64,000 nucleotides of DNA, from positions 348,378,001 through 348,442,000 of the forward strand of contig CM097882.1 of the NCBI GenBank assembly GCA_044892505.1. Direction: 5' to 3'. Below the pieces are notes generated by a model, which ran no database searches, was not told the DNA's origin, and saw only the letters and a program-made list of their open reading frames with translations. This document shows positions 1 through 64,000 of the stretch, piece after piece. Positions within the stretch are counted from its first letter, which is position 1, and the number at the start of each line of letters is the position of its first letter. The DNA comes from Schmidtea nova. Its lineage: Eukaryota. A program made the position numbers and the translations under genes.

Positions 1-225
1 ATTAAAAATGATTGAATAATCAGAGAAAAAAGTTAAAATTTCATTTTCATAAATGTAGTGTGTGAAAGCTTTCTATCCTTTTGCAATTTTATGATTATTT
101 TGTGCAGTGTTGTTTATTTAAATATGTAACTGTTGAAAAAAAGAATATTGGATATGAAAATGGATAAAGTATTGCAAGTGTTGATATATATATTGTAAAT
201 TTTAACGATTGATAAATTCTTTCAA

Positions 226-298
226 GGTTCGATGGTGTAGCGGTTATCACGTCTGCTTTACACGCAGAAGGTCCCCGGTTCGATCCCGGGTCGAACCA
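226..298 (+). tRNA. tRNA-Val-TAC: tRNA-Val(TAC)
   Basis: 73-nt cloverleaf: acceptor GGTTCGA/TCGAACC, anticodon arm TCTGC-TTTACAC-GCAGA, T-loop TTCGATC, discriminator A; T5 terminator follows. Confidence 0.96.
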
Positions 299-300
299 AA

Positions 301-305
301 TTTTT
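301..305 (+). terminator. Pol III terminator (T5) after tRNA-Val(TAC); representative of all TAC units
   Basis: TTTTT starting 3 nt after the discriminator. Confidence 0.8.
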
Positions 306-360
306 ATTGTAAATTGTTAAATCTTGTTTACTATGTTTCCATTGTTTACTAGTGTTATTT

Positions 361-374
361 TGTGTGTGTGTGTG
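361..374. repeat. (TG)7 microsatellite in the short spacer; representative, present in each unit
   Basis: tgtgtgtgtgtgtg. Confidence 0.9.
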
Positions 375-446
375 TTTTATTAGTAAATCAGATCAATTTA
401 TTTAGCTGAAAGTTGGTAACAAACGAAAATTTGAAAATATTTACAG

Positions 447-519
447 GGTTCGATGGTGTAGCGGTTATCACGTCTGCTTCACACGCAGAAGGTCCCCGGT
501 TCGATCCCGGGTCGAACCA
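447..519 (+). tRNA. tRNA-Val-CAC: tRNA-Val(CAC)
   Basis: Same cloverleaf, anticodon loop TTCACAC; T4 terminator follows. Confidence 0.95.
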
Positions 520-521
520 TA

Positions 522-525
522 TTTT
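522..525 (+). terminator. Pol III terminator (T4) after tRNA-Val(CAC); representative
   Basis: TTTT starting 3 nt after the discriminator. Confidence 0.7.
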
Positions 526-816
526 ATTAATTAGAAACTTCCTAATCTTGATTTTTTCTCAATGGAACACCTTTCTCATATATGTTACAATATTAAAAAT
601 GATTGAATAATCAGAGAAAAAAGTTAAAATTTCATTTTCATAAATGTAGTGTGTGAAAGCTTTCTATCCTTTTGCAATTTTATGATTATTTTGTGCAGTG
701 TTGTTTATTTAAATATGTAACTGTTGAAAAAAAGAATATTGGATATGAAAATGGATAAAGTATTGCAAGTGTTGATATATATATTGTAAATTTTAACGAT
801 TGATAAATTCTTTCAA

Positions 817-889
817 GGTTCGATGGTGTAGCGGTTATCACGTCTGCTTTACACGCAGAAGGTCCCCGGTTCGATCCCGGGTCGAACCA
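817..889 (+). tRNA. tRNA-Val-TAC: tRNA-Val(TAC)
   Basis: Identical to 226..298. Confidence 0.96.
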
Positions 890-1037
890 AATTTTTATTG
901 TAAATTGTTAAATCTTGTTTACTATGTTTCCATTGTTTACTAGTGTTATTTTGTGTGTGTGTGTGTTTTATTAGTAAATCAGATCAATTTATTTAGCTGA
1001 AAGTTGGTAACAAACGAAAATTTGAAAATATTTACAG

Positions 1038-1110
1038 GGTTCGATGGTGTAGCGGTTATCACGTCTGCTTCACACGCAGAAGGTCCCCGGTTCGATCCCG
1101 GGTCGAACCA
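1038..1110 (+). tRNA. tRNA-Val-CAC: tRNA-Val(CAC)
   Basis: Identical to 447..519. Confidence 0.95.
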
Positions 1111-1407
1111 TATTTTATTAATTAGAAACTTCCTAATCTTGATTTTTTCTCAATGGAACACCTTTCTCATATATGTTACAATATTAAAAATGATTGAATA
1201 ATCAGAGAAAAAAGTTAAAATTTCATTTTCATAAATGTAGTGTGTGAAAGCTTTCTATCCTTTTGCAATTTTATGATTATTTTGTGCAGTGTTGTTTATT
1301 TAAATATGTAACTGTTGAAAAAAAGAATATTGGATATGAAAATGGATAAAGTATTGCAAGTGTTGATATATATATTGTAAATTTTAACGATTGATAAATT
1401 CTTTCAA

Positions 1408-1416
1408 GGTTCGATG
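1408..1416 (+). pseudogene. 5' stub (nt 1-9) of tRNA-Val disrupted by copy 1
   Basis: GGTTCGATG at the expected 591-bp register, then element sequence. Confidence 0.9.
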
Positions 1417-4047
1417 ACTCAATCACCTGCTGCTCAGTCAACTGCTGCTGATGTGATGACTCAGTCTATTGGAAATCAGTCAACTGTGACGAAGAAATAT
1501 GAATTAGAAAACATTCTCAAGTATCAAATTTCCAGTTTGCAATGTTTTCAATCGATTTTGGATTATTTTTCGCAACTAAATGGTGGAAATCTCGCTACTG
1601 CCTCAGTTCTTTCTGATGCGAATGCAAGTCAACGGAGTTCTTTCGATCAAGGATCTAAAATTTCTCAAAACCAATCTGATAATATGCCACTTTCTTATGC
1701 TGATATTGAGACTAAATTCACTAAATCAAAGGATTTACTGATTGTCAAGCGCCTGGATTCATTGGAGTCTCAATTTATGAATATGGCTGAAAAGTTAGAT
1801 TATTTGGTTTCTTTTTTTAATGGCTCTGTTGATGATTTATCAGATTTTCCTAAAGTAAATGAAAATAATTTAAATAATAATCCTTTCAATAAAAATAAAG
1901 TTTTTGATATCAAAGATAAATTAATTGTAAATAATGTAGTTTTAGATAAATCAAATATTTCAGAATTTATTGAAAATAATATTGCTAAAATTCCTAATAG
2001 TTTAATTGATGTAAATAATAAAATGTGTAATTCAAATAATAAATTTCTAAATAACCCTAATAAAGAGAATGTTAAACATTTTAATAATCCCAAAGAAACA
2101 TCTTCAATTGATTTGACTAACGATAAAATTATGCCAAATGAAAACATAGAAATAATTATTAAAAATAATAAAAAATCTGTTAAAATTATAGAACCTAATA
2201 AAACAACTAAACAGAAGTATGATAAATTTGAATTTAAAAATCTGGTTCGTATTTTAACGAAAAGGGAACGCCAGAAAATCTTGAATGCCTTCCCTGCTTT
2301 AATACAACTAATTAAAAAGAAAGAATCACAGAGTAAATATTTTGAAATTAATAAATTTCTTTCGAGCAAAGATTTTAATGTGAATCACTTGAATTTAATT
2401 AATTTTGATTATTTTTTCTATAGAAATTGTAATCTTTGTGTATCTTTAAAATTGAACAACGCTCCTGTCATTTCATCAGCACCAAAACCTGTTGTTTTAA
2501 AAACTATTAAATTAATTGACCATAATATCGTCAAAATAAATTCTGAAATCCCTGACTTTGTTCGAGCTCCAATGTCAATTCGAAGATTTTTATTCAATCT
2601 TTCGCACGATCTTTCAAACACTGTTTCCATCAAGGATGAGAAACACAGGGGAAATAAAATAAATAACATTCTTACTTCAATGAAACATAAACAACAATTA
2701 CCAGATTATTTAATAAAATCAAACATTAAATACGAAAATGGTGAGTTCTTATTATTAGATTTGACTAACGATAAAATCAAATTGAACGACGATAATAACT
2801 TGATAAAATCAAATTTTTCTGAACTTACTAGAAGTCAGATTAAAAATCTTTACCATTCTTATCCTTCTCTTAAGGAAGTTTGTTTCGTTGAAAATCTTGA
2901 AACAAGATCATCATCCGTTAGTAAAATTATCGAATCTTTAAAGTTAATTAATGAATTTCCAAAAAATATCATTTTTAAAGAGGGTAAATTTTATCAGTCT
3001 GATAAAAGAACAATCTCACCTAGTAGTTCTCCTGACATAATGTTCAACCTTGGTCTTTTTAATTTAGCTAGTATGAGTAGAAAAGATTGTGAATTAAAAT
3101 CCATTTTAGAGAAGACTGGTTGTGACTTTAAAATAGTTGAAATAATATTCTACCTCAACTATTTAGGCTTGACTCAATCTTTAGAATTTTGCAAAAATCA
3201 AACTTATTCTGATTATGTGAGGAATTACGTCTGCAATTGCTGCTTGATAAACTCACTCTGTAGTATTGCTGATGTTGATTCGCTTTCATCTGAAGATTTT
3301 GAGGGTTGGGCGACCGAAATTGTTCAGAAAATCCCAGTTTCTTCCTATTACTTCAATAGCTGCCAGGAAAAGCTTTTAAAGCTGAAGCAATGGGACATTT
3401 CAACTAAAATCAAAAGAATCCATAACGTTATTTCACCTGAAATAATATCTTATTTAAATAACTTTCTTGACTCTGTAGACGTAAAATTTCCATCTAAGTC
3501 TCAACAACATAATATTCTAATTAAATTAATGAAAGCTATCAATGACATTAAAATTTTTGATGACATACACGGAAATAAAGCAAAAAGACTTGTTTACTTT
3601 TTGCTAAGAGATGCCAAGAAATATTTGAATAAAAATCAACGATTCAGATTATTTGAATCGAGCAATAAATATTGCACTTCAGAGATGGAGAATATAATTT
3701 CAGTAATAATTGAGAACCTTACCAAAGTTACTGACCATGAAGTTACTACTCCTGAAATCACAGTTGAAGAAACGCCAATTGAAATAACTTGTGATCCTGA
3801 ACCTATCGTCTTGATTAAGGAAATAAACTGTTTAAAATGTAACAATATCATCGAAAAATGCATTCTTGTTAGAGATGGAACAAACGTCAACATCTGTGAA
3901 AGCTGTCTATTTGACGCAATTACCTTTGAAAAGCCGATTCCTGAAGCTACTAATTCGGATATCGAAGAAAATATGGAAACAAATAGTAAGAAATCTTGTC
4001 CAAGACCTAGAAAAACAGACAAGAAAACATCAACCAAAGCAAAATGA
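1414..4047 (+). CDS. Retrotransposon ORF1, 877 aa, Asn/Lys-rich, C-terminal C-x2-C-x18-C-x2-C finger and basic tail
   Basis: Long ORF intact in all six copies; ATG overlaps tRNA nt 7-9; ends in TGA in frame with ORF2. Confidence 0.88.
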   Translation: MTQSPAAQSTAADVMTQSIGNQSTVTKKYELENILKYQISSLQCFQSILDYFSQLNGGNLATASVLSDANASQRSSFDQGSKISQNQSDNMPLSYADIETKFTKSKDLLIVKRLDSLESQFMNMAEKLDYLVSFFNGSVDDLSDFPKVNENNLNNNPFNKNKVFDIKDKLIVNNVVLDKSNISEFIENNIAKIPNSLIDVNNKMCNSNNKFLNNPNKENVKHFNNPKETSSIDLTNDKIMPNENIEIIIKNNKKSVKIIEPNKTTKQKYDKFEFKNLVRILTKRERQKILNAFPALIQLIKKKESQSKYFEINKFLSSKDFNVNHLNLINFDYFFYRNCNLCVSLKLNNAPVISSAPKPVVLKTIKLIDHNIVKINSEIPDFVRAPMSIRRFLFNLSHDLSNTVSIKDEKHRGNKINNILTSMKHKQQLPDYLIKSNIKYENGEFLLLDLTNDKIKLNDDNNLIKSNFSELTRSQIKNLYHSYPSLKEVCFVENLETRSSSVSKIIESLKLINEFPKNIIFKEGKFYQSDKRTISPSSSPDIMFNLGLFNLASMSRKDCELKSILEKTGCDFKIVEIIFYLNYLGLTQSLEFCKNQTYSDYVRNYVCNCCLINSLCSIADVDSLSSEDFEGWATEIVQKIPVSSYYFNSCQEKLLKLKQWDISTKIKRIHNVISPEIISYLNNFLDSVDVKFPSKSQQHNILIKLMKAINDIKIFDDIHGNKAKRLVYFLLRDAKKYLNKNQRFRLFESSNKYCTSEMENIISVIIENLTKVTDHEVTTPEITVEETPIEITCDPEPIVLIKEINCLKCNNIIEKCILVRDGTNVNICESCLFDAITFEKPIPEATNSDIEENMETNSKKSCPRPRKTDKKTSTKAK

Positions 4048-4053
4048 AGATGT

Positions 4054-7000
4054 GTGCCTGCATCAGCTCAATCGTCTGCCATTCCCTCTAATGAGACTGA
4101 TGCAGAGAGCACAACTAAAAATAATATTTCAACTATCGACAATCGTGATCCTGAAGTGTGGTTTTCTGATAATGATATTGATTGGTATCTTGAAAACCAC
4201 ATTGATAATCCAATGCATGGATATATTAAATGCTTTATAGTAAATATCATCTGTTCTAACATCACAGAAGATATTGTTGAAATTCCACCATCTATTAGCA
4301 ATGCTGAAATTGTATTTTGTCCACTCAACATTAACAATTCGCACTGGATTCTTTTTGTTTATAGTAAGAAAATGTTATCTTCTTACTTTATTGACCCAAT
4401 CCTTGCAAACAGACAAAAGCCAATCAATAAACAAATGGCTCAGAGAATTAACCTAAAACTGAATAGATTTTTTAATCTAAATATATCTGTGTCCCGACAT
4501 CCACACAAACATCTTGAATATCAAAATAACAGCTTTGATTGTGGCCCATTTACGTGTGCTTATGCTGTGATTATCAGTAAAGATTTGAACAGCTTTCCAA
4601 ATGGGTTCATAGAGAAAATTCGTACCAGTGTGCATGAAAATCAAAATCGTATGCAAATAACCGAATCCACCTTATTCGCTGGTACTAACTCCAAGATGGA
4701 CATGACCAAAATAAATATCAAGAAAGCCCTTGCAAAAAAGAAAGTCATCACCAACACCTCAGATATGACCAAAGTATTGAACACTCAAAAACCGTGTGTG
4801 TCATCAATAATTAGTAAATATTACGAAAGTAATTCTAAAATAACAGTCTTATCTGCCGAACTAACTTTAAACCTAATTGCACAAAATACCTCCTTCATAG
4901 CTGATAATGTCACTTTCAAGCAGTTCAAAGGAATCGATCATGTTATAAGTATCATTCCTAAATTTAACGATTGGTGTCTCTTTGTCTATTCGAATAAACT
5001 TGACAGGAGCTACATGTTCGACTTCAATTATCGAAACATTGATGAAAGGCTAATTGAAATTGGTGAAAAGATAACTGAATATCTGAATCAATTCACTCTT
5101 GTTTCTAAAATAAAATTCACACCTCATCATAGAATTTCTCATCCAACATTTCATTCTTACGATGATCAATATTTTGCAAGTTCTTTTATTGTATTTTTTG
5201 AGAAACTTGTCTTTGAAAGAATACTGGACAATGATAAGGTTTATGACTCATTAAGTGCTCTAAAATATCAGTCTTGTAAAGATCTTTCTCCTAGCCTAAG
5301 TTTCATTAATGGTAAAATATCCGACAAAATTATTGAGGAATATTTTGCTAGCCTAAACTTATCGACCAAATATATTCTTCTAAACACAACAATGTGTACT
5401 GCGCTTTCAGATGATTGCACTGAATACTTGAAAGACTTTGTAAACATTGAGTGCATGATGAAGGCTACTATAATCTTTGTAATCATTTCTCCTCCAAGAG
5501 CCAACGACTTGCTCATGGTTATTGATTACGACGCTGATGAGCACTATTTATTAAGCCCAGTCACTAATGACTTGTTCGTTATGACTGAAGGATTCTGCTA
5601 TAAATTACTAATTAAAATTAATGAGATTAGAGAGAGCACAGGACGTTCCTTGAAATCGCGTAATTGTCGACATGACGTTAAAGGTTCTGGCTTATTTAGT
5701 AGGTTATTAATCTGTGCCTTTATTAAATATTATGCATTTGACCGATCTCTAGAAAATATCAATCTTTATGAAATTGGCAAAATTATCTACTCACTTGTGC
5801 CATTAGTTGATAAAAATGATAATGCTGAGGAAGAAAGACGACTAAAATCAAAAGCTGTAAACTCTTTAAAACTAAATTTAAAACAGCGAATAGAAAAAGC
5901 CAATAATCTTATAATTTCACTTGAACACGCCAGTATTGATGAAATCATAAGTGGCATTCTTTCAAATATTCCTCGTCTTAAAGATTTGAACACCGATCAC
6001 ATTCGTACACCATATTTAGGTACTAAAATAGAAAAAGCTAGAAAATTCAAAAATTCCACTGAGTTTCTGTCAAACATGAAAAAGACTGTGTATAGGATTT
6101 TGGGTAACAACACAGAATCAATTGCACCTCCTTATCAGGAAATTATTGACACTTTCAGTCATCCTGATACATTACCTAGAAATTGGGAAAACATCTTAAA
6201 ATTCACTAAGAGTTCTAAATATAGTCTTGAATTAAATCCAATGACACCTAAAGAAATCCTTTCAAGTCTTTGCAAAGCTGACAACACTTCTCCAGGTCTT
6301 GATAATGTTTGTTATAAAGATCTTTTGTTATTAGACCCTGAATGTAAATTGCTAGCTTTTCTGTACAATAAAATCCTAAAATTAGACATTATTCCTACAA
6401 GTTGGAAATCATTTAAAACCATACTAATCCCCAAACCAGATAAAAATGGCCAATATCATAAAATATATTCTTGGCGACCAATTGCCTTATTATCTGTCAT
6501 TTACAAAGTCTTCGCTTCAGTTTTGGCAAATCGTCTAAGCTTATGGATAAGAAATAATTCCATGTTACACATTGGCCAAAAGGGTGGTTCGGAGTACGAA
6601 GGATGTATTGAACACAACTCTATTCTTTCTGCTATCGTCGAACATTCAAAATACAGCAAGTCTTCACCTTTAACGATAGCTTGGCTAGACATCAAAGATG
6701 CCTTCGGAAGTGTTCCACATGACTACATGTGGACACTGTTAAAACACATAAATGTTAGTGATAGGTTTGTAGGAATTTTAAAACTGCTCTATACTGATAC
6801 AAGCTCGTTTTACTGTTGCAATAAAATGCAGACACCGGATATTCCAATAAAGAAAGGAGTTAAACAAGGTTGTCCGATCTCAATGATATTGTTTGCAATA
6901 GCTATTAACCCAGTACTTGAGTCTATTAATCTATCAAACGTTAATCCTTTTACGATTGGAACATCTCCGGTACAGGTGTTGGCTTATGCGGATGATATCG

Positions 7001-8664
7001 CACTTATCGCGACAAATACCTCTGATCTGCAAATACTCATAAACGTTGCTGTAAACACCGCTAAAACAATTGGATTTGAATATCGTCCAGAAAAGTGCGC
7101 TTATATGCAATTCCCTAAAATAGAAACTGTAAGCGAGATTTCTGTCAACAACGTTCTTATCAAAAAGATTGCAACAAATGAATTTTACCAATACTTGGGA
7201 GTACCAATAGGTGACAATAATGATCAAAGTCCCTATGAAATTCTAAGCAAAGTAATTGAAGACACAAAGAAAATAGCAAATTCTGATCTTTACGGCTGGC
7301 AAAAACTTAAAGCGTATAAGGTCTTTCTGCATTCTCGCTTGATTTTTCCATTTAGAACTAGGGAAATCAAAACAAGTTCTTTAGCTGATTCGAGTAAAAA
7401 TTCAAAATTAAATGTAAATAATACGAGTATTTTGAGGAGTCATCTTAGAAAAATATTGCACTTGCCACACTACTCTGAGATTAGCTATTTTTATAATTCT
7501 ACTGAAAACGGCGGTGCAGGCTGCATAGACTTACTTGACGAGTATCATACACAGACAATCGTGTACTTTTTCCGTTTGTTAACATCAACGTGCGAATATT
7601 CGAAAAAGATAAATACTGACTCGCTTTTATTTGTCACAAGTCCGAGACTCGGAATCAAAAATCCAGTTCTTAAACAAAGTTTAGAATGGATAAATGGAAA
7701 AGAGAGCAAGAAAAACAACAGTGGTTGCAAAACTCGATTTTATCGGTTGCGATCATCCATTGCTTACTTTTCTAAAGTTCACAACATTAAATTGTTATTT
7801 GAAACAGTGAAAGGGAATCCTTCTATCCGTATAACCACTACACTTAAGGGAACACGTATATTATTACCAACATTAAGAAAAGCCTTGTCAATGATTTTAC
7901 ATTCAGCTCTCCAGGATTCGTATCTCGAGAAATGGGAGAATAGCAATCATAATAATCTGCTTGTATCTGCGATAAAACTCTGTCCACTTGTCAACAAGCT
8001 TATTTTCCGCAGTGATTTGACAGAATTTGAATGGAGATTCGTCCATCGAGCAAGAACGAATACATTATCAATATTTGCGAAGCCATATAAAACTGGCGAA
8101 AATCGTCTTTGTCGTAGATGTAAGCTTGAAGACGAGACTTTATCACACGTTCTTCAAACTTGTAAAATGAACAAATCTTTGGCAACTAGTCGACATAACG
8201 CTTGCTTAGAAAAAATAAAAAGCGAGTTGAAAGATCCAAACTTGTTAGTTGTTGCGGATCATAAATGTTCCCTAGTACCGACATCAACTGAACGCGTTGA
8301 TTTAATAATAACCAATAATGATAAAAAGACCATATTATTGGTAGACATGAAATGCCCAATCGATTCGGTGCCCAACTTTGACTTGGCTGATAAAAAAAAC
8401 ATAGAAAAGTATGATAAACTAAAATCAGAAATTAAAATAGCCAAACCCGATTATAAAGTTGAGTTGTTTACCTGCATCATAGGCTCATTAGGATCCATTG
8501 AAATTAAAACACCTGATCTTTTAGTAAAAATGGGAGTAAAAGAAAATAAAGTAAAACGTCTGATGAAAGAGTGTGCAATTAGCAATATTGCGCACTCGGC
8601 CAAAATTTGGTACTTTCATACCAATGGCTTTCTTCCAGATAATATAAGACAAACTTGTAAATAA
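4054..8664 (+). CDS. Retrotransposon ORF2: Ulp1-like protease (1 intact + 2 degenerate repeats), reverse transcriptase, CCHC knuckle, restriction-like endonuclease
   Basis: HW (H97), D114, QNNSFDCG (C163); RT motifs SPGLD, WRPIALL, LDIKDAFGSV, GVKQGCP, YADD (nt 6985), YLGV; CRRC-x8-H-x4-C, RHN, RVD, D-M-K, KY. The frame is open from 4048; the track start is GTG and the first ATG is at 4213. Confidence 0.95.
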   Translation: MPASAQSSAIPSNETDAESTTKNNISTIDNRDPEVWFSDNDIDWYLENHIDNPMHGYIKCFIVNIICSNITEDIVEIPPSISNAEIVFCPLNINNSHWILFVYSKKMLSSYFIDPILANRQKPINKQMAQRINLKLNRFFNLNISVSRHPHKHLEYQNNSFDCGPFTCAYAVIISKDLNSFPNGFIEKIRTSVHENQNRMQITESTLFAGTNSKMDMTKINIKKALAKKKVITNTSDMTKVLNTQKPCVSSIISKYYESNSKITVLSAELTLNLIAQNTSFIADNVTFKQFKGIDHVISIIPKFNDWCLFVYSNKLDRSYMFDFNYRNIDERLIEIGEKITEYLNQFTLVSKIKFTPHHRISHPTFHSYDDQYFASSFIVFFEKLVFERILDNDKVYDSLSALKYQSCKDLSPSLSFINGKISDKIIEEYFASLNLSTKYILLNTTMCTALSDDCTEYLKDFVNIECMMKATIIFVIISPPRANDLLMVIDYDADEHYLLSPVTNDLFVMTEGFCYKLLIKINEIRESTGRSLKSRNCRHDVKGSGLFSRLLICAFIKYYAFDRSLENINLYEIGKIIYSLVPLVDKNDNAEEERRLKSKAVNSLKLNLKQRIEKANNLIISLEHASIDEIISGILSNIPRLKDLNTDHIRTPYLGTKIEKARKFKNSTEFLSNMKKTVYRILGNNTESIAPPYQEIIDTFSHPDTLPRNWENILKFTKSSKYSLELNPMTPKEILSSLCKADNTSPGLDNVCYKDLLLLDPECKLLAFLYNKILKLDIIPTSWKSFKTILIPKPDKNGQYHKIYSWRPIALLSVIYKVFASVLANRLSLWIRNNSMLHIGQKGGSEYEGCIEHNSILSAIVEHSKYSKSSPLTIAWLDIKDAFGSVPHDYMWTLLKHINVSDRFVGILKLLYTDTSSFYCCNKMQTPDIPIKKGVKQGCPISMILFAIAINPVLESINLSNVNPFTIGTSPVQVLAYADDIALIATNTSDLQILINVAVNTAKTIGFEYRPEKCAYMQFPKIETVSEISVNNVLIKKIATNEFYQYLGVPIGDNNDQSPYEILSKVIEDTKKIANSDLYGWQKLKAYKVFLHSRLIFPFRTREIKTSSLADSSKNSKLNVNNTSILRSHLRKILHLPHYSEISYFYNSTENGGAGCIDLLDEYHTQTIVYFFRLLTSTCEYSKKINTDSLLFVTSPRLGIKNPVLKQSLEWINGKESKKNNSGCKTRFYRLRSSIAYFSKVHNIKLLFETVKGNPSIRITTTLKGTRILLPTLRKALSMILHSALQDSYLEKWENSNHNNLLVSAIKLCPLVNKLIFRSDLTEFEWRFVHRARTNTLSIFAKPYKTGENRLCRRCKLEDETLSHVLQTCKMNKSLATSRHNACLEKIKSELKDPNLLVVADHKCSLVPTSTERVDLIITNNDKKTILLVDMKCPIDSVPNFDLADKKNIEKYDKLKSEIKIAKPDYKVELFTCIIGSLGSIEIKTPDLLVKMGVKENKVKRLMKECAISNIAHSAKIWYFHTNGFLPDNIRQTCK
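4058..4105 (+). promoter_or_regulatory. Stem-loop 10 nt downstream of the ORF1 UGA; candidate readthrough/recoding stimulator (same in all six copies)
   Basis: CTGCATCAG (4058-4066) pairs with CTGATGCAG (4097-4105); CTCA (4067-4070) pairs with TGAG (4092-4095) across one bulged A. Confidence 0.55.
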
Positions 8665-9007
8665 ATAATTATATATATATATAAATATTTGCTTTTTAAA
8701 CTCTGTAAATAAAATTTAAAGTAAATATTTTGTAAAGTAATTTTTGTATTAAATATCAAATCTTTTTAATCTGATAAATTGTCTTTGAGAGTTATTAAAT
8801 TGGGAGACCAAGTATTCTGCAACGTATGTCACTTATTCTAGACTTATCAACTTCAAAATAATACAGTCGCAAAGCTGGATGACGAAATCCAAAGAACCAG
8901 AAACTTCCATTCAGATTGAACAATTATATTTTGACTGTGATTGTTTAGGCACTAATCCATGTTGATTAGATAATCTGTAAAAAAAATATGTCAAACTTGT
9001 TATATTT

Positions 9008-9013
9008 AATAAA
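9008..9013 (+). promoter_or_regulatory. AATAAA polyadenylation-like signal at the element 3' end; representative
   Basis: AATAAA 6 nt before the 3' junction in all six copies; no genomic poly(A) follows. Confidence 0.45.
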
Positions 9014-9019
9014 TGTTTA

Positions 9020-9074
9020 TTATCACGTCTGCTTTACACGCAGAAGGTCCCCGGTTCGATCCCGGGTCGAACCA
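9020..9074 (+). pseudogene. 3' remnant (nt 19-73) of tRNA-Val(TAC) after copy 1
   Basis: TTATCACG...CGAACCA; nt 10-18 missing. Confidence 0.92.
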
Positions 9075-9222
9075 AATTTTTATTGTAAATTGTTAAATCT
9101 TGTTTACTATGTTTCCATTGTTTACTAGTGTTATTTTGTGTGTGTGTGTGTTTTATTAGTAAATCAGATCAATTTATTTAGCTGAAAGTTGGTAACAAAC
9201 GAAAATTTGAAAATATTTGCAG

Positions 9223-9295
9223 GGTTCGATGGTGTAGCGGTTATCACGTCTGCTTCACACGCAGAAGGTCCCCGGTTCGATCCCGGGTCGAACCA
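9223..9295 (+). tRNA. tRNA-Val-CAC: tRNA-Val(CAC), upstream flank variant TTTGCAG
   Basis: Canonical body. Confidence 0.95.
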
Positions 9296-9592
9296 TATTT
9301 TATTAATTAGAAACTTCCTAATCTTGATTTTTTCTCAATGGAACACCTTTCTCATATATGTTACAATATTAAAAATGATTGAATAATCAGAGAAAAAAGT
9401 TAAAATTTCATTTTCATAAATGTAGTGTGTGAAAGCTTTCTATCCTTTTGCAATTTTATGATTATTTTGTGCAGTGTTGTTTATTTAAATATGTAACTGT
9501 TGAAAAAAAGAATATTGGATATGAAAATGGATAAAGTATTGCAAGTGTTGATATATATATTGTAAATTTTAACGATTGATAAATTCTTTCAA

Positions 9593-9665
9593 GGTTCGAT
9601 GGTGTAGCGGTTATCACGTCTGCTTTACACGCAGAAGGTCCCCGGTTCGATCCCGGGTCGAACCA
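9593..9665 (+). tRNA. tRNA-Val-TAC: tRNA-Val(TAC)
   Basis: Canonical copy. Confidence 0.96.
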
Positions 9666-9813
9666 AATTTTTATTGTAAATTGTTAAATCTTGTTTACTA
9701 TGTTTCCATTGTTTACTAGTGTTATTTTGTGTGTGTGTGTGTTTTATTAGTAAATCAGATCAATTTATTTAGCTGAAAGTTGGTAACAAACGAAAATTTG
9801 AAAATATTTACAG

Positions 9814-9886
9814 GGTTCGATGGTGTAGCGGTTATCACGTCTGCTTCACACGCAGAAGGTCCCCGGTTCGATCCCGGGTCGAACCA
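9814..9886 (+). tRNA. tRNA-Val-CAC: tRNA-Val(CAC)
   Basis: Canonical copy. Confidence 0.95.
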
Positions 9887-10183
9887 TATTTTATTAATTA
9901 GAAACTTCCTAATCTTGATTTTTTCTCAATGGAACACCTTTCTCATATATGTTACAATATTAAAAATGATTGAATAATCAGAGAAAAAAGTTAAAATTTC
10001 ATTTTCATAAATGTAGTGTGTGAAAGCTTTCTATCCTTTTGCAATTTTATGATTATTTTGTGCAGTGTTGTTTATTTAAATATGTAACTGTTGAAAAAAA
10101 GAATATTGGATATGAAAATGGATAAAGTATTGCAAGTGTTGATATATATATTGTAAATTTTAACGATTGATAAATTCTTTCAA

Positions 10184-10256
10184 GGTTCGATGGTGTAGCG
10201 GTTATCACGTCTGCTTTACACGCAGAAGGTCCCCGGTTCGATCCCGGGTCGAACCA
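10184..10256 (+). tRNA. tRNA-Val-TAC: tRNA-Val(TAC)
   Basis: Canonical copy. Confidence 0.96.
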
Positions 10257-10404
10257 AATTTTTATTGTAAATTGTTAAATCTTGTTTACTATGTTTCCAT
10301 TGTTTACTAGTGTTATTTTGTGTGTGTGTGTGTTTTATTAGTAAATCAGATCAATTTATTTAGCTGAAAGTTGGTAACAAACGAAAATTTGAAAATATTT
10401 ACAG

Positions 10405-10477
10405 GGTTCGATGGTGTAGCGGTTATCACGTCTGCTTCACACGCAGAAGGTCCCCGGTTCGATCCCGGGTCGAACCA
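10405..10477 (+). tRNA. tRNA-Val-CAC: tRNA-Val(CAC)
   Basis: Canonical copy. Confidence 0.95.
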
Positions 10478-10774
10478 TATTTTATTAATTAGAAACTTCC
10501 TAATCTTGATTTTTTCTCAATGGAACACCTTTCTCATATATGTTACAATATTAAAAATGATTGAATAATCAGAGAAAAAAGTTAAAATTTCATTTTCATA
10601 AATGTAGTGTGTGAAAGCTTTCTATCCTTTTGCAATTTTATGATTATTTTGTGCAGTGTTGTTTATTTAAATATGTAACTGTTGAAAAAAAGAATATTGG
10701 ATATGAAAATGGATAAAGTATTGCAAGTGTTGATATATATATTGTAAATTTTAACGATTGATAAATTCTTTCAA

Positions 10775-10847
10775 GGTTCGATGGTGTAGCGGTTATCACG
10801 TCTGCTTTACACGCAGAAGGTCCCCGGTTCGATCCCGGGTCGAACCA
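10775..10847 (+). tRNA. tRNA-Val-TAC: tRNA-Val(TAC)
   Basis: Canonical copy. Confidence 0.96.
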
Positions 10848-10995
10848 AATTTTTATTGTAAATTGTTAAATCTTGTTTACTATGTTTCCATTGTTTACTA
10901 GTGTTATTTTGTGTGTGTGTGTGTTTTATTAGTAAATCAGATCAATTTATTTAGCTGAAAGTTGGTAACAAACGAAAATTTGAAAATATTTACAG

Positions 10996-11068
10996 GGTTC
11001 GATGGTGTAGCGGTTATCACGTCTGCTTCACACGCAGAAGGTCCCCGGTTCGATCCCGGGTCGAACCA
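10996..11068 (+). tRNA. tRNA-Val-CAC: tRNA-Val(CAC)
   Basis: Canonical copy. Confidence 0.95.
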
Positions 11069-11365
11069 TATTTTATTAATTAGAAACTTCCTAATCTTGA
11101 TTTTTTCTCAATGGAACACCTTTCTCATATATGTTACAATATTAAAAATGATTGAATAATCAGAGAAAAAAGTTAAAATTTCATTTTCATAAATGTAGTG
11201 TGTGAAAGCTTTCTATCCTTTTGCAATTTTATGATTATTTTGTGCAGTGTTGTTTATTTAAATATGTAACTGTTGAAAAAAAGAATATTGGATATGAAAA
11301 TGGATAAAGTATTGCAAGTGTTGATATATATATTGTAAATTTTAACGATTGATAAATTCTTTCAA

Positions 11366-11374
11366 GGTTCGATG
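11366..11374 (+). pseudogene. 5' stub of tRNA-Val disrupted by copy 2
   Basis: GGTTCGATG|ACTC. Confidence 0.9.
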
Positions 11375-14005
11375 ACTCAATCACCTGCTGCTCAGTCAAC
11401 TGCTGCTGATGTAATGACTCAGTCTATTGCAAATCAGTCAACTGTGACGAAGCAATATGAATTAGAAAACATTCTCAAATATCAAATTTCCAGTTTGCAA
11501 TGTTTTCAATCGATTTTAGATTATTTTTCTCAACTAAATGGTGGAAATCTCGCTACTGCCTCAGTTCTATCTGATGCGAATGCAAGTCAACGGAGTTCTT
11601 TCGATCAAGGATCTAAAATTTCTCCAAACCAATCTGATAATATGCCACTTTCTTATGCTGATATTGAGACTAAATTCACTAAATCAAAGGATTTACTGAT
11701 TGTCAAGCGCCTGGATTCATTGGAGTCTCAATTTATGAATATGGCTGAAAAGTTAGATTATTTGGTTTCTTTTTTTAATGGCTCTGTTGATGATTTATCA
11801 GATTTTCCTAAAGTAAATGAAAATAATTTAAATAATAATCCTTTTAATAAAAATAAAGTTTTTGATATCAAAGATAAATTAATTGTAAATAATGTAGTTT
11901 TAGATAAATCAAATATTTCAGAATTTATTGAAAATAATATTGCTAAAATTCCTAATAGTTTAATTGATGTAAATAATAAAATGTGTAATTCAAATAATAA
12001 ATTTCTAAATAACCCTAATAAAGAGAATGTTAAACATTTTAATAATCCCAAAGATACATCTTCAATTGATTTGACTAACGATAAAATTATGCCAAATGAA
12101 AACATAGAAATAATTATTAAAAATAATAAAAAATCTGTTAAAATTATAGAACCTTATAAAACAACTAAAGAGAAGTATGATAAATTTGAATTTAAAAGTC
12201 TGGTTCGTATTTTAACGAAAAGGGAACGCCAGAAAATCTTGAATGCCTTCCCTGCTTTAATACAACTAATTAAAAAGAAAGAATCACAGAGTAAATATTT
12301 TGAAATTAATAAATTTCTTTCGAGCAAAGATTTTAATGTGAATCACTTGAATTTAAATAATTTTGATTATTTTTTCTATAGAAATTGTAATCTTTGTGTA
12401 TCTTTAAAATTGAACAACGCTCCTGTCATTTTATCAGCACCAAAACCTGTTGTTTTAAAAACTATTAAATTAATTGACCATAATATCGTCAAAATAAATT
12501 CTGAAATCCCTGACTTTGTTCGAGCTCCAATGTCAATTCGAAGATTTTTATTCAATCTTTCGCACGATCTTTCAAACACTGTTTCCATCAAGGATGAGAA
12601 ACACAGGGGAAATAAAATAAATAACATTCTTACTTCAATGAAACATAAACAACAATTACCAGATTATTTAATAAAATCAAACATTAAATACGAAAATGGT
12701 GAGTTCTTATTATTAGATTTGACTAACGATAAAATCAAATTGAACGACGATAATAACTTGATAAAATCAAATTTTTCTGAACTTACTAGAAGTCAGATTA
12801 AAAATCTTTACTATTCTTATCCTTCTCTTAAGGAAGTTTGTTTCGTTGAAAATCTTGAAACAAGATCATCATCCGTTAGTAAAATTATCGAATCTTTAAA
12901 GTTAATTAATGAATTTCCAAAAAATATCATTTTTAAAGAGGGTAAATTTTATCAGTCTGATAAAAGAACAATCTCACCTAGTAGTTCTCCTGACATAATG
13001 TTCAACCTTGGTCTTTTTAATTTGGCTAGTATGAGTAGAAAAGATTGTGAATTAAAATCCATTTTAGAGAAGACTGGTTGTGACTTTAAAATAGTTGAAA
13101 TAATATTCTACCTCAACTATTTAGGCTTGACTCAATCTTTAGAATTTTGCAAAAATCAAACTTATTCTGATTATGTGAGGAATTACGTCTGTAATTGCTG
13201 CTTGATAAACTCACTCTGTAGTATTGCTGATGTTGATTCGCTTTCATCTGAAGATTTTGAGGGTTGGGCGACCGAAATTGTTCAGAAAATCCCAGTTTCT
13301 TCCTATTACTTCAATAGCTGCCAGGAAAAGCTTTTAAAGCTGAAGCAATGGGACATTTCAACTAAAATCAAAAGAATCCATAACGTTATTTCACCTGAAA
13401 TAATATCTTATTTAAATAACTTTCTTGACTCTGTAGACGTAAAATTTCCATCTAAGTCTCAACAACATAATATTCTAATTAAATTAATGAAAGCTATCAA
13501 TGACATTAAAATTTTTGATGACATACACGGAAATAAAGCAAAAAGACTTGTTTACTTTTTGCTAAGAGATGCCAAGAAATATTTGAATAAAAATCAACGA
13601 TTCAGATTATTTGAATCGAGCAATAAATATTGCACTTCAGAGATGGAGAATATAATTTCAGTAATAATTGAGAACCTTACCAAAGTTACTGACCATGAAG
13701 TTACTACTCCTGAAATCACAGTTGAAGAAACGCCAATTGAAATAACTTGTGATCCTGAACCTATCGTCTTGATTAAGGAAATAAACTGTTTAAAATGTAA
13801 CAATATCATCGAAAAATGCATTCTTGTTAGAGATGGAACAAACGTCAACATCTGTGAAAGCTGTCTATTTGACGCAATTACCTTTGAAAAGCCGATTCCT
13901 GAAGCTACTAATTCGGATACCGAAGAAAATATGGAAACAAATAGTAAGAAATCTTGTCCAAGACCTAGAAAAACAGACAAGAAAACATCAACCAAAGCGA
14001 AATGA
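11372..14005 (+). CDS. ORF1 of copy 2 (877 aa)
   Basis: Intact, near-identical to copy 1. Confidence 0.88.
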   Translation: MTQSPAAQSTAADVMTQSIANQSTVTKQYELENILKYQISSLQCFQSILDYFSQLNGGNLATASVLSDANASQRSSFDQGSKISPNQSDNMPLSYADIETKFTKSKDLLIVKRLDSLESQFMNMAEKLDYLVSFFNGSVDDLSDFPKVNENNLNNNPFNKNKVFDIKDKLIVNNVVLDKSNISEFIENNIAKIPNSLIDVNNKMCNSNNKFLNNPNKENVKHFNNPKDTSSIDLTNDKIMPNENIEIIIKNNKKSVKIIEPYKTTKEKYDKFEFKSLVRILTKRERQKILNAFPALIQLIKKKESQSKYFEINKFLSSKDFNVNHLNLNNFDYFFYRNCNLCVSLKLNNAPVILSAPKPVVLKTIKLIDHNIVKINSEIPDFVRAPMSIRRFLFNLSHDLSNTVSIKDEKHRGNKINNILTSMKHKQQLPDYLIKSNIKYENGEFLLLDLTNDKIKLNDDNNLIKSNFSELTRSQIKNLYYSYPSLKEVCFVENLETRSSSVSKIIESLKLINEFPKNIIFKEGKFYQSDKRTISPSSSPDIMFNLGLFNLASMSRKDCELKSILEKTGCDFKIVEIIFYLNYLGLTQSLEFCKNQTYSDYVRNYVCNCCLINSLCSIADVDSLSSEDFEGWATEIVQKIPVSSYYFNSCQEKLLKLKQWDISTKIKRIHNVISPEIISYLNNFLDSVDVKFPSKSQQHNILIKLMKAINDIKIFDDIHGNKAKRLVYFLLRDAKKYLNKNQRFRLFESSNKYCTSEMENIISVIIENLTKVTDHEVTTPEITVEETPIEITCDPEPIVLIKEINCLKCNNIIEKCILVRDGTNVNICESCLFDAITFEKPIPEATNSDTEENMETNSKKSCPRPRKTDKKTSTKAK

Positions 14006-17000
14006 AGATGTGTGCCTGCATCAGCTCAATCGTCTGCCATTCCCTCTAATGAGACTGATGCAGAGAGCACAACTAAAAATAATATTTCAACTATCGACAA
14101 TCGTGATCCTGAAGTGTGGTTTTCTGATAATGATATTGATTGGTATCTTGAAAACCACATTGATAATCCAATGCATGGATATATTAAATGCTTTATAGTA
14201 AATATCATCTGTTCTAACATCACAGAAGATATTGTTGAAATTCCACCATCTATTAGCAATGCTGAAATTGTATTTTGTCCACTCAACATTAACAATTCGC
14301 ACTGGATTCTTTTTGTTTATAGTAAGAAAATGTTATCTTCTTACTTTATTGACCCAATCCTTGCAAACAGACAAAAGCCAATCAATAAACAAATGGCTCA
14401 GAGAATTAACCTAAAACTGAATAGATTTTTTAATCTAAATATATCTGTGTCCCGACATCCACACAAACATCTTGAATATCAAAATAACAGCTTTGATTGT
14501 GGCCCATTTACGTGTGCTTATGCTGTGATTATCAGTAAAGATTTGAACAGCTTTCCAAATGGGTTCATAGAGAAAATTCGTACCAGTGTGCATGAAAATC
14601 AAAATCGTATGCAAATAACCGAATCCACCTTATTCGCTGGTACTAACTCCAAGATGGACATGACCAAAATAAATATCAAGAAAGCCCTTGCAAAAAAGAA
14701 AGTCATCACCAACACCTCAGATATGACCAAAGTATTGAACACTCAAAAACCGTGTGTGTCATCAATAATTAGTAAATATTACGAAAGTAATTCTAAAATA
14801 ACAGTCTTATCTGCCGAACTAACTTTAAACCTAATTGCACAAAATACCTCCTTCATAGCTGATAATGTCACTTTCAAGCAGTTCAAAGGAATCGATCATG
14901 TTATAAGTATCATTCCTAAATTTAACGATTGGTGTCTCTTTGTCTATTCGAATAAACTTGACAGGAGCTACATGTTCGACTTCAATTATCGAAACATTGA
15001 TGAAAGGCTAATTGAAATTGGTGAAAAGATAACTGAATATCTGAATCAATTCACTCTTGTTTCTAAAATAAAATTCACACCTCATCATAGAATTTCTCAT
15101 CCAACATTTCATTCTTACGATGATCAATATTTTGCAAGTTCTTTTATTGTATTTTTTGAGAAACTTGTCTTTGAAAGAATACTGGACAATGATAAGGTTT
15201 ATGACTCATTAAGTGCTCTAAAATATCAGTCTTGTAAAGATCTTTCTCCTAGCCTAAGTTTCATTAATGGTAAAATATCCGACAAAATTATTGAGGAATA
15301 TTTTGCTAGCCTAAACTTATCGACCAAATATATTCTTCTAAACACAACAATGTGTACTGCGCTTTCAGATGATTGCACTGAATACTTGAAAGACTTTGTA
15401 AACATTGAGTGCATGATGAAGGCTACTATAATCTTTGTAATCATTTCTCCTCCAAGAGCCAACGACTTGCTCATGGTTATTGATTACGACGCTGATGAGC
15501 ACTATTTATTAAGCCCAGTCACTAATGACTTGTTCGTTATGACTGAAGGATTCTGCTATAAATTACTAATTAAAATTAATGAGATTAGAGAGAGCACAGG
15601 ACGTTCCTTGAAATCGCGTAATTGTCGACATGACGTTAAAGGTTCTGGCTTATTTAGTAGGTTATTAATCTGTGCCTTTATTAAATATTATGCATTTGAC
15701 CGATCTCTAGAAAATATCAATCTTCATGAAATTGGCAAAATTATCTACTCACTTGTGCCATTAGTTGATAAAAATGATAATGCTGAGGAAGAAAGACGAC
15801 TAAAATCAAAAGCTGTAAACTCTTTAAAACTAAATTTAAAACAGCGAATAGAAAAAGCCAATAATCTTATAATTTCACTTGAACACGCCAGTATTGATGA
15901 AATCATAAGTGGCATTCTTTCAAATATTCCTCGTCTTAAAGATTTGAACACCGATCACATTCGTACACCATATTTAGGTACTAAAATAGAAAAAGCTAGA
16001 AAATTCAAAAATTCCACTGAGTTTCTGTCAAACATGAAAAAGACTGTGTATAGGATTTTGGGTAACAACACAGAATCAATTGCACCTCCTTATCAGGAAA
16101 TTATTGACACTTTCAGTCATCCTGATACATTACCTAGAAATTGGGAAAACATCTTAAAATTCACTAAGAGTTCTAAATATAGTCTTGAATTAAATCCAAT
16201 GACACCTAAAGAAATCCTTTCAAGTCTTTGCAAAGCTGACAACACTTCTCCAGGTCTTGATAATGTTTGTTATAAAGATCTTTTGTTATTAGACCCTGAA
16301 TGTAAATTGCTAGCTTTTCTGTACAATAAAATCCTAAAATTAGACATTATTCCTACAAGTTGGAAATCATTTAAAACCATACTAATCCCCAAACCAGATA
16401 AAAATGGCCAATATCATAAAATATATTCTTGGCGACCAATTGCCTTATTATCTGTCATTTACAAAGTCTTCGCTTCAGTTTTGGCAAATCGTCTAAGCTT
16501 ATGGATAAGAAATAATTCCATGTTACACATTGGCCAAAAGGGTGGTTCGGAGTACGAAGGATGTATTGAACACAACTCTATTCTTTCTGCTATCGTCGAA
16601 CATTCAAAATACAGCAAGTCTTCACCTTTAACGATAGCTTGGCTAGACATCAAAGATGCCTTCGGAAGTGTTCCACATGACTACATGTGGACACTGTTAA
16701 AACACATAAATGTTAGTGATAGGTTTGTAGGAATTTTAAAACTGCTCTATACTGATACAAGCTCGTTTTATTGTTGCAATAAAATGCAGACACCGGATAT
16801 TCCAATAAAGAAAGGAGTTAAACAAGGTTGTCCGATCTCAATGATATTGTTTGCAATAGCTATTAACCCAGTACTTGAGTCTATTAATCTATCAAACGTC
16901 AATCCTTTTACGATTGGAACATCTCCGGTACAGGTTTTGGCTTATGCGGATGATATCGCACTTATCGCGACAAATACCTCTGATCTGCAAATACTCATAA

Positions 17001-18976
17001 ACGTTGCTGTAAACACCGCTAAAACAATTGGATTTGAATATCGTCCAGAAAAGTGCGCTTATATGCAATACCCTAAAATAGAAACTGTAAGCGAGATTTC
17101 TGTCAACAACGTTCTTATAAAAAAGATTGCAACAAATGAATTTTACCAATACTTGGGAGTACCAATAGGTGACAATAATGATCAAAGTCCCTATGAAATT
17201 CTAAGCAAAGTAATTGAAGACACAAAGAAAATAGCAAATTCTGATCTTTACGGCTGGCAAAAACTTAAAGCGTATAAGGTCTTTCTGCATTCTCGCTTGA
17301 TTTTTCCATTTAGAACTAGGGAAATCAAAACAAGTTCTTTAGCTGATTCGAGTAAAAATTCAAAATTAAATGTAAATAATACGAGTATTTTGAGGAGTCA
17401 TCTTAGAAAAATATTGCACTTGCCACACTACTCTGAGATTAGCTATTTTTATAATTCTACTGAAAACGGCGGTGCAGGCTGCATAGACTTACTTGACGAG
17501 TATCATACACAGACAATCGTGTACTTTTTCCGTTTGTTAACATCAACGTGCGAATATTCGAAAAAGATAAATACAGACTCGCTTTTATTTGTCACAAGTC
17601 CGAGACTCGGAATCAAAAATCCAGTTCTTAAACAAAGTTTAGAATGGATAAATGGAAAAGACAGCAAGAAAAACAACAGTGGTTGCAAAACTCGATTTTA
17701 TCGGTTGCGATCATCCATTGCTTACTTTTCTAAAGTTCACAACATTAAATTGTTATTTGAAACAGTGAAAGGGAATCCTTCTATCCGGATAACCACTACA
17801 CTTAAGGGAACACGTATATTATTACCAACATTAAGAAAAGCCTTGTCAATGATTTTACATTCAGCTCTCCAGGATTCGTATCTCGAGAAATGGGAGAATA
17901 GCAATCATAATAATCTGCTTGTATCTGCGATTAAACTCTGTCCACTGGTCAACAGGCTTATTTTCCGCAGTGATTTGACAGAATTTGAATGGAGATTCGT
18001 CCATCGAGCAAGAACGAATACATTATCAATATTTGCGAAGCCATATAAAACTGGCGAAAATCGTCTTTGTCGTAGATGTAAGCTTGAAGACGAGACTTTA
18101 TCACACGTTCTTCAAACTTGTAAAATGAACAAATCTTGGGCAACTAGTCGACATAACGCTTGCTTAGAAAAAATAAAAAGCGAGTTGAAAGATCCAAACT
18201 TGTTAGTTGTTGCGGATCATAAATGTTCCCTAGTACCGACATCAACTGAACGCGTTGATTTAATAATAACCAATAATGATAAAAAGACCATATTATTGGT
18301 AGACATGAAATGCCCAATCGATTCGGTGCCCAACTTTGATTTGGCTGATAAAAAAAACATAGAAAAGTATGATAAACTAAAATCAGAAATTAAAATAGCC
18401 AAACCCGATTATAAAGTTGAGTTGTTTACCTGCATCATAGGCTCATTAGGATCCATTGAAATTAAAACACCTGATCTTTTAGTAAAAATGGGAGTAAAAG
18501 AAAATAAAGTAAAACGTCTGATGAAAGAGTGTGCAATTAGCAATATTGCGCACTCGGCCAAAATTTGGTACTTTCATACCAATGGCTTTCTTCCAGATAA
18601 TATAAGACAAACTTGTAAATAAATAATTATATATATATATAAATATTTGCTTTTTAAACTCTGTAAATAAAATTTAAGGTAAATATTTTGTAAAGTAATT
18701 TTTGTATTAAATATCCAATCTTTTTAATCTGATAAATTGTCTTTGAGAGTTATTAAATTGGGAGACCAAGTATTCTGCGACGTATGTCACTTATTCTAGA
18801 ATTATCAACTTCAAAAGAATACAGTCGCAAAGCTGGATGACGAAATCCAAAGAACCAGAAACTTCCATTCAGATTGAACAATTATATTTTGACTGTGATT
18901 GTTTAGGGACTAATCCATGTTGATTAGATAATCTGTAAAAAAATATGTCAAACTTGTTATATTTAATAAATGTTTA
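11375..18976 (+). mobile_element. RLE non-LTR retrotransposon copy 2, 7602 bp, in tRNA-Val(TAC)
   Basis: Same junctions as copy 1; most divergent copy in 3' ORF2 and 3' UTR. Confidence 0.95.
14012..18622 (+). CDS. ORF2 of copy 2 (protease-RT-RLE, 1536 aa)
   Basis: Same motifs as copy 1; intact. Confidence 0.95.
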   Translation: MPASAQSSAIPSNETDAESTTKNNISTIDNRDPEVWFSDNDIDWYLENHIDNPMHGYIKCFIVNIICSNITEDIVEIPPSISNAEIVFCPLNINNSHWILFVYSKKMLSSYFIDPILANRQKPINKQMAQRINLKLNRFFNLNISVSRHPHKHLEYQNNSFDCGPFTCAYAVIISKDLNSFPNGFIEKIRTSVHENQNRMQITESTLFAGTNSKMDMTKINIKKALAKKKVITNTSDMTKVLNTQKPCVSSIISKYYESNSKITVLSAELTLNLIAQNTSFIADNVTFKQFKGIDHVISIIPKFNDWCLFVYSNKLDRSYMFDFNYRNIDERLIEIGEKITEYLNQFTLVSKIKFTPHHRISHPTFHSYDDQYFASSFIVFFEKLVFERILDNDKVYDSLSALKYQSCKDLSPSLSFINGKISDKIIEEYFASLNLSTKYILLNTTMCTALSDDCTEYLKDFVNIECMMKATIIFVIISPPRANDLLMVIDYDADEHYLLSPVTNDLFVMTEGFCYKLLIKINEIRESTGRSLKSRNCRHDVKGSGLFSRLLICAFIKYYAFDRSLENINLHEIGKIIYSLVPLVDKNDNAEEERRLKSKAVNSLKLNLKQRIEKANNLIISLEHASIDEIISGILSNIPRLKDLNTDHIRTPYLGTKIEKARKFKNSTEFLSNMKKTVYRILGNNTESIAPPYQEIIDTFSHPDTLPRNWENILKFTKSSKYSLELNPMTPKEILSSLCKADNTSPGLDNVCYKDLLLLDPECKLLAFLYNKILKLDIIPTSWKSFKTILIPKPDKNGQYHKIYSWRPIALLSVIYKVFASVLANRLSLWIRNNSMLHIGQKGGSEYEGCIEHNSILSAIVEHSKYSKSSPLTIAWLDIKDAFGSVPHDYMWTLLKHINVSDRFVGILKLLYTDTSSFYCCNKMQTPDIPIKKGVKQGCPISMILFAIAINPVLESINLSNVNPFTIGTSPVQVLAYADDIALIATNTSDLQILINVAVNTAKTIGFEYRPEKCAYMQYPKIETVSEISVNNVLIKKIATNEFYQYLGVPIGDNNDQSPYEILSKVIEDTKKIANSDLYGWQKLKAYKVFLHSRLIFPFRTREIKTSSLADSSKNSKLNVNNTSILRSHLRKILHLPHYSEISYFYNSTENGGAGCIDLLDEYHTQTIVYFFRLLTSTCEYSKKINTDSLLFVTSPRLGIKNPVLKQSLEWINGKDSKKNNSGCKTRFYRLRSSIAYFSKVHNIKLLFETVKGNPSIRITTTLKGTRILLPTLRKALSMILHSALQDSYLEKWENSNHNNLLVSAIKLCPLVNRLIFRSDLTEFEWRFVHRARTNTLSIFAKPYKTGENRLCRRCKLEDETLSHVLQTCKMNKSWATSRHNACLEKIKSELKDPNLLVVADHKCSLVPTSTERVDLIITNNDKKTILLVDMKCPIDSVPNFDLADKKNIEKYDKLKSEIKIAKPDYKVELFTCIIGSLGSIEIKTPDLLVKMGVKENKVKRLMKECAISNIAHSAKIWYFHTNGFLPDNIRQTCK

Positions 18977-19031
18977 TTATCACGTCTGCTTTACACGCAG
19001 AAGGTCCCCGGTTCGATCCCGGGTCGAACCA
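18977..19031 (+). pseudogene. 3' remnant of tRNA-Val(TAC) after copy 2
   Basis: nt 19-73. Confidence 0.92.
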
Positions 19032-19179
19032 AATTTTTATTGTAAATTGTTAAATCTTGTTTACTATGTTTCCATTGTTTACTAGTGTTATTTTGTGTGT
19101 GTGTGTGTTTTATTAGTAAATCAGATCAATTTATTTAGCTGAAAGTTGGTAACAAACGAAAATTTGAAAATATTTACAG

Positions 19180-19252
19180 GGTTCGATGGTGTAGCGGTTA
19201 TCACGTCTGCTTCACACGCAGAAGGTCCCCGGTTCGATCCCGGGTCGAACCA
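19180..19252 (+). tRNA. tRNA-Val-CAC: tRNA-Val(CAC)
   Basis: Canonical copy. Confidence 0.95.
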
Positions 19253-19549
19253 TATTTTATTAATTAGAAACTTCCTAATCTTGATTTTTTCTCAATGGAA
19301 CACCTTTCTCATATATGTTACAATATTAAAAATGATTGAATAATCAGAGAAAAAAGTTAAAATTTCATTTTCATAAATGTAGTGTGTGAAAGCTTTCTAT
19401 CCTTTTGCAATTTTATGATTATTTTGTGCAGTGTTGTTTATTTAAATATGTAACTGTTGAAAAAAAGAATATTGGATATGAAAATGGATAAAGTATTGCA
19501 AGTGTTGATATATATATTGTAAATTTTAACGATTGATAAATTCTTTCAA

Positions 19550-19622
19550 GGTTCGATGGTGTAGCGGTTATCACGTCTGCTTTACACGCAGAAGGTCCCC
19601 GGTTCGATCCCGGGTCGAACCA
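19550..19622 (+). tRNA. tRNA-Val-TAC: tRNA-Val(TAC)
   Basis: Canonical copy. Confidence 0.96.
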
Positions 19623-19770
19623 AATTTTTATTGTAAATTGTTAAATCTTGTTTACTATGTTTCCATTGTTTACTAGTGTTATTTTGTGTGTGTGTGTGTT
19701 TTATTAGTAAATCAGATCAATTTATTTAGCTGAAAGTTGGTAACAAACGAAAATTTGAAAATATTTACAG

Positions 19771-19843
19771 GGTTCGATGGTGTAGCGGTTATCACGTCTG
19801 CTTCACACGCAGAAGGTCCCCGGTTCGATCCCGGGTCGAACCA
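19771..19843 (+). tRNA. tRNA-Val-CAC: tRNA-Val(CAC)
   Basis: Canonical copy. Confidence 0.95.
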
Positions 19844-20140
19844 TATTTTATTAATTAGAAACTTCCTAATCTTGATTTTTTCTCAATGGAACACCTTTCT
19901 CATATATGTTACAATATTAAAAATGATTGAATAATCAGAGAAAAAAGTTAAAATTTCATTTTCATAAATGTAGTGTGTGAAAGCTTTCTATCCTTTTGCA
20001 ATTTTATGATTATTTTGTGCAGTGTTGTTTATTTAAATATGTAACTGTTGAAAAAAAGAATATTGGATATGAAAATGGATAAAGTATTGCAAGTGTTGAT
20101 ATATATATTGTAAATTTTAACGATTGATAAATTCTTTCAA

Positions 20141-20213
20141 GGTTCGATGGTGTAGCGGTTATCACGTCTGCTTTACACGCAGAAGGTCCCCGGTTCGATC
20201 CCGGGTCGAACCA
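20141..20213 (+). tRNA. tRNA-Val-TAC: tRNA-Val(TAC)
   Basis: Canonical copy. Confidence 0.96.
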
Positions 20214-20361
20214 AATTTTTATTGTAAATTGTTAAATCTTGTTTACTATGTTTCCATTGTTTACTAGTGTTATTTTGTGTGTGTGTGTGTTTTATTAGTA
20301 AATCAGATCAATTTATTTAGCTGAAAGTTGGTAACAAACGAAAATTTGAAAATATTTACAG

Positions 20362-20434
20362 GGTTCGATGGTGTAGCGGTTATCACGTCTGCTTCACACG
20401 CAGAAGGTCCCCGGTTCGATCCCGGGTCGAACCA
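20362..20434 (+). tRNA. tRNA-Val-CAC: tRNA-Val(CAC)
   Basis: Canonical copy. Confidence 0.95.
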
Positions 20435-20731
20435 TATTTTATTAATTAGAAACTTCCTAATCTTGATTTTTTCTCAATGGAACACCTTTCTCATATATGT
20501 TACAATATTAAAAATGATTGAATAATCAGAGAAAAAAGTTAAAATTTCATTTTCATAAATGTAGTGTGTGAAAGCTTTCTATCCTTTTGCAATTTTATGA
20601 TTATTTTGTGCAGTGTTGTTTATTTAAATATGTAACTGTTGAAAAAAAGAATATTGGATATGAAAATGGATAAAGTATTGCAAGTGTTGATATATATATT
20701 GTAAATTTTAACGATTGATAAATTCTTTCAA

Positions 20732-20804
20732 GGTTCGATGGTGTAGCGGTTATCACGTCTGCTTTACACGCAGAAGGTCCCCGGTTCGATCCCGGGTCGA
20801 ACCA
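20732..20804 (+). tRNA. tRNA-Val-TAC: tRNA-Val(TAC)
   Basis: Canonical copy. Confidence 0.96.
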
Positions 20805-20952
20805 AATTTTTATTGTAAATTGTTAAATCTTGTTTACTATGTTTCCATTGTTTACTAGTGTTATTTTGTGTGTGTGTGTGTTTTATTAGTAAATCAGATC
20901 AATTTATTTAGCTGAAAGTTGGTAACAAACGAAAATTTGAAAATATTTACAG

Positions 20953-21025
20953 GGTTCGATGGTGTAGCGGTTATCACGTCTGCTTCACACGCAGAAGGTC
21001 CCCGGTTCGATCCCGGGTCGAACCA
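20953..21025 (+). tRNA. tRNA-Val-CAC: tRNA-Val(CAC)
   Basis: Canonical copy. Confidence 0.95.
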
Positions 21026-21322
21026 TATTTTATTAATTAGAAACTTCCTAATCTTGATTTTTTCTCAATGGAACACCTTTCTCATATATGTTACAATATT
21101 AAAAATGATTGAATAATCAGAGAAAAAAGTTAAAATTTCATTTTCATAAATGTAGTGTGTGAAAGCTTTCTATCCTTTTGCAATTTTATGATTATTTTGT
21201 GCAGTGTTGTTTATTTAAATATATAACTGTTGAAAAAAAGAATATTGGATATGAAAATGGATAAAGTATTGCAAGTGTTGATATATATATTGTAAATTTT
21301 AACGATTGATAAATTCTTTCAA

Positions 21323-21331
21323 GGTTCGATG
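21323..21331 (+). pseudogene. 5' stub of tRNA-Val disrupted by copy 3
   Basis: GGTTCGATG|ACTC. Confidence 0.9.
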
Positions 21332-23962
21332 ACTCAATCACCTGCTGCTCAGTCAACTGCTGCTGATGTAATGACTCAGTCTATTGCAAATCAGTCAACT
21401 GTGACGAAGCAATATGAATTAGAAAACATTCTCAAATATCAAATTTCCAGTTTGCAATGTTTTCAATCGATTTTAGATTATTTTTCTCAACTAAATGGTG
21501 GAAATCTCGCTACTGCCTCAGTTCTATCTGATGCGAATGCAAGTCAACGGAGTTCTTTCGATCAAGGATCTAAAATTTCTCCAAACCAATCTGATAATAT
21601 GCCACTTTCTTATGCTGATATTGAGACTAAATTCACTAAATCAAAGGATTTACTTATTGTCAAGCGCCTGGATTCATTGGAGTCTCAATTTATGAATATG
21701 GCTGAAAAGTTAGATTATTTGGTTTCTTTGTTTAATGGCTCTGTTGATGATTTATCAGATTTTCCTAAAGTAAATGAAAATAATTTAAATAATAATCCTT
21801 TCAATAAAAATAAAGTTTTTGATATCAAAGATAAATTAATTGTAAATAATGTAGTTTTAGATAAATCAAATATTTCAGAATTTATTGAAAATAATATTGC
21901 TAAAATTCCTAATAGTTTAATTGATGTAAATAATAAAATGTGTAATTCAAATAATAAATTTCTAAATAACCCTAATAAAGAGAATGTTAAACATTTTAAT
22001 AATCCCAAAGATACATCTTCAATTGATTTGACTAACGATAAAATTATGCCAAATGAAAACATAGAAATAATTATTAAAAATAATAAAAAATCTGTTAAAA
22101 TTATAGAACTTTATAAAACAACTAAACAGAAGTATGATAAATTTGAATTTAAAAGTCTGGTTCGTATTTTAACGAAAAGGGAACGCCAGAAAATCTTGAA
22201 TGCCTTCCCTGCTTTAATACAACTAATTAAAAAGAAAGAATCACAGAGTAAATATTTTGAAATTAATAAATTTCTTTCGAGCAAAGATTTTAATGTGAAT
22301 CACTTGAATTTAATTAATTTTGATTATTTTTTCTATAGAAATTGTAATCTTTGTGTATCTTTAAAATTGAACAACGCTCCTGTCATTTCATCAGCACCAA
22401 AACCTGTTGTTTTAAAAACTATTAAATTAATTGACCATAATATCGTCAAAATAAATTCTGAAATCCCTGACTTTGTTCGAGCTCCAATGTCAATTCGAAG
22501 ATTTTTATTCAATCTTTCGCACGATCTTTCAAACACTGTTTCCATCAAGGATGAGAAACACAGGGGAAATAAAATAAATAACATTCTTACTTCAATGAAA
22601 CATAAACAACAATTACCAGATTATTTAATAAAATCAAACATTAAATACGAAAATGGTGAGTTCTTATTATTAGATTTGACTAACGATAAAATCAAATTGA
22701 ACGACGATAATAACTTGATAAAATCAAATTTTTCTGAACTTACTAGAAGTCAGATTAAAAATCTTTACCATTCTTATCCTTCTCTTAAGGAAGTTTGTTT
22801 CGTTGAAAATCTTGAAACAAGATCATCATCCGTTAGTAAAATTATCGAATCTTTAAAGTTAATTAATGAATTTCCAAAAAATATCATTTTTAAAGAGGGT
22901 AAATTTTATCAGTCTGATAAAAGAACAATCTCACCTAGTAGTTCTCCTGACATAATGTTCAACCTTGGTCTTTTTAATTTAGCTAGTATGAGTAGAAAAG
23001 ATTGTGAATTAAAATCCATTTTAGAGAAGACTGGTTGTGACTTTAAAATAGTTGAAATAATATTCTACCTCAACTATTTAGGCTTGACTCAATCTTTAGA
23101 ATTTTGCAAAAATCAAACTTATTCTGATTATGTGAGGAATTACGTCTGCAATTGCTGCTTGATAAACTCACTCTGTAGTATTGCTGATGTTGATTCGCTT
23201 TCATCTGAAGATTTTGAGGGTTGGGCGACCGAAATTGTTCAGAAAATCCCAGTTTCTTCCTATTACTTCAATAGCTGCCAGGAAAAGCTTTTAAAGCTGA
23301 AGCAATGGGACATTTCAACTAAAATCAAAAGAATCCATAACGTTATTTCACCTGAAATAATATCTTATTTAAATAACTTTCTTGACTCTGTAGACGTAAA
23401 ATTTCCATCTAAGTCTCAACAACATAATATTCTAATTAAATTAATGAAAGCTATCAATGACATTAAAATTTTTGATGACATACACGGAAATAAAGCAAAA
23501 AGACTTGTTTACTTTTTGCTAAGAGATGCCAAGAAATATTTGAATAAAAATCAACGATTCAGATTATTTGAATCGAGCAATAAATATTGCACTTTAGAGA
23601 TGGAGAATATAATTTCAGTAATAATTGAGAACCTTACCAAAGTTACTGACCATGAAGTTACTACTCCTGAAATCACAGTTGAAGAAACGCCAATTGAAAT
23701 AACTTGTGATCCTGAACCTATCGTCTTGATTAAGGAAATAAACTGTTTAAAATGCAACAATATCATCGAAAAATGCATTCTTGTTAGAGATGGAACAAAC
23801 GTCAACATCTGTGAAAGCTGTCTATTTGACGCAATTACCTTTGAAAAGCCGATTCCTGAAGCTACTAATTCGGATATCGAAGAAAATATAGAAACAAATT
23901 GTAAGAAATCTTGTCCAAGACCTAGAAAAACAGACAAGAAAACATCAACCAAAGCAAAATGA
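21329..23962 (+). CDS. ORF1 of copy 3 (877 aa)
   Basis: Intact. Confidence 0.88.
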   Translation: MTQSPAAQSTAADVMTQSIANQSTVTKQYELENILKYQISSLQCFQSILDYFSQLNGGNLATASVLSDANASQRSSFDQGSKISPNQSDNMPLSYADIETKFTKSKDLLIVKRLDSLESQFMNMAEKLDYLVSLFNGSVDDLSDFPKVNENNLNNNPFNKNKVFDIKDKLIVNNVVLDKSNISEFIENNIAKIPNSLIDVNNKMCNSNNKFLNNPNKENVKHFNNPKDTSSIDLTNDKIMPNENIEIIIKNNKKSVKIIELYKTTKQKYDKFEFKSLVRILTKRERQKILNAFPALIQLIKKKESQSKYFEINKFLSSKDFNVNHLNLINFDYFFYRNCNLCVSLKLNNAPVISSAPKPVVLKTIKLIDHNIVKINSEIPDFVRAPMSIRRFLFNLSHDLSNTVSIKDEKHRGNKINNILTSMKHKQQLPDYLIKSNIKYENGEFLLLDLTNDKIKLNDDNNLIKSNFSELTRSQIKNLYHSYPSLKEVCFVENLETRSSSVSKIIESLKLINEFPKNIIFKEGKFYQSDKRTISPSSSPDIMFNLGLFNLASMSRKDCELKSILEKTGCDFKIVEIIFYLNYLGLTQSLEFCKNQTYSDYVRNYVCNCCLINSLCSIADVDSLSSEDFEGWATEIVQKIPVSSYYFNSCQEKLLKLKQWDISTKIKRIHNVISPEIISYLNNFLDSVDVKFPSKSQQHNILIKLMKAINDIKIFDDIHGNKAKRLVYFLLRDAKKYLNKNQRFRLFESSNKYCTLEMENIISVIIENLTKVTDHEVTTPEITVEETPIEITCDPEPIVLIKEINCLKCNNIIEKCILVRDGTNVNICESCLFDAITFEKPIPEATNSDIEENIETNCKKSCPRPRKTDKKTSTKAK

Positions 23963-26900
23963 AGATGTGTGCCTGCATCAGCTCAATCGTCTGCCATTCC
24001 CTCTAATGAGACTGATGCAGAGAGCACAACTAAAAATAATATTTCAACTATCGACAATCGTGATCCTGAAGTGTGGTTTTCTGATAATGATATTGATTGG
24101 TATCTTGAAAACCACATTGATAATCCAATGCATGGATATATTAAATGCTTTATAGTAAATATCATCTGTTCTAACATCACAGAAGATATTGTTGAAATTC
24201 CACCATCTATTAGCAATGCTGAAATTGTATTTTGTCCACTCAACATTAACAATTCGCACTGGATTCTTTTTGTTTATAGTAAGAAAATGTTATCTTCTTA
24301 CTTTATTGACCCAATCCTTGCAAACAGACAAAAGCCAATCAATAAACAAATGGCTCAGAGAATTAATCTAAAACTGAATAGATTTTTTAATCTAAATATA
24401 TCTGTGTCCCGACATCCACACAAACATCTTGAATATCAGAATAACAGCTTTGACTGTGGCCCATTTACGTGTGCTTATGCTGTGATTATCAGTAAAGATT
24501 TGAACAGCTTTCCAAATGGGTTCATAGAGAAAATTCGTACCAGTGTGCATGAAAATCAAAATCGTATGCAAATAACCGAATCCACCTTATTCGCTGGTAC
24601 TAACTCCAAGATGGACATGACCAAAATAAATATCAAGAAAGCCCTTGCAAAAAAGAAAGTCATCACCAACACCTCAGATATGACCAAAGTATTGAACACT
24701 CAAAAACCGTGTGTGTCATCAATAATTAGTAAATATTACGAAAGTAATTCTAAAATAACAGTCTTATCTGCCGAACTAACTTTAAACCTAATTGCACAAA
24801 ATACCTCCTTCATAGCTGATAATGTCACTTTCAAGCAGTTCAAAGGAATCGATCATGTTATAAGTATCATTCCTAAATTTAACGATTGGTGTCTCTTTGT
24901 CTATTCGAATAAACTTGACAGGAGCTACATGTTCGACTTCAATTATCGAAACATTGATGAAAGGCTAATTGAAATTGGTGAAAAGATAACTGAATATCTG
25001 AATCAATTCACTCTTGTTTCTAAAATAAAATTCACACCTCATCATAGAATTTCTCATCCAACATTTCATTCTTACGATGATCAATATTTTGCAAGTTCTT
25101 TTATTGTATTTTTTGAGAAACTTGTCTTTGAAAGAATACTGGACAATGATAAGGTTTATGACTCATTAAGTGCTCTAAAATATCAGTCTTGTAAAGATCT
25201 TTCTCCTAGCCTAAGTTTCATTAATGGTAAAATATCCGACAAAATTATTGAGGAATATTTTGCTAGCCTAAACTTATCGACCAAATATATTCTTCTAAAC
25301 ACAACAATGTGTACTGCGCTTTCAGATGATTGCACTGAATACTTGAAAGACTTTGTAAACATTGAGTGCATGATGAAGGCTACTATAATCTTTGTAATCA
25401 TTTCTCCTCCAAGAGCCAACGACTTGCTCATGGTTATTGATTACGACGCTGATGAGCACTATTTATTAAGCCCAGTCACTAATGACTTGTTCGTTATGAC
25501 TGAAGGATTCTGCTATAAATTACTAATTAAAATTAATGAGATTAGAGAGAGCACAGGACGTTCCTTGAAATCGCGTAATTGTCGACATGACGTTAAAGGT
25601 TCTGGCTTATTTAGTAGGTTATTAATCTGTGCCTTTATTAAATATTATGCATTTGACCGATCTCTAGAAAATATCAATCTTCATGAAATTGGCAAAATTA
25701 TCTACTCACTTGTGCCATTGGTTGATAAAAATGATAATGCTGAGGAAGAAAGACGACTAAAATCAAAAGCTGTAAACTCTTTAAAACTAAATTTAAAACA
25801 GCGAATAGAAAAAGCCAATAATCTTATAATTTCACTTGAACACGCCAGTATTGATGAAATCATAAGTGGCATTCTTTCAAATATTCCTCGTCTTAAAGAT
25901 TTGAACACCGATCACATTCGTACACCATATTTAGGTACTAAAATAGAAAAAGCTAGAAAATTCAAAAATTCCACTGAGTTTCTGTCAAACATGAAAAAGA
26001 CTGTGTATAGGATTTTGGGTAACAACACAGAATCAATTGCACCTCCTTATCAGGAAATTATTGACACTTTCAGTCATCCTGATACATTACCTAGAAATTG
26101 GGAAAACATCTTAAAATTCACTAAGAGTTCTAAATATAGTCTTGAATTAAATCCAATGACACCTAAAGAAATCCTTTCAAGTCTTTGCAAAGCTGACAAC
26201 ACTTCTCCAGGTCTTGATAATGTTTGTTATAAAGATCTTTTGTTATTAGACCCTGAATGTAAATTGCTAGCTTTTCTGTACAATAAAATCCTAAAATTAG
26301 ACATTATTCCTACAAGTTGGAAATCATTTAAAACGATACTAATCCCCAAACCAGATAAAAATGGCCAATATCATAAAATATATTCTTGGCGACCAATTGC
26401 CTTATTATCTGTCATTTACAAAGTCTTCGCTTCAGTTTTGGCAAATCGTCTAAGCTTATGGATAAGAAATAATTCCATGTTACACATTGGCCAAAAGGGT
26501 GGTTCGGAGTACGAAGGATGTATTGAACACAACTCTATTCTTTCTGCTATCGTCGAACATTCAAAATACAGCAAGTCTTCACCTTTAACGATAGCTTGGC
26601 TAGACATCAAAGATGCCTTCGGAAGTGTTCCACATGACTACATGTGGACACTGTTAAAACACATAAATGTTAGTGATAGGTTTGTAGGAATTTTAAAACT
26701 GCTCTATACTGATACAAGCTCGTTTTACTGTTGCAATAAAATGCAGACACCGGATATTCCAATAAAGAAAGGAGTTAAACAAGGTTGTCCGATCTCAATG
26801 ATATTGTTTGCAATAGCTATTAACCCAGTACTTGAGTCTATTAATCTATCAAACGTTAATCCTTTTACGATTGGAACATCTCCGGTACAGGTGTTGGCTT

Positions 26901-28934
26901 ATGCGGATGATATCGCACTTATCGCGACAAATACCTCTGATCTGCAAATACTCATAAACGTTGCTGTAAACACCGCTAAAACAATTGGATTTGAATATCG
27001 TCCAGAAAAGTGCGCTTATATGCAATTCCCTAAAATAGAAACTGTAAGCGAGATTTCTGTCAACAACGTTCTTATCAAAAAGATTGCAACAAATGAATTT
27101 TACCAATACTTGGGAGTACCAATAGGTGACAATAATGATCAAAGTCCCTATGAAATTCTAAGCAAAGTAATTGAAGACACAAAGAAAATAGCAAATTCTG
27201 ATCTTTACGGCTGGCAAAAACTTAAAGCGTATAAGGTCTTTCTGCATTCTCGCTTGATTTTTCCATTTAGAACTAGGGAAATCAAAACAAGTTCTTTAGC
27301 TGATTCGAGTAAAAATTCAAAATTAAATGTAAATAATACGAGTATTTTGAGGAGTCATCTTAGAAAAATATTGCACTTGCCACACTACTCTGAGATTAGC
27401 TATTTTTATAATTCTACTGAAAACGGCGGTGCAGGCTGCATAGACTTACTTGACGAGTATCATACACAGACAATCGTGTACTTTTTCCGTTTGTTAACAT
27501 CAACGTGCGAATATTCGAAAAAGATAAATACTGACTCGCTTTTATTTGTCACAAGTCCGAGACTCGGAATCAAAAATCCAGTTCTTAAACAAAGTTTAGA
27601 ATGGATAAATGGAAAAGAGAGCAAGAAAAACAACAGTGGTTGCAAAACTCGATTTTATCGGTTGCGATCATCCATTGCTTACTTTTCTAAAGTTCACAAC
27701 ATTAAATTGTTATTTGAAACAGTGAAAGGGAATCCTTCTATCCGTATAACCACTACACTTAAGGGAACACGTATATTATTACCAACATTAAGAAAAGCCT
27801 TGTCAATGATTTTACATTCAGCTCTCCAGGATTCGTATCTCGAGAAATGGGAGAATAGCAATCATAATAATCTGCTTGTATCTGCGATAAAACTCTGTCC
27901 ACTTGTCAACAAGCTTATTTTCCGCAGTGATTTGACAGAATTTGAATGGAGATTCGTCCATCGAGCAAGAACGAATACATTATCAATATTTGCGAAGCCA
28001 TATAAAACTGGCGAAAATCGTCTTTGTCGTAGATGTAAGCTTGAAGACGAGACTTTATCACACGTTCTTCAAACTTGTAAAATGAACAAATCTTTGGCAA
28101 CTAGTCGACATAACGCTTGCTTAGAAAAAATAAAAAGCGAGTTGAAAGATCCAAACTTGTTAGTTGTTGCGGATCATAAATGTTCCCTAGTACCGACATC
28201 AACTGAACGCGTTGATTTAATAATAACCAATAATGATAAAAAGACCATATTATTGGTAGACATGAAATGCCCAATCGATTCGGTGCCCAACTTTGACTTG
28301 GCTGATAAAAAAAACATAGAAAAGTATGATAAACTAAAATCAGAAATTAAAATAGCCAAACCCGATTATAAAGTTGAGTTGTTTACCTGCATCATAGGCT
28401 CATTAGGATCCATTGAAATTAAAACACCTGATCTTTTAGTAAAAATGGGAGTAAAAGAAAATAAAGTAAAACGTCTGATGAAAGAGTGTGCAATTAGCAA
28501 TATTGCGCACTCGGCCAAAATTTGGTACTTTCATACCAATGGCTTTCTTCCAGATAATATAAGACAAACTTGTAAATAAATAATTATATATATATATAAA
28601 TATTTGCTTTTTAAACTCTGTAAATAAAATTTAAAGTAAATATTTTGTAAAGTAATTTTTGTATTAAATATCAAATCTTTTTAATCTGATAAATTGTCTT
28701 TGAGAGTTATTAAATTGGGAGACCAAGTATTCTGCAACGTATGTCACTTATTCTAGACTTATCAACTTCAAAATAATACAGTCGCAAAGCTGGATGACGA
28801 AATCCAAAGAACCAGAAACTTCCATTCAGATTGAACAATTATATTTTGACTGTGATTGTTTAGGCACTAATCCATGTTGATTAGATAATCTGTAAAAAAA
28901 ATATGTCAAACTTGTTATATTTAATAAATGTTTA
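21332..28934 (+). mobile_element. RLE non-LTR retrotransposon copy 3, 7603 bp, in tRNA-Val(TAC)
   Basis: Same junctions; intact ORFs. Confidence 0.95.
23969..28579 (+). CDS. ORF2 of copy 3 (protease-RT-RLE)
   Basis: Intact; same motifs. Confidence 0.95.
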   Translation: MPASAQSSAIPSNETDAESTTKNNISTIDNRDPEVWFSDNDIDWYLENHIDNPMHGYIKCFIVNIICSNITEDIVEIPPSISNAEIVFCPLNINNSHWILFVYSKKMLSSYFIDPILANRQKPINKQMAQRINLKLNRFFNLNISVSRHPHKHLEYQNNSFDCGPFTCAYAVIISKDLNSFPNGFIEKIRTSVHENQNRMQITESTLFAGTNSKMDMTKINIKKALAKKKVITNTSDMTKVLNTQKPCVSSIISKYYESNSKITVLSAELTLNLIAQNTSFIADNVTFKQFKGIDHVISIIPKFNDWCLFVYSNKLDRSYMFDFNYRNIDERLIEIGEKITEYLNQFTLVSKIKFTPHHRISHPTFHSYDDQYFASSFIVFFEKLVFERILDNDKVYDSLSALKYQSCKDLSPSLSFINGKISDKIIEEYFASLNLSTKYILLNTTMCTALSDDCTEYLKDFVNIECMMKATIIFVIISPPRANDLLMVIDYDADEHYLLSPVTNDLFVMTEGFCYKLLIKINEIRESTGRSLKSRNCRHDVKGSGLFSRLLICAFIKYYAFDRSLENINLHEIGKIIYSLVPLVDKNDNAEEERRLKSKAVNSLKLNLKQRIEKANNLIISLEHASIDEIISGILSNIPRLKDLNTDHIRTPYLGTKIEKARKFKNSTEFLSNMKKTVYRILGNNTESIAPPYQEIIDTFSHPDTLPRNWENILKFTKSSKYSLELNPMTPKEILSSLCKADNTSPGLDNVCYKDLLLLDPECKLLAFLYNKILKLDIIPTSWKSFKTILIPKPDKNGQYHKIYSWRPIALLSVIYKVFASVLANRLSLWIRNNSMLHIGQKGGSEYEGCIEHNSILSAIVEHSKYSKSSPLTIAWLDIKDAFGSVPHDYMWTLLKHINVSDRFVGILKLLYTDTSSFYCCNKMQTPDIPIKKGVKQGCPISMILFAIAINPVLESINLSNVNPFTIGTSPVQVLAYADDIALIATNTSDLQILINVAVNTAKTIGFEYRPEKCAYMQFPKIETVSEISVNNVLIKKIATNEFYQYLGVPIGDNNDQSPYEILSKVIEDTKKIANSDLYGWQKLKAYKVFLHSRLIFPFRTREIKTSSLADSSKNSKLNVNNTSILRSHLRKILHLPHYSEISYFYNSTENGGAGCIDLLDEYHTQTIVYFFRLLTSTCEYSKKINTDSLLFVTSPRLGIKNPVLKQSLEWINGKESKKNNSGCKTRFYRLRSSIAYFSKVHNIKLLFETVKGNPSIRITTTLKGTRILLPTLRKALSMILHSALQDSYLEKWENSNHNNLLVSAIKLCPLVNKLIFRSDLTEFEWRFVHRARTNTLSIFAKPYKTGENRLCRRCKLEDETLSHVLQTCKMNKSLATSRHNACLEKIKSELKDPNLLVVADHKCSLVPTSTERVDLIITNNDKKTILLVDMKCPIDSVPNFDLADKKNIEKYDKLKSEIKIAKPDYKVELFTCIIGSLGSIEIKTPDLLVKMGVKENKVKRLMKECAISNIAHSAKIWYFHTNGFLPDNIRQTCK

Positions 28935-28989
28935 TTATCACGTCTGCTTTACACGCAGAAGGTCCCCGGTTCGATCCCGGGTCGAACCA
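28935..28989 (+). pseudogene. 3' remnant of tRNA-Val(TAC) after copy 3
   Basis: nt 19-73. Confidence 0.92.
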
Positions 28990-29137
28990 AATTTTTATTG
29001 TAAATTGTTAAATCTTGTTTACTATGTTTCCATTGTTTACTAGTGTTATTTTGTGTGTGTGTGTGTTTTATTAGTAAATCAGATCAATTTATTTAGCTGA
29101 AAGTTGGTAACAAACGAAAATTTGAAAATATTTACAG

Positions 29138-29211
29138 GGTTCGATGGTGTAGCGGTTATCACGTCTGCTTCACACGCAGAAGGTTCCCCGGTTCGATCCC
29201 GGGTCGAACCA
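29138..29211 (+). tRNA. tRNA-Val-CAC: tRNA-Val(CAC), +T in variable loop, recombinant with TAC-type 3' flank
   Basis: AGAAGGTTCCCC; followed by AATTTTTATTG (TAC spacer). Confidence 0.8.
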
Positions 29212-29359
29212 AATTTTTATTGTAAATTGTTAAATCTTGTTTACTATGTTTCCATTGTTTACTAGTGTTATTTTGTGTGTGTGTGTGTTTTATTAGTAAA
29301 TCAGATCAATTTATTTAGCTGAAAGTTGGTAACAAACGAAAATTTGAAAATATTTGCAG

Positions 29360-29432
29360 GGTTCGATGGTGTAGCGGTTATCACGTCTGCTTCACACGCA
29401 GAAGGTCCCCGGTTCGATCCCGGGTCGAACCA
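29360..29432 (+). tRNA. tRNA-Val-CAC: tRNA-Val(CAC), upstream flank variant TTTGCAG
   Basis: Canonical body. Confidence 0.95.
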
Positions 29433-29729
29433 TATTTTATTAATTAGAAACTTCCTAATCTTGATTTTTTCTCAATGGAACACCTTTCTCATATATGTTA
29501 CAATATTAAAAATGATTGAATAATCAGAGAAAAAAGTTAAAATTTCATTTTCATAAATGTAGTGTGTGAAAGCTTTCTATCCTTTTGCAATTTTATGATT
29601 ATTTTGTGCAGTGTTGTTTATTTAAATATGTAACTGTTGAAAAAAAGAATATTGGATATGAAAATGGATAAAGTATTGCAAGTGTTGATATATATATTGT
29701 AAATTTTAACGATTGATAAATTCTTTCAA

Positions 29730-29802
29730 GGTTCGATGGTGTAGCGGTTATCACGTCTGCTTTACACGCAGAAGGTCCCCGGTTCGATCCCGGGTCGAAC
29801 CA
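29730..29802 (+). tRNA. tRNA-Val-TAC: tRNA-Val(TAC)
   Basis: Canonical copy. Confidence 0.96.
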
Positions 29803-29950
29803 AATTTTTATTGTAAATTGTTAAATCTTGTTTACTATGTTTCCATTGTTTACTAGTGTTATTTTGTGTGTGTGTGTGTTTTATTAGTAAATCAGATCAA
29901 TTTATTTAGCTGAAAGTTGGTAACAAACGAAAATTTGAAAATATTTACAG

Positions 29951-30023
29951 GGTTCGATGGTGTAGCGGTTATCACGTCTGCTTCACACGCAGAAGGTCCC
30001 CGGTTCGATCCCGGGTCGAACCA
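29951..30023 (+). tRNA. tRNA-Val-CAC: tRNA-Val(CAC)
   Basis: Canonical copy. Confidence 0.95.
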
Positions 30024-30320
30024 TATTTTATTAATTAGAAACTTCCTAATCTTGATTTTTTCTCAATGGAACACCTTTCTCATATATGTTACAATATTAA
30101 AAATGATTGAATAATCAGAGAAAAAAGTTAAAATTTCATTTTCATAAATGTAGTGTGTGAAAGCTTTCTATCCTTTTGCAATTTTATGATTATTTTGTGC
30201 AGTGTTGTTTATTTAAATATGTAACTGTTGAAAAAAAGAATATTGGATATGAAAATGGATAAAGTATTGCAAGTGTTGATATATATATTGTAAATTTTAA
30301 CGATTGATAAATTCTTTCAA

Positions 30321-30393
30321 GGTTCGATGGTGTAGCGGTTATCACGTCTGCTTTACACGCAGAAGGTCCCCGGTTCGATCCCGGGTCGAACCA
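30321..30393 (+). tRNA. tRNA-Val-TAC: tRNA-Val(TAC)
   Basis: Canonical copy. Confidence 0.96.
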
Positions 30394-30541
30394 AATTTTT
30401 ATTGTAAATTGTTAAATCTTGTTTACTATGTTTCCATTGTTTACTAGTGTTATTTTGTGTGTGTGTGTGTTTTATTAGTAAATCAGATCAATTTATTTAG
30501 CTGAAAGTTGGTAACAAACGAAAATTTGAAAATATTTACAG

Positions 30542-30614
30542 GGTTCGATGGTGTAGCGGTTATCACGTCTGCTTCACACGCAGAAGGTCCCCGGTTCGAT
30601 CCCGGGTCGAACCA
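30542..30614 (+). tRNA. tRNA-Val-CAC: tRNA-Val(CAC)
   Basis: Canonical copy. Confidence 0.95.
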
Positions 30615-30911
30615 TATTTTATTAATTAGAAACTTCCTAATCTTGATTTTTTCTCAATGGAACACCTTTCTCATATATGTTACAATATTAAAAATGATTG
30701 AATAATCAGAGAAAAAAGTTAAAATTTCATTTTCATAAATGTAGTGTGTGAAAGCTTTCTATCCTTTTGCAATTTTATGATTATTTTGTGCAGTGTTGTT
30801 TATTTAAATATGTAACTGTTGAAAAAAAGAATATTGGATATGAAAATGGATAAAGTATTGCAAGTGTTGATATATATATTGTAAATTTTAACGATTGATA
30901 AATTCTTTCAA

Positions 30912-30984
30912 GGTTCGATGGTGTAGCGGTTATCACGTCTGCTTTACACGCAGAAGGTCCCCGGTTCGATCCCGGGTCGAACCA
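30912..30984 (+). tRNA. tRNA-Val-TAC: tRNA-Val(TAC)
   Basis: Canonical copy. Confidence 0.96.
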
Positions 30985-31132
30985 AATTTTTATTGTAAAT
31001 TGTTAAATCTTGTTTACTATGTTTCCATTGTTTACTAGTGTTATTTTGTGTGTGTGTGTGTTTTATTAGTAAATCAGATCAATTTATTTAGCTGAAAGTT
31101 GGTAACAAACGAAAATTTGAAAATATTTACAG

Positions 31133-31205
31133 GGTTCGATGGTGTAGCGGTTATCACGTCTGCTTCACACGCAGAAGGTCCCCGGTTCGATCCCGGGTCG
31201 AACCA
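31133..31205 (+). tRNA. tRNA-Val-CAC: tRNA-Val(CAC)
   Basis: Canonical copy. Confidence 0.95.
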
Positions 31206-31502
31206 TATTTTATTAATTAGAAACTTCCTAATCTTGATTTTTTCTCAATGGAACACCTTTCTCATATATGTTACAATATTAAAAATGATTGAATAATCAG
31301 AGAAAAAAGTTAAAATTTCATTTTCATAAATGTAGTGTGTGAAAGCTTTCTATCCTTTTGCAATTTTATGATTATTTTGTGCAGTGTTGTTTATTTAAAT
31401 ATGTAACTGTTGAAAAAAAGAATATTGGATATGAAAATGGATAAAGTATTGCAAGTGTTGATATATATATTGTAAATTTTAACGATTGATAAATTCTTTC
31501 AA

Positions 31503-31574
31503 GGTTCGATGGTGTAGCGGTTATCACGTCTGCTTTACACGCAGAAGGTCCCCGGTTCGATCCCGGTCGAACCA
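31503..31574 (+). tRNA. tRNA-Val-TAC: tRNA-Val(TAC) with 1-nt G deletion in the T-stem (possible pseudogene or sequencing error)
   Basis: GATCCCGGTCGAACC instead of GATCCCGGGTCGAACC; seen once. Confidence 0.65.
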
Positions 31575-31722
31575 AATTTTTATTGTAAATTGTTAAATCT
31601 TGTTTACTATGTTTCCATTGTTTACTAGTGTTATTTTGTGTGTGTGTGTGTTTTATTAGTAAATCAGATCAATTTATTTAGCTGAAAGTTGGTAACAAAC
31701 GAAAATTTGAAAATATTTACAG

Positions 31723-31796
31723 GGTTCGATGGTGTAGCGGTTATCACGTCTGCTTCACACGCAGAAGGTTCCCCGGTTCGATCCCGGGTCGAACCA
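31723..31796 (+). tRNA. tRNA-Val-CAC: tRNA-Val(CAC), +T variable-loop variant
   Basis: 74 nt, AGAAGGTTCCCC. Confidence 0.8.
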
Positions 31797-32093
31797 TATT
31801 TTATTAATTAGAAACTTCCTAATCTTGATTTTTTCTCAATGGAACACCTTTCTCATATATGTTACAATATTAAAAATGATTGAATAATCAGAGAAAAAAG
31901 TTAAAATTTCATTTTCATAAATGTAGTGTGTGAAAGCTTTCTATCCTTTTGCAATTTTATGATTATTTTGTGCAGTGTTGTTTATTTAAATATGTAACTG
32001 TTGAAAAAAAGAATATTGGATATGAAAATGGATAAAGTATTGCAAGTGTTGATATATATATTGTAAATTTTAACGATTGATAAATTCTTTCAA

Positions 32094-32102
32094 GGTTCGA
32101 TG
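32094..32102 (+). pseudogene. 5' stub of tRNA-Val disrupted by copy 4
   Basis: GGTTCGATG|ACTC. Confidence 0.9.
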
Positions 32103-34733
32103 ACTCAATCACCTGCTGCTCAGTCAACTGCTGCTGATGTAATGACTCAGTCTATTGCAAATCAGTCAACTGTGACGAAGCAATATGAATTAGAAAACAT
32201 TCTCAAATATCAAATTTCCAGTTTGCAATGTTTTCAATCGATTTTAGATTATTTTTCTCAACTAAATGGTGGAAATCTCGCTACTGCCTCAGTTCTATCT
32301 GATGCGAATGCAAGTCAACGGAGTTCTTTCGATCAAGGATCTAAAATTTCTCCAAACCAATCTGATAATATGCCACTTTCTTATGCTGATATTGAGACTA
32401 AATTCACTAAATCAAAGGATTTACTTATTGTCAAGCGCCTGGATTCATTGGAGTCTCAATTTATGAATATGGCTGAAAAGTTAGATTATTTGGTTTCTTT
32501 GTTTAATGGCTCTGTTGATGATTTATCAGATTTTCCTAAAGTAAATGAAAATAATTTAAATAATAATCCTTTCAATAAAAATAAAGTTTTTGATATCAAA
32601 GATAAATTAATTGTAAATAATGTAGTTTTAGATAAATCAAATATTTCAGAATTTATTGAAAATAATATTGCTAAAATTCCTAATAGTTTAATTGATGTAA
32701 ATAATAAAATGTGTAATTCAAATAATAAATTTCTAAATAACCCTAATAAAGAGAATGTTAAACATTTTAATAATCCCAAAGATACATCTTCAATTGATTT
32801 GACTAACGATAAAATTATGCCAAATGAAAACATAGAAATAATTATTAAAAATAATAAAAAATCTGTTAAAATTATAGAACTTTATAAAACAACTAAACAG
32901 AAGTATGATAAATTTGAATTTAAAAGTCTGGTTCGTATTTTAACGAAAAGGGAACGCCAGAAAATCTTGAATGCCTTCCCTGCTTTAATACAACTAATTA
33001 AAAAGAAAGAATCACAGAGTAAATATTTTGAAATTAATAAATTTCTTTCGAGCAAAGATTTTAATGTGAATCACTTGAATTTAATTAATTTTGATTATTT
33101 TTTCTATAGAAATTGTAATCTTTGTGTATCTTTAAAATTGAACAACGCTCCTGTCATTTCATCAGCACCAAAACCTGTTGTTTTAAAAACTATTAAATTA
33201 ATTGACCATAATATCGTCAAAATAAATTCTGAAATCCCTGACTTTGTTCGAGCTCCAATGTCAATTCGAAGATTTTTATTCAATCTTTCGCACGATCTTT
33301 CAAACACTGTTTCCATCAAGGATGAGAAACACAGGGGAAATAAAATAAATAACATTCTTACTTCAATGAAACATAAACAACAATTACCAGATTATTTAAT
33401 AAAATCAAACATTAAATACGAAAATGGTGAGTTCTTATTATTAGATTTGACTAACGATAAAATCAAATTGAACGACGATAATAACTTGATAAAATCAAAT
33501 TTTTCTGAACTTACTAGAAGTCAGATTAAAAATCTTTACCATTCTTATCCTTCTCTTAAGGAAGTTTGTTTCGTTGAAAATCTTGAAACAAGATCATCAT
33601 CCGTTAGTAAAATTATCGAATCTTTAAAGTTAATTAATGAATTTCCAAAAAATATCATTTTTAAAGAGGGTAAATTTTATCAGTCTGATAAAAGAACAAT
33701 CTCACCTAGTAGTTCTCCTGACATAATGTTCAACCTTGGTCTTTTTAATTTAGCTAGTATGAGTAGAAAAGATTGTGAATTAAAATCCATTTTAGAGAAG
33801 ACTGGTTGTGACTTTAAAATAGTTGAAATAATATTCTACCTCAACTATTTAGGCTTGACTCAATCTTTAGAATTTTGCAAAAATCAAACTTATTCTGATT
33901 ATGTGAGGAATTACGTCTGCAATTGCTGCTTGATAAACTCACTCTGTAGTATTGCTGATGTTGATTCGCTTTCATCTGAAGATTTTGAGGGTTGGGCGAC
34001 CGAAATTGTTCAGAAAATCCCAGTTTCTTCCTATTACTTCAATAGCTGCCAGGAAAAGCTTTTAAAGCTGAAGCAATGGGACATTTCAACTAAAATCAAA
34101 AGAATCCATAACGTTATTTCACCTGAAATAATATCTTATTTAAATAACTTTCTTGACTCTGTAGACGTAAAATTTCCATCTAAGTCTCAACAACATAATA
34201 TTCTAATTAAATTAATGAAAGCTATCAATGACATTAAAATTTTTGATGACATACACGGAAATAAAGCAAAAAGACTTGTTTACTTTTTGCTAAGAGATGC
34301 CAAGAAATATTTGAATAAAAATCAACGATTCAGATTATTTGAATCGAGCAATAAATATTGCACTTTAGAGATGGAGAATATAATTTCAGTAATAATTGAG
34401 AACCTTACCAAAGTTACTGACCATGAAGTTACTACTCCTGAAATCACAGTTGAAGAAACGCCAATTGAAATAACTTGTGATCCTGAACCTATCGTCTTGA
34501 TTAAGGAAATAAACTGTTTAAAATGCAACAATATCATCGAAAAATGCATTCTTGTTAGAGATGGAACAAACGTCAACATCTGTGAAAGCTGTCTATTTGA
34601 CGCAATTACCTTTGAAAAGCCGATTCCTGAAGCTACTAATTCGGATATCGAAGAAAATATAGAAACAAATTGTAAGAAATCTTGTCCAAGACCTAGAAAA
34701 ACAGACAAGAAAACATCAACCAAAGCAAAATGA
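32100..34733 (+). CDS. ORF1 of copy 4 (877 aa)
   Basis: Intact. Confidence 0.88.
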   Translation: MTQSPAAQSTAADVMTQSIANQSTVTKQYELENILKYQISSLQCFQSILDYFSQLNGGNLATASVLSDANASQRSSFDQGSKISPNQSDNMPLSYADIETKFTKSKDLLIVKRLDSLESQFMNMAEKLDYLVSLFNGSVDDLSDFPKVNENNLNNNPFNKNKVFDIKDKLIVNNVVLDKSNISEFIENNIAKIPNSLIDVNNKMCNSNNKFLNNPNKENVKHFNNPKDTSSIDLTNDKIMPNENIEIIIKNNKKSVKIIELYKTTKQKYDKFEFKSLVRILTKRERQKILNAFPALIQLIKKKESQSKYFEINKFLSSKDFNVNHLNLINFDYFFYRNCNLCVSLKLNNAPVISSAPKPVVLKTIKLIDHNIVKINSEIPDFVRAPMSIRRFLFNLSHDLSNTVSIKDEKHRGNKINNILTSMKHKQQLPDYLIKSNIKYENGEFLLLDLTNDKIKLNDDNNLIKSNFSELTRSQIKNLYHSYPSLKEVCFVENLETRSSSVSKIIESLKLINEFPKNIIFKEGKFYQSDKRTISPSSSPDIMFNLGLFNLASMSRKDCELKSILEKTGCDFKIVEIIFYLNYLGLTQSLEFCKNQTYSDYVRNYVCNCCLINSLCSIADVDSLSSEDFEGWATEIVQKIPVSSYYFNSCQEKLLKLKQWDISTKIKRIHNVISPEIISYLNNFLDSVDVKFPSKSQQHNILIKLMKAINDIKIFDDIHGNKAKRLVYFLLRDAKKYLNKNQRFRLFESSNKYCTLEMENIISVIIENLTKVTDHEVTTPEITVEETPIEITCDPEPIVLIKEINCLKCNNIIEKCILVRDGTNVNICESCLFDAITFEKPIPEATNSDIEENIETNCKKSCPRPRKTDKKTSTKAK

Positions 34734-37700
34734 AGATGTGTGCCTGCATCAGCTCAATCGTCTGCCATTCCCTCTAATGAGACTGATGCAGAGAGCACAA
34801 CTAAAAATAATATTTCAACTATCGACAATCGTGATCCTGAAGTGTGGTTTTCTGATAATGATATTGATTGGTATCTTGAAAACCACATTGATAATCCAAT
34901 GCATGGATATATTAAATGCTTTATAGTAAATATCATCTGTTCTAACATCACAGAAGATATTGTTGAAATTCCACCATCTATTAGCAATGCTGAAATTGTA
35001 TTTTGTCCACTCAACATTAACAATTCGCACTGGATTCTTTTTGTTTATAGTAAGAAAATGTTATCTTCTTACTTTATTGACCCAATCCTTGCAAACAGAC
35101 AAAAGCCAATCAATAAACAAATGGCTCAGAGAATTAATCTAAAACTGAATAGATTTTTTAATCTAAATATATCTGTGTCCCGACATCCACACAAACATCT
35201 TGAATATCAGAATAACAGCTTTGACTGTGGCCCATTTACGTGTGCTTATGCTGTGATTATCAGTAAAGATTTGAACAGCTTTCCAAATGGGTTCATAGAG
35301 AAAATTCGTACCAGTGTGCATGAAAATCAAAATCGTATGCAAATAACCGAATCCACCTTATTCGCTGGTACTAACTCCAAGATGGACATGACCAAAATAA
35401 ATATCAAGAAAGCCCTTGCAAAAAAGAAAGTCATCACCAACACCTCAGATATGACCAAAGTATTGAACACTCAAAAACCGTGTGTGTCATCAATAATTAG
35501 TAAATATTACGAAAGTAATTCTAAAATAACAGTCTTATCTGCCGAACTAACTTTAAACCTAATTGCACAAAATACCTCCTTCATAGCTGATAATGTCACT
35601 TTCAAGCAGTTCAAAGGAATCGATCATGTTATAAGTATCATTCCTAAATTTAACGATTGGTGTCTCTTTGTCTATTCGAATAAACTTGACAGGAGCTACA
35701 TGTTCGACTTCAATTATCGAAACATTGATGAAAGGCTAATTGAAATTGGTGAAAAGATAACTGAATATCTGAATCAATTCACTCTTGTTTCTAAAATAAA
35801 ATTCACACCTCATCATAGAATTTCTCATCCAACATTTCATTCTTACGATGATCAATATTTTGCAAGTTCTTTTATTGTATTTTTTGAGAAACTTGTCTTT
35901 GAAAGAATACTGGACAATGATAAGGTTTATGACTCATTAAGTGCTCTAAAATATCAGTCTTGTAAAGATCTTTCTCCTAGCCTAAGTTTCATTAATGGTA
36001 AAATATCCGACAAAATTATTGAGGAATATTTTGCTAGCCTAAACTTATCGACCAAATATATTCTTCTAAACACAACAATGTGTACTGCGCTTTCAGATGA
36101 TTGCACTGAATACTTGAAAGACTTTGTAAACATTGAGTGCATGATGAAGGCTACTATAATCTTTGTAATCATTTCTCCTCCAAGAGCCAACGACTTGCTC
36201 ATGGTTATTGATTACGACGCTGATGAGCACTATTTATTAAGCCCAGTCACTAATGACTTGTTCGTTATGACTGAAGGATTCTGCTATAAATTACTAATTA
36301 AAATTAATGAGATTAGAGAGAGCACAGGACGTTCCTTGAAATCGCGTAATTGTCGACATGACGTTAAAGGTTCTGGCTTATTTAGTAGGTTATTAATCTG
36401 TGCCTTTATTAAATATTATGCATTTGACCGATCTCTAGAAAATATCAATCTTCATGAAATTGGCAAAATTATCTACTCACTTGTGCCATTAGTTGATAAA
36501 AATGATAATGCTGAGGAAGAAAGACGACTAAAATCAAAAGCTGTAAACTCTTTAAAACTAAATTTAAAACAGCGAATAGAAAAAGCCAATAATCTTATAA
36601 TTTCACTTGAACACGCCAGTATTGATGAAATCATAAGTGGCATTCTTTCAAATATTCCTCGTCTTAAAGATTTGAACACCGATCACATTCGTACACCATA
36701 TTTAGGTACTAAAATAGAAAAAGCTAGAAAATTCAAAAATTCCACTGAGTTTCTGTCAAACATGAAAAAGACTGTGTATAGGATTTTGGGTAACAACACA
36801 GAATCAATTGCACCTCCTTATCAGGAAATTATTGACACTTTCAGTCATCCTGATACATTACCTAGAAATTGGGAAAACATCTTAAAATTCACTAAGAGTT
36901 CTAAATATAGTCTTGAATTAAATCCAATGACACCTAAAGAAATCCTTTCAAGTCTTTGCAAAGCTGACAACACTTCTCCAGGTCTTGATAATGTTTGTTA
37001 TAAAGATCTTTTGTTATTAGACCCTGAATGTAAATTGCTAGCTTTTCTGTACAATAAAATCCTAAAATTAGACATTATTCCTACAAGTTGGAAATCATTT
37101 AAAACGATACTAATCCCCAAACCAGATAAAAATGGCCAATATCATAAAATATATTCTTGGCGACCAATTGCCTTATTATCTGTCATTTACAAAGTCTTCG
37201 CTTCAGTTTTGGCAAATCGTCTAAGCTTATGGATAAGAAATAATTCCATGTTACACATTGGCCAAAAGGGTGGTTCGGAGTACGAAGGATGTATTGAACA
37301 CAACTCTATTCTTTCTGCTATCGTCGAACATTCAAAATACAGCAAGTCTTCACCTTTAACGATAGCTTGGCTAGACATCAAAGATGCCTTCGGAAGTGTT
37401 CCACATGACTACATGTGGACACTGTTAAAACACATAAATGTTAGTGATAGGTTTGTAGGAATTTTAAAACTGCTCTATACTGATACAAGCTCGTTTTACT
37501 GTTGCAATAAAATGCAGACACCGGATATTCCAATAAAGAAAGGAGTTAAACAAGGTTGTCCGATCTCAATGATATTGTTTGCAATAGCTATTAACCCAGT
37601 ACTTGAGTCTATTAATCTATCAAACGTTAATCCTTTTACGATTGGAACATCTCCGGTACAGGTGTTGGCTTATGCGGATGATATCGCACTTATCGCGACA

Positions 37701-39705
37701 AATACCTCTGATCTGCAAATACTCATAAACGTTGCTGTAAACACCGCTAAAACAATTGGATTTGAATATCGTCCAGAAAAGTGCGCTTATATGCAATTCC
37801 CTAAAATAGAAACTGTAAGCGAGATTTCTGTCAACAACGTTCTTATCAAAAAGATTGCAACAAATGAATTTTACCAATACTTGGGAGTACCAATAGGTGA
37901 CAATAATGATCAAAGTCCCTATGAAATTCTAAGCAAAGTAATTGAAGACACAAAGAAAATAGCAAATTCTGATCTTTACGGCTGGCAAAAACTTAAAGCG
38001 TATAAGGTCTTTCTGCATTCTCGCTTGATTTTTCCATTTAGAACTAGGGAAATCAAAACAAGTTCTTTAGCTGATTCGAGTAAAAATTCAAAATTAAATG
38101 TAAATAATACGAGTATTTTGAGGAGTCATCTTAGAAAAATATTGCACTTGCCACACTACTCTGAGATTAGCTATTTTTATAATTCTACTGAAAACGGCGG
38201 TGCAGGCTGCATAGACTTACTTGACGAGTATCATACACAGACAATCGTGTACTTTTTCCGTTTGTTAACATCAACGTGCGAATATTCGAAAAAGATAAAT
38301 ACTGACTCGCTTTTATTTGTCACAAGTCCGAGACTCGGAATCAAAAATCCAGTTCTTAAACAAAGTTTAGAATGGATAAATGGAAAAGAGAGCAAGAAAA
38401 ACAACAGTGGTTGCAAAACTCGATTTTATCGGTTGCGATCATCCATTGCTTACTTTTCTAAAGTTCACAACATTAAATTGTTATTTGAAACAGTGAAAGG
38501 GAATCCTTCTATCCGTATAACCACTACACTTAAGGGAACACGTATATTATTACCAACATTAAGAAAAGCCTTGTCAATGATTTTACATTCAGCTCTCCAG
38601 GATTCGTATCTCGAGAAATGGGAGAATAGCAATCATAATAATCTGCTTGTATCTGCGATAAAACTCTGTCCACTTGTCAACAAGCTTATTTTCCGCAGTG
38701 ATTTGACAGAATTTGAATGGAGATTCGTCCATCGAGCAAGAACGAATACATTATCAATATTTGCGAAGCCATATAAAACTGGCGAAAATCGTCTTTGTCG
38801 TAGATGTAAGCTTGAAGACGAGACTTTATCACACGTTCTTCAAACTTGTAAAATGAACAAATCTTTGGCAACTAGTCGACATAACGCTTGCTTAGAAAAA
38901 ATAAAAAGCGAGTTGAAAGATCCAAACTTGTTAGTTGTTGCGGATCATAAATGTTCCCTAGTACCGACATCAACTGAACGCGTTGATTTAATAATAACCA
39001 ATAATGATAAAAAGACCATATTATTGGTAGACATGAAATGCCCAATCGATTCGGTGCCCAACTTTGACTTGGCTGATAAAAAAAACATAGAAAAGTATGA
39101 TAAACTAAAATCAGAAATTAAAATAGCCAAACCCGATTATAAAGTTGAGTTGTTTACCTGCATCATAGGCTCATTAGGATCCATTGAAATTAAAACACCT
39201 GATCTTTTAGTAAAAATGGGAGTAAAAGAAAATAAAGTAAAACGTCTGATGAAAGAGTGTGCAATTAGCAATATTGCGCACTCGGCCAAAATTTGGTACT
39301 TTCATACCAATGGCTTTCTTCCAGATAATATAAGACAAACTTGTAAATAAATAATTATATATATATATAAATATTTGCTTTTTAAACTCTGTAAATAAAA
39401 TTTAAAGTAAATATTTTGTAAAGTAATTTTTGTATTAAATATCAAATCTTTTTAATCTGATAAATTGTCTTTGAGAGTTATTAAATTGGGAGACCAAGTA
39501 TTCTGCAACGTATGTCACTTATTCTAGACTTATCAACTTCAAAATAATACAGTCGCAAAGCTGGATGACGAAATCCAAAGAACCAGAAACTTCCATTCAG
39601 ATTGAACAATTATATTTTGACTGTGATTGTTTAGGCACTAATCCATGTTGATTAGATAATCTGTAAAAAAAATATGTCAAACTTGTTATATTTAATAAAT
39701 GTTTA
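32103..39705 (+). mobile_element. RLE non-LTR retrotransposon copy 4, 7603 bp, in tRNA-Val(TAC)
   Basis: Same junctions; intact ORFs. Confidence 0.95.
34740..39350 (+). CDS. ORF2 of copy 4 (protease-RT-RLE)
   Basis: Intact; same motifs. Confidence 0.95.
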   Translation: MPASAQSSAIPSNETDAESTTKNNISTIDNRDPEVWFSDNDIDWYLENHIDNPMHGYIKCFIVNIICSNITEDIVEIPPSISNAEIVFCPLNINNSHWILFVYSKKMLSSYFIDPILANRQKPINKQMAQRINLKLNRFFNLNISVSRHPHKHLEYQNNSFDCGPFTCAYAVIISKDLNSFPNGFIEKIRTSVHENQNRMQITESTLFAGTNSKMDMTKINIKKALAKKKVITNTSDMTKVLNTQKPCVSSIISKYYESNSKITVLSAELTLNLIAQNTSFIADNVTFKQFKGIDHVISIIPKFNDWCLFVYSNKLDRSYMFDFNYRNIDERLIEIGEKITEYLNQFTLVSKIKFTPHHRISHPTFHSYDDQYFASSFIVFFEKLVFERILDNDKVYDSLSALKYQSCKDLSPSLSFINGKISDKIIEEYFASLNLSTKYILLNTTMCTALSDDCTEYLKDFVNIECMMKATIIFVIISPPRANDLLMVIDYDADEHYLLSPVTNDLFVMTEGFCYKLLIKINEIRESTGRSLKSRNCRHDVKGSGLFSRLLICAFIKYYAFDRSLENINLHEIGKIIYSLVPLVDKNDNAEEERRLKSKAVNSLKLNLKQRIEKANNLIISLEHASIDEIISGILSNIPRLKDLNTDHIRTPYLGTKIEKARKFKNSTEFLSNMKKTVYRILGNNTESIAPPYQEIIDTFSHPDTLPRNWENILKFTKSSKYSLELNPMTPKEILSSLCKADNTSPGLDNVCYKDLLLLDPECKLLAFLYNKILKLDIIPTSWKSFKTILIPKPDKNGQYHKIYSWRPIALLSVIYKVFASVLANRLSLWIRNNSMLHIGQKGGSEYEGCIEHNSILSAIVEHSKYSKSSPLTIAWLDIKDAFGSVPHDYMWTLLKHINVSDRFVGILKLLYTDTSSFYCCNKMQTPDIPIKKGVKQGCPISMILFAIAINPVLESINLSNVNPFTIGTSPVQVLAYADDIALIATNTSDLQILINVAVNTAKTIGFEYRPEKCAYMQFPKIETVSEISVNNVLIKKIATNEFYQYLGVPIGDNNDQSPYEILSKVIEDTKKIANSDLYGWQKLKAYKVFLHSRLIFPFRTREIKTSSLADSSKNSKLNVNNTSILRSHLRKILHLPHYSEISYFYNSTENGGAGCIDLLDEYHTQTIVYFFRLLTSTCEYSKKINTDSLLFVTSPRLGIKNPVLKQSLEWINGKESKKNNSGCKTRFYRLRSSIAYFSKVHNIKLLFETVKGNPSIRITTTLKGTRILLPTLRKALSMILHSALQDSYLEKWENSNHNNLLVSAIKLCPLVNKLIFRSDLTEFEWRFVHRARTNTLSIFAKPYKTGENRLCRRCKLEDETLSHVLQTCKMNKSLATSRHNACLEKIKSELKDPNLLVVADHKCSLVPTSTERVDLIITNNDKKTILLVDMKCPIDSVPNFDLADKKNIEKYDKLKSEIKIAKPDYKVELFTCIIGSLGSIEIKTPDLLVKMGVKENKVKRLMKECAISNIAHSAKIWYFHTNGFLPDNIRQTCK

Positions 39706-39760
39706 TTATCACGTCTGCTTTACACGCAGAAGGTCCCCGGTTCGATCCCGGGTCGAACCA
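39706..39760 (+). pseudogene. 3' remnant of tRNA-Val(TAC) after copy 4
   Basis: nt 19-73. Confidence 0.92.
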
Positions 39761-39908
39761 AATTTTTATTGTAAATTGTTAAATCTTGTTTACTATGTTT
39801 CCATTGTTTACTAGTGTTATTTTGTGTGTGTGTGTGTTTTATTAGTAAATCAGATCAATTTATTTAGCTGAAAGTTGGTAACAAACGAAAATTTGAAAAT
39901 ATTTACAG

Positions 39909-39982
39909 GGTTCGATGGTGTAGCGGTTATCACGTCTGCTTCACACGCAGAAGGTTCCCCGGTTCGATCCCGGGTCGAACCA
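39909..39982 (+). tRNA. tRNA-Val-CAC: tRNA-Val(CAC), +T variable-loop variant
   Basis: 74 nt, AGAAGGTTCCCC. Confidence 0.8.
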
Positions 39983-40279
39983 TATTTTATTAATTAGAAA
40001 CTTCCTAATCTTGATTTTTTCTCAATGGAACACCTTTCTCATATATGTTACAATATTAAAAATGATTGAATAATCAGAGAAAAAAGTTAAAATTTCATTT
40101 TCATAAATGTAGTGTGTGAAAGCTTTCTATCCTTTTGCAATTTTATGATTATTTTGTGCAGTGTTGTTTATTTAAATATGTAACTGTTGAAAAAAAGAAT
40201 ATTGGATATGAAAATGGATAAAGTATTGCAAGTGTTGATATATATATTGTAAATTTTAACGATTGATAAATTCTTTCAA

Positions 40280-40288
40280 GGTTCGATG
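40280..40288 (+). pseudogene. 5' stub of tRNA-Val disrupted by copy 5
   Basis: GGTTCGATG|ACTC after the TAC-type upstream spacer. Confidence 0.9.
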
Positions 40289-42919
40289 ACTCAATCACCT
40301 GCTGCTCAGTCAACTGCTGCTGATGTAATGACTCAGTCTATTGCAAATCAGTCAACTGTGACGAAGCAATATGAATTAGAAAACATTCTCAAATATCAAA
40401 TTTCCAGTTTGCAATGTTTTCAATCGATTTTAGATTATTTTTCTCAACTAAATGGTGGAAATCTCGCTACTGCCTCAGTTCTATCTGATGCGAATGCAAG
40501 TCAACGGAGTTCTTTCGATCAAGGATCTAAAATTTCTCCAAACCAATCTGATAATATGCCACTTTCTTATGCTGATATTGAGACTAAATTCACTAAATCA
40601 AAGGATTTACTTATTGTCAAGCGCCTGGATTCATTGGAGTCTCAATTTATGAATATGGCTGAAAAGTTAGATTATTTGGTTTCTTTGTTTAATGGCTCTG
40701 TTGATGATTTATCAGATTTTCCTAAAGTAAATGAAAATAATTTAAATAATAATCCTTTCAATAAAAATAAAGTTTTTGATATCAAAGATAAATTAATTGT
40801 AAATAATGTAGTTTTAGATAAATCAAATATTTCAGAATTTATTGAAAATAATATTGCTAAAATTCCTAATAGTTTAATTGATGTAAATAATAAAATGTGT
40901 AATTCAAATAATAAATTTCTAAATAACCCTAATAAAGAGAATGTTAAACATTTTAATAATCCCAAAGATACATCTTCAATTGATTTGACTAACGATAAAA
41001 TTATGCCAAATGAAAACATAGAAATAATTATTAAAAATAATAAAAAATCTGTTAAAATTATAGAACTTTATAAAACAACTAAACAGAAGTATGATAAATT
41101 TGAATTTAAAAGTCTGGTTCGTATTTTAACGAAAAGGGAACGCCAGAAAATCTTGAATGCCTTCCCTGCTTTAATACAACTAATTAAAAAGAAAGAATCA
41201 CAGAGTAAATATTTTGAAATTAATAAATTTCTTTCGAGCAAAGATTTTAATGTGAATCACTTGAATTTAATTAATTTTGATTATTTTTTCTATAGAAATT
41301 GTAATCTTTGTGTATCTTTAAAATTGAACAACGCTCCTGTCATTTCATCAGCACCAAAACCTGTTGTTTTAAAAACTATTAAATTAATTGACCATAATAT
41401 CGTCAAAATAAATTCTGAAATCCCTGACTTTGTTCGAGCTCCAATGTCAATTCGAAGATTTTTATTCAATCTTTCGCACGATCTTTCAAACACTGTTTCC
41501 ATCAAGGATGAGAAACACAGGGGAAATAAAATAAATAACATTCTTACTTCAATGAAACATAAACAACAATTACCAGATTATTTAATAAAATCAAACATTA
41601 AATACGAAAATGGTGAGTTCTTATTATTAGATTTGACTAACGATAAAATCAAATTGAACGACGATAATAACTTGATAAAATCAAATTTTTCTGAACTTAC
41701 TAGAAGTCAGATTAAAAATCTTTACCATTCTTATCCTTCTCTTAAGGAAGTTTGTTTCGTTGAAAATCTTGAAACAAGATCATCATCCGTTAGTAAAATT
41801 ATCGAATCTTTAAAGTTAATTAATGAATTTCCAAAAAATATTATTTTTAAAGAGGGTAAATTTTATCAGTCTGATAAAAGAACAATCTCACCTAGTAGTT
41901 CTCCTGACATAATGTTCAACCTTGGTCTTTTTAATTTAGCTAGTATGAGTAGAAAAGATTGTGAATTAAAATCCATTTTAGAGAAGACTGGTTGTGACTT
42001 TAAAATAGTTGAAATAATATTCTACCTCAACTATTTAGGCTTGACTCAATCTTTAGAATTTTGCAAAAATCAAACTTATTCTGATTATGTGAGGAATTAC
42101 GTCTGCAATTGCTGCTTGATAAACTCACTCTGTAGTATTGCTGATGTTAATTCGCTTTCATCTGAAGATTTTGAGGGTTGGGCGACCGAAATTGTTCAGA
42201 AAATCCCAGTTTCTTCCTATTACTTCAATAGCTGCCAGGAAAAGCTTTTAAAGCTGAAGCAATGGGACATTTCAACTAAAATCAAAAGAATCCATAACGT
42301 TATTTCACCTGAAATAATATCTTATTTAAATAACTTTCTTGACTCTGTAGACGTAAAATTTCCATCTAAGTCTCAACAACATAATATTCTAATTAAATTA
42401 ATGAAAGCTATCAATGACATTAAAATTTTTGATGACATACACGGAAATAAAGCAAAAAGACTTGTTTACTTTTTGCTAAGAGATGCCAAGAAATATTTGA
42501 ATAAAAATCAACGATTCAGATTATTTGAATCGAGCAATAAATATTGCACTTTAGAGATGGAGAATATAATTTCAGTAATAATTGAGAACCTTACCAAAGT
42601 TACTGACCATGAAGTTACTACTCCTGAAATCACAGTTGAAGAAACGCCAATTGAAATAACTTGTGATCCTGAACCTATCGTCTTGATTAAGGAAATAAAC
42701 TGTTTAAAATGCAACAATATCATCGAAAAATGCATTCTTGTTAGAGATGGAACAAACGTCAACATCTGTGAAAGCTGTCTATTTGACGCAATTACCTTTG
42801 AAAAGCCGATTCCTGAAGCTACTAATTCGGATATCGAAGAAAATATAGAAACAAATTGTAAGAAATCTTGTCCAAGACCTAGAAAAACAGACAAGAAAAC
42901 ATCAACCAAAGCAAAATGA
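40286..42919 (+). CDS. ORF1 of copy 5 (877 aa)
   Basis: Intact; private D>N change (ADVNSL). Confidence 0.88.
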   Translation: MTQSPAAQSTAADVMTQSIANQSTVTKQYELENILKYQISSLQCFQSILDYFSQLNGGNLATASVLSDANASQRSSFDQGSKISPNQSDNMPLSYADIETKFTKSKDLLIVKRLDSLESQFMNMAEKLDYLVSLFNGSVDDLSDFPKVNENNLNNNPFNKNKVFDIKDKLIVNNVVLDKSNISEFIENNIAKIPNSLIDVNNKMCNSNNKFLNNPNKENVKHFNNPKDTSSIDLTNDKIMPNENIEIIIKNNKKSVKIIELYKTTKQKYDKFEFKSLVRILTKRERQKILNAFPALIQLIKKKESQSKYFEINKFLSSKDFNVNHLNLINFDYFFYRNCNLCVSLKLNNAPVISSAPKPVVLKTIKLIDHNIVKINSEIPDFVRAPMSIRRFLFNLSHDLSNTVSIKDEKHRGNKINNILTSMKHKQQLPDYLIKSNIKYENGEFLLLDLTNDKIKLNDDNNLIKSNFSELTRSQIKNLYHSYPSLKEVCFVENLETRSSSVSKIIESLKLINEFPKNIIFKEGKFYQSDKRTISPSSSPDIMFNLGLFNLASMSRKDCELKSILEKTGCDFKIVEIIFYLNYLGLTQSLEFCKNQTYSDYVRNYVCNCCLINSLCSIADVNSLSSEDFEGWATEIVQKIPVSSYYFNSCQEKLLKLKQWDISTKIKRIHNVISPEIISYLNNFLDSVDVKFPSKSQQHNILIKLMKAINDIKIFDDIHGNKAKRLVYFLLRDAKKYLNKNQRFRLFESSNKYCTLEMENIISVIIENLTKVTDHEVTTPEITVEETPIEITCDPEPIVLIKEINCLKCNNIIEKCILVRDGTNVNICESCLFDAITFEKPIPEATNSDIEENIETNCKKSCPRPRKTDKKTSTKAK

Positions 42920-45900
42920 AGATGTGTGCCTGCATCAGCTCAATCGTCTGCCATTCCCTCTAATGAGACTGATGCAGAGAGCACAACTAAAAATAATATT
43001 TCAACTATCGACAATCGTGATCCTGAAGTGTGGTTTTCTGATAATGATATTGATTGGTATCTTGAAAACCACATTGATAATCCAATGCATGGATATATTA
43101 AATGCTTTATAGTAAATATCATCTGTTCTAACATCACAGAAGATATTGTTGAAATTCCACCATCTATTAGCAATGCTGAAATTGTATTTTGTCCACTCAA
43201 CATTAACAATTCGCACTGGATTCTTTTTGTTTATAGTAAGAAAATGTTATCTTCTTACTTTATTGACCCAATCCTTGCAAACAGACAAAAGCCAATCAAT
43301 AAACAAATGGCTCAGAGAATTAATCTAAAACTGAATAGATTTTTTAATCTAAATATATCTGTGTCCCGACATCCACACAAACATCTTGAATATCAGAATA
43401 ACAGCTTTGACTGTGGCCCATTTACGTGTGCTTATGCTGTGATTATCAGTAAAGATTTGAACAGCTTTCCAAATGGGTTCATAGAGAAAATTCGTACCAG
43501 TGTGCATGAAAATCAAAATCGTATGCAAATAACCGAATCCACCTTATTCGCTGGTACTAACTCCAAGATGGACATGACCAAAATAAATATCAAGAAAGCC
43601 CTTGCAAAAAAGAAAGTCATCACCAACACCTCAGATATGACCAAAGTATTGAACACTCAAAAACCGTGTGTGTCATCAATAATTAGTAAATATTACGAAA
43701 GTAATTCTAAAATAACAGTCTTATCTGCCGAACTAACTTTAAACCTAATTGCACAAAATACCTCCTTCATAGCTGATAATGTCACTTTCAAGCAGTTCAA
43801 AGGAATCGATCATGTTATAAGTATCATTCCTAAATTTAACGATTGGTGTCTCTTTGTCTATTCGAATAAACTTGACAGGAGCTACATGTTCGACTTCAAT
43901 TATCGAAACATTGATGAAAGGCTAATTGAAATTGGTGAAAAGATAACTGAATATCTGAATCAATTCACTCTTGTTTCTAAAATAAAATTCACACCTCATC
44001 ATAGAATTTCTCATCCAACATTTCATTCTTACGATGATCAATATTTTGCAAGTTCTTTTATTGTATTTTTTGAGAAACTTGTCTTTGAAAGAATACTGGA
44101 CAATGATAAGGTTTATGACTCATTAAGTGCTCTAAAATATCAGTCTTGTAAAGATCTTTCTCCTAGCCTAAGTTTCATTAATGGTAAAATATCCGACAAA
44201 ATTATTGAGGAATATTTTGCTAGCCTAAACTTATCGACCAAATATATTCTTCTAAACACAACAATGTGTACTGCGCTTTCAGATGATTGCACTGAATACT
44301 TGAAAGACTTTGTAAACATTGAGTGCATGATGAAGGCTACTATAATCTTTGTAATCATTTCTCCTCCAAGAGCCAACGACTTGCTCATGGTTATTGATTA
44401 CGACGCTGATGAGCACTATTTATTAAGCCCAGTCACTAATGACTTGTTCGTTATGACTGAAGGATTCTGCTATAAATTACTAATTAAAATTAATGAGATT
44501 AGAGAGAGCACAGGACGTTCCTTGAAATCGCGTAATTGTCGACATGACGTTAAAGGTTCTGGCTTATTTAGTAGGTTATTAATCTGTGCCTTTATTAAAT
44601 ATTATGCATTTGACCGATCTCTAGAAAATATCAATCTTCATGAAATTGGCAAAATTATCTACTCACTTGTGCCATTGGTTGATAAAAATGATAATGCTGA
44701 GGAAGAAAGACGACTAAAATCAAAAGCTGTAAACTCTTTAAAACTAAATTTAAAACAGCGAATAGAAAAAGCCAATAATCTTATAATTTCACTTGAACAC
44801 GCCAGTATTGATGAAATCATAAGTGGCATTCTTTCAAATATTCCTCGTCTTAAAGATTTGAACACCGATCACATTCGTACACCATATTTAGGTACTAAAA
44901 TAGAAAAAGCTAGAAAATTCAAAAATTCCACTGAGTTTCTGTCAAACATGAAAAAGACTGTGTATAGGATTTTGGGTAACAACACAGAATCAATTGCACC
45001 TCCTTATCAGGAAATTATTGACACTTTCAGTCATCCTGATACATTACCTAGAAATTGGGAAAACATCTTAAAATTCACTAAGAGTTCTAAATATAGTCTT
45101 GAATTAAATCCAATGACACCTAAAGAAATCCTTTCAAGTCTTTGCAAAGCTGACAACACTTCTCCAGGTCTTGATAATGTTTGTTATAAAGATCTTTTGT
45201 TATTAGACCCTGAATGTAAATTGCTAGCTTTTCTGTACAATAAAATCCTAAAATTAGACATTATTCCTACAAGTTGGAAATCATTTAAAACGATACTAAT
45301 CCCCAAACCAGATAAAAATGGCCAATATCATAAAATATATTCTTGGCGACCAATTGCCTTATTATCTGTCATTTACAAAGTCTTCGCTTCAGTTTTGGCA
45401 AATCGTCTAAGCTTATGGATAAGAAATAATTCCATGTTACACATTGGCCAAAAGGGTGGTTCGGAGTACGAAGGATGTATTGAACACAACTCTATTCTTT
45501 CTGCTATCGTCGAACATTCAAAATACAGCAAGTCTTCACCTTTAACGATAGCTTGGCTAGACATCAAAGATGCCTTCGGAAGTGTTCCACATGACTACAT
45601 GTGGACACTGTTAAAACACATAAATGTTAGTGATAGGTTTGTAGGAATTTTAAAACTGCTCTATACTGATACAAGCTCGTTTTACTGTTGCAATAAAATG
45701 CAGACACCGGATATTCCAATAAAGAAAGGAGTTAAACAAGGTTGTCCGATCTCAATGATATTGTTTGCAATAGCTATTAACCCAGTACTTGAGTCTATTA
45801 ATCTATCAAACGTTAATCCTTTTACGATTGGAACATCTCCGGTACAGGTGTTGGCTTATGCGGATGATATCGCACTTATCGCGACAAATACCTCTGATCT

Positions 45901-47889
45901 GCAAATACTCATAAACGTTGCTGTAAACACCGCTAAAACAATTGGATTTGAATATCGTCCAGAAAAGTGCGCTTATATGCAATTCCCTAAAATAGAAACT
46001 GTAAGCGAGATTTCTGTCAACAACGTTCTTATCAAAAAGATTGCAACAAATGAATTTTACCAATACTTGGGAGTACCAATAGGTGACAATAATGATCAAA
46101 GTCCCTATGAAATTCTAAGCAAAGTAATTGAAGACACAAAGAAAATAGCAAATTCTGATCTTTACGGCTGGCAAAAACTTAAAGCGTATAAGGTCTTTCT
46201 GCATTCTCGCTTGATTTTTCCATTTAGAACTAGGGAAATCAAAACAAGTTCTTTAGCTGATTCGAGTAAAAATTCAAAATTAAATGTAAATAATACGAGT
46301 ATTTTGAGGAGTCATCTTAGAAAAATATTGCACTTGCCACACTACTCTGAGATTAGCTATTTTTATAATTCTACTGAAAACGGCGGTGCAGGCTGCATAG
46401 ACTTACTTGACGAGTATCATACACAGACAATCGTGTACTTTTTCCGTTTGTTAACATCAACGTGCGAATATTCGAAAAAGATAAATACTGACTCGCTTTT
46501 ATTTGTCACAAGTCCGAGACTCGGAATCAAAAATCCAGTTCTTAAACAAAGTTTAGAATGGATAAATGGAAAAGAGAGCAAGAAAAACAACAGTGGTTGC
46601 AAAACTCGATTTTATCGGTTGCGATCATCCATTGCTTACTTTTCTAAAGTTCACAACATTAAATTGTTATTTGAAACAGTGAAAGGGAATCCTTCTATCC
46701 GTATAACCACTACACTTAAGGGAACACGTATATTATTACCAACATTAAGAAAAGCCTTGTCAATGATTTTACATTCAGCTCTCCAGGATTCGTATCTCGA
46801 GAAATGGGAGAATAGCAATCATAATAATCTGCTTGTATCTGCGATAAAACTCTGTCCACTTGTCAACAAGCTTATTTTCCGCAGTGATTTGACAGAATTT
46901 GAATGGAGATTCGTCCATCGAGCAAGAACGAATACATTATCAATATTTGCGAAGCCATATAAAACTGGCGAAAATCGTCTTTGTCGTAGATGTAAGCTTG
47001 AAGACGAGACTTTATCACACGTTCTTCAAACTTGTAAAATGAACAAATCTTTGGCAACTAGTCGACATAACGCTTGCTTAGAAAAAATAAAAAGCGAGTT
47101 GAAAGATCCAAACTTGTTAGTTGTTGCGGATCATAAATGTTCCCTAGTACCGACATCAACTGAACGCGTTGATTTAATAATAACCAATAATGATAAAAAG
47201 ACCATATTATTGGTAGACATGAAATGCCCAATCGATTCGGTGCCCAACTTTGACTTGGCTGATAAAAAAAACATAGAAAAGTATGATAAACTAAAATCAG
47301 AAATTAAAATAGCCAAACCCGATTATAAAGTTGAGTTGTTTACCTGCATCATAGGCTCATTAGGATCCATTGAAATTAAAACACCTGATCTTTTAGTAAA
47401 AATGGGAGTAAAAGAAAATAAAGTAAAACGTCTGATGAAAGAGTGTGCAATTAGCAATATTGCGCACTCGGCCAAAATTTGGTACTTTCATACCAATGGC
47501 TTTCTTCCAGATAATATAAGACAAACTTGTAAATAAATAATTATATATATATAAATATTTGCTTTTTAAACTCTGTAAATAAAATTTAAAGTAAATATTT
47601 TGTAAAGTAATTTTTGTTTTAAATATCAAATCTTTTTAATCTGATAAATTGTCTTTGAGAGTTATTAAATTGGGAGACCAAGTATTCTGCGACGTATGTC
47701 ATTTATTCTAGACTTATCAACTTCAAAAGAATACAGTCGCAAAGCTGGATGACGAAATCCAAAGAACCAGAAACTTCCATTCAGATTGAACAATTATATT
47801 TTGACTGTGATTGTTTAGGGACTAATCCATGTTGATTAGATAATCTGTAAAAAAAATATGTCAAACTTGTTATATTTAATAAATGTTTA
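40289..47889 (+). mobile_element. RLE non-LTR retrotransposon copy 5, 7601 bp; 5' flank TAC-type, 3' flank CAC-type
   Basis: 5' follows the TAC upstream spacer; 3' junction continues into TTATCACGTCTGCTTCACAC and the CAC downstream spacer. Confidence 0.95.
42926..47536 (+). CDS. ORF2 of copy 5 (protease-RT-RLE)
   Basis: Intact; same motifs. Confidence 0.95.
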   Translation: MPASAQSSAIPSNETDAESTTKNNISTIDNRDPEVWFSDNDIDWYLENHIDNPMHGYIKCFIVNIICSNITEDIVEIPPSISNAEIVFCPLNINNSHWILFVYSKKMLSSYFIDPILANRQKPINKQMAQRINLKLNRFFNLNISVSRHPHKHLEYQNNSFDCGPFTCAYAVIISKDLNSFPNGFIEKIRTSVHENQNRMQITESTLFAGTNSKMDMTKINIKKALAKKKVITNTSDMTKVLNTQKPCVSSIISKYYESNSKITVLSAELTLNLIAQNTSFIADNVTFKQFKGIDHVISIIPKFNDWCLFVYSNKLDRSYMFDFNYRNIDERLIEIGEKITEYLNQFTLVSKIKFTPHHRISHPTFHSYDDQYFASSFIVFFEKLVFERILDNDKVYDSLSALKYQSCKDLSPSLSFINGKISDKIIEEYFASLNLSTKYILLNTTMCTALSDDCTEYLKDFVNIECMMKATIIFVIISPPRANDLLMVIDYDADEHYLLSPVTNDLFVMTEGFCYKLLIKINEIRESTGRSLKSRNCRHDVKGSGLFSRLLICAFIKYYAFDRSLENINLHEIGKIIYSLVPLVDKNDNAEEERRLKSKAVNSLKLNLKQRIEKANNLIISLEHASIDEIISGILSNIPRLKDLNTDHIRTPYLGTKIEKARKFKNSTEFLSNMKKTVYRILGNNTESIAPPYQEIIDTFSHPDTLPRNWENILKFTKSSKYSLELNPMTPKEILSSLCKADNTSPGLDNVCYKDLLLLDPECKLLAFLYNKILKLDIIPTSWKSFKTILIPKPDKNGQYHKIYSWRPIALLSVIYKVFASVLANRLSLWIRNNSMLHIGQKGGSEYEGCIEHNSILSAIVEHSKYSKSSPLTIAWLDIKDAFGSVPHDYMWTLLKHINVSDRFVGILKLLYTDTSSFYCCNKMQTPDIPIKKGVKQGCPISMILFAIAINPVLESINLSNVNPFTIGTSPVQVLAYADDIALIATNTSDLQILINVAVNTAKTIGFEYRPEKCAYMQFPKIETVSEISVNNVLIKKIATNEFYQYLGVPIGDNNDQSPYEILSKVIEDTKKIANSDLYGWQKLKAYKVFLHSRLIFPFRTREIKTSSLADSSKNSKLNVNNTSILRSHLRKILHLPHYSEISYFYNSTENGGAGCIDLLDEYHTQTIVYFFRLLTSTCEYSKKINTDSLLFVTSPRLGIKNPVLKQSLEWINGKESKKNNSGCKTRFYRLRSSIAYFSKVHNIKLLFETVKGNPSIRITTTLKGTRILLPTLRKALSMILHSALQDSYLEKWENSNHNNLLVSAIKLCPLVNKLIFRSDLTEFEWRFVHRARTNTLSIFAKPYKTGENRLCRRCKLEDETLSHVLQTCKMNKSLATSRHNACLEKIKSELKDPNLLVVADHKCSLVPTSTERVDLIITNNDKKTILLVDMKCPIDSVPNFDLADKKNIEKYDKLKSEIKIAKPDYKVELFTCIIGSLGSIEIKTPDLLVKMGVKENKVKRLMKECAISNIAHSAKIWYFHTNGFLPDNIRQTCK

Positions 47890-47945
47890 TTATCACGTCT
47901 GCTTCACACGCAGAAGGTTCCCCGGTTCGATCCCGGGTCGAACCA
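47890..47945 (+). pseudogene. 3' remnant of tRNA-Val(CAC, +T variant) after copy 5
   Basis: TTATCACGTCTGCTTCACACGCAGAAGGTTCCCC..., CAC-type downstream spacer. Confidence 0.92.
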
Positions 47946-48242
47946 TATTTTATTAATTAGAAACTTCCTAATCTTGATTTTTTCTCAATGGAACACCTTT
48001 CTCATATATGTTACAATATTAAAAATGATTGAATAATCAGAGAAAAAAGTTAAAATTTCATTTTCATAAATGTAGTGTGTGAAAGCTTTCTATCCTTTTG
48101 CAATTTTATGATTATTTTGTGCAGTGTTGTTTATTTAAATATGTAACTGTTGAAAAAAAGAATATTGGATATGAAAATGGATAAAGTATTGCAAGTGTTG
48201 ATATATATATTGTAAATTTTAACGATTGATAAATTCTTTCAA

Positions 48243-48315
48243 GGTTCGATGGTGTAGCGGTTATCACGTCTGCTTTACACGCAGAAGGTCCCCGGTTCGA
48301 TCCCGGGTCGAACCA
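48243..48315 (+). tRNA. tRNA-Val-TAC: tRNA-Val(TAC)
   Basis: Canonical copy. Confidence 0.96.
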
Positions 48316-48463
48316 AATTTTTATTGTAAATTGTTAAATCTTGTTTACTATGTTTCCATTGTTTACTAGTGTTATTTTGTGTGTGTGTGTGTTTTATTAG
48401 TAAATCAGATCAATTTATTTAGCTGAAAGTTGGTAACAAACGAAAATTTGAAAATATTTACAG

Positions 48464-48536
48464 GGTTCGATGGTGTAGCGGTTATCACGTCTGCTTCACA
48501 CGCAGAAGGTCCCCGGTTCGATCCCGGGTCGAACCA
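48464..48536 (+). tRNA. tRNA-Val-CAC: tRNA-Val(CAC)
   Basis: Canonical copy. Confidence 0.95.
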
Positions 48537-48833
48537 TATTTTATTAATTAGAAACTTCCTAATCTTGATTTTTTCTCAATGGAACACCTTTCTCATATAT
48601 GTTACAATATTAAAAATGATTGAATAATCAGAGAAAAAAGTTAAAATTTCATTTTCATAAATGTAGTGTGTGAAAGCTTTCTATCCTTTTGCAATTTTAT
48701 GATTATTTTGTGCAGTGTTGTTTATTTAAATATGTAACTGTTGAAAAAAAGAATATTGGATATGAAAATGGATAAAGTATTGCAAGTGTTGATATATATA
48801 TTGTAAATTTTAACGATTGATAAATTCTTTCAA

Positions 48834-48906
48834 GGTTCGATGGTGTAGCGGTTATCACGTCTGCTTTACACGCAGAAGGTCCCCTGTTCGATCCCGGGTC
48901 GAACCA
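48834..48906 (+). tRNA. tRNA-Val-TAC: tRNA-Val(TAC), G52>T T-stem variant
   Basis: GGTCCCCTGTTCG. Confidence 0.8.
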
Positions 48907-49054
48907 AATTTTTATTGTAAATTGTTAAATCTTGTTTACTATGTTTCCATTGTTTACTAGTGTTATTTTGTGTGTGTGTGTGTTTTATTAGTAAATCAGA
49001 TCAATTTATTTAGCTGAAAGTTGGTAACAAACGAAAATTTGAAAATATTTACAG

Positions 49055-49127
49055 GGTTCGATGGTGTAGCGGTTATCACGTCTGCTTCACACGCAGAAGG
49101 TCCCCGGTTCGATCCCGGGTCGAACCA
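49055..49127 (+). tRNA. tRNA-Val-CAC: tRNA-Val(CAC)
   Basis: Canonical copy. Confidence 0.95.
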
Positions 49128-49424
49128 TATTTTATTAATTAGAAACTTCCTAATCTTGATTTTTTCTCAATGGAACACCTTTCTCATATATGTTACAATA
49201 TTAAAAATGATTGAATAATCAGAGAAAAAAGTTAAAATTTCATTTTCATAAATGTAGTGTGTGAAAGCTTTCTATCCTTTTGCAATTTTATGATTATTTT
49301 GTGCAGTGTTGTTTATTTAAATATGTAACTGTTGAAAAAAAGAATATTGGATATGAAAATGGATAAAGTATTGCAAGTGTTGATATATGTATTGTAAATT
49401 TTAACGATTGATAAATTCTTTCAA

Positions 49425-49497
49425 GGTTCGATGGTGTAGCGGTTATCACGTCTGCTTTACACGCAGAAGGTCCCCGGTTCGATCCCGGGTCGAACCA
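49425..49497 (+). tRNA. tRNA-Val-TAC: tRNA-Val(TAC)
   Basis: Canonical body. Confidence 0.96.
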
Positions 49498-49645
49498 AAT
49501 TTTTATTGTAAATTGTTAAATCTTGTTTACTATGTTTCCATTGTTTACTAGTGTTATTTTGTGTGTGTGTGTGTTTTATTAGTAAATCAGATCAATTTAT
49601 TTAGCTGAAAGTTGGTAACAAACGAAAATTTGAAAATATTTACAG

Positions 49646-49718
49646 GGTTCGATGGTGTAGCGTTTATCACGTCTGCTTCACACGCAGAAGGTCCCCGGTT
49701 CGATCCCGGGTCGAACCA
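49646..49718 (+). tRNA. tRNA-Val-CAC: tRNA-Val(CAC), D-loop G19>T variant
   Basis: GTAGCGTTTATC. Confidence 0.78.
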
Positions 49719-50015
49719 TATTTTATTAATTAGAAACTTCCTAATCTTGATTTTTTCTCAATGGAACACCTTTCTCATATATGTTACAATATTAAAAATG
49801 ATTGAATAATCAGAGAAAAAAGTTAAAATTTCATTTTCATAAATGTAGTGTGTGAAAGCTTTCTATCCTTTTGCAATTTTATGATTATTTTGTGCAGTGT
49901 TGTTTATTTAAATATGTAACTGTTGAAAAAAAGAATATTGGATATGAAAATGGATAAAGTATTGCAAGTGTTGATATATGTATTGTAAATTTTAACGATT
50001 GATAAATTCTTTCAA

Positions 50016-50088
50016 GGTTCGATGGTGTAGCGGTTATCACGTCTGCTTTACACGCAGAAGGTCCCCGGTTCGATCCCGGGTCGAACCA
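50016..50088 (+). tRNA. tRNA-Val-TAC: tRNA-Val(TAC)
   Basis: Canonical body. Confidence 0.96.
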
Positions 50089-50236
50089 AATTTTTATTGT
50101 AAATTGTTAAATCTTGTTTACTATGTTTCCATTGTTTACTAGTGTTATTTTGTGTGTGTGTGTGTTTTATTAGTAAATCAGATCAATTTATTTAGCTGAA
50201 AGTTGGTAACAAACGAAAATTTGAAAATATTTACAG

Positions 50237-50309
50237 GGTTCGATGGTGTAGCGGTTATCACGTCTGCTTCACACGCAGAAGGTCCCCGGTTCGATCCCGG
50301 GTCGAACCA
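50237..50309 (+). tRNA. tRNA-Val-CAC: tRNA-Val(CAC)
   Basis: Canonical copy. Confidence 0.95.
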
Positions 50310-50606
50310 TATTTTATTAATTAGAAACTTCCTAATCTTGATTTTTTCTCAATGGAACACCTTTCTCATATATGTTACAATATTAAAAATGATTGAATAA
50401 TCAGAGAAAAAAGTTAAAATTTCATTTTCATAAATGTAGTGTGTGAAAGCTTTCTATCCTTTTGCAATTTTATGATTATTTTGTGCAGTGTTGTTTATTT
50501 AAATATGTAACTGTTGAAAAAAAGAATATTGGATATGAAAATGGATAAAGTATTGCAAGTGTTGATATATATATTGTAAATTTTAACGATTGATAAATTC
50601 TTTCAA

Positions 50607-50679
50607 GGTTCGATGGTGTAGCGGTTATCACGTCTGCTTTACACGCAGAAGGTCCCCTGTTCGATCCCGGGTCGAACCA
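50607..50679 (+). tRNA. tRNA-Val-TAC: tRNA-Val(TAC), G52>T variant
   Basis: GGTCCCCTGTTCG. Confidence 0.8.
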
Positions 50680-50827
50680 AATTTTTATTGTAAATTGTTA
50701 AATCTTGTTTACTATGTTTCCATTGTTTACTAGTGTTATTTTGTGTGTGTGTGTGTTTTATTAGTAAATCAGATCAATTTATTTAGCTGAAAGTTGGTAA
50801 CAAACGAAAATTTGAAAATATTTACAG

Positions 50828-50900
50828 GGTTCGATGGTGTAGCGGTTATCACGTCTGCTTCACACGCAGAAGGTCCCCGGTTCGATCCCGGGTCGAACCA
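50828..50900 (+). tRNA. tRNA-Val-CAC: tRNA-Val(CAC)
   Basis: Canonical copy. Confidence 0.95.
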
Positions 50901-51197
50901 TATTTTATTAATTAGAAACTTCCTAATCTTGATTTTTTCTCAATGGAACACCTTTCTCATATATGTTACAATATTAAAAATGATTGAATAATCAGAGAAA
51001 AAAGTTAAAATTTCATTTTCATAAATGTAGTGTGTGAAAGCTTTCTATCCTTTTGCAATTTTATGATTATTTTGTGCAGTGTTGTTTATTTAAATATGTA
51101 ACTGTTGAAAAAAAGAATATTGGATATGAAAATGGATAAAGTATTGCAAGTGTTGATATATGTATTGTAAATTTTAACGATTGATAAATTCTTTCAA

Positions 51198-51270
51198 GGT
51201 TCGATGGTGTAGCGGTTATCACGTCTGCTTTACACGCAGAAGGTCCCCGGTTCGATCCCGGGTCGAACCA
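51198..51270 (+). tRNA. tRNA-Val-TAC: tRNA-Val(TAC)
   Basis: Canonical body. Confidence 0.96.
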
Positions 51271-51418
51271 AATTTTTATTGTAAATTGTTAAATCTTGTT
51301 TACTATGTTTCCATTGTTTACTAGTGTTATTTTGTGTGTGTGTGTGTTTTATTAGTAAATCAGATCAATTTATTTAGCTGAAAGTTGGTAACAAACGAAA
51401 ATTTGAAAATATTTACAG

Positions 51419-51491
51419 GGTTCGATGGTGTAGCGTTTATCACGTCTGCTTCACACGCAGAAGGTCCCCGGTTCGATCCCGGGTCGAACCA
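51419..51491 (+). tRNA. tRNA-Val-CAC: tRNA-Val(CAC), G19>T variant
   Basis: GTAGCGTTTATC. Confidence 0.78.
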
Positions 51492-51788
51492 TATTTTATT
51501 AATTAGAAACTTCCTAATCTTGATTTTTTCTCAATGGAACACCTTTCTCATATATGTTACAATATTAAAAATGATTGAATAATCAGAGAAAAAAGTTAAA
51601 ATTTCATTTTCATAAATGTAGTGTGTGAAAGCTTTCTATCCTTTTGCAATTTTATGATTATTTTGTGCAGTGTTGTTTATTTAAATATGTAACTGTTGAA
51701 AAAAAGAATATTGGATATGAAAATGGATAAAGTATTGCAAGTGTTGATATATATATTGTAAATTTTAACGATTGATAAATTCTTTCAA

Positions 51789-51861
51789 GGTTCGATGGTG
51801 TAGCGGTTATCACGTCTGCTTTACACGCAGAAGGTCCCCGGTTCGATCCCGGGTCGAACCA
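51789..51861 (+). tRNA. tRNA-Val-TAC: tRNA-Val(TAC)
   Basis: Canonical copy. Confidence 0.96.
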
Positions 51862-52009
51862 AATTTTTATTGTAAATTGTTAAATCTTGTTTACTATGTT
51901 TCCATTGTTTACTAGTGTTATTTTGTGTGTGTGTGTGTTTTATTAGTAAATCAGATCAATTTATTTAGCTGAAAGTTGGTAACAAACGAAAATTTGAAAA
52001 TATTTACAG

Positions 52010-52082
52010 GGTTCGATGGTGTAGCGGTTATCACGTCTGCTTCACACGCAGAAGGTCCCCGGTTCGATCCCGGGTCGAACCA
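52010..52082 (+). tRNA. tRNA-Val-CAC: tRNA-Val(CAC)
   Basis: Canonical copy. Confidence 0.95.
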
Positions 52083-52379
52083 TATTTTATTAATTAGAAA
52101 CTTCCTAATCTTGATTTTTTCTCAATGGAACACCTTTCTCATATATGTTACAATATTAAAAATGATTGAATAATCAGAGAAAAAAGTTAAAATTTCATTT
52201 TCATAAATGTAGTGTGTGAAAGCTTTCTATCCTTTTGCAATTTTATGATTATTTTGTGCAGTGTTGTTTATTTAAATATGTAACTGTTGAAAAAAAGAAT
52301 ATTGGATATGAAAATGGATAAAGTATTGCAAGTGTTGATATATGTATTGTAAATTTTAACGATTGATAAATTCTTTCAA

Positions 52380-52452
52380 GGTTCGATGGTGTAGCGGTTA
52401 TCACGTCTGCTTTACACGCAGAAGGTCCCCGGTTCGATCCCGGGTCGAACCA
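52380..52452 (+). tRNA. tRNA-Val-TAC: tRNA-Val(TAC)
   Basis: Canonical body. Confidence 0.96.
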
Positions 52453-52600
52453 AATTTTTATTGTAAATTGTTAAATCTTGTTTACTATGTTTCCATTGTT
52501 TACTAGTGTTATTTTGTGTGTGTGTGTGTTTTATTAGTAAATCAGATCAATTTATTTAGCTGAAAGTTGGTAACAAACGAAAATTTGAAAATATTTAAAG

Positions 52601-52673
52601 GGTTCGATGGTGTAGCGTTTATCACGTCTGCTTCACACGCAGAAGGTCCCCGTTTCGATCCCGGGTCGAACCA
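52601..52673 (+). pseudogene. tRNA-Val-CAC: Probable tRNA-Val(CAC) pseudogene (G19>T and G53>T; A- and B-box both hit)
   Basis: GTAGCGTTTATC and CCCCGTTTCG; upstream TTTAAAG variant. Confidence 0.65.
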
Positions 52674-52970
52674 TATTTTATTAATTAGAAACTTCCTAAT
52701 CTTGATTTTTTCTCAATGGAACACCTTTCTCATATATGTTACAATATTAAAAATGATTGAATAATCAGAGAAAAAAGTTAAAATTTCATTTTCATAAATG
52801 TAGTGTGTGAAAGCTTTCTATCCTTTTGCAATTTTATGATTATTTTGTGCAGTGTTGTTTATTTAAATATGTAACTGTTGAAAAAAAGAATATTGGATAT
52901 GAAAATGGATAAAGTATTGCAAGTGTTGATATATGTATTGTAAATTTTAACGATTGATAAATTCTTTCAA

Positions 52971-53043
52971 GGTTCGATGGTGTAGCGGTTATCACGTCTG
53001 CTTTACACGCAGAAGGTCCCCGGTTCGATCCCGGGTCGAACCA
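52971..53043 (+). tRNA. tRNA-Val-TAC: tRNA-Val(TAC)
   Basis: Canonical body. Confidence 0.96.
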
Positions 53044-53191
53044 AATTTTTATTGTAAATTGTTAAATCTTGTTTACTATGTTTCCATTGTTTACTAGTGT
53101 TATTTTGTGTGTGTGTGTGTTTTATTAGTAAATCAGATCAATTTATTTAGCTGAAAGTTGGTAACAAACGAAAATTTGAAAATATTTACAG

Positions 53192-53264
53192 GGTTCGATG
53201 GTGTAGCGTTTATCACGTCTGCTTCACACGCAGAAGGTCCCCGGTTCGATCCCGGGTCGAACCA
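53192..53264 (+). tRNA. tRNA-Val-CAC: tRNA-Val(CAC), G19>T variant
   Basis: GTAGCGTTTATC. Confidence 0.78.
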
Positions 53265-53561
53265 TATTTTATTAATTAGAAACTTCCTAATCTTGATTTT
53301 TTCTCAATGGAACACCTTTCTCATATATGTTACAATATTAAAAATGATTGAATAATCAGAGAAAAAAGTTAAAATTTCATTTTCATAAATGTAGTGTGTG
53401 AAAGCTTTCTATCCTTTTGCAATTTTATGATTATTTTGTGCAGTGTTGTTTATTTAAATATGTAACTGTTGAAAAAAAGAATATTGGATATGAAAATGGA
53501 TAAAGTATTGCAAGTGTTGATATATATATTGTAAATTTTAACGATTGATAAATTCTTTCAA

Positions 53562-53634
53562 GGTTCGATGGTGTAGCGGTTATCACGTCTGCTTTACACG
53601 CAGAAGGTCCCCGGTTCGATCCCGGGTCGAACCA
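53562..53634 (+). tRNA. tRNA-Val-TAC: tRNA-Val(TAC)
   Basis: Canonical copy. Confidence 0.96.
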
Positions 53635-53782
53635 AATTTTTATTGTAAATTGTTAAATCTTGTTTACTATGTTTCCATTGTTTACTAGTGTTATTTTGTG
53701 TGTGTGTGTGTTTTATTAGTAAATCAGATCAATTTATTTAGCTGAAAGTTGGTAACAAACGAAAATTTGAAAATATTTACAG

Positions 53783-53855
53783 GGTTCGATGGTGTAGCGG
53801 TTATCACGTCTGCTTCACACGCAGAAGGTCCCCGGTTCGATCCCGGGTCGAACCA
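53783..53855 (+). tRNA. tRNA-Val-CAC: tRNA-Val(CAC)
   Basis: Canonical copy. Confidence 0.95.
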
Positions 53856-54152
53856 TATTTTATTAATTAGAAACTTCCTAATCTTGATTTTTTCTCAATG
53901 GAACACCTTTCTCATATATGTTACAATATTAAAAATGATTGAATAATCAGAGAAAAAAGTTAAAATTTCATTTTCATAAATGTAGTGTGTGAAAGCTTTC
54001 TATCCTTTTGCAATTTTATGATTATTTTGTGCAGTGTTGTTTATTTAAATATGTAACTGTTGAAAAAAAGAATATTGGATATGAAAATGGATAAAGTATT
54101 GCAAGTGTTGATATATGTATTGTAAATTTTAACGATTGATAAATTCTTTCAA

Positions 54153-54225
54153 GGTTCGATGGTGTAGCGGTTATCACGTCTGCTTTACACGCAGAAGGTC
54201 CCCGGTTCGATCCCGGGTCGAACCA
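54153..54225 (+). tRNA. tRNA-Val-TAC: tRNA-Val(TAC)
   Basis: Canonical body. Confidence 0.96.
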
Positions 54226-54373
54226 AATTTTTATTGTAAATTGTTAAATCTTGTTTACTATGTTTCCATTGTTTACTAGTGTTATTTTGTGTGTGTGTGT
54301 GTTTTATTAGTAAATCAGATCAATTTATTTAGCTGAAAGTTGGTAACAAACGAAAATTTGAAAATATTTAAAG

Positions 54374-54446
54374 GGTTCGATGGTGTAGCGTTTATCACGT
54401 CTGCTTCACACGCAGAAGGTCCCCGTTTCGATCCCGGGTCGAACCA
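54374..54446 (+). pseudogene. tRNA-Val-CAC: Probable tRNA-Val(CAC) pseudogene (G19>T and G53>T)
   Basis: Same double variant as 52601, 1773 bp downstream. Confidence 0.65.
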
Positions 54447-54743
54447 TATTTTATTAATTAGAAACTTCCTAATCTTGATTTTTTCTCAATGGAACACCTT
54501 TCTCATATATGTTACAATATTAAAAATGATTGAATAATCAGAGAAAAAAGTTAAAATTTCATTTTCATAAATGTAGTGTGTGAAAGCTTTCTATCCTTTT
54601 GCAATTTTATGATTATTTTGTGCAGTGTTGTTTATTTAAATATGTAACTGTTGAAAAAAAGAATATTGGATATGAAAATGGATAAAGTATTGCAAGTGTT
54701 GATATATATATTGTAAATTTTAACGATTGATAAATTCTTTCAA

Positions 54744-54752
54744 GGTTCGATG
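54744..54752 (+). pseudogene. 5' stub of tRNA-Val disrupted by copy 6
   Basis: GGTTCGATG|ACTC. Confidence 0.9.
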
Positions 54753-57383
54753 ACTCAATCACCTGCTGCTCAGTCAACTGCTGCTGATGTAATGACTCAG
54801 TCTATTGCAAATCAGTCAACTGTGACGAAGCAATATGAATTAGAAAACATTCTCAAATATCAAATTTCCAGTTTGCAATGTTTTCAATCGATTTTAGATT
54901 ATTTTTCTCAACTAAATGGTGGAAATCTCGCTACTGCCTCAGTTCTATCTGATGCGAATGCAAGTCAACGGAGTTCTTTCGATCAAGGATCTAAAATTTC
55001 TCCAAACCAATCTGATAATATGCCACTTTCTTATGCTGATATTGAGACTAAATTCACTAAATCAAAGGATTTACTTATTGTCAAGCGCCTGGATTCATTG
55101 GAGTCTCAATTTATGAATATGGCTGAAAAGTTAGATTATTTGGTTTCTTTGTTTAATGGCTCTGTTGATGATTTATCAGATTTTCCTAAAGTAAATGAAA
55201 ATAATTTAAATAATAATCCTTTCAATAAAAATAAAGTTTTTGATATCAAAGATAAATTAATTGTAAATAATGTAGTTTTAGATAAATCAAATATTTCAGA
55301 ATTTATTGAAAATAATATTGCTAAAATTCCTAATAGTTTAATTGATGTAAATAATAAAATGTGTAATTCAAATAATAAATTTCTAAATAACCCTAATAAA
55401 GAGAATGTTAAACATTTTAATAATCCCAAAGATACATCTTCAATTGATTTGACTAACGATAAAATTATGCCAAATGAAAACATAGAAATAATTATTAAAA
55501 ATAATAAAAAATCTGTTAAAATTATAGAACTTTATAAAACAACTAAACAGAAGTATGATAAATTTGAATTTAAAAGTCTGGTTCGTATTTTAACGAAAAG
55601 GGAACGCCAGAAAATCTTGAATGCCTTCCCTGCTTTAATACAACTAATTAAAAAGAAAGAATCACAGAGTAAATATTTTGAAATTAATAAATTTCTTTCG
55701 AGCAAAGATTTTAATGTGAATCACTTGAATTTAATTAATTTTGATTATTTTTTCTATAGAAATTGTAATCTTTGTGTATCTTTAAAATTGAACAACGCTC
55801 CTGTCATTTCATCAGCACCAAAACCTGTTGTTTTAAAAACTATTAAATTAATTGACCATAATATCGTCAAAATAAATTCTGAAATCCCTGACTTTGTTCG
55901 AGCTCCAATGTCAATTCGAAGATTTTTATTCAATCTTTCGCACGATCTTTCAAACACTGTTTCCATCAAGGATGAGAAACACAGGGGAAATAAAATAAAT
56001 AACATTCTTACTTCAATGAAACATAAACAACAATTACCAGATTATTTAATAAAATCAAACATTAAATACGAAAATGGTGAGTTCTTATTATTAGATTTGA
56101 CTAACGATAAAATCAAATTGAACGACGATAATAACTTGATAAAATCAAATTTTTCTGAACTTACTAGAAGTCAGATTAAAAATCTTTACCATTCTTATCC
56201 TTCTCTTAAGGAAGTTTGTTTCGTTGAAAATCTTGAAACAAGATCATCATCCGTTAGTAAAATTATCGAATCTTTAAAGTTAATTAATGAATTTCCAAAA
56301 AATATCATTTTTAAAGAGGGTAAATTTTATCAGTCTGATAAAAGAACAATCTCACCTAGTAGTTCTCCTGACATAATGTTCAACCTTGGTCTTTTTAATT
56401 TAGCTAGTATGAGTAGAAAAGATTGTGAATTAAAATCCATTTTAGAGAAGACTGGTTGTGACTTTAAAATAGTTGAAATAATATTCTACCTCAACTATTT
56501 AGGCTTGACTCAATCTTTAGAATTTTGCAAAAATCAAACTTATTCTGATTATGTGAGGAATTACGTCTGCAATTGCTGCTTGATAAACTCACTCTGTAGT
56601 ATTGCTGATGTTGATTCGCTTTCATCTGAAGATTTTGAGGGTTGGGCGACCGAAATTGTTCAGAAAATCCCAGTTTCTTCCTATTACTTCAATAGCTGCC
56701 AGGAAAAGCTTTTAAAGCTGAAGCAATGGGACATTTCAACTAAAATCAAAAGAATCCATAACGTTATTTCACCTGAAATAATATCTTATTTAAATAACTT
56801 TCTTGACTCTGTAGACGTAAAATTTCCATCTAAGTCTCAACAACATAATATTCTAATTAAATTAATGAAAGCTATCAATGACATTAAAATTTTTGATGAC
56901 ATACACGGAAATAAAGCAAAAAGACTTGTTTACTTTTTGCTAAGAGATGCCAAGAAATATTTGAATAAAAATCAACGATTCAGATTATTTGAATCGAGCA
57001 ATAAATATTGCACTTTAGAGATGGAGAATATAATTTCAGTAATAATTGAGAACCTTACCAAAGTTACTGACCATGAAGTTACTACTCCTGAAATCACAGT
57101 TGAAGAAACGCCAATTGAAATAACTTGTGATCCTGAACCTATCGTCTTGATTAAGGAAATAAACTGTTTAAAATGCAACAATATCATCGAAAAATGCATT
57201 CTTGTTAGAGATGGAACAAACGTCAACATCTGTGAAAGCTGTCTATTTGACGCAATTACCTTTGAAAAGCCGATTCCTGAAGCTACTAATTCGGATATCG
57301 AAGAAAATATAGAAACAAATTGTAAGAAATCTTGTCCAAGACCTAGAAAAACAGACAAGAAAACATCAACCAAAGCAAAATGA
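54750..57383 (+). CDS. ORF1 of copy 6 (877 aa)
   Basis: Intact. Confidence 0.88.
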   Translation: MTQSPAAQSTAADVMTQSIANQSTVTKQYELENILKYQISSLQCFQSILDYFSQLNGGNLATASVLSDANASQRSSFDQGSKISPNQSDNMPLSYADIETKFTKSKDLLIVKRLDSLESQFMNMAEKLDYLVSLFNGSVDDLSDFPKVNENNLNNNPFNKNKVFDIKDKLIVNNVVLDKSNISEFIENNIAKIPNSLIDVNNKMCNSNNKFLNNPNKENVKHFNNPKDTSSIDLTNDKIMPNENIEIIIKNNKKSVKIIELYKTTKQKYDKFEFKSLVRILTKRERQKILNAFPALIQLIKKKESQSKYFEINKFLSSKDFNVNHLNLINFDYFFYRNCNLCVSLKLNNAPVISSAPKPVVLKTIKLIDHNIVKINSEIPDFVRAPMSIRRFLFNLSHDLSNTVSIKDEKHRGNKINNILTSMKHKQQLPDYLIKSNIKYENGEFLLLDLTNDKIKLNDDNNLIKSNFSELTRSQIKNLYHSYPSLKEVCFVENLETRSSSVSKIIESLKLINEFPKNIIFKEGKFYQSDKRTISPSSSPDIMFNLGLFNLASMSRKDCELKSILEKTGCDFKIVEIIFYLNYLGLTQSLEFCKNQTYSDYVRNYVCNCCLINSLCSIADVDSLSSEDFEGWATEIVQKIPVSSYYFNSCQEKLLKLKQWDISTKIKRIHNVISPEIISYLNNFLDSVDVKFPSKSQQHNILIKLMKAINDIKIFDDIHGNKAKRLVYFLLRDAKKYLNKNQRFRLFESSNKYCTLEMENIISVIIENLTKVTDHEVTTPEITVEETPIEITCDPEPIVLIKEINCLKCNNIIEKCILVRDGTNVNICESCLFDAITFEKPIPEATNSDIEENIETNCKKSCPRPRKTDKKTSTKAK

Positions 57384-60300
57384 AGATGTGTGCCTGCATC
57401 AGCTCAATCGTCTGCCATTCCCTCTAATGAGACTGATGCAGAGAGCACAACTAAAAATAATATTTCAACTATCGACAATCGTGATCCTGAAGTGTGGTTT
57501 TCTGATAATGATATTGATTGGTATCTTGAAAACCACATTGATAATCCAATGCATGGATATATTAAATGCTTTATAGTAAATATCATCTGTTCTAACATCA
57601 CAGAAGATATTGTTGAAATTCCACCATCTATTAGCAATGCTGAAATTGTATTTTGTCCACTCAACATTAACAATTCGCACTGGATTCTTTTTGTTTATAG
57701 TAAGAAAATGTTATCTTCTTACTTTATTGACCCAATCCTTGCAAACAGACAAAAGCCAATCAATAAACAAATGGCTCAGAGAATTAATCTAAAACTGAAT
57801 AGATTTTTTAATCTAAATATATCTGTGTCCCGACATCCACACAAACATCTTGAATATCAGAATAACAGCTTTGACTGTGGCCCATTTACGTGTGCTTATG
57901 CTGTGATTATCAGTAAAGATTTGAACAGCTTTCCAAATGGGTTCATAGAGAAAATTCGTACCAGTGTGCATGAAAATCAAAATCGTATGCAAATAACCGA
58001 ATCCACCTTATTCGCTGGTACTAACTCCAAGATGGACATGACCAAAATAAATATCAAGAAAGCCCTTGCAAAAAAGAAAGTCATCACCAACACCTCAGAT
58101 ATGACCAAAGTATTGAACACTCAAAAACCGTGTGTGTCATCAATAATTAGTAAATATTACGAAAGTAATTCTAAAATAACAGTCTTATCTGCCGAACTAA
58201 CTTTAAACCTAATTGCACAAAATACCTCCTTCATAGCTGATAATGTCACTTTCAAGCAGTTCAAAGGAATCGATCATGTTATAAGTATCATTCCTAAATT
58301 TAACGATTGGTGTCTCTTTGTCTATTCGAATAAACTTGACAGGAGCTACATGTTCGACTTCAATTATCGAAACATTGATGAAAGGCTAATTGAAATTGGT
58401 GAAAAGATAACTGAATATCTGAATCAATTCACTCTTGTTTCTAAAATAAAATTCACACCTCATCATAGAATTTCTCATCCAACATTTCATTCTTACGATG
58501 ATCAATATTTTGCAAGTTCTTTTATTGTATTTTTTGAGAAACTTGTCTTTGAAAGAATACTGGACAATGATAAGGTTTATGACTCATTAAGTGCTCTAAA
58601 ATATCAGTCTTGTAAAGATCTTTCTCCTAGCCTAAGTTTCATTAATGGTAAAATATCCGACAAAATTATTGAGGAATATTTTGCTAGCCTAAACTTATCG
58701 ACCAAATATATTCTTCTAAACACAACAATGTGTACTGCGCTTTCAGATGATTGCACTGAATACTTGAAAGACTTTGTAAACATTGAGTGCATGATGAAGG
58801 CTACTATAATCTTTGTAATCATTTCTCCTCCAAGAGCCAACGACTTGCTCATGGTTATTGATTACGACGCTGATGAGCACTATTTATTAAGCCCAGTCAC
58901 TAATGACTTGTTCGTTATGACTGAAGGATTCTGCTATAAATTACTAATTAAAATTAATGAGATTAGAGAGAGCACAGGACGTTCCTTGAAATCGCGTAAT
59001 TGTCGACATGACGTTAAAGGTTCTGGCTTATTTAGTAGGTTATTAATCTGTGCCTTTATTAAATATTATGCATTTGACCGATCTCTAGAAAATATCAATC
59101 TTCATGAAATTGGCAAAATTATCTACTCACTTGTGCCATTGGTTGATAAAAATGATAATGCTGAGGAAGAAAGACGACTAAAATCAAAAGCTGTAAACTC
59201 TTTAAAACTAAATTTAAAACAGCGAATAGAAAAAGCCAATAATCTTATAATTTCACTTGAACACGCCAGTATTGATGAAATCATAAGTGGCATTCTTTCA
59301 AATATTCCTCGTCTTAAAGATTTGAACACCGATCACATTCGTACACCATATTTAGGTACTAAAATAGAAAAAGCTAGAAAATTCAAAAATTCCACTGAGT
59401 TTCTGTCAAACATGAAAAAGACTGTGTATAGGATTTTGGGTAACAACACAGAATCAATTGCACCTCCTTATCAGGAAATTATTGACACTTTCAGTCATCC
59501 TGATACATTACCTAGAAATTGGGAAAACATCTTAAAATTCACTAAGAGTTCTAAATATAGTCTTGAATTAAATCCAATGACACCTAAAGAAATCCTTTCA
59601 AGTCTTTGCAAAGCTGACAACACTTCTCCAGGTCTTGATAATGTTTGTTATAAAGATCTTTTGTTATTAGACCCTGAATGTAAATTGCTAGCTTTTCTGT
59701 ACAATAAAATCCTAAAATTAGACATTATTCCTACAAGTTGGAAATCATTTAAAACGATACTAATCCCCAAACCAGATAAAAATGGCCAATATCATAAAAT
59801 ATATTCTTGGCGACCAATTGCCTTATTATCTGTCATTTACAAAGTCTTCGCTTCAGTTTTGGCAAATCGTCTAAGCTTATGGATAAGAAATAATTCCATG
59901 TTACACATTGGCCAAAAGGGTGGTTCGGAGTACGAAGGATGTATTGAACACAACTCTATTCTTTCTGCTATCGTCGAACATTCAAAATACAGCAAGTCTT
60001 CACCTTTAACGATAGCTTGGCTAGACATCAAAGATGCCTTCGGAAGTGTTCCACATGACTACATGTGGACACTGTTAAAACACATAAATGTTAGTGATAG
60101 GTTTGTAGGAATTTTAAAACTGCTCTATACTGATACAAGCTCGTTTTACTGTTGCAATAAAATGCAGACACCGGATATTCCAATAAAGAAAGGAGTTAAA
60201 CAAGGTTGTCCGATCTCAATGATATTGTTTGCAATAGCTATTAACCCAGTACTTGAGTCTATTAATCTATCAAACGTTAATCCTTTTACGATTGGAACAT

Positions 60301-62353
60301 CTCCGGTACAGGTGTTGGCTTATGCGGATGATATCGCACTTATCGCGACAAATACCTCTGATCTGCAAATACTCATAAACGTTGCTGTAAACACCGCTAA
60401 AACAATTGGATTTGAATATCGTCCAGAAAAGTGCGCTTATATGCAATTCCCTAAAATAGAAACTGTAAGCGAGATTTCTGTCAACAACGTTCTTATCAAA
60501 AAGATTGCAACAAATGAATTTTACCAATACTTGGGAGTACCAATAGGTGACAATAATGATCAAAGTCCCTATGAAATTCTAAGCAAAGTAATTGAAGACA
60601 CAAAGAAAATAGCAAATTCTGATCTTTACGGCTGGCAAAAACTTAAAGCGTATAAGGTCTTTCTGCATTCTCGCTTGATTTTTCCATTTAGAACTAGGGA
60701 AATCAAAACAAGTTCTTTAGCTGATTCGAGTAAAAATTCAAAATTAAATGTAAATAATACGAGTATTTTGAGGAGTCATCTTAGAAAAATATTGCACTTG
60801 CCACACTACTCTGAGATTAGCTATTTTTATAATTCTACTGAAAACGGCGGTGCAGGCTGCATAGACTTACTTGACGAGTATCATACACAGACAATCGTGT
60901 ACTTTTTCCGTTTGTTAACATCAACGTGCGAATATTCGAAAAAGATAAATACTGACTCGCTTTTATTTGTCACAAGTCCGAGACTCGGAATCAAAAATCC
61001 AGTTCTTAAACAAAGTTTAGAATGGATAAATGGAAAAGAGAGCAAGAAAAACAACAGTGGTTGCAAAACTCGATTTTATCGGTTGCGATCATCCATTGCT
61101 TACTTTTCTAAAGTTCACAACATTAAATTGTTATTTGAAACAGTGAAAGGGAATCCTTCTATCCGTATAACCACTACACTTAAGGGAACACGTATATTAT
61201 TACCAACATTAAGAAAAGCCTTGTCAATGATTTTACATTCAGCTCTCCAGGATTCGTATCTCGAGAAATGGGAGAATAGCAATCATAATAATCTGCTTGT
61301 ATCTGCGATAAAACTCTGTCCACTTGTCAACAAGCTTATTTTCCGCAGTGATTTGACAGAATTTGAATGGAGATTCGTCCATCGAGCAAGAACGAATACA
61401 TTATCAATATTTGCGAAGCCATATAAAACTGGCGAAAATCGTCTTTGTCGTAGATGTAAGCTTGAAGACGAGACTTTATCACACGTTCTTCAAACTTGTA
61501 AAATGAACAAATCTTTGGCAACTAGTCGACATAACGCTTGCTTAGAAAAAATAAAAAGCGAGTTGAAAGATCCAAACTTGTTAGTTGTTGCGGATCATAA
61601 ATGTTCCCTAGTACCGACATCAACTGAACGCGTTGATTTAATAATAACCAATAATGATAAAAAGACCATATTATTGGTAGACATGAAATGCCCAATCGAT
61701 TCGGTGCCCAACTTTGACTTGGCTGATAAAAAAAACATAGAAAAGTATGATAAACTAAAATCAGAAATTAAAATAGCCAAACCCGATTATAAAGTTGAGT
61801 TGTTTACCTGCATCATAGGCTCATTAGGATCCATTGAAATTAAAACACCTGATCTTTTAGTAAAAATGGGAGTAAAAGAAAATAAAGTAAAACGTCTGAT
61901 GAAAGAGTGTGCAATTAGCAATATTGCGCACTCGGCCAAAATTTGGTACTTTCATACCAATGGCTTTCTTCCAGATAATATAAGACAAACTTGTAAATAA
62001 ATAATTATATATATATAAATATTTGCTTTTTAAACTCTGTAAATAAAATTTAAAGTAAATATTTTGTAAAGTAATTTTTGTTTTAAATATCAAATCTTTT
62101 TAATCTGATAAATTGTCTTTGAGAGTTATTAAATTGGGAGACCAAGTATTCTGCGACGTATGTCATTTATTCTAGACTTATCAACTTCAAAAGAATACAG
62201 TCGCAAAGCTGGATGACGAAATCCAAAGAACCAGAAACTTCCATTCAGATTGAACAATTATATTTTGACTGTGATTGTTTAGGGACTAATCCATGTTGAT
62301 TAGATAATCTGTAAAAAAAATATGTCAAACTTGTTATATTTAATAAATGTTTA
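54753..62353 (+). mobile_element. RLE non-LTR retrotransposon copy 6, 7601 bp, in tRNA-Val(TAC)
   Basis: Same junctions; intact ORFs. Confidence 0.95.
57390..62000 (+). CDS. ORF2 of copy 6 (protease-RT-RLE)
   Basis: Intact; same motifs. Confidence 0.95.
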   Translation: MPASAQSSAIPSNETDAESTTKNNISTIDNRDPEVWFSDNDIDWYLENHIDNPMHGYIKCFIVNIICSNITEDIVEIPPSISNAEIVFCPLNINNSHWILFVYSKKMLSSYFIDPILANRQKPINKQMAQRINLKLNRFFNLNISVSRHPHKHLEYQNNSFDCGPFTCAYAVIISKDLNSFPNGFIEKIRTSVHENQNRMQITESTLFAGTNSKMDMTKINIKKALAKKKVITNTSDMTKVLNTQKPCVSSIISKYYESNSKITVLSAELTLNLIAQNTSFIADNVTFKQFKGIDHVISIIPKFNDWCLFVYSNKLDRSYMFDFNYRNIDERLIEIGEKITEYLNQFTLVSKIKFTPHHRISHPTFHSYDDQYFASSFIVFFEKLVFERILDNDKVYDSLSALKYQSCKDLSPSLSFINGKISDKIIEEYFASLNLSTKYILLNTTMCTALSDDCTEYLKDFVNIECMMKATIIFVIISPPRANDLLMVIDYDADEHYLLSPVTNDLFVMTEGFCYKLLIKINEIRESTGRSLKSRNCRHDVKGSGLFSRLLICAFIKYYAFDRSLENINLHEIGKIIYSLVPLVDKNDNAEEERRLKSKAVNSLKLNLKQRIEKANNLIISLEHASIDEIISGILSNIPRLKDLNTDHIRTPYLGTKIEKARKFKNSTEFLSNMKKTVYRILGNNTESIAPPYQEIIDTFSHPDTLPRNWENILKFTKSSKYSLELNPMTPKEILSSLCKADNTSPGLDNVCYKDLLLLDPECKLLAFLYNKILKLDIIPTSWKSFKTILIPKPDKNGQYHKIYSWRPIALLSVIYKVFASVLANRLSLWIRNNSMLHIGQKGGSEYEGCIEHNSILSAIVEHSKYSKSSPLTIAWLDIKDAFGSVPHDYMWTLLKHINVSDRFVGILKLLYTDTSSFYCCNKMQTPDIPIKKGVKQGCPISMILFAIAINPVLESINLSNVNPFTIGTSPVQVLAYADDIALIATNTSDLQILINVAVNTAKTIGFEYRPEKCAYMQFPKIETVSEISVNNVLIKKIATNEFYQYLGVPIGDNNDQSPYEILSKVIEDTKKIANSDLYGWQKLKAYKVFLHSRLIFPFRTREIKTSSLADSSKNSKLNVNNTSILRSHLRKILHLPHYSEISYFYNSTENGGAGCIDLLDEYHTQTIVYFFRLLTSTCEYSKKINTDSLLFVTSPRLGIKNPVLKQSLEWINGKESKKNNSGCKTRFYRLRSSIAYFSKVHNIKLLFETVKGNPSIRITTTLKGTRILLPTLRKALSMILHSALQDSYLEKWENSNHNNLLVSAIKLCPLVNKLIFRSDLTEFEWRFVHRARTNTLSIFAKPYKTGENRLCRRCKLEDETLSHVLQTCKMNKSLATSRHNACLEKIKSELKDPNLLVVADHKCSLVPTSTERVDLIITNNDKKTILLVDMKCPIDSVPNFDLADKKNIEKYDKLKSEIKIAKPDYKVELFTCIIGSLGSIEIKTPDLLVKMGVKENKVKRLMKECAISNIAHSAKIWYFHTNGFLPDNIRQTCK

Positions 62354-62408
62354 TTATCACGTCTGCTTTACACGCAGAAGGTCCCCGGTTCGATCCCGGG
62401 TCGAACCA
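62354..62408 (+). pseudogene. 3' remnant of tRNA-Val(TAC) after copy 6
   Basis: nt 19-73. Confidence 0.92.
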
Positions 62409-62556
62409 AATTTTTATTGTAAATTGTTAAATCTTGTTTACTATGTTTCCATTGTTTACTAGTGTTATTTTGTGTGTGTGTGTGTTTTATTAGTAAATCA
62501 GATCAATTTATTTAGCTGAAAGTTGGTAACAAACGAAAATTTGAAAATATTTACAG

Positions 62557-62629
62557 GGTTCGATGGTGTAGCGGTTATCACGTCTGCTTCACACGCAGAA
62601 GGTCCCCGGTTCGATCCCGGGTCGAACCA
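62557..62629 (+). tRNA. tRNA-Val-CAC: tRNA-Val(CAC)
   Basis: Canonical copy. Confidence 0.95.
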
Positions 62630-62926
62630 TATTTTATTAATTAGAAACTTCCTAATCTTGATTTTTTCTCAATGGAACACCTTTCTCATATATGTTACAA
62701 TATTAAAAATGATTGAATAATCAGAGAAAAAAGTTAAAATTTCATTTTCATAAATGTAGTGTGTGAAAGCTTTCTATCCTTTTGCAATTTTATGATTATT
62801 TTGTGCAGTGTTGTTTATTTAAATATGTAACTGTTGAAAAAAAGAATATTGGATATGAAAATGGATAAAGTATTGCAAGTGTTGATATATATATTGTAAA
62901 TTTTAACGATTGATAAATTCTTTCAA

Positions 62927-62999
62927 GGTTCGATGGTGTAGCGGTTATCACGTCTGCTTTACACGCAGAAGGTCCCCGGTTCGATCCCGGGTCGAACCA
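62927..62999 (+). tRNA. tRNA-Val-TAC: tRNA-Val(TAC), terminator extended to T8
   Basis: Canonical body; 3' AATTTTTTTTG. Confidence 0.96.
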
Positions 63000-63147
63000 A
63001 ATTTTTTTTGTAAATTGTTAAATCTTGTTTACTATGTTTCCATTGTTTACTAGTGTTATTTTGTGTGTGTGTGTGTTTTATTAGTAAATCAGATCAATTT
63101 ATTTAGCTGAAAGTTGGTAACAAACGAAAATTTGAAAATATTTACAG

Positions 63148-63220
63148 GGTTCGATGGTGTAGCGGTTATCACGTCTGCTTCACACGCAGAAGGTCCCCGG
63201 TTCGATCCCGGGTCGAACCA
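63148..63220 (+). tRNA. tRNA-Val-CAC: tRNA-Val(CAC)
   Basis: Canonical copy. Confidence 0.95.
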
Positions 63221-63517
63221 TATTTTATTAATTAGAAACTTCCTAATCTTGATTTTTTCTCAATGGAACACCTTTCTCATATATGTTACAATATTAAAAA
63301 TGATTGAATAATCAGAGAAAAAAGTTAAAATTTCATTTTCATAAATGTAGTGTGTGAAAGCTTTCTATCCTTTTGCAATTTTATGATTATTTTGTGCAGT
63401 GTTGTTTATTTAAATATGTAACTGTTGAAAAAAAGAATATTGGATATGAAAATGGATAAAGTATTGCAAGTGTTGATATATATATTGTAAATTTTAACGA
63501 TTGATAAATTCTTTCAA

Positions 63518-63590
63518 GGTTCGATGGTGTAGCGGTTATCACGTCTGCTTTACACGCAGAAGGTCCCCGGTTCGATCCCGGGTCGAACCA
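63518..63590 (+). tRNA. tRNA-Val-TAC: tRNA-Val(TAC), terminator extended to T8
   Basis: Canonical body; 3' AATTTTTTTTG. Confidence 0.96.
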
Positions 63591-63738
63591 AATTTTTTTT
63601 GTAAATTGTTAAATCTTGTTTACTATGTTTCCATTGTTTACTAGTGTTATTTTGTGTGTGTGTGTGTTTTATTAGTAAATCAGATCAATTTATTTAGCTA
63701 AAAGTTGGTAACAAACGAAAATTTGAAAATATTTACAG

Positions 63739-63811
63739 GGTTCGATGGTGTAGCGGTTATCACGTCTGCTTCACACGCAGAAGGTCCCCGGTTCGATCCC
63801 GGGTCGAACCA
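63739..63811 (+). tRNA. tRNA-Val-CAC: tRNA-Val(CAC)
   Basis: Canonical copy. Confidence 0.95.
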
Positions 63812-64000
63812 TATTTTATTAATTAGAAACTTCCTAATCTTGATTTTTTCTCAATGGAACACCTTTCTCATATATGTTACAATATTAAAAATGATTGAAT
63901 AATCAGAGAAAAAAGTTAAAATTTCATTTTCATAAATGTAGTGTGTGAAAGCTTTCTATCCTTTTGCAATTTTATGATTATTTTGTGCAGTGTTGTTTAT

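What the first reader, a model, noticed from the sequence alone, without database searches (positions are those of the whole stretch)
1408..62408. tRNA-Val-targeting, site-specific NeSL-like retrotransposon colonising a tRNA-Val tandem array
Seen: six 7601-7603-bp copies, all with both ORFs intact, inserted at the identical nucleotide of a tRNA-Val gene in the same orientation as the tRNA. They make up 45,613 of 64,000 bp and occupy 6 of 31 TAC slots. ORF2 has RT (YADD), a CCHC knuckle, RHN and PD-(D/E)xK-type residues (RVD...DMK...KY), which is the RLE architecture. Known: RLE elements (R2, R4, NeSL, CRE) target multicopy RNA genes, and an Ulp1-like protease is a hallmark of the NeSL clade. 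From memory, a few NeSL relatives target tRNA genes (e.g. YURE, some planarian LIN families), but I do not recall one targeting the tRNA-Val D-arm. Inference: this is a recently active, probably undescribed family using a redundant tRNA array as a safe haven.
Basis: partly seen in the sequence, partly recalled or inferred. Interest (0 to 1): 0.92.

Follow-up and report, generated by a model that had tools for sequence, protein, structure and literature searches.

The report
tRNA-Val-specific retrotransposon in a tRNA array
Six intact copies of a 7.6-kb jumping gene sit at exactly the same spot inside valine-tRNA genes of a tandem tRNA array; it is a new member of a known group of site-specific elements, and its second protein appears to be made by reading through a stop codon.

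Summary
The window is a 591-bp tandem array of tRNA-Val(TAC)/tRNA-Val(CAC) gene pairs. Six of its 31 TAC-type slots hold a 7.6-kb insertion with identical junctions in the D-arm, in the tRNA's orientation. All six copies have open reading frames and are 99.5-99.99% identical.

It is a non-LTR retrotransposon with a restriction-like endonuclease (RLE). ORF2 has a Ulp1-like protease, a reverse transcriptase (RT), a CCHC knuckle and an RLE. Its best solved relatives are R2 proteins.

Site specificity is real. Differences among the copies are strongly synonymous-biased (ORF2 dN/dS about 0.09), so at least three functional lineages inserted separately. A relative only 43% identical also sits in the D-loop of a tRNA-Val gene. 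Others sit in tRNA-Phe and another tRNA.

Published planarian LIN families of the NeSL clade (tRNA-Arg, tRNA-Glu) have similar 3' ends. This is therefore a new member of a known kind. I could not check Repbase or Dfam.

New here: ORF1 and ORF2 share one frame, split by a single UGA, in 12 of 12 family members. A conserved stem-loop with compensatory changes follows the UGA, and half have UGACGG. This suggests programmed readthrough, in a gag-protease-pol-like layout. ORF1 has no known relatives. There is no 5' UTR.

The parts
1..64000 (+). Tandem array of tRNA-Val(TAC)/tRNA-Val(CAC) gene pairs with a 591-bp period. It holds 25 intact TAC genes, 31 intact CAC genes and 6 interrupted TAC-type slots.
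1408..9074 (+). Copy 1 with the split tRNA-Val(TAC). tRNA nt 1-9 lie at 1408-1416 and tRNA nt 21-73 at 9022-9074.
1414..4047 (+). ORF1, 877 aa. The ATG coincides with tRNA nt 7-9, so there is no 5' UTR. The N-terminus is disordered or coiled-coil, residues 275-780 form a confidently folded core of unknown fold, and the C-terminus has a CxxC...CxxC motif. It ends in TGA.
1413..1486 (+). Imperfect 42-nt tandem duplication at the 5' end. The start of ORF1, with its ATG, occurs twice.
4045..4112 (+). Candidate recoding cassette. An in-frame TGA (4045-4047) is followed by a 6-nt spacer and a conserved stem-loop (5' arm 4054-4067, 3' arm 4096-4112).
4048..8664 (+). ORF2 frame, open from the codon after the TGA. 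The 1536 aa are counted from 4054.
4294..4590 (+). Ulp1/C48 cysteine-protease domain (ORF2 residues 81-179). H97, D114, Q157 and C163 are invariant in 12 of 12 relatives.
4972..5205 (+). Second, degenerate C48-like module that lacks the catalytic His and Cys. A third module of the same secondary-structure pattern follows (ORF2 residues 424-561, about 5323-5736), supported only by the model.
6427..7206 (+). Reverse transcriptase (ORF2 residues 792-1051), with YADD at 6985-6996.
8110..8163 (+). CCHC zinc knuckle (C1353, C1356, H1365, C1370).
8191..8352 (+). Restriction-like endonuclease core: the RH motif (R1380, H1381), D1416 and D1431-x-K1433.
8665..9021 (+). 3' UTR. AATAAA lies 14 nt from the end and there is no poly(A) tract. 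The terminal motif is shared with relatives and with the published LIN25_SM.
11366..19031 (+). Copy 2 with the split tRNA-Val(TAC). It is the most divergent copy, 39-42 substitutions from the others.
21323..28989 (+). Copy 3 with the split tRNA-Val(TAC).
32094..39760 (+). Copy 4 with the split tRNA-Val(TAC). It differs from copy 3 by one substitution.
40280..47945 (+). Copy 5. The 5' flank is TAC-type, but the 3' remainder is a CAC gene carrying a T insertion, and 221 bp of array are missing relative to a simple insertion.
54744..62408 (+). Copy 6 with the split tRNA-Val(TAC).

Best explanation
This is a recently active, sequence-specific non-LTR retrotransposon with a restriction-like endonuclease. 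It belongs to the NeSL-type, protease-bearing lineage and is closest to the planarian R5/LIN-like families. It inserts into the D-arm of tRNA-Val genes.

Inferred mechanism, by analogy with R2:
- The ORF2 protein recognises the tRNA-Val gene.
- Its RLE nicks the bottom strand at tRNA nt 18-21.
- The RT copies the element RNA from that nick (target-primed reverse transcription), starting at a precise 3' end just after AATAAA.
- The top strand is cut about 10 nt upstream, so 9-14 bp of the D-arm (the A-box) are lost.
- The 5' end joins at a 3-nt ATG microhomology.

Expression, also inferred:
- The element starts exactly at the ORF1 ATG, so its mRNA must begin in upstream host sequence or acquire a leader.
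- Pol III cannot transcribe it, because the sense strand carries many T runs.
- ORF2 is made as an ORF1-ORF2 fusion by programmed readthrough of a single UGA, stimulated by a stem-loop 6 nt downstream.
- The Ulp1-like protease placed directly after the UGA would then cut the polyprotein, giving a gag-protease-pol-like layout.

The redundant tRNA array tolerates the loss of about one fifth of its TAC genes in this window.
For: Shown:
- Six full-length copies have identical junctions, the same orientation and intact ORFs.
- There are no LTRs or terminal inverted repeats.
- RVT_1 and Peptidase_C48 are present. The RT, CCHC and RLE regions align to solved R2 proteins (9nl2, E = 8e-54, including the C-terminal endonuclease block).
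- The catalytic residues of the protease, RT, CCHC and RLE are invariant in 12 relatives.
- The N-terminal model matches Ulp1, SENP and NEDP1 structures.
- Among the six copies, ORF2 has 14 synonymous against 5 nonsynonymous differences (ratio 0.09) and ORF1 has 12 against 17 (ratio 0.35), with combined p = 2.6e-7. The differences therefore arose in lineages under coding selection.
- Relative L004 (43% identical ORF2) ends in the D-loop of tRNA-Val(AAC), followed by a Val-AAC/CAC/TAC cluster. L006 ends in the tRNA-Phe(GAA) D-loop. L001 ends in a tRNA D-loop-like flank.
- Published LIN15_SM and LIN25_SM are tRNA-Arg- and tRNA-Glu-specific, and the LIN25_SM 3' end resembles those of the window element and L001.

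Readthrough:
- 12 of 12 elements have one frame with a single internal stop, always TGA. The next base is C in 9 of 12, and the context is UGACGG in 6 and UGACUA in 1.
- The first in-frame AUG lies 50-283 codons downstream in 11 of 12.
- A 14-bp stem shows 96% pairing, and 4 pairs carry compensatory changes. Only 1 of 500 shuffles reached the observed covariation score, and slid controls pair at 17-42%.
- More distant members have stems of different sequence at the same place.
- UGACGG and UGACUA followed by a downstream extended stem-loop are the known type II readthrough signals (PMC13517186).

Pol III is excluded by 56 runs of four or more T on the sense strand, the first at offset 138.
Against: - No RNA or protein data exist, so transcription start, readthrough and protease processing are all inferred.
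- An RT phylogeny against named NeSL, R5 and LIN sequences was not possible. Clade placement rests on architecture and on a 3'-end resemblance read from a machine-read supplementary figure.
- Only one locus of one genome was seen.
- Copies 1-2-3 are spaced by exactly four array units, and the array shows recombinant units. Array dynamics therefore contributed to the present layout, and copies 3-6 (1-9 differences) may not all be separate insertions.
- Individual stem-loop z-scores are modest in four relatives, at -1.0 to -1.6.
- The window element has UGA-A rather than UGA-C.
- L006 lacks a recognisable tRNA 5' part upstream.
Confidence: 0.85

Rival explanations
1. One chance insertion into one tRNA-Val gene was later multiplied by unequal crossing-over or segmental duplication within the tandem array. 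On this view the identical junctions say nothing about target specificity.
For: - Copies 1, 2 and 3 are spaced by 9958 and 9957 bp, which is exactly four array units.
- The array contains recombinant units: an extra CAC gene at 29138, and a CAC-type 3' flank on copy 5 with 221 bp missing.
- A T-insertion CAC variant is shared by the genes flanking copies 3, 4 and 5.
- Copies 3-6 differ by only 1-9 substitutions.
Against: - Differences among the copies are strongly biased to synonymous sites (ORF2 ratio 0.09, p about 1e-6). Resident dead copies would not show this.
- All 12 ORFs are intact.
- A 43%-identical relative in another organism is also inserted in a tRNA-Val D-loop, and other relatives lie in D-loops of other tRNAs.
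- Published relatives are tRNA-specific.
Confidence: 0.05
2. The element is as described, but ORF2 is not made by readthrough. It is translated separately, by termination-reinitiation (as proposed for SART1, which needs a downstream structure) or by internal or non-AUG initiation. On this view the conserved stem-loop serves reinitiation, RNA packaging or protein binding.
For: - Termination-reinitiation with a downstream RNA structure is documented for the non-LTR element SART1, and an unconventional mechanism is proposed for L1 (PMC5972666).
- The window element and L007 have UGA-A, a weaker readthrough context.
Against: - There is no conserved AUG at or near the stop. The first in-frame AUG is 50-283 codons downstream in 11 of 12 elements, which would remove part or all of the protease domain.
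- The same frame and the same stop codon, UGA, occur in 12 of 12.
- UGACGG or UGACUA occurs in 7 of 12.
- The stem position, beginning at +10, matches known readthrough stimulators.
Confidence: 0.2
3. The layout is an assembly artefact: a repeat-rich tRNA array in which one element was mis-placed or duplicated by the assembler.
For: Long, near-identical tandem repeats are hard to assemble, and copies 3 and 4 differ by a single base.
Against: - The copies carry 62 variable columns with a consistent tree-like pattern.
- Spacings differ (4, 4, 5+, 1 and 12 units).
- The flanks carry their own variants.
- The window contains no N.
- Relatives on independent contigs show the same type of junction.
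Confidence: 0.04

Closest known systems
LIN15_SM and LIN25_SM: planarian R5/LIN lineage of the NeSL clade, from Schmidtea mediterranea (Kojima & Jurka 2015, PMC4640811)
   Same: - RLE-type non-LTR elements that insert sequence-specifically inside tRNA genes (tRNA-Arg and tRNA-Glu).
- They come from an AT-rich host.
- The 3' end is an A/T-rich AATAAA-type terminus without a poly(A) tail. The printed LIN25_SM 3' end resembles those of L001 and the window element.
   Different: - The target here is tRNA-Val (D-loop, nt 9-21).
- I could not compare protein sequences or ORF structure, because Repbase was not available.
- It is not known whether the LIN families share the ORF1-UGA-ORF2 layout.
NeSL-1 of Caenorhabditis elegans and Utopia-1_TSP (NeSL clade)
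   Same: They have an Ulp1-like cysteine protease N-terminal to the RT and a C-terminal zinc knuckle plus RLE. They target multicopy small-RNA genes: spliced-leader and U2 snRNA genes.
   Different: - The target is different.
- Utopia families are described as generally encoding one protein. Here a large (877 aa) lineage-specific ORF1 precedes a UGA.
- Here the protease is followed by one or two degenerate protease-like modules.
R2 (28S rDNA-specific RLE retrotransposon)
   Same: - It is the best solved-structure match for the RT, CCHC and RLE regions.
- Its integration chemistry is target-primed reverse transcription.
- It uses a multicopy RNA gene array as a refuge, with precise 3' junctions and small target deletions.
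   Different: - No N-terminal zinc-finger or Myb domain was detected.
- No HDV-like ribozyme was found.
- The target is a Pol III gene, so co-transcription with the target is implausible.
- There are two reading-frame segments plus a protease.
Type II stop-codon readthrough signals of alphaviruses and coltiviruses, and gammaretroviral gag-pol readthrough
   Same: UGA followed by CGG or CUA, plus an extended stem-loop starting about 10-12 nt from the stop, placed upstream of the protease/polymerase part.
   Different: Here it occurs in a non-LTR retrotransposon, and readthrough has not been measured. My literature searches found no report of programmed readthrough in a non-LTR element.
Dada-tV DNA transposons of fish
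   Same: They insert specifically into tRNA-Val genes, and sometimes other tRNA genes (PMC8869645).
   Different: They are DNA transposons with a transposase and insert in the anticodon arm. They have no RT or RLE.

Membership tests
RLE-bearing non-LTR retrotransposons (R2/NeSL/R4/CRE/HERO group) | Reverse transcriptase with a Y/FxDD catalytic motif | tested here: met
   RVT_1 scores 1.8e-29. YADD is invariant in 12 of 12. The region aligns to R2 RT structures.
RLE-bearing non-LTR retrotransposons (R2/NeSL/R4/CRE/HERO group) | C-terminal CCHC motif followed by a PD-(D/E)XK-type endonuclease with an RH motif | tested here: met
   C1353, C1356, H1365, C1370, R1380, H1381, D1416, D1431 and K1433 are invariant. 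The region aligns to the C-terminal domain of 9nl2. Motif definitions come from PMC4838377.
RLE-bearing non-LTR retrotransposons (R2/NeSL/R4/CRE/HERO group) | No LTRs or terminal inverted repeats; all insertions in one orientation with a precise 3' junction | tested here: met
NeSL clade (including R5/LIN) | RT clusters with NeSL-1, R5 or LIN in a phylogeny | not testable with these tools
   No named NeSL, R5 or LIN protein could be retrieved. The closest relatives are unnamed metagenome or Logan proteins. The only link is 3'-end similarity to LIN25_SM in S6 Fig of PMC4640811.
NeSL clade (including R5/LIN) | Ulp1-like cysteine protease N-terminal to the RT (in nematode NeSL and Utopia-1_TSP) | tested here: met
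   Peptidase_C48. The catalytic H, D, Q and C residues are invariant. Foldseek hits Ulp1 and SENP.
NeSL clade (including R5/LIN) | Sequence-specific insertion into a multicopy small-RNA gene | tested here: met
   There are six identical junctions in tRNA-Val. Relatives lie in tRNA-Val, tRNA-Phe and another tRNA.
R2 clade proper | Insertion in the 28S rRNA gene; N-terminal zinc-finger/Myb DNA-binding domains; 5' HDV-like self-cleaving ribozyme | tested here: not met
   The target is tRNA-Val. Pfam finds no zinc-finger or Myb domain. Rfam finds no ribozyme in the window or in 7 relatives.
Type II programmed stop-codon readthrough signal | UGA stop with C at +4 (UGACGG or UGACUA), and the downstream ORF in the same frame | tested here: met
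   The stop is TGA in 12 of 12 and the frame is shared in 12 of 12. The next base is C in 9 of 12, with CGG in 6 and CUA in 1. The window copy itself has UGA-AGA.
Type II programmed stop-codon readthrough signal | Conserved extended stem-loop starting about 8-12 nt after the stop | tested here: met
   A 14-bp stem follows a 6-nt spacer and has compensatory changes. Stems of different sequence occupy the same place in L008-L010.
Type II programmed stop-codon readthrough signal | Measured readthrough product | not testable with these tools
   No expression data are available.
Dada DNA transposons (tRNA-targeting) | DDE-type transposase and terminal inverted repeats | tested here: not met
   The element has RT and RLE but no transposase, and no terminal inverted repeats.

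The most novel reading that the evidence does not exclude
This protease-bearing RLE lineage expresses its enzymatic polyprotein through programmed UGA readthrough, driven by a conserved downstream stem-loop. ORF1 acts as a gag-like product and ORF1-protease-RT-RLE as a minor fusion product that the Ulp1-like protease then cuts. That would be a gag-pro-pol expression strategy convergent with gammaretroviruses and alphaviruses. As far as my literature searches reach, it would be the first programmed-readthrough case in a non-LTR retrotransposon. It is combined with a zero-length 5' UTR, which forces dependence on host-derived leader sequence.
Probability: 0.55. Interest if true: 0.72.

Novelty: new member of a known kind. 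Interest (0 to 1): 0.6.

Why it matters
Site-specific RLE retrotransposons are the natural models for how a mobile element finds one exact nucleotide in a genome and lives harmlessly in redundant genes. Only a few tRNA-specific families are on record (tRNA-Pro, tRNA-Arg, tRNA-Glu).

This locus adds tRNA-Val, with six intact and evidently young copies. The metagenome relatives show a whole lineage that has switched among tRNA D-loops, a satellite and other sites. That gives comparative material for learning which protein parts read the target.

The conserved UGA plus stem-loop, the orphan 877-aa ORF1 and the protease followed by degenerate protease-like modules are unexplained features of RLE-element biology. 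They can now be studied by sequence, structure and expression.

The locus also documents a metazoan-type tRNA tandem array in which about 20% of one isoacceptor's genes, within this window, are inactivated by loss of the A-box.

Tried and rejected
- Exact-protein look-up of ORF1 found nothing, so the source organism could not be identified. Run and sample accessions of the relatives occur in no held paper.
- Rfam found no ribozyme or other RNA family in the window element or in seven relatives. It found only tRNAs and, upstream of L005, an SRP RNA 3' part.
- A word-based protein search with ORF1 found nothing. The same search with the ORF2 protease region found only P0002.
- An exhaustive HMMER search with ORF1 gave only 18 relatives.
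- The ORF1 profile has no significant PDB sequence match. Its AlphaFold model has a confident core (residues 275-780) but no Foldseek match (best E = 0.33).
- The metagenome scan with the ORF2 alignment returned only distant RTs at 25-42% identity, and I did not use them.
- A consensus fold of the 3' UTRs gave no convincing structure.
- The third protease-like module is not supported by sequence comparison (E = 4.1 and 0.5).
- The NeSL-1 paper PMC1460889 is not held.
- I rejected Pol III co-transcription with the tRNA, because of the T runs.
- I rejected an HDV-like 5' processing signal, because none was found.
- I rejected a tRNA-supplied start codon, because L003, in a different target, starts with the same ATGAC-CAATCA.

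Full report
**1. Observation**

The window (30% G+C, no N) is a head-to-tail array of tRNA-Val genes on the + strand. ARAGORN finds 56 intact genes, 25 with anticodon TAC and 31 with CAC. They alternate, with 221 bp and 370 bp between gene starts, giving a 591-bp unit. Sorting the slots by upstream flank gives 31 TAC-type slots. Six of these are interrupted.

Each interruption begins after GGTTCG(ATG) and ends before (TT)ATCACG. tRNA nt 1-6/9 are therefore kept on the left, nt 19/21-73 on the right, and 9-14 bp of the D-arm are missing. Each insertion carries an 877-aa and a 1536-aa ORF on the tRNA's strand.

A six-way alignment shows 62 variable columns in 7.67 kb. Copies 3-6 differ by 1-9 substitutions. 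Copies 1 and 2 differ from the rest by 23-42. Both termini occur exactly six times and never in shuffles, so the window has no truncated copies. There are no LTRs or terminal inverted repeats.

**2. What it is**

Pfam finds a reverse transcriptase (RT; 1.8e-29) and a Ulp1/C48 protease domain (6.5e-07) in ORF2, and nothing in ORF1. The C-terminal two thirds of ORF2 match solved R2 retrotransposon proteins best (9nl2, E = 8e-54). The match includes a second aligned block over the CCHC knuckle and the restriction-like endonuclease (RLE). L1 ORF2p and R2Bm score far lower.

In an alignment with 11 relatives (33-52% identity), the following are invariant (motif definitions from PMC4838377):
- the protease set H97, D114, Q157 and C163
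- YADD in the RT
- the knuckle residues C1353, C1356, H1365 and C1370
- the RH motif
- D1416 and D1431-x-K1433 in the endonuclease

An AlphaFold model of ORF2 residues 1-799 hits Ulp1, SENP and NEDP1 structures with probability 1.0. The model shows the same secondary-structure pattern three times. The second module is detectably similar to the first (E = 4e-5) but lacks the catalytic His and Cys. The third is not supported by sequence.

**3. Is the site specificity real?**

The main rival is that one chance insertion was multiplied by array recombination. Some facts favour it. Copies 1-2-3 are spaced by exactly four units. The array contains recombinant units. Copy 5 has a CAC-type 3' remainder with 221 bp of array missing.

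Two results argue against this as the whole story.
- The differences among the copies are far from neutral. ORF2 has 14 synonymous against 5 nonsynonymous changes (ratio 0.09) and ORF1 has 12 against 17 (ratio 0.35), with combined p = 2.6e-7. They therefore accumulated in lineages selected for coding function. At least three lineages (copy 1, copy 2 and copies 3-6) arrived separately at the same nucleotide.
- Relatives found in public assemblies sit at equivalent places. L004 (43% identical ORF2, a 39% G+C host) ends in the D-loop of a tRNA-Val(AAC) gene, followed by Val-AAC, Val-CAC and Val-TAC genes. L006 ends in the D-loop of tRNA-Phe(GAA). L001 ends against a tRNA D-loop-like sequence. L003 lies in a 180-bp satellite.

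Copies 3-6 may still include products of array recombination.

**4. Relation to known families**

Kojima & Jurka (PMC4640811) place protease-bearing NeSL, Utopia and the planarian R5/LIN lineage in one clade. They report NeSL-1_TV as tRNA-Pro-specific, LIN15_SM as tRNA-Arg-specific and LIN25_SM as tRNA-Glu-specific. Their S6 Fig prints a LIN25_SM 3' end that resembles the 3' ends of L001 and of the window element.

This, the AT-richness and the metazoan-type tRNA make a flatworm host plausible but unproven. Neither the window's ORF1 sequence nor the relatives' sample accessions led to an organism name. I found no report of a tRNA-Val-specific non-LTR element. Fish Dada-tV DNA transposons do target tRNA-Val, in the anticodon arm.

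The element is not an R2 proper: it has no 28S target, no zinc-finger or Myb domain, and no HDV-like ribozyme. A formal RT tree with named references, and a Repbase or Dfam search, could not be done.

**5. A conserved recoding signal**

ORF1 and ORF2 are in the same frame and are separated only by a TGA. The same holds in all 11 relatives examined: one frame, one internal stop, always TGA. The next base is C in 9 of 12. The context is UGACGG in 6 and UGACUA in 1. The first in-frame AUG after the stop lies 50-283 codons downstream in 11 of 12, inside or beyond the protease domain.

Six nucleotides after the stop begins a 14-bp stem with a 3-nt bulge. It is conserved at the nucleotide level, including third codon positions. 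It pairs in 96% of cells, and four pairs carry compensatory changes. Only 1 of 500 shuffles reached the observed covariation score. Slid controls pair at 17-42%.

More distant members (L008-L010) have stems of unrelated sequence at the same position, although their individual z-scores are modest. UGACGG or UGACUA followed by an extended stem-loop starting near +12 is the type II readthrough signal of alphaviruses and coltiviruses (PMC13517186).

I therefore propose that ORF2 is made as an ORF1-ORF2 readthrough fusion, with the protease immediately after the stop, as in a gag-pro-pol arrangement. Termination-reinitiation, known for SART1, is the main alternative. My searches found no report of programmed readthrough in a non-LTR element.

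**6. Other anatomy**

- The element begins exactly at the ORF1 ATG. L003, in a different target, begins with the same ATGAC-CAATCA. The ATG therefore belongs to the element and merely overlaps tRNA nt 7-9.
- With no 5' UTR, the mRNA must start in host sequence or receive a leader. The sense strand has 56 runs of four or more T, the first at offset 138, which excludes Pol III read-in from the tRNA promoter.
- A 42-nt imperfect duplication repeats the start of ORF1.
- The 3' end lies 14 nt after an AATAAA and carries no A-tail.
- ORF1 is an orphan. It has 18 relatives among 1.84 billion representatives, a confidently modelled core at residues 275-780 preceded by disordered or coiled-coil sequence, and no Pfam, PDB-sequence or Foldseek match.

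**7. Verdict**

The element is a new member of a known kind: tRNA-specific, protease-bearing RLE retrotransposons.

The insertion mechanism (target-primed reverse transcription with a D-arm deletion) is inferred from family membership. The expression mechanism (readthrough) is inferred from comparative sequence and structure evidence. No broken genes were found in any of the six copies.

I declare one slip.

Noticed in passing
window 29138-29432: An extra CAC gene at 29138 has a CAC-type upstream flank but a TAC-type downstream spacer, and another CAC gene follows 222 bp later. It is a recombinant unit, which shows unequal exchange between TAC and CAC genes in the array.
   Followed up: partly
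window 29138-29211, 31723-31796, 39909-39982, 47892-47945: These CAC genes, or remainders, are 74 nt long because of a one-base T insertion (GGTTCCCC). They are exactly the CAC genes next to copies 3, 4 and 5, which suggests local duplication or gene conversion around these copies.
   Followed up: partly
window 49646, 51419, 52601, 53192, 54374 (gene starts): Five CAC genes carry a D-loop variant (GCGTTT instead of GCGGTT). The change lies inside the stretch that is deleted at the insertions. None of these genes is occupied, but no CAC-type slot is occupied anyway.
   Followed up: no
window, all 31 CAC-type slots: No element has a CAC-type 5' flank, although the TAC and CAC genes are identical around the insertion site and differ only at the anticodon. 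It is unexplained whether the anticodon base, the upstream flank or array history causes this.
   Followed up: no
window 1396-1407 and upstream of each CAC gene (for example 1026-1037): The bases just upstream of the tRNA genes resemble 3' splice sites: ...TTCTTTCAAG before TAC genes and ...TATTTACAG before CAC genes. If the host trans-splices, an acceptor here could supply a leader to the ORF1 that lacks a 5' UTR. This is pure speculation and was not tested.
   Followed up: no
L005 1-115: The 3' part of a metazoan SRP (7SL) RNA gene (60.5 bits; Rfam gathering score 70), with its T-run terminator, lies about 200 bp upstream of ORF1 of a family member. This may be another Pol III-gene-associated target.
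   Followed up: no
L003 1-140 and 7517-8223: A family member is inserted in a tandem repeat of about 180 bp that has no Rfam match. About 70 bp of the repeat is present on both sides of the element, which could be a target duplication or an exchange between units.
   Followed up: partly
L004, L005, L006, L008, L010, L011 (all from sample ERZ27257134): One 'metagenome' assembly holds at least six distinct families of this lineage, 33-39% identical to the window ORF2 over the full-length alignment. Multiple lineages with different targets therefore appear to coexist in one sample, probably in a single host.
   Followed up: partly
window 1408-2240 (copy 1): Thirteen of copy 1's private differences fall in its first 833 nt. 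This suggests that copy 1 has a 5' segment from a different subfamily, or that this region evolves faster.
   Followed up: no

Follow-up and report, generated by a model that had tools for sequence, protein, structure and literature searches.

Organization of the element and its copies

The window, a 64-kb stretch of Schmidtea nova DNA, contains six copies of a 7.6-kb RLE-type non-LTR retrotransposon within a tRNA-Val array. The target is the tRNA-Val (TAC/CAC) gene, and insertion costs that gene about 10 nt. All six copies share their junctions, on the 5' side following tRNA-Val nt 9 and on the 3' side close to nt 19-20, a pattern that is compatible with both independent insertion and duplication of the array. 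The copies are 99.5-100% identical, with 0-36 nt differences over 7251 coding nt (0-3 among copies 3-6).

Table 1. Coordinates of the element, its target gene and the ORF1-ORF2 junctions in the window
Feature	Position	Strand	Remarks
tRNA-Val target gene, 5' remnant (nt 1-9)	1408..1416	+	last three bases are the ORF1 ATG
ORF1, 877 aa	1414..4047	+	Asn/Lys/Ile-rich; no family match; Cys cluster near C-terminus
ORF1 Cys motif, C806-x2-C-x6-C-x11-C-x2-C831	3829..3906	+	possible C4 zinc site, not CCHH
In-frame UGA between ORF1 and ORF2	4045..4047	+	context AAA-UGA-A; sole TGA among codons 1414 to 8661
ORF2 frame, 1538 aa	4048..8664	+	Ulp1-like protease, apparent degenerate protease-like repeats (by eye), RT, CCHC finger, restriction-like endonuclease
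Stem-loop	4054..4112	+	core 9 bp (4058-4066:4097-4105) plus 4 bp (4067-4070:4092-4095)
Ulp1/C48 protease domain, aa 35-181	4150..4590	+	W38, H99, D116, Q159, C165
Ala211-Gly212, candidate self-cleavage site	4678..4683	+	Gly-Gly(-Gly) at this position in relatives
Reverse transcriptase, RVT_1	6427..7206	+	E 1.8e-29
CCHC finger (C1355-C1372) and restriction-like endonuclease core (R1416-D1418, D1433-x-K1435)	8110..8421	+	invariant columns
3' UTR	8665..9019	+	final ~40 nt, AT-rich, resemble the LIN25_SM 3' end, judged by eye
tRNA-Val target gene, 3' remnant (from nt 19-20)	9020..9074	+
Junction (UGA and stem), copy 2	14003..14070	+
Junction (UGA and stem), copy 3	23960..24027	+
Junction (UGA and stem), copy 4	34731..34798	+
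Junction (UGA and stem), copy 5	42917..42984	+
Junction (UGA and stem), copy 6	57381..57448	+

ORF2 is under purifying selection and is used: 14 of its variant codons among the copies are synonymous and 5 non-synonymous, with a synonymous share of about 0.21 expected. The RT tree places the element in a 10-sequence clade of relatives (support 100/97), P0023 having been left out for its split match, and no named R5/LIN protein was among the protein homolog matches. Searches with ORF1 found no relatives. A weak search of near-length proteins gave no relative at E up to 1 among the best 8000 candidates, a search at shorter length gave no match among 757 candidates, the Atlas offered one lead at 0.76 and otherwise no usable match, and Pfam returned only DUF2102 (E 0.067).

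The stop codon and the stem-loop behind it

A reading of the element from its sequence alone had proposed that ORF1 and ORF2 are one frame interrupted by a single UGA, with 880 codons separating the ORF1 start from a GTG just past the stop and a joined product of 2416 aa. The ORF coordinates bear this out. The ORF1 frame stays open from 4048 to 8664, giving 877+1+1538 residues, and the GTG at 4054 lies 6 nt past the stop. The first in-frame ATG of ORF2, at 4213, is M56 counted from the stop and M54 from the GTG, and lies behind the WFSD segment, as had been claimed. Protease residue W38, which the alignment matches to the Trp motif in yeast Ulp1, is upstream of this first Met, and there is no in-frame AUG ahead of that motif. 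The stop is followed by AGA, with A rather than C at +4, and is thus neither UGA-CUA nor UGA-CGG; A is present at both -1 and -2. No -1 slippery heptamer was found in 3851-4110. A host code in which UGA is sense is unlikely, with one TGA in 2416 codons versus 17 TGG. An AUG overlaps the stop at 4044 (AUGA) in a frame different from that of ORF2 and encodes a 15-aa peptide. We rejected this AUGA and the UAAUG at 4089-4093 as starts; both are out of frame and yield short peptides that are not kept in the peptides of relatives.

The previously described stem of 9+4 bp, beginning 10 nt past the UGA, is found at 4058-4070:4092-4105. It can be extended at its base in two registers, one pairing 4054-4057 with 4109-4112 (p 0.99 with 4048-4053 masked) and the other pairing 4051-4057 with 4107-4113 (p 0.94 in free RNA). 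The spacer from stop to stem is 9-10 nt for the core or 6 nt for the extended register, although in free RNA the stem reaches to within 3 nt of the stop. This spacer is near the published range of 6-9 nt for readthrough signals, given in the available portions of two reports as 8 for MuLV, 8-9 for VEEV, 7 for furovirus, 9 for benyvirus and 6 for SEPN1 (PMC3159437; PMC5009743). Folding of 4045-4125 gives a minimum free energy of -25.4 kcal/mol (z -3.95), which none of 200 shuffles equaled, and among 377 70-nt windows along the element the stop-proximal fold has the lowest energy and the second-ranking z. A perfect 9-bp helix by itself is not rare, the element containing six helices of 9-10 bp; what distinguishes this fold is that its extended stem is rich in G+C and is conserved in relatives. 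A second hairpin of 10 bp at 4157-4201 was set aside, its 3'-arm residues differing in relatives by eye.

The stop and the stem are identical in all six copies, just as the sequence-only reading had noted, but we do not regard this identity as a sign of selection. Because only 48 of 2417 codons vary among the copies, less than one change is expected in 61 nt, and copies this alike would not be expected to differ at the junction.

Evidence from more distant relatives is more informative. The relatives are known as proteins, and their stems were back-inferred from peptides, with Ser codons assumed. Nine of the 26 homolog N-termini scanned, chosen by eye, retain peptide footprints of both arms; these ORF2 proteins are 33-52% identical where full length and are called from the codon matching GTG 4054. 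Pairing is possible in 57 of the 60 pair cells determined by codons, and three cells cannot pair. Compensatory changes are implied in two pairs (U-A to C-G in P0006 and P0047; G-C to A-U in P0055), and 13 of 15 arm substitutions preserve pairing, against 40 of 152 random swaps; these counts overlap in residues and in ancestry and cannot be taken as independent. Stem spacing is unchanged in seven of the nine. When six sequences with equal spacing are compared, the arms show identities of 0.72 and 0.58, the next two residues 1.0, the loop 0.21 and the stretch thereafter 0.11. Loop length varies (4, 5 or 9 codons), whereas the offset of the stem from the ORF2 start is constant. We rejected pairing at the best of 24 offsets as a test: 109 of 200 random trials reached at least 8 pairs and 22 of 200 reached 9, which leaves only matches at fixed spacing (1 of 150 per protein) as individually unlikely. 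P0097 was excluded from the arm counts for its ambiguous register, and P0005, within the same RT clade, has no visible arms. Altogether, the comparison with homologs, which the sequence-only reading had named as a check, favors a conserved and covarying stem, as implied by the peptides of nine proteins.

A start-callable codon stands at one position in all nine relatives, which initiation predicts as well. No protein among the nine has a called start further upstream, and a start precedes a stop at 12-54% of positions in the other two frames of ORF1; a nearby in-frame stop in the relatives is faintly suggested. No fused ORF1-ORF2 form was present among close relatives in 43 matches of 845-2692 aa. 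Among 58 phmmer matches, a few lay deep within a protein, and these were weak (E 1e-5 or worse) and by eye resemble cellular SENP proteases. A scan of genome contigs for DNA of close relatives gave four loci with RT matches of 28-31% and no significant Ulp1 match.

Possible routes to ORF2

We think that the best explanation for the frame, the stop, the lack of an early AUG and the selection on ORF2, all observed, and for the computed fold, is UGA readthrough stimulated by the stem-loop, and we favor it with modest confidence. The window contains an in-frame ORF behind one stop without a usable AUG and a stem 6 or 9-10 nt behind that stop, and the peptides of homologs point to a stem kept with compensatory changes, as expected of a readthrough cassette. 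We postulate that the element would make a single RNA on which most ribosomes terminate at the UGA and release ORF1p. The hairpin, at the mRNA entry channel 6-10 nt past the stop, could delay a minority of ribosomes, and these would place an amino acid at the UGA and go on to make a 2416-aa ORF1-protease-RT-RLE polyprotein. The supply of RT would thereby stay low compared with that of ORF1p, much as with gag-pol in gammaretroviruses. The first domain past the stop is the Ulp1-like protease, and it might then cut just behind its own domain and free the RT-endonuclease part. It would perhaps do so at a Gly-Gly-type site: in 19 of 28 sequences a GG follows the catalytic Cys by 38-52 residues, versus 2 of 90 background tiles, although the element in the window has AG rather than GG at the candidate cut site. 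It is possible, and we suggest it only tentatively, that the clade as a whole has independently acquired a gag-pol strategy in which a hairpin-stimulated readthrough polyprotein is cut at Gly-Gly by its own protease to free the replication enzyme.

Readthrough, as proposed by the sequence-only reading, is the best-supported interpretation; reinitiation stays as a rival. Termination could be followed by reinitiation at GUG 4054 (AUG in relatives), aided by the downstream structure, to give a separate ORF2p starting M-P-A-S. The calls from the GUG-aligned codon in all nine arm-bearing relatives, the start of homology at that codon and the lack of a fused form are in keeping with it, and in published reviews SART1 requires RNA structure past the ORF1 stop and L1 ORF2 is translated by unconventional reinitiation (PMC10275272, PMC5972666, PMC3894237). 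However, the start codon here would be a GUG that is paired at the stem base (p 0.94-0.99), and an initiating ribosome must melt the 5' arm; when folding is started from 4063 onward, the stem is lost. The GUG codon, and the C that comes after it, can be paired by the invariant Thr and Ser/Cys of the relatives. The extension of the stem over the GUG may therefore explain the conserved callable start without initiation, the codon being conserved for pairing and buried in the stem. In addition, excerpts of the reinitiation literature describe starts after long ORFs as usually out of frame and often overlapping, and the overlapping AUG in this element is not in the ORF2 frame. We consider reinitiation unlikely, but a serious competitor.

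The hairpin could be real and serve another role, such as RNP assembly, RNA stability or processing, or internal ribosome entry, with ORF2 started otherwise. Covariation speaks to structure and not to function, the free-RNA stem comes very close to the stop, and P0005 seemingly lacks a stem. We find such a role improbable, since a recoding signal is predicted to lie where this stem does, just past an in-frame stop and, in nine of nine relatives, at the ORF2 N-terminus, and the stem keeps its offset while the loop varies.

Still less probable is a processed or separate RNA for ORF2, made by cis-splicing over the stop or by trans-splicing in which a spliced leader brings in the AUG. Flatworm leaders are described, in the excerpts available, as ending in AUG and able to provide starts, the LIN25-like 3' end suggests a probable planarian host, and by eye a branch-point-like CTAAT lies ~15 nt ahead of the CAG at 4103-4105. 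However, the interval from the stop to the first Met holds seven AG dinucleotides, of which just two, GAG sites at 4095 and 4107, are in frame; neither CAG site is, and splicing leaves the covariation of two arms unexplained.

A selenocysteine at the UGA, with the hairpin as a redefinition element, recalls the 6-nt stem spacing quoted for SEPN1 but is very improbable, as the UGA lies in a linker rather than a catalytic position and an Rfam search of window positions 1-11500 at E up to 1 returned 12 matches, all tRNA, and no SECIS, although a divergent SECIS could escape. Just as remote is the idea that an element with one ORF lately acquired a nonsense mutation, or that the stop is an assembly error, and that array duplication spread it. 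The near-identical copies and the generally single protein of Utopia relatives would suit this idea, but the stop is found in each of the three haplotypes, most of the variation in ORF2 is synonymous, and relatives at 33-52% identity begin at the same point, with none fused.

Significance and comparison with known systems

The available text of one study describes ORF2 translation in non-LTR retrotransposons as an open question (PMC3894237), and the routes on record, in the excerpts available, are reinitiation (SART1, L1), 2A skipping, IRES-like entry and frameshifting (HeT-A). We found no precedent for readthrough in non-LTR elements in the literature searched. Readthrough, if it occurs, would add to the routes to ORF2 one that is known elsewhere in retroviruses and RNA viruses, and would do so within a cassette of ~70 nt. 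Together with self-cleavage of the polyprotein, it would be a new mechanism of ORF2 translation for LINE-type elements and would provide a substrate for the NeSL-clade protease, to which the conserved Gly-Gly site gives a possible function open to testing. These site-specific elements are candidate gene-insertion tools, and annotations that give ORF2 only may miss their true protein. Even with reinitiation, a conserved hairpin at the start of an ORF2 without an AUG would merit testing.

The element has two hallmarks of the NeSL clade of RLE elements, namely RT followed by a CCHC finger and a restriction-like endonuclease, and site-specific insertion into a multicopy RNA gene. NeSL proper has a single ORF. 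The N-terminal Ulp1-like protease of NeSL proper is present here, but the spliced-leader target and the single ORF are not, there being a tRNA-Val target and two ORFs. In the nematode elements NeSL-1 and Utopia-1_TSP, as here, a Ulp1-like protease stands ahead of RT-ZnF-RLE, and the domain alignment starts at the same Trp motif. The targets of these elements are SL1 or U2 genes, and one protein is the general rule for Utopia, whereas the protease here comes after an 877-aa ORF1 and a stop and before apparent degenerate repeats. The earlier suggestion that readthrough would place an ORF1 zinc finger directly before protease-RT-RLE, as in NeSL-1, holds loosely. A Cys motif does lie ahead of these domains, but it ends 46 residues before the stop and, with no His beyond ORF1 residue 775, is therefore not a CCHH finger, which we take the NeSL-1 fingers to be. 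R5 presumably has two ORFs. The planarian NeSL-clade elements LIN25_SM and R5/LIN also have RT, CCHC and RLE and are inserted in tRNA genes, according to the available text of PMC4640811. LIN25_SM inserts at nt 5 of tRNA-Glu in that account, in contrast to tRNA-Val with a 3' junction at nt 19-20 here, and tRNA-Val has no occurrence in 10 supplements of PMC4640811.

SART1 is, like this element, a bicistronic non-LTR retrotransposon with no spacer between its ORFs and with RNA structure past the ORF1 stop (PMC10275272, PMC5972666, PMC3894237, in the text available). In SART1, as excerpted there, the AUG of an overlapping UAAUG opens ORF2; in the present element the two ORFs share one frame, and the AUG that overlaps the stop lies outside it. 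Lastly, the likeness to alphaviruses drawn by the sequence-only reading holds for the stem behind the stop but not for the stop context, which is UGA-A rather than UGA-C. The present element, known from sequence alone, also differs from viral systems in being a non-LTR retrotransposon with a simple stem-loop and not a pseudoknot. It shares with readthrough in alphaviruses, furo/benyviruses and MuLV gag-pol, as described in the portions available, an in-frame stop, a stem 6-10 nt behind it, a variable loop, compensatory change, A at -1/-2 and a polymerase encoded downstream (PMC3159437; PMC5009743).

The junction of ORF1 and ORF2

We consider structure-stimulated readthrough of the UGA to be the most likely reading of the junction between ORF1 and ORF2 and, on balance, probably the correct one. 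Re-reading of the sequence bore out what the sequence-only reading had described, namely a single frame split by the UGA, the first Met, the stem, and the coordinates of the copies. For the junction a fold of -25.4 kcal/mol (z -3.95) is predicted, the lowest energy among 377 windows tested along the element. Stop and stem are 6 nt apart in the extended register, or 9-10 nt counted to the core; the available part of PMC3159437 gives readthrough spacers of 6-9 nt and reports A at -1 and -2 as a stimulator, a context that the window junction shares. Against readthrough, A rather than C occupies +4.

In an alignment with yeast Ulp1 (E 0.001), W38 of ORF2 falls on the Trp motif, and a Trp of this type presumably lines the substrate tunnel. 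Judging from the sequence, a start at M56 would delete this motif from the protease. The published NeSL protease alignment opens at the same motif.

Termination followed by reinitiation at the GUG codon (4054) is the main alternative and seems unlikely. All nine relatives that encode both strands (arms) of the stem are called from one codon, which could mean initiation there; gene callers write M for GTG. Reinitiation in the non-LTR element SART1 also uses downstream structure, according to the available parts of reviews. However, the GUG is predicted to be buried in the basal pairing of the extended register, which forms when the six bases directly behind the stop are masked to mimic a terminating ribosome, and the overlapping AUG opens just a 15-aa out-of-frame peptide. 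The downstream side of the basal pairing consists of Ser/Cys-Thr codons conserved in 9 of 10 sequences. Such pairing would call for a GUG, not an AUG, at this codon. All other explanations are improbable even when taken together. Neither a slippery heptamer nor an in-frame CAG acceptor was found at the junction, and no SECIS was found. In favour of one of these explanations, processing of the RNA, a spliced leader can supply an AUG (PMC9851317, part available).

Two further features lie nearby. A second hairpin, 110 nt past the stop, spans the WFSD codons and is not obviously conserved in relatives. A chain of out-of-frame overlaps, in which a 15-codon ORF leads into one of 49 codons, is probably due to chance.

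Positions of features in the window (copy 1 unless noted)
Feature	Position	Remark
ORF1	1414..4047	877 aa
ORF2 frame	4048..8664	1538 aa
UGA	4045-4047	
GTG codon	4054-4056	
Stem core	4058-4070:4092-4105	
Basal pairing	4054-4057:4109-4112	p 0.99
Second hairpin	4157-4201	10 perfect pairs, -22 kcal/mol, z -3.9
Out-of-frame chain	4044-4240	AUGA at 4044, UAAUG at 4089-4093
Ala-Gly at Gly-Gly position	4678-4683	
Degenerate Ulp1-like stretches	about 4800-5800	ORF2 aa about 250-580
ORF1 start within tRNA-Val	1408-1470	ATG is tRNA nt 7-9
11-nt motif	1414, 1456	one change at 1456
Met15 of ORF1	1456	
tRNA interruption	1416/9020	
Copies 3-6	21329-62350	
Array irregularities	28935-29438, 39350-40286, about 47890	among them a 222-bp unit repeated 2.3 times

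Implied stem pairing in relatives of ORF2

With ORF2 as query we obtained 43 matches (ten close), and 58 by phmmer from its first 618 residues; neither set contained a fused ORF1-ORF2 relative. Twenty-six family-like N-termini were chosen by eye from 66 proteins and then scanned for the arms, which nine carry (P0001-4, P0006, P0046, P0047, P0051 and P0055); the remaining 17 start later, are distant, or lack arms. The nine begin with M-[PH]-[AT]-[STP]-[ADV], aligned to the window GTG codon, followed by [TSIA]-[DG]-[AV]-[EDN] nine codons later in seven relatives and four to five later in two; the two arms of the stem encode these residues. An RT tree of 28 rows places the window and seven arm-bearing relatives in a 10-row clade (support 100/97) with P0007, which starts late, and P0005, which has no arms. 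Full-length arm-bearing rows are 33-53% identical.

In six of the nine core pairs the bases occupy first or second codon positions and are set by the amino acids, provided that Ser is read as TCN. The sequence-only reading had named covariation of the stem in homologs as a check; the peptides of the relatives imply it, with pairing possible in 57 of 60 cells across ten sequences (G-U in three). The exceptions are one cell each in P0004, P0051 and P0046. Implied compensatory changes are U-A to C-G through Ser/Asp to Pro/Gly (P0006 and P0047) and G-C to A-U through Ala/Ala to Thr/Val (P0055). Position 5 is Ala, Asp or Val, whose codons have only the first G in common. The six sequences that share one spacing agree well in the arms (identity 0.72 and 0.58) and far less in the loop (0.21) and past the stem (0.11). 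Pairing is kept by 13 of 15 arm substitutions versus 40 of 152 random swaps, counts that are non-independent and a null that ignores mutational closeness. When the spacing is fixed, 1 in 150 random positions per protein yields a 9-pair match; such matches are commoner (22/200) if the offset may be chosen freely, and the two short-loop cases therefore rest on homology. The arm/loop pattern would fit constraint on RNA better than constraint on protein, and the hairpin at this AUG-less in-frame junction is judged real and apparently clade-wide.

A chimeric contig seems to be the source of P0009, whose RT part is fused to a helicase C-terminal domain (PF00271). Four loci with distant RT matches (L001-L004), RLE-type retrotransposon fragments of 28-31% identity in records titled as bacterial metagenome-assembled genomes, are probably eukaryotic contigs binned into bacterial genomes.

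ORF2 and its protease

Stop and stem had been noted as identical in all six copies. The identity holds, but the copies fall into three haplotypes with no more than 36 differences in 7251 coding nt, and it thus carries no weight as evidence. Copies 3-6 are 0-3 nt apart over this length, which suggests that they transposed very recently or arose by unequal crossing-over within the array. Variants are 14 synonymous and 5 non-synonymous in ORF2, versus about 0.21 synonymous expected, and 12 and 17 in ORF1. The synonymous excess indicates that ORF2 is maintained as a protein.

Ulp1-family enzymes cut after Gly-Gly. Gly-Gly lies 38-52 residues past the catalytic Cys in 19 of 28 sequences (the window and homologs P0001-P0075) versus 2 of 90 background tiles; some have Gly-Gly-Gly, several others have G-x-G, and the window has Ala-Gly. 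This is a candidate self-cleavage site, at which cleavage would release RT-RLE from an ORF1-protease fusion. Self-cleavage fits a polyprotein and does not require readthrough; a flexible glycine linker after the protease would also explain the pattern. By eye, two stretches further along ORF2 resemble degenerate Ulp1 repeats without catalytic residues, the first of which is missing from P0005.

The tRNA-Val array and known elements

The window holds 56 intact tRNA-Val genes in a tandem array, TAC alternating with CAC, broken up by the six 7.6-kb copies. In each, ORF1 is followed by a frame encoding an Ulp1/C48 protease (E 6.5e-7), an RT (E 1.8e-29), a CCHC finger and a restriction-like endonuclease. 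The element starts after tRNA nt 9 and the tRNA resumes near nt 19-20 in 6/6 copies; each insertion costs the target about 10 nt (nt 10-18/19, the box A region). Since the ORF1 ATG lies inside the tRNA, a 5' UTR is missing from the element unless Met15 is the start. Between copies 4 and 5 there is just one intact tRNA, and a CAC-type remnant carrying a one-base insertion borders copy 5.

R5, of the planarian NeSL-clade lineage R5/LIN, has two ORFs. No report of such a readthrough junction was found in the literature searched on readthrough in non-LTR elements and on R5/LIN/NeSL organization. The R5 authors may have remarked on the frame. The available parts of four reviews (PMC10275272, PMC5972666, PMC5009743, PMC3894237) describe only other routes, and those of PMC7650587, PMC5678591 and PMC2790886 hold nothing on the R5 junction.

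A likeness to the 3' terminus of planarian LIN25_SM (S6 Fig of PMC4640811, part available) is visible by eye in the last ~40 nt of the element. Together with the domains and the tRNA insertion site, this 3' end would make the element a LIN25-like member of the NeSL clade, probably from a planarian. In the part of PMC4640811 available, tRNA-Val is absent from the targets given, and LIN25_SM is assigned to tRNA-Glu, whereas the window element targets tRNA-Val.

What the first reader, a model, noticed from the sequence alone, without database searches (positions are those of the whole stretch)
4156..5748. Three tandem Ulp1-like folds in ORF2: one catalytic, two pseudo-proteases
Seen: repeat 1 (about aa 35-180) has WFSDNDIDWYL, NNSHWILFVYSKKMLSSYFID and QNNSFDCGPF, an intact H97/D114/C163 triad with Q157. 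Repeat 2 (about aa 240-390) aligns by eye (FNDWCLFVYSNKLDRSYMFD), but His is replaced by Asp and there is no catalytic Cys. Repeat 3 (about aa 419-565) keeps KISDKIIEEYF, ATIIFVII and YLLSP-like segments with no triad. Known: NeSL-1 carries a single Ulp1/C48-like protease. Inference: the dead repeats may act as SUMO/ubiquitin-like binding or substrate modules. The active repeat could process the readthrough polyprotein or remove SUMO from host silencing factors. Repeat 3 is the weakest call.
Basis: partly seen in the sequence, partly recalled or inferred. Interest (0 to 1): 0.72.

Follow-up and report, generated by a model that had tools for sequence, protein, structure and literature searches.

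The report
Retrotransposon with three tandem Ulp1 folds
A jumping gene that inserts into a valine tRNA gene encodes one intact SUMO-protease-type domain followed by two old, catalytically dead copies of the same fold; about a dozen unnamed relatives share this layout, and standard annotation and the papers I searched do not report it.

Summary
ORF2 (4054-8664, 1536 aa) starts with three tandem Ulp1/C48 (clan CE) folds.

- **Module 1 (aa 28-210):** passes Pfam Peptidase_C48. It has H97/D114/Q157/C163, which are invariant in 24 of 25 relatives.
- **Modules 2 (aa 247-400) and 3 (aa 412-590):** no Pfam or PDB sequence hit. Profile-profile comparison links all three (E 1e-6 to 3e-7). Template-free AlphaFold models (pLDDT 83-85) hit only CE-clan proteases in the PDB (Ulp1 E 4e-7, TM 0.72; NEDP1 E 6e-5).
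- **Triad positions:** module 2 has D306/D323/D371. Module 3 has N484/S501/S549. Both are dead in this element.

The three-module layout occurs in at least 13 diverged elements, all from unnamed metagenome or SRA contigs. The modules co-diverge, so the triplication is old and conserved.

Function is inferred, not shown. ORF1 ends in an in-frame UGA in 7 of 7 elements, followed by a covarying stem-loop, which suggests readthrough. A GG motif (LFAG|T here) sits about 47 residues after the catalytic Cys in 17 of 21 elements. It is usually the only GG in 700 residues, which suggests CE-type self-processing. SUMO binding by the dead modules is untested, and the loss of the Trp clamp argues against the usual binding mode.

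I rate it a new variant of a known kind (NeSL/Utopia-like elements with an Ulp1 protease).

The parts
1414..4047 (+). ORF1 (877 aa), no Pfam family. It has a CxxC...CxxC motif near its C-terminus (aa 806-836, nt 3829-3921) and ends in TGA at 4045-4047.
4045..4105 (+). In-frame UGA between ORF1 and ORF2, plus a downstream stem-loop (arms 4058-4067 and 4096-4105). Candidate programmed readthrough signal.
   Evidence: ORF2 is in frame 0 after TGA in 7 of 7 elements. Fold z-score is -3.6. The consensus helix has 10 pairs, 5 of them with compensatory changes.
4054..8664 (+). ORF2 (1536 aa as listed from GTG; the frame is open from 4048): three Ulp1 folds, then RT, CCHC and a restriction-like endonuclease.
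4135..4683 (+). Module 1 (aa 28-210): intact Ulp1/C48 protease domain. H97 is at 4342-4344, D114 at 4393-4395, Q157 at 4522-4524, C163 at 4540-4542.
   Evidence: Pfam PF02902 33.9 bits. PDB SENP2/Ulp1 hits. Triad invariant in 24 of 25 relatives.
4672..4686 (+). L207-F208-A209-G210|T211: candidate self-cleavage site. It aligns with the GG(G) motif of relatives, for example LFGG|S and LFGG|A.
   Evidence: GG lies 45-52 residues after the catalytic Cys in 17 of 21 elements and is usually the only GG in the first 700 aa. The cleavage itself is inferred.
4684..4791 (+). Lys-rich linker (aa 211-246), partly modelled as disordered.
   Evidence: pLDDT below 50 for aa 231-246 in the module 2 model.
4792..5253 (+). 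Module 2 (aa 247-400): pseudo-protease with an Ulp1 fold. The triad positions hold D306, D323 and D371.
5287..5823 (+). Module 3 (aa 412-590): pseudo-protease with an Ulp1 fold. The triad positions hold N484, S501 and S549. It carries the conserved motif H540-D-x-x-G-S545-G546-L-F-S549...C554.
6427..7206 (+). Reverse transcriptase (aa 792-1051), with YADD at aa 978-981.
   Evidence: Pfam RVT_1 1.8e-29
8110..8358 (+). CCHC motif (aa 1353-1370) and restriction-like endonuclease motifs: RHN at 1380-1382, D1416, D1431-x-K1433.
   Evidence: Read directly from the sequence. Weak zf-RVT hit. The RLE assignment rests on my knowledge of R2-group motifs.

Best explanation
The N-terminal 590 residues of ORF2 are three tandem copies of the Ulp1/SENP (peptidase C48, clan CE) fold. 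They arose by an old internal triplication in one family of restriction-like-endonuclease non-LTR retrotransposons.

Module 1 is an intact Cys protease.

Inferred mechanism:
1. ORF2 is made as an ORF1-ORF2 fusion by readthrough of a leaky UGA, helped by a 3' stem-loop.
2. Module 1 then cuts the polyprotein after the GG/AG motif in the linker just downstream of itself (LFAG|T211 here). This is how viral CE-clan proteases cut after GG or AG.
3. Cleavage releases ORF1-protease from a mature protein that begins with modules 2 and 3, followed by RT and the endonuclease.

In this element modules 2 and 3 lack the catalytic triad. They are kept as non-catalytic domains at the N-terminus of the RT protein, in the place where related elements carry zinc-finger DNA-binding domains. 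What they bind is unknown.

Shown: the three folds, the catalytic-residue pattern, and the conservation and co-divergence of the modules across the family. Also shown: the in-frame UGA with a covarying helix, and the conserved GG motif.

Inferred: the readthrough, the cleavage at that site, and any role of modules 2 and 3.
For: Folds and homology:
- Module 1: Pfam and PDB hits.
- BLASTP module 1 against 2, E 1e-5.
- hhalign E 1.4e-6, 3.3e-5 and 3.1e-7 for the three pairs.
- Cross-profile HMM hits of 5e-10 and 5.5e-9 over whole domains.
- AlphaFold pLDDT 83-85. All Foldseek PDB hits with E<=1e-3 (31 and 13), and most weaker ones, are CE-clan proteases, with Ulp1 at E 4.1e-7 and TM 0.72.
- Viral library hits are Ulp1-like proteases of giant viruses, ASFV S273R and adenain.

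Catalytic pattern: module 1 has H/D/Q/C invariant in 24 of 25. Module 2 never has His or Cys. Module 3 of the window has N484/S501/S549.

Selection:
- The three-module layout is present in at least 13 ORF2s with 40-60% RT identity.
- Each module forms its own clade (module 3 100/99, module 2 94/87), with congruent internal topology.
- Differences among the six window copies are mostly synonymous.

Processing model:
- UGA with frame 0 in 7 of 7 elements.
- ORF2 stops are TAA, TGA or TAG, so the code is standard.
- The stem-loop shows covariation.
- GG motif in 17 of 21 linkers, usually the only GG in 700 aa at 2-3% Gly.
Against: - No experiment. Activity of module 1, readthrough and cleavage are all unobserved.
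- The window element has AG rather than GG at the proposed site. Three relatives (P0023, P0015, P0009) also lack GG there.
- GG motifs are also conserved inside the RT (QKGG, aa 844) and at aa 1153, so GG conservation alone does not prove a cleavage site.
- No second site separating ORF1 from module 1 was found.
- The Foldseek TM-scores for module 2 are moderate (0.55-0.62).
- The family alignments behind the models have only 11 sequences each.
Confidence: 0.6

Rival explanations
1. Module 1 acts mainly in trans on host SUMO, NEDD8 or ubiquitin conjugates, for example to remove SUMO from host silencing or chromatin factors at the tRNA array. It would not process the element's own polyprotein.
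For: Module 1 keeps all features of cellular SENP/Ulp1 enzymes, including both Trp residues (W36, W98) and Q157. The closest structural relatives of the fold are deSUMOylases and deNEDDylases.
Against: The conserved GG/AG motif in an otherwise unconserved linker directly after the protease and the readthrough layout are what a cis-processing protease would need. Neither fact excludes a second role in trans.
Confidence: 0.15
2. Modules 2 and 3 are binding modules for ubiquitin-like proteins or for C-terminal GG tails. One version is that they hold the GG-ended product of module 1.
For: They keep the CE fold. In most relatives module 3 keeps His, Asn and a Ser at the nucleophile position. That resembles engineered Cys-to-Ser SENP mutants used to trap SUMO, such as PDB 2g4d, which appears among the hits.
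Against: Neither module keeps the Trp pair. W36 maps to P247 in module 2 and K421 in module 3. W98 maps to W307, which is present in only about half of the module 2 sequences, and to D485 in module 3. The window's module 3 has also lost the His. There is no direct evidence of binding.
Confidence: 0.2
3. Modules 2 and 3 are functionless relics of a duplication, drifting neutrally.
For: Catalytic residues are lost. Identity between relatives is lower than in the RT: 40-47% against 60% for the window and P0001.
Against: They are kept intact, with no stops or frameshifts, in at least 13 diverged elements, and they co-diverge with module 1 and the RT. They have conserved motifs, such as S545-G546 invariant in 22 of 22. 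They also give confident fold predictions.
Confidence: 0.05

Closest known systems
[quoted passage not shown]
   Same: An Ulp1/C48 protease lies upstream of the RT, followed by a C-terminal zinc finger and restriction-like endonuclease. Both integrate site-specifically into a multicopy small-RNA gene.
   Different: - Those elements are described with one protease domain. This one has three folds, two of them dead.
- This element has a separate 877-aa ORF1 ending in a leaky-looking UGA.
- The target is tRNA-Val(UAC), not the spliced leader or U2.
- RT-tree membership in the NeSL clade was not tested.
NeSL-related tRNA-gene-specific elements NeSL-1_TV (tRNA-Pro), LIN15_SM (tRNA-Arg) and LIN25_SM (tRNA-Glu) (PMC4640811)
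   Same: Elements of the restriction-like-endonuclease type that insert into tRNA genes.
   Different: The tRNA target differs. I had no sequences of these elements to compare, and the cited text mentions no protease modules for them.
Viral clan-CE processing proteases: adenovirus protease (adenain), vaccinia I7L and African swine fever virus pS273R (my own knowledge of these families)
   Same: Same fold class; S273R and adenain appear among the weak Foldseek hits. They mature polyproteins by cutting after GG or AG, which matches the conserved GG/AG linker motif here.
   Different: They are single active domains, not tandem arrays with dead copies. They act on virion precursors rather than on a retrotransposon ORF1-ORF2 fusion.
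Retroviral Gag-(stop readthrough)-protease-RT, as in murine leukaemia virus (my own knowledge)
   Same: An in-frame leaky stop with a downstream RNA structure, and the protease as the first domain after the stop.
   Different: The retroviral protease is an aspartic protease and the stop is UAG with a pseudoknot. Here the protease is a Cys protease of clan CE, the stop is UGA, and the structure is a simple stem-loop as far as tested.
Tandem papain-like autoproteases with one dead copy, such as arterivirus nsp1 PCP-alpha/PCP-beta (my own knowledge)
   Same: Duplicated cysteine-protease folds in a polyprotein, where an inactivated copy is kept as a functional domain.
   Different: Different protease clan and different genetic element. 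The relation is an analogy only.

Membership tests
Peptidase C48 (Ulp1/SENP), clan CE - module 1 (aa 28-210) | Matches Pfam PF02902 above the gathering score | tested here: met
   33.9 bits for aa 1-230 and 29.8 bits for the whole ORF2, against a cut-off of 20.7.
Peptidase C48 (Ulp1/SENP), clan CE - module 1 (aa 28-210) | His-Asp-Cys triad plus the oxyanion Gln, in the right motifs | tested here: met
   H97, D114, Q157 and C163 align with the SHW, D and Q..DCG motifs of Ulp1 and SENP2. They are invariant in 24 of 25 family members.
Peptidase C48 (Ulp1/SENP), clan CE - module 1 (aa 28-210) | Cleaves after the Gly-Gly of a ubiquitin-like protein or substrate | not testable with these tools
   Needs an enzyme assay.
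Peptidase C48 (Ulp1/SENP), clan CE - module 2 (aa 247-400) | CE-clan fold | tested here: met
   Model pLDDT 84.8. All 13 PDB hits with E<=1e-3 are CE-clan, led by NEDP1 at 5.8e-5 and Ulp1 at 1.4e-4.
Peptidase C48 (Ulp1/SENP), clan CE - module 2 (aa 247-400) | Pfam PF02902 match and catalytic triad | tested here: not met
   No Pfam hit. D306 sits at the His position and D371 at the Cys position. The His position is never His in 21 relatives.
Peptidase C48 (Ulp1/SENP), clan CE - module 3 (aa 412-590) | CE-clan fold | tested here: met
   Model pLDDT 83.3. Ulp1 1euv_A hits at E 4.1e-7 with TM 0.72, and all 31 hits with E<=1e-3 are CE-clan.
Peptidase C48 (Ulp1/SENP), clan CE - module 3 (aa 412-590) | Pfam PF02902 match and catalytic triad | tested here: not met
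   No Pfam or PDB sequence hit. N484, S501 and S549 occupy the His, Asp and Cys positions. Relatives mostly have H, N and S there.
NeSL clade of non-LTR retrotransposons | RT followed by a CCHC zinc finger and a restriction-like endonuclease | tested here: met
   RVT_1 at 1.8e-29. The CCHC motif at aa 1353-1370 and the RHN and D..D-x-K motifs at aa 1380-1433 were read from the sequence. The endonuclease assignment is by motif only.
NeSL clade of non-LTR retrotransposons | N-terminal Ulp1-like protease | tested here: met
   the feature is described for NeSL and Utopia-1_TSP in PMC4640811.
NeSL clade of non-LTR retrotransposons | RT groups with NeSL-1 in a phylogeny | not tested
   No reference NeSL, Utopia or R2 sequences were at hand. 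The nearest named RT relatives, at 28-31% identity, are arthropod proteins labelled R2 and nematode RT proteins.
NeSL clade of non-LTR retrotransposons | Inserts into spliced-leader genes | tested here: not met
   The insertion lies inside the tRNA-Val(UAC) gene of a 591-bp tRNA array. tRNA-specific NeSL relatives are known.

The most novel reading that the evidence does not exclude
The two dead Ulp1 folds are the working N-terminal domain of the mature RT-endonuclease protein. In this family they would have replaced the zinc-finger/Myb region that related elements use.

One version: they hold the GG-ended ORF1-protease product after self-cleavage, so that the zinc-finger-bearing ORF1 part stays attached to the RT during integration at the tRNA-Val gene.

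A second version: in the many relatives whose module 3 keeps His, Asn and Ser at the triad positions, that module is a Ser-type hydrolase derived from a Cys protease.
Probability: 0.2. Interest if true: 0.75.

Novelty: new variant of a known kind. Interest (0 to 1): 0.55.

Why it matters
Ulp1-type proteases in non-LTR retrotransposons have been noted (NeSL, Utopia), but I know of no experiment on their function.

- This family offers a concrete, testable processing model: a leaky UGA with a stem-loop, the protease as the first domain after the stop, and a conserved GG/AG site right behind it.
- It shows that a retrotransposon has kept two catalytically dead protease folds across at least 13 diverged elements. 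Pfam sees only one protease domain in every member.
- It is a natural case for studying what pseudo-proteases of the SUMO-protease fold do.
- It also suggests that similar hidden modules may exist in other annotated elements.

Tried and rejected
- **Pfam on modules 2 and 3 alone:** no C48 hit, only a chance DHC_N1 hit.
- **PDB sequence searches:** nothing relevant for aa 231-579 as one sequence, or for the 11-sequence profiles of modules 3 and 2. The dead modules are therefore linked to C48 only through the family's own module 1 and through structure.
- **BLASTP of module 3 against modules 1 and 2:** not significant. Two-sequence hhalign was weak until the family alignments were enlarged.
- **Word-index protein search with aa 1-600:** one relative only. 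I then used the exhaustive profile search, which found 15 representatives, all from the same element family and none a cellular C48 protein.
- **Source names for relatives:** none; all come from Logan, ENA or JGI assemblies, so the host organism remains unknown.
- **tRNA scan of six relatives' contigs:** none found, because the contigs end close to the elements. Whether the whole family targets tRNA genes is open.
- **Order of the duplications:** the module tree gives three clean clades. The single-module outgroups join module 1, probably because active enzymes share constraints, so the order is unresolved.
- **UGA as a sense codon in the host:** rejected. UGA occurs once in about 2400 codons, and two relatives end ORF2 with TGA.
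- **S545 of the invariant GSG motif as the Cys equivalent:** rejected in favour of S549. Ungapped profile alignments pair C163 with S549 and pair S545-G546 with the Q-x-N-G turn. The modelled helix also starts at S549.
- **Literature searches:** nothing on tandem or pseudo Ulp1 modules in retrotransposons, or on readthrough in non-LTR elements.
Full report
**Context.** The window is a tandem array of 591-bp units. Each unit holds a tRNA-Val(TAC) and a tRNA-Val(CAC) gene. The array is interrupted by six intact copies of a retroelement about 7.6 kb long. Each copy has ORF1 (877 aa) and ORF2 (1536 aa). The window has no N. ORF2 of the first copy runs 4054-8664, and the finding covers its first 565 codons. 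Pfam finds RVT_1 at aa 792-1051 (1.8e-29) and a single Peptidase_C48 at aa 81-179. A CCHC motif and restriction-like endonuclease motifs follow at aa 1353-1435. The element is therefore a site-specific non-LTR retrotransposon of the restriction-like-endonuclease type with an Ulp1 protease. That layout is described for nematode NeSL and for Utopia-1_TSP (PMC4640811).

**The observation.** All quoted motifs are present at the stated residues.

Module 1 passes Pfam's C48 threshold: 33.9 bits against 20.7. It aligns with SENP2 and Ulp1 from the PDB, with H97, D114, Q157 and C163 in the catalytic motifs.

Module 2 is significantly similar to module 1 in a direct BLASTP comparison: E 1e-5, 29% identity over 80 residues, W98-K176 against W307 onward.

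Module 3 is not detectable by BLASTP, by Pfam or by PDB sequence search.

**Relatives.**
- The word-index search with aa 1-600 found one relative, P0001 (46% identity).
- Modules 2 and 3 were still without a family, so I ran the exhaustive profile search with them. It returned only 15 cluster representatives among 1.84 billion, all from the same kind of element and none a cellular C48 protein.
- A search with the RT-endonuclease part added more full-length members, P0021-P0035.
- None carries a name. All come from Logan, ENA or JGI assemblies.

**Homology of the three modules.** I built family alignments: A9 for module 1 (6 sequences), A8 for module 2 (11) and A7 for module 3 (11).
- hhalign module 1 against 2: 90% probability, E 1.4e-6.
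- hhalign module 1 against 3: 72% probability, E 3.3e-5, over 141 collinear columns.
- hhalign module 2 against 3: 93% probability, E 3.1e-7, over 147 columns.
- HMM cross-hits are stronger in some relatives. The module 3 profile matches module 1 of P0024 at 5e-10, and the module 1 profile matches module 3 of P0028 at 5.5e-9. Both cover the whole domain.

**Structure.** Template-free AlphaFold2 models were built from those alignments.
- Module 3: pLDDT 83.3, pTM 0.83.
- Module 2: pLDDT 84.8, pTM 0.81.
- Foldseek against the PDB, module 3: Ulp1 1euv_A at E 4.1e-7, TM 0.72, 178 columns. All 31 hits with E<=1e-3 are CE-clan proteases: SENP1/2/3/5, NEDP1, XopD and a Chaetomium Ulp1-like protease.
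- Foldseek against the PDB, module 2: NEDP1/Den1 at 5.8e-5 and Ulp1 at 1.4e-4, TM 0.55-0.62. All 13 hits with E<=1e-3 are CE clan.
- Viral library, module 3: Ulp1-like proteases of phaeoviruses and mimiviruses, with ASFV S273R and adenain further down the list.

**Catalytic residues.** The modelled strands and helices agree with this mapping. In both models the helix that carries the nucleophile in C48 enzymes starts exactly at D371 and at S549.

| Position | Module 1 | Module 2 | Module 3 |
|---|---|---|---|
| His | H97 | D306 | N484 |
| Asp | D114 | D323 | S501 |
| Cys | C163 | D371 | S549 |

Across the family:
- Module 1 keeps H/D/Q/C in 24 of 25 sequences.
- Module 2 never has His or Cys.
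- Module 3 has His in 15 of 24, Asn in 19 of 24, and Ser at the nucleophile position in 17 of 22. It looks like a Cys-to-Ser version of the site in most relatives.
- The window's copy has also lost the His and the Asn.
- The invariant S545-G546 aligns with the Q-x-N-G turn of module 1, not with the Cys.
- The two Trp residues of module 1 (W36, W98) clamp the Gly-Gly tail in SENPs; that is from my own knowledge. Module 3 has lost both. Module 2 keeps the second in only about half of its sequences.

**Distribution and age.**
- Module profiles find the 1-2-3 order in at least 13 distinct ORF2s with 40-60% RT identity to the window.
- P0009 has two modules (1 and 3).
- P0016 has module 1 plus a chimera of the front of module 2 and the back of module 3.
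- More distant elements have a single C48: P0035, P0102, P0106 and P0132.
- Pfam reports one C48 at most in every three-module protein.
- In a tree of all modules, module 3 forms a clade (100/99) and module 2 forms a clade (94/87). Module 1 groups with the single-module outgroups (95/91). The branching inside the three clades is congruent.
- The triplication therefore predates the family's radiation, and all three modules have been kept since. The order of the two duplications is unresolved.
- Among the six window copies, ORF2 differences are mostly synonymous.

First, ORF1 ends in TGA and ORF2 continues in the same frame in all seven elements examined.
- ORF2 itself ends in TAA, TGA or TAG, so UGA is a real stop in these hosts.
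- About 10 nt downstream lies a stem-loop. Its fold z-score in the window is -3.6.
- The seven-sequence consensus helix has 10 pairs, 5 of them with compensatory changes; one pair, for example, is UA in 4 sequences and CG in 3.
- This looks like programmed readthrough. It also explains the conserved peptides PAS and DAES at the start of ORF2.

Second, a GG or GGG motif lies 45-52 residues after the catalytic Cys in 17 of 21 elements. It sits in a linker that is otherwise unconserved.
- It is usually the only GG in the first 700 residues of proteins with 2-3% Gly.
- The window has LFAG|T (aa 207-211), which aligns with LFGG|S and LFGG|A in P0026 and P0027.
- Clan-CE proteases cut after GG, and vaccinia I7L cuts after AG (my own knowledge).

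Taken together, the most likely mechanism is this. Readthrough makes an ORF1-ORF2 fusion. Module 1 cuts after G210. The mature RT-endonuclease protein then starts with the two dead folds. ORF2 has no N-terminal zinc finger or Myb motif. The only such motif upstream of the RT is the CxxC...CxxC near the end of ORF1. All of this is inference. GG motifs inside the RT (aa 844) and at aa 1153 are conserved too, so the linker motif is suggestive rather than proof.

**What the dead modules do is unknown.** Their retention argues for a function. The loss of the Trp clamp argues against standard SUMO-tail binding. The Ser at the nucleophile position in module 3 of most relatives recalls the Cys-to-Ser SENP mutants used to trap substrates (for example 2g4d), so a binding role remains possible.

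**Novelty.** The papers searched mention a single Ulp1 protease in NeSL and Utopia-1_TSP, and nothing on tandem or dead copies. I rate this a new variant of a known kind.

Noticed in passing
window 4045-4105 (same position in the other five copies); L001-L006 at their ORF1/ORF2 junctions: ORF1 and ORF2 are in the same frame, separated by a single UGA, in 7 of 7 elements. About 10 nt downstream is a conserved stem-loop (arms 4058-4067 and 4096-4105) with compensatory base changes between elements. This looks like a programmed readthrough signal in a non-LTR retrotransposon.
   Followed up: partly
window 1408-1416 (5' junction) and about 9019-9020 (3' junction); same in the other copies: The element sits inside the tRNA-Val(UAC) gene. 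tRNA nt 1-9 (GGTTCGATG) run straight into the element, so the ORF1 ATG (1414-1416) is tRNA nt 7-9. The tRNA resumes at about nt 19-20 after the element, so 9-10 nt of the D-arm are missing. There is no poly(A) tail at the 3' end.
   Followed up: partly
window 226-298 against 447-519, and all later units: Only the tRNA-Val(TAC) gene is interrupted. The tRNA-Val(CAC) gene in the same unit is identical in the aligned sequence except for the anticodon base, including the insertion site. The choice of target must depend on flanking sequence, or it reflects amplification of one original insertion.
   Followed up: no
window 1-31000: The first three copies repeat with a period of 9958 bp (element plus four 591-bp units). 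All six copies are nearly identical. The array-plus-element block was therefore probably amplified by unequal crossing-over rather than by six separate insertions.
   Followed up: partly
window 28935-29456, 31520-31819, 39706-40005: There are irregular or partial array units: a 222-bp offset copy, and copies at 79-90% identity. Between the elements starting at 32100 and 40286 there is less than one full unit.
   Followed up: no
window 1414-4047 (ORF1): The 877-aa ORF1 has no Pfam family. It carries a CxxC-x6-C-x11-CxxC motif at aa 806-836, just upstream of the UGA. This may be the zinc finger that single-ORF relatives such as P0102 carry upstream of their protease.
   Followed up: partly
L002 (P0009) and L005 (P0016): Two relatives have only two modules. 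P0009 has modules 1 and 3. P0016 has module 1 plus a chimera with a module-2-like front half and a module-3-like back half (HDV...SG...C motif). An in-register deletion between the two dead repeats would produce such a chimera.
   Followed up: partly
P0032 (distant relative, single module): Its only C48-like module has R, I and S at the His, Gln and Cys positions. Loss of the active site has therefore also happened in a single-module element.
   Followed up: no
window aa 653-658 of ORF2 (nt 6010-6027): A PYLG(K/T)K motif between module 3 and the RT is conserved in six of seven elements aligned. Its role is unknown; it could be part of the RT N-terminal extension or a second processing site.
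   Followed up: no
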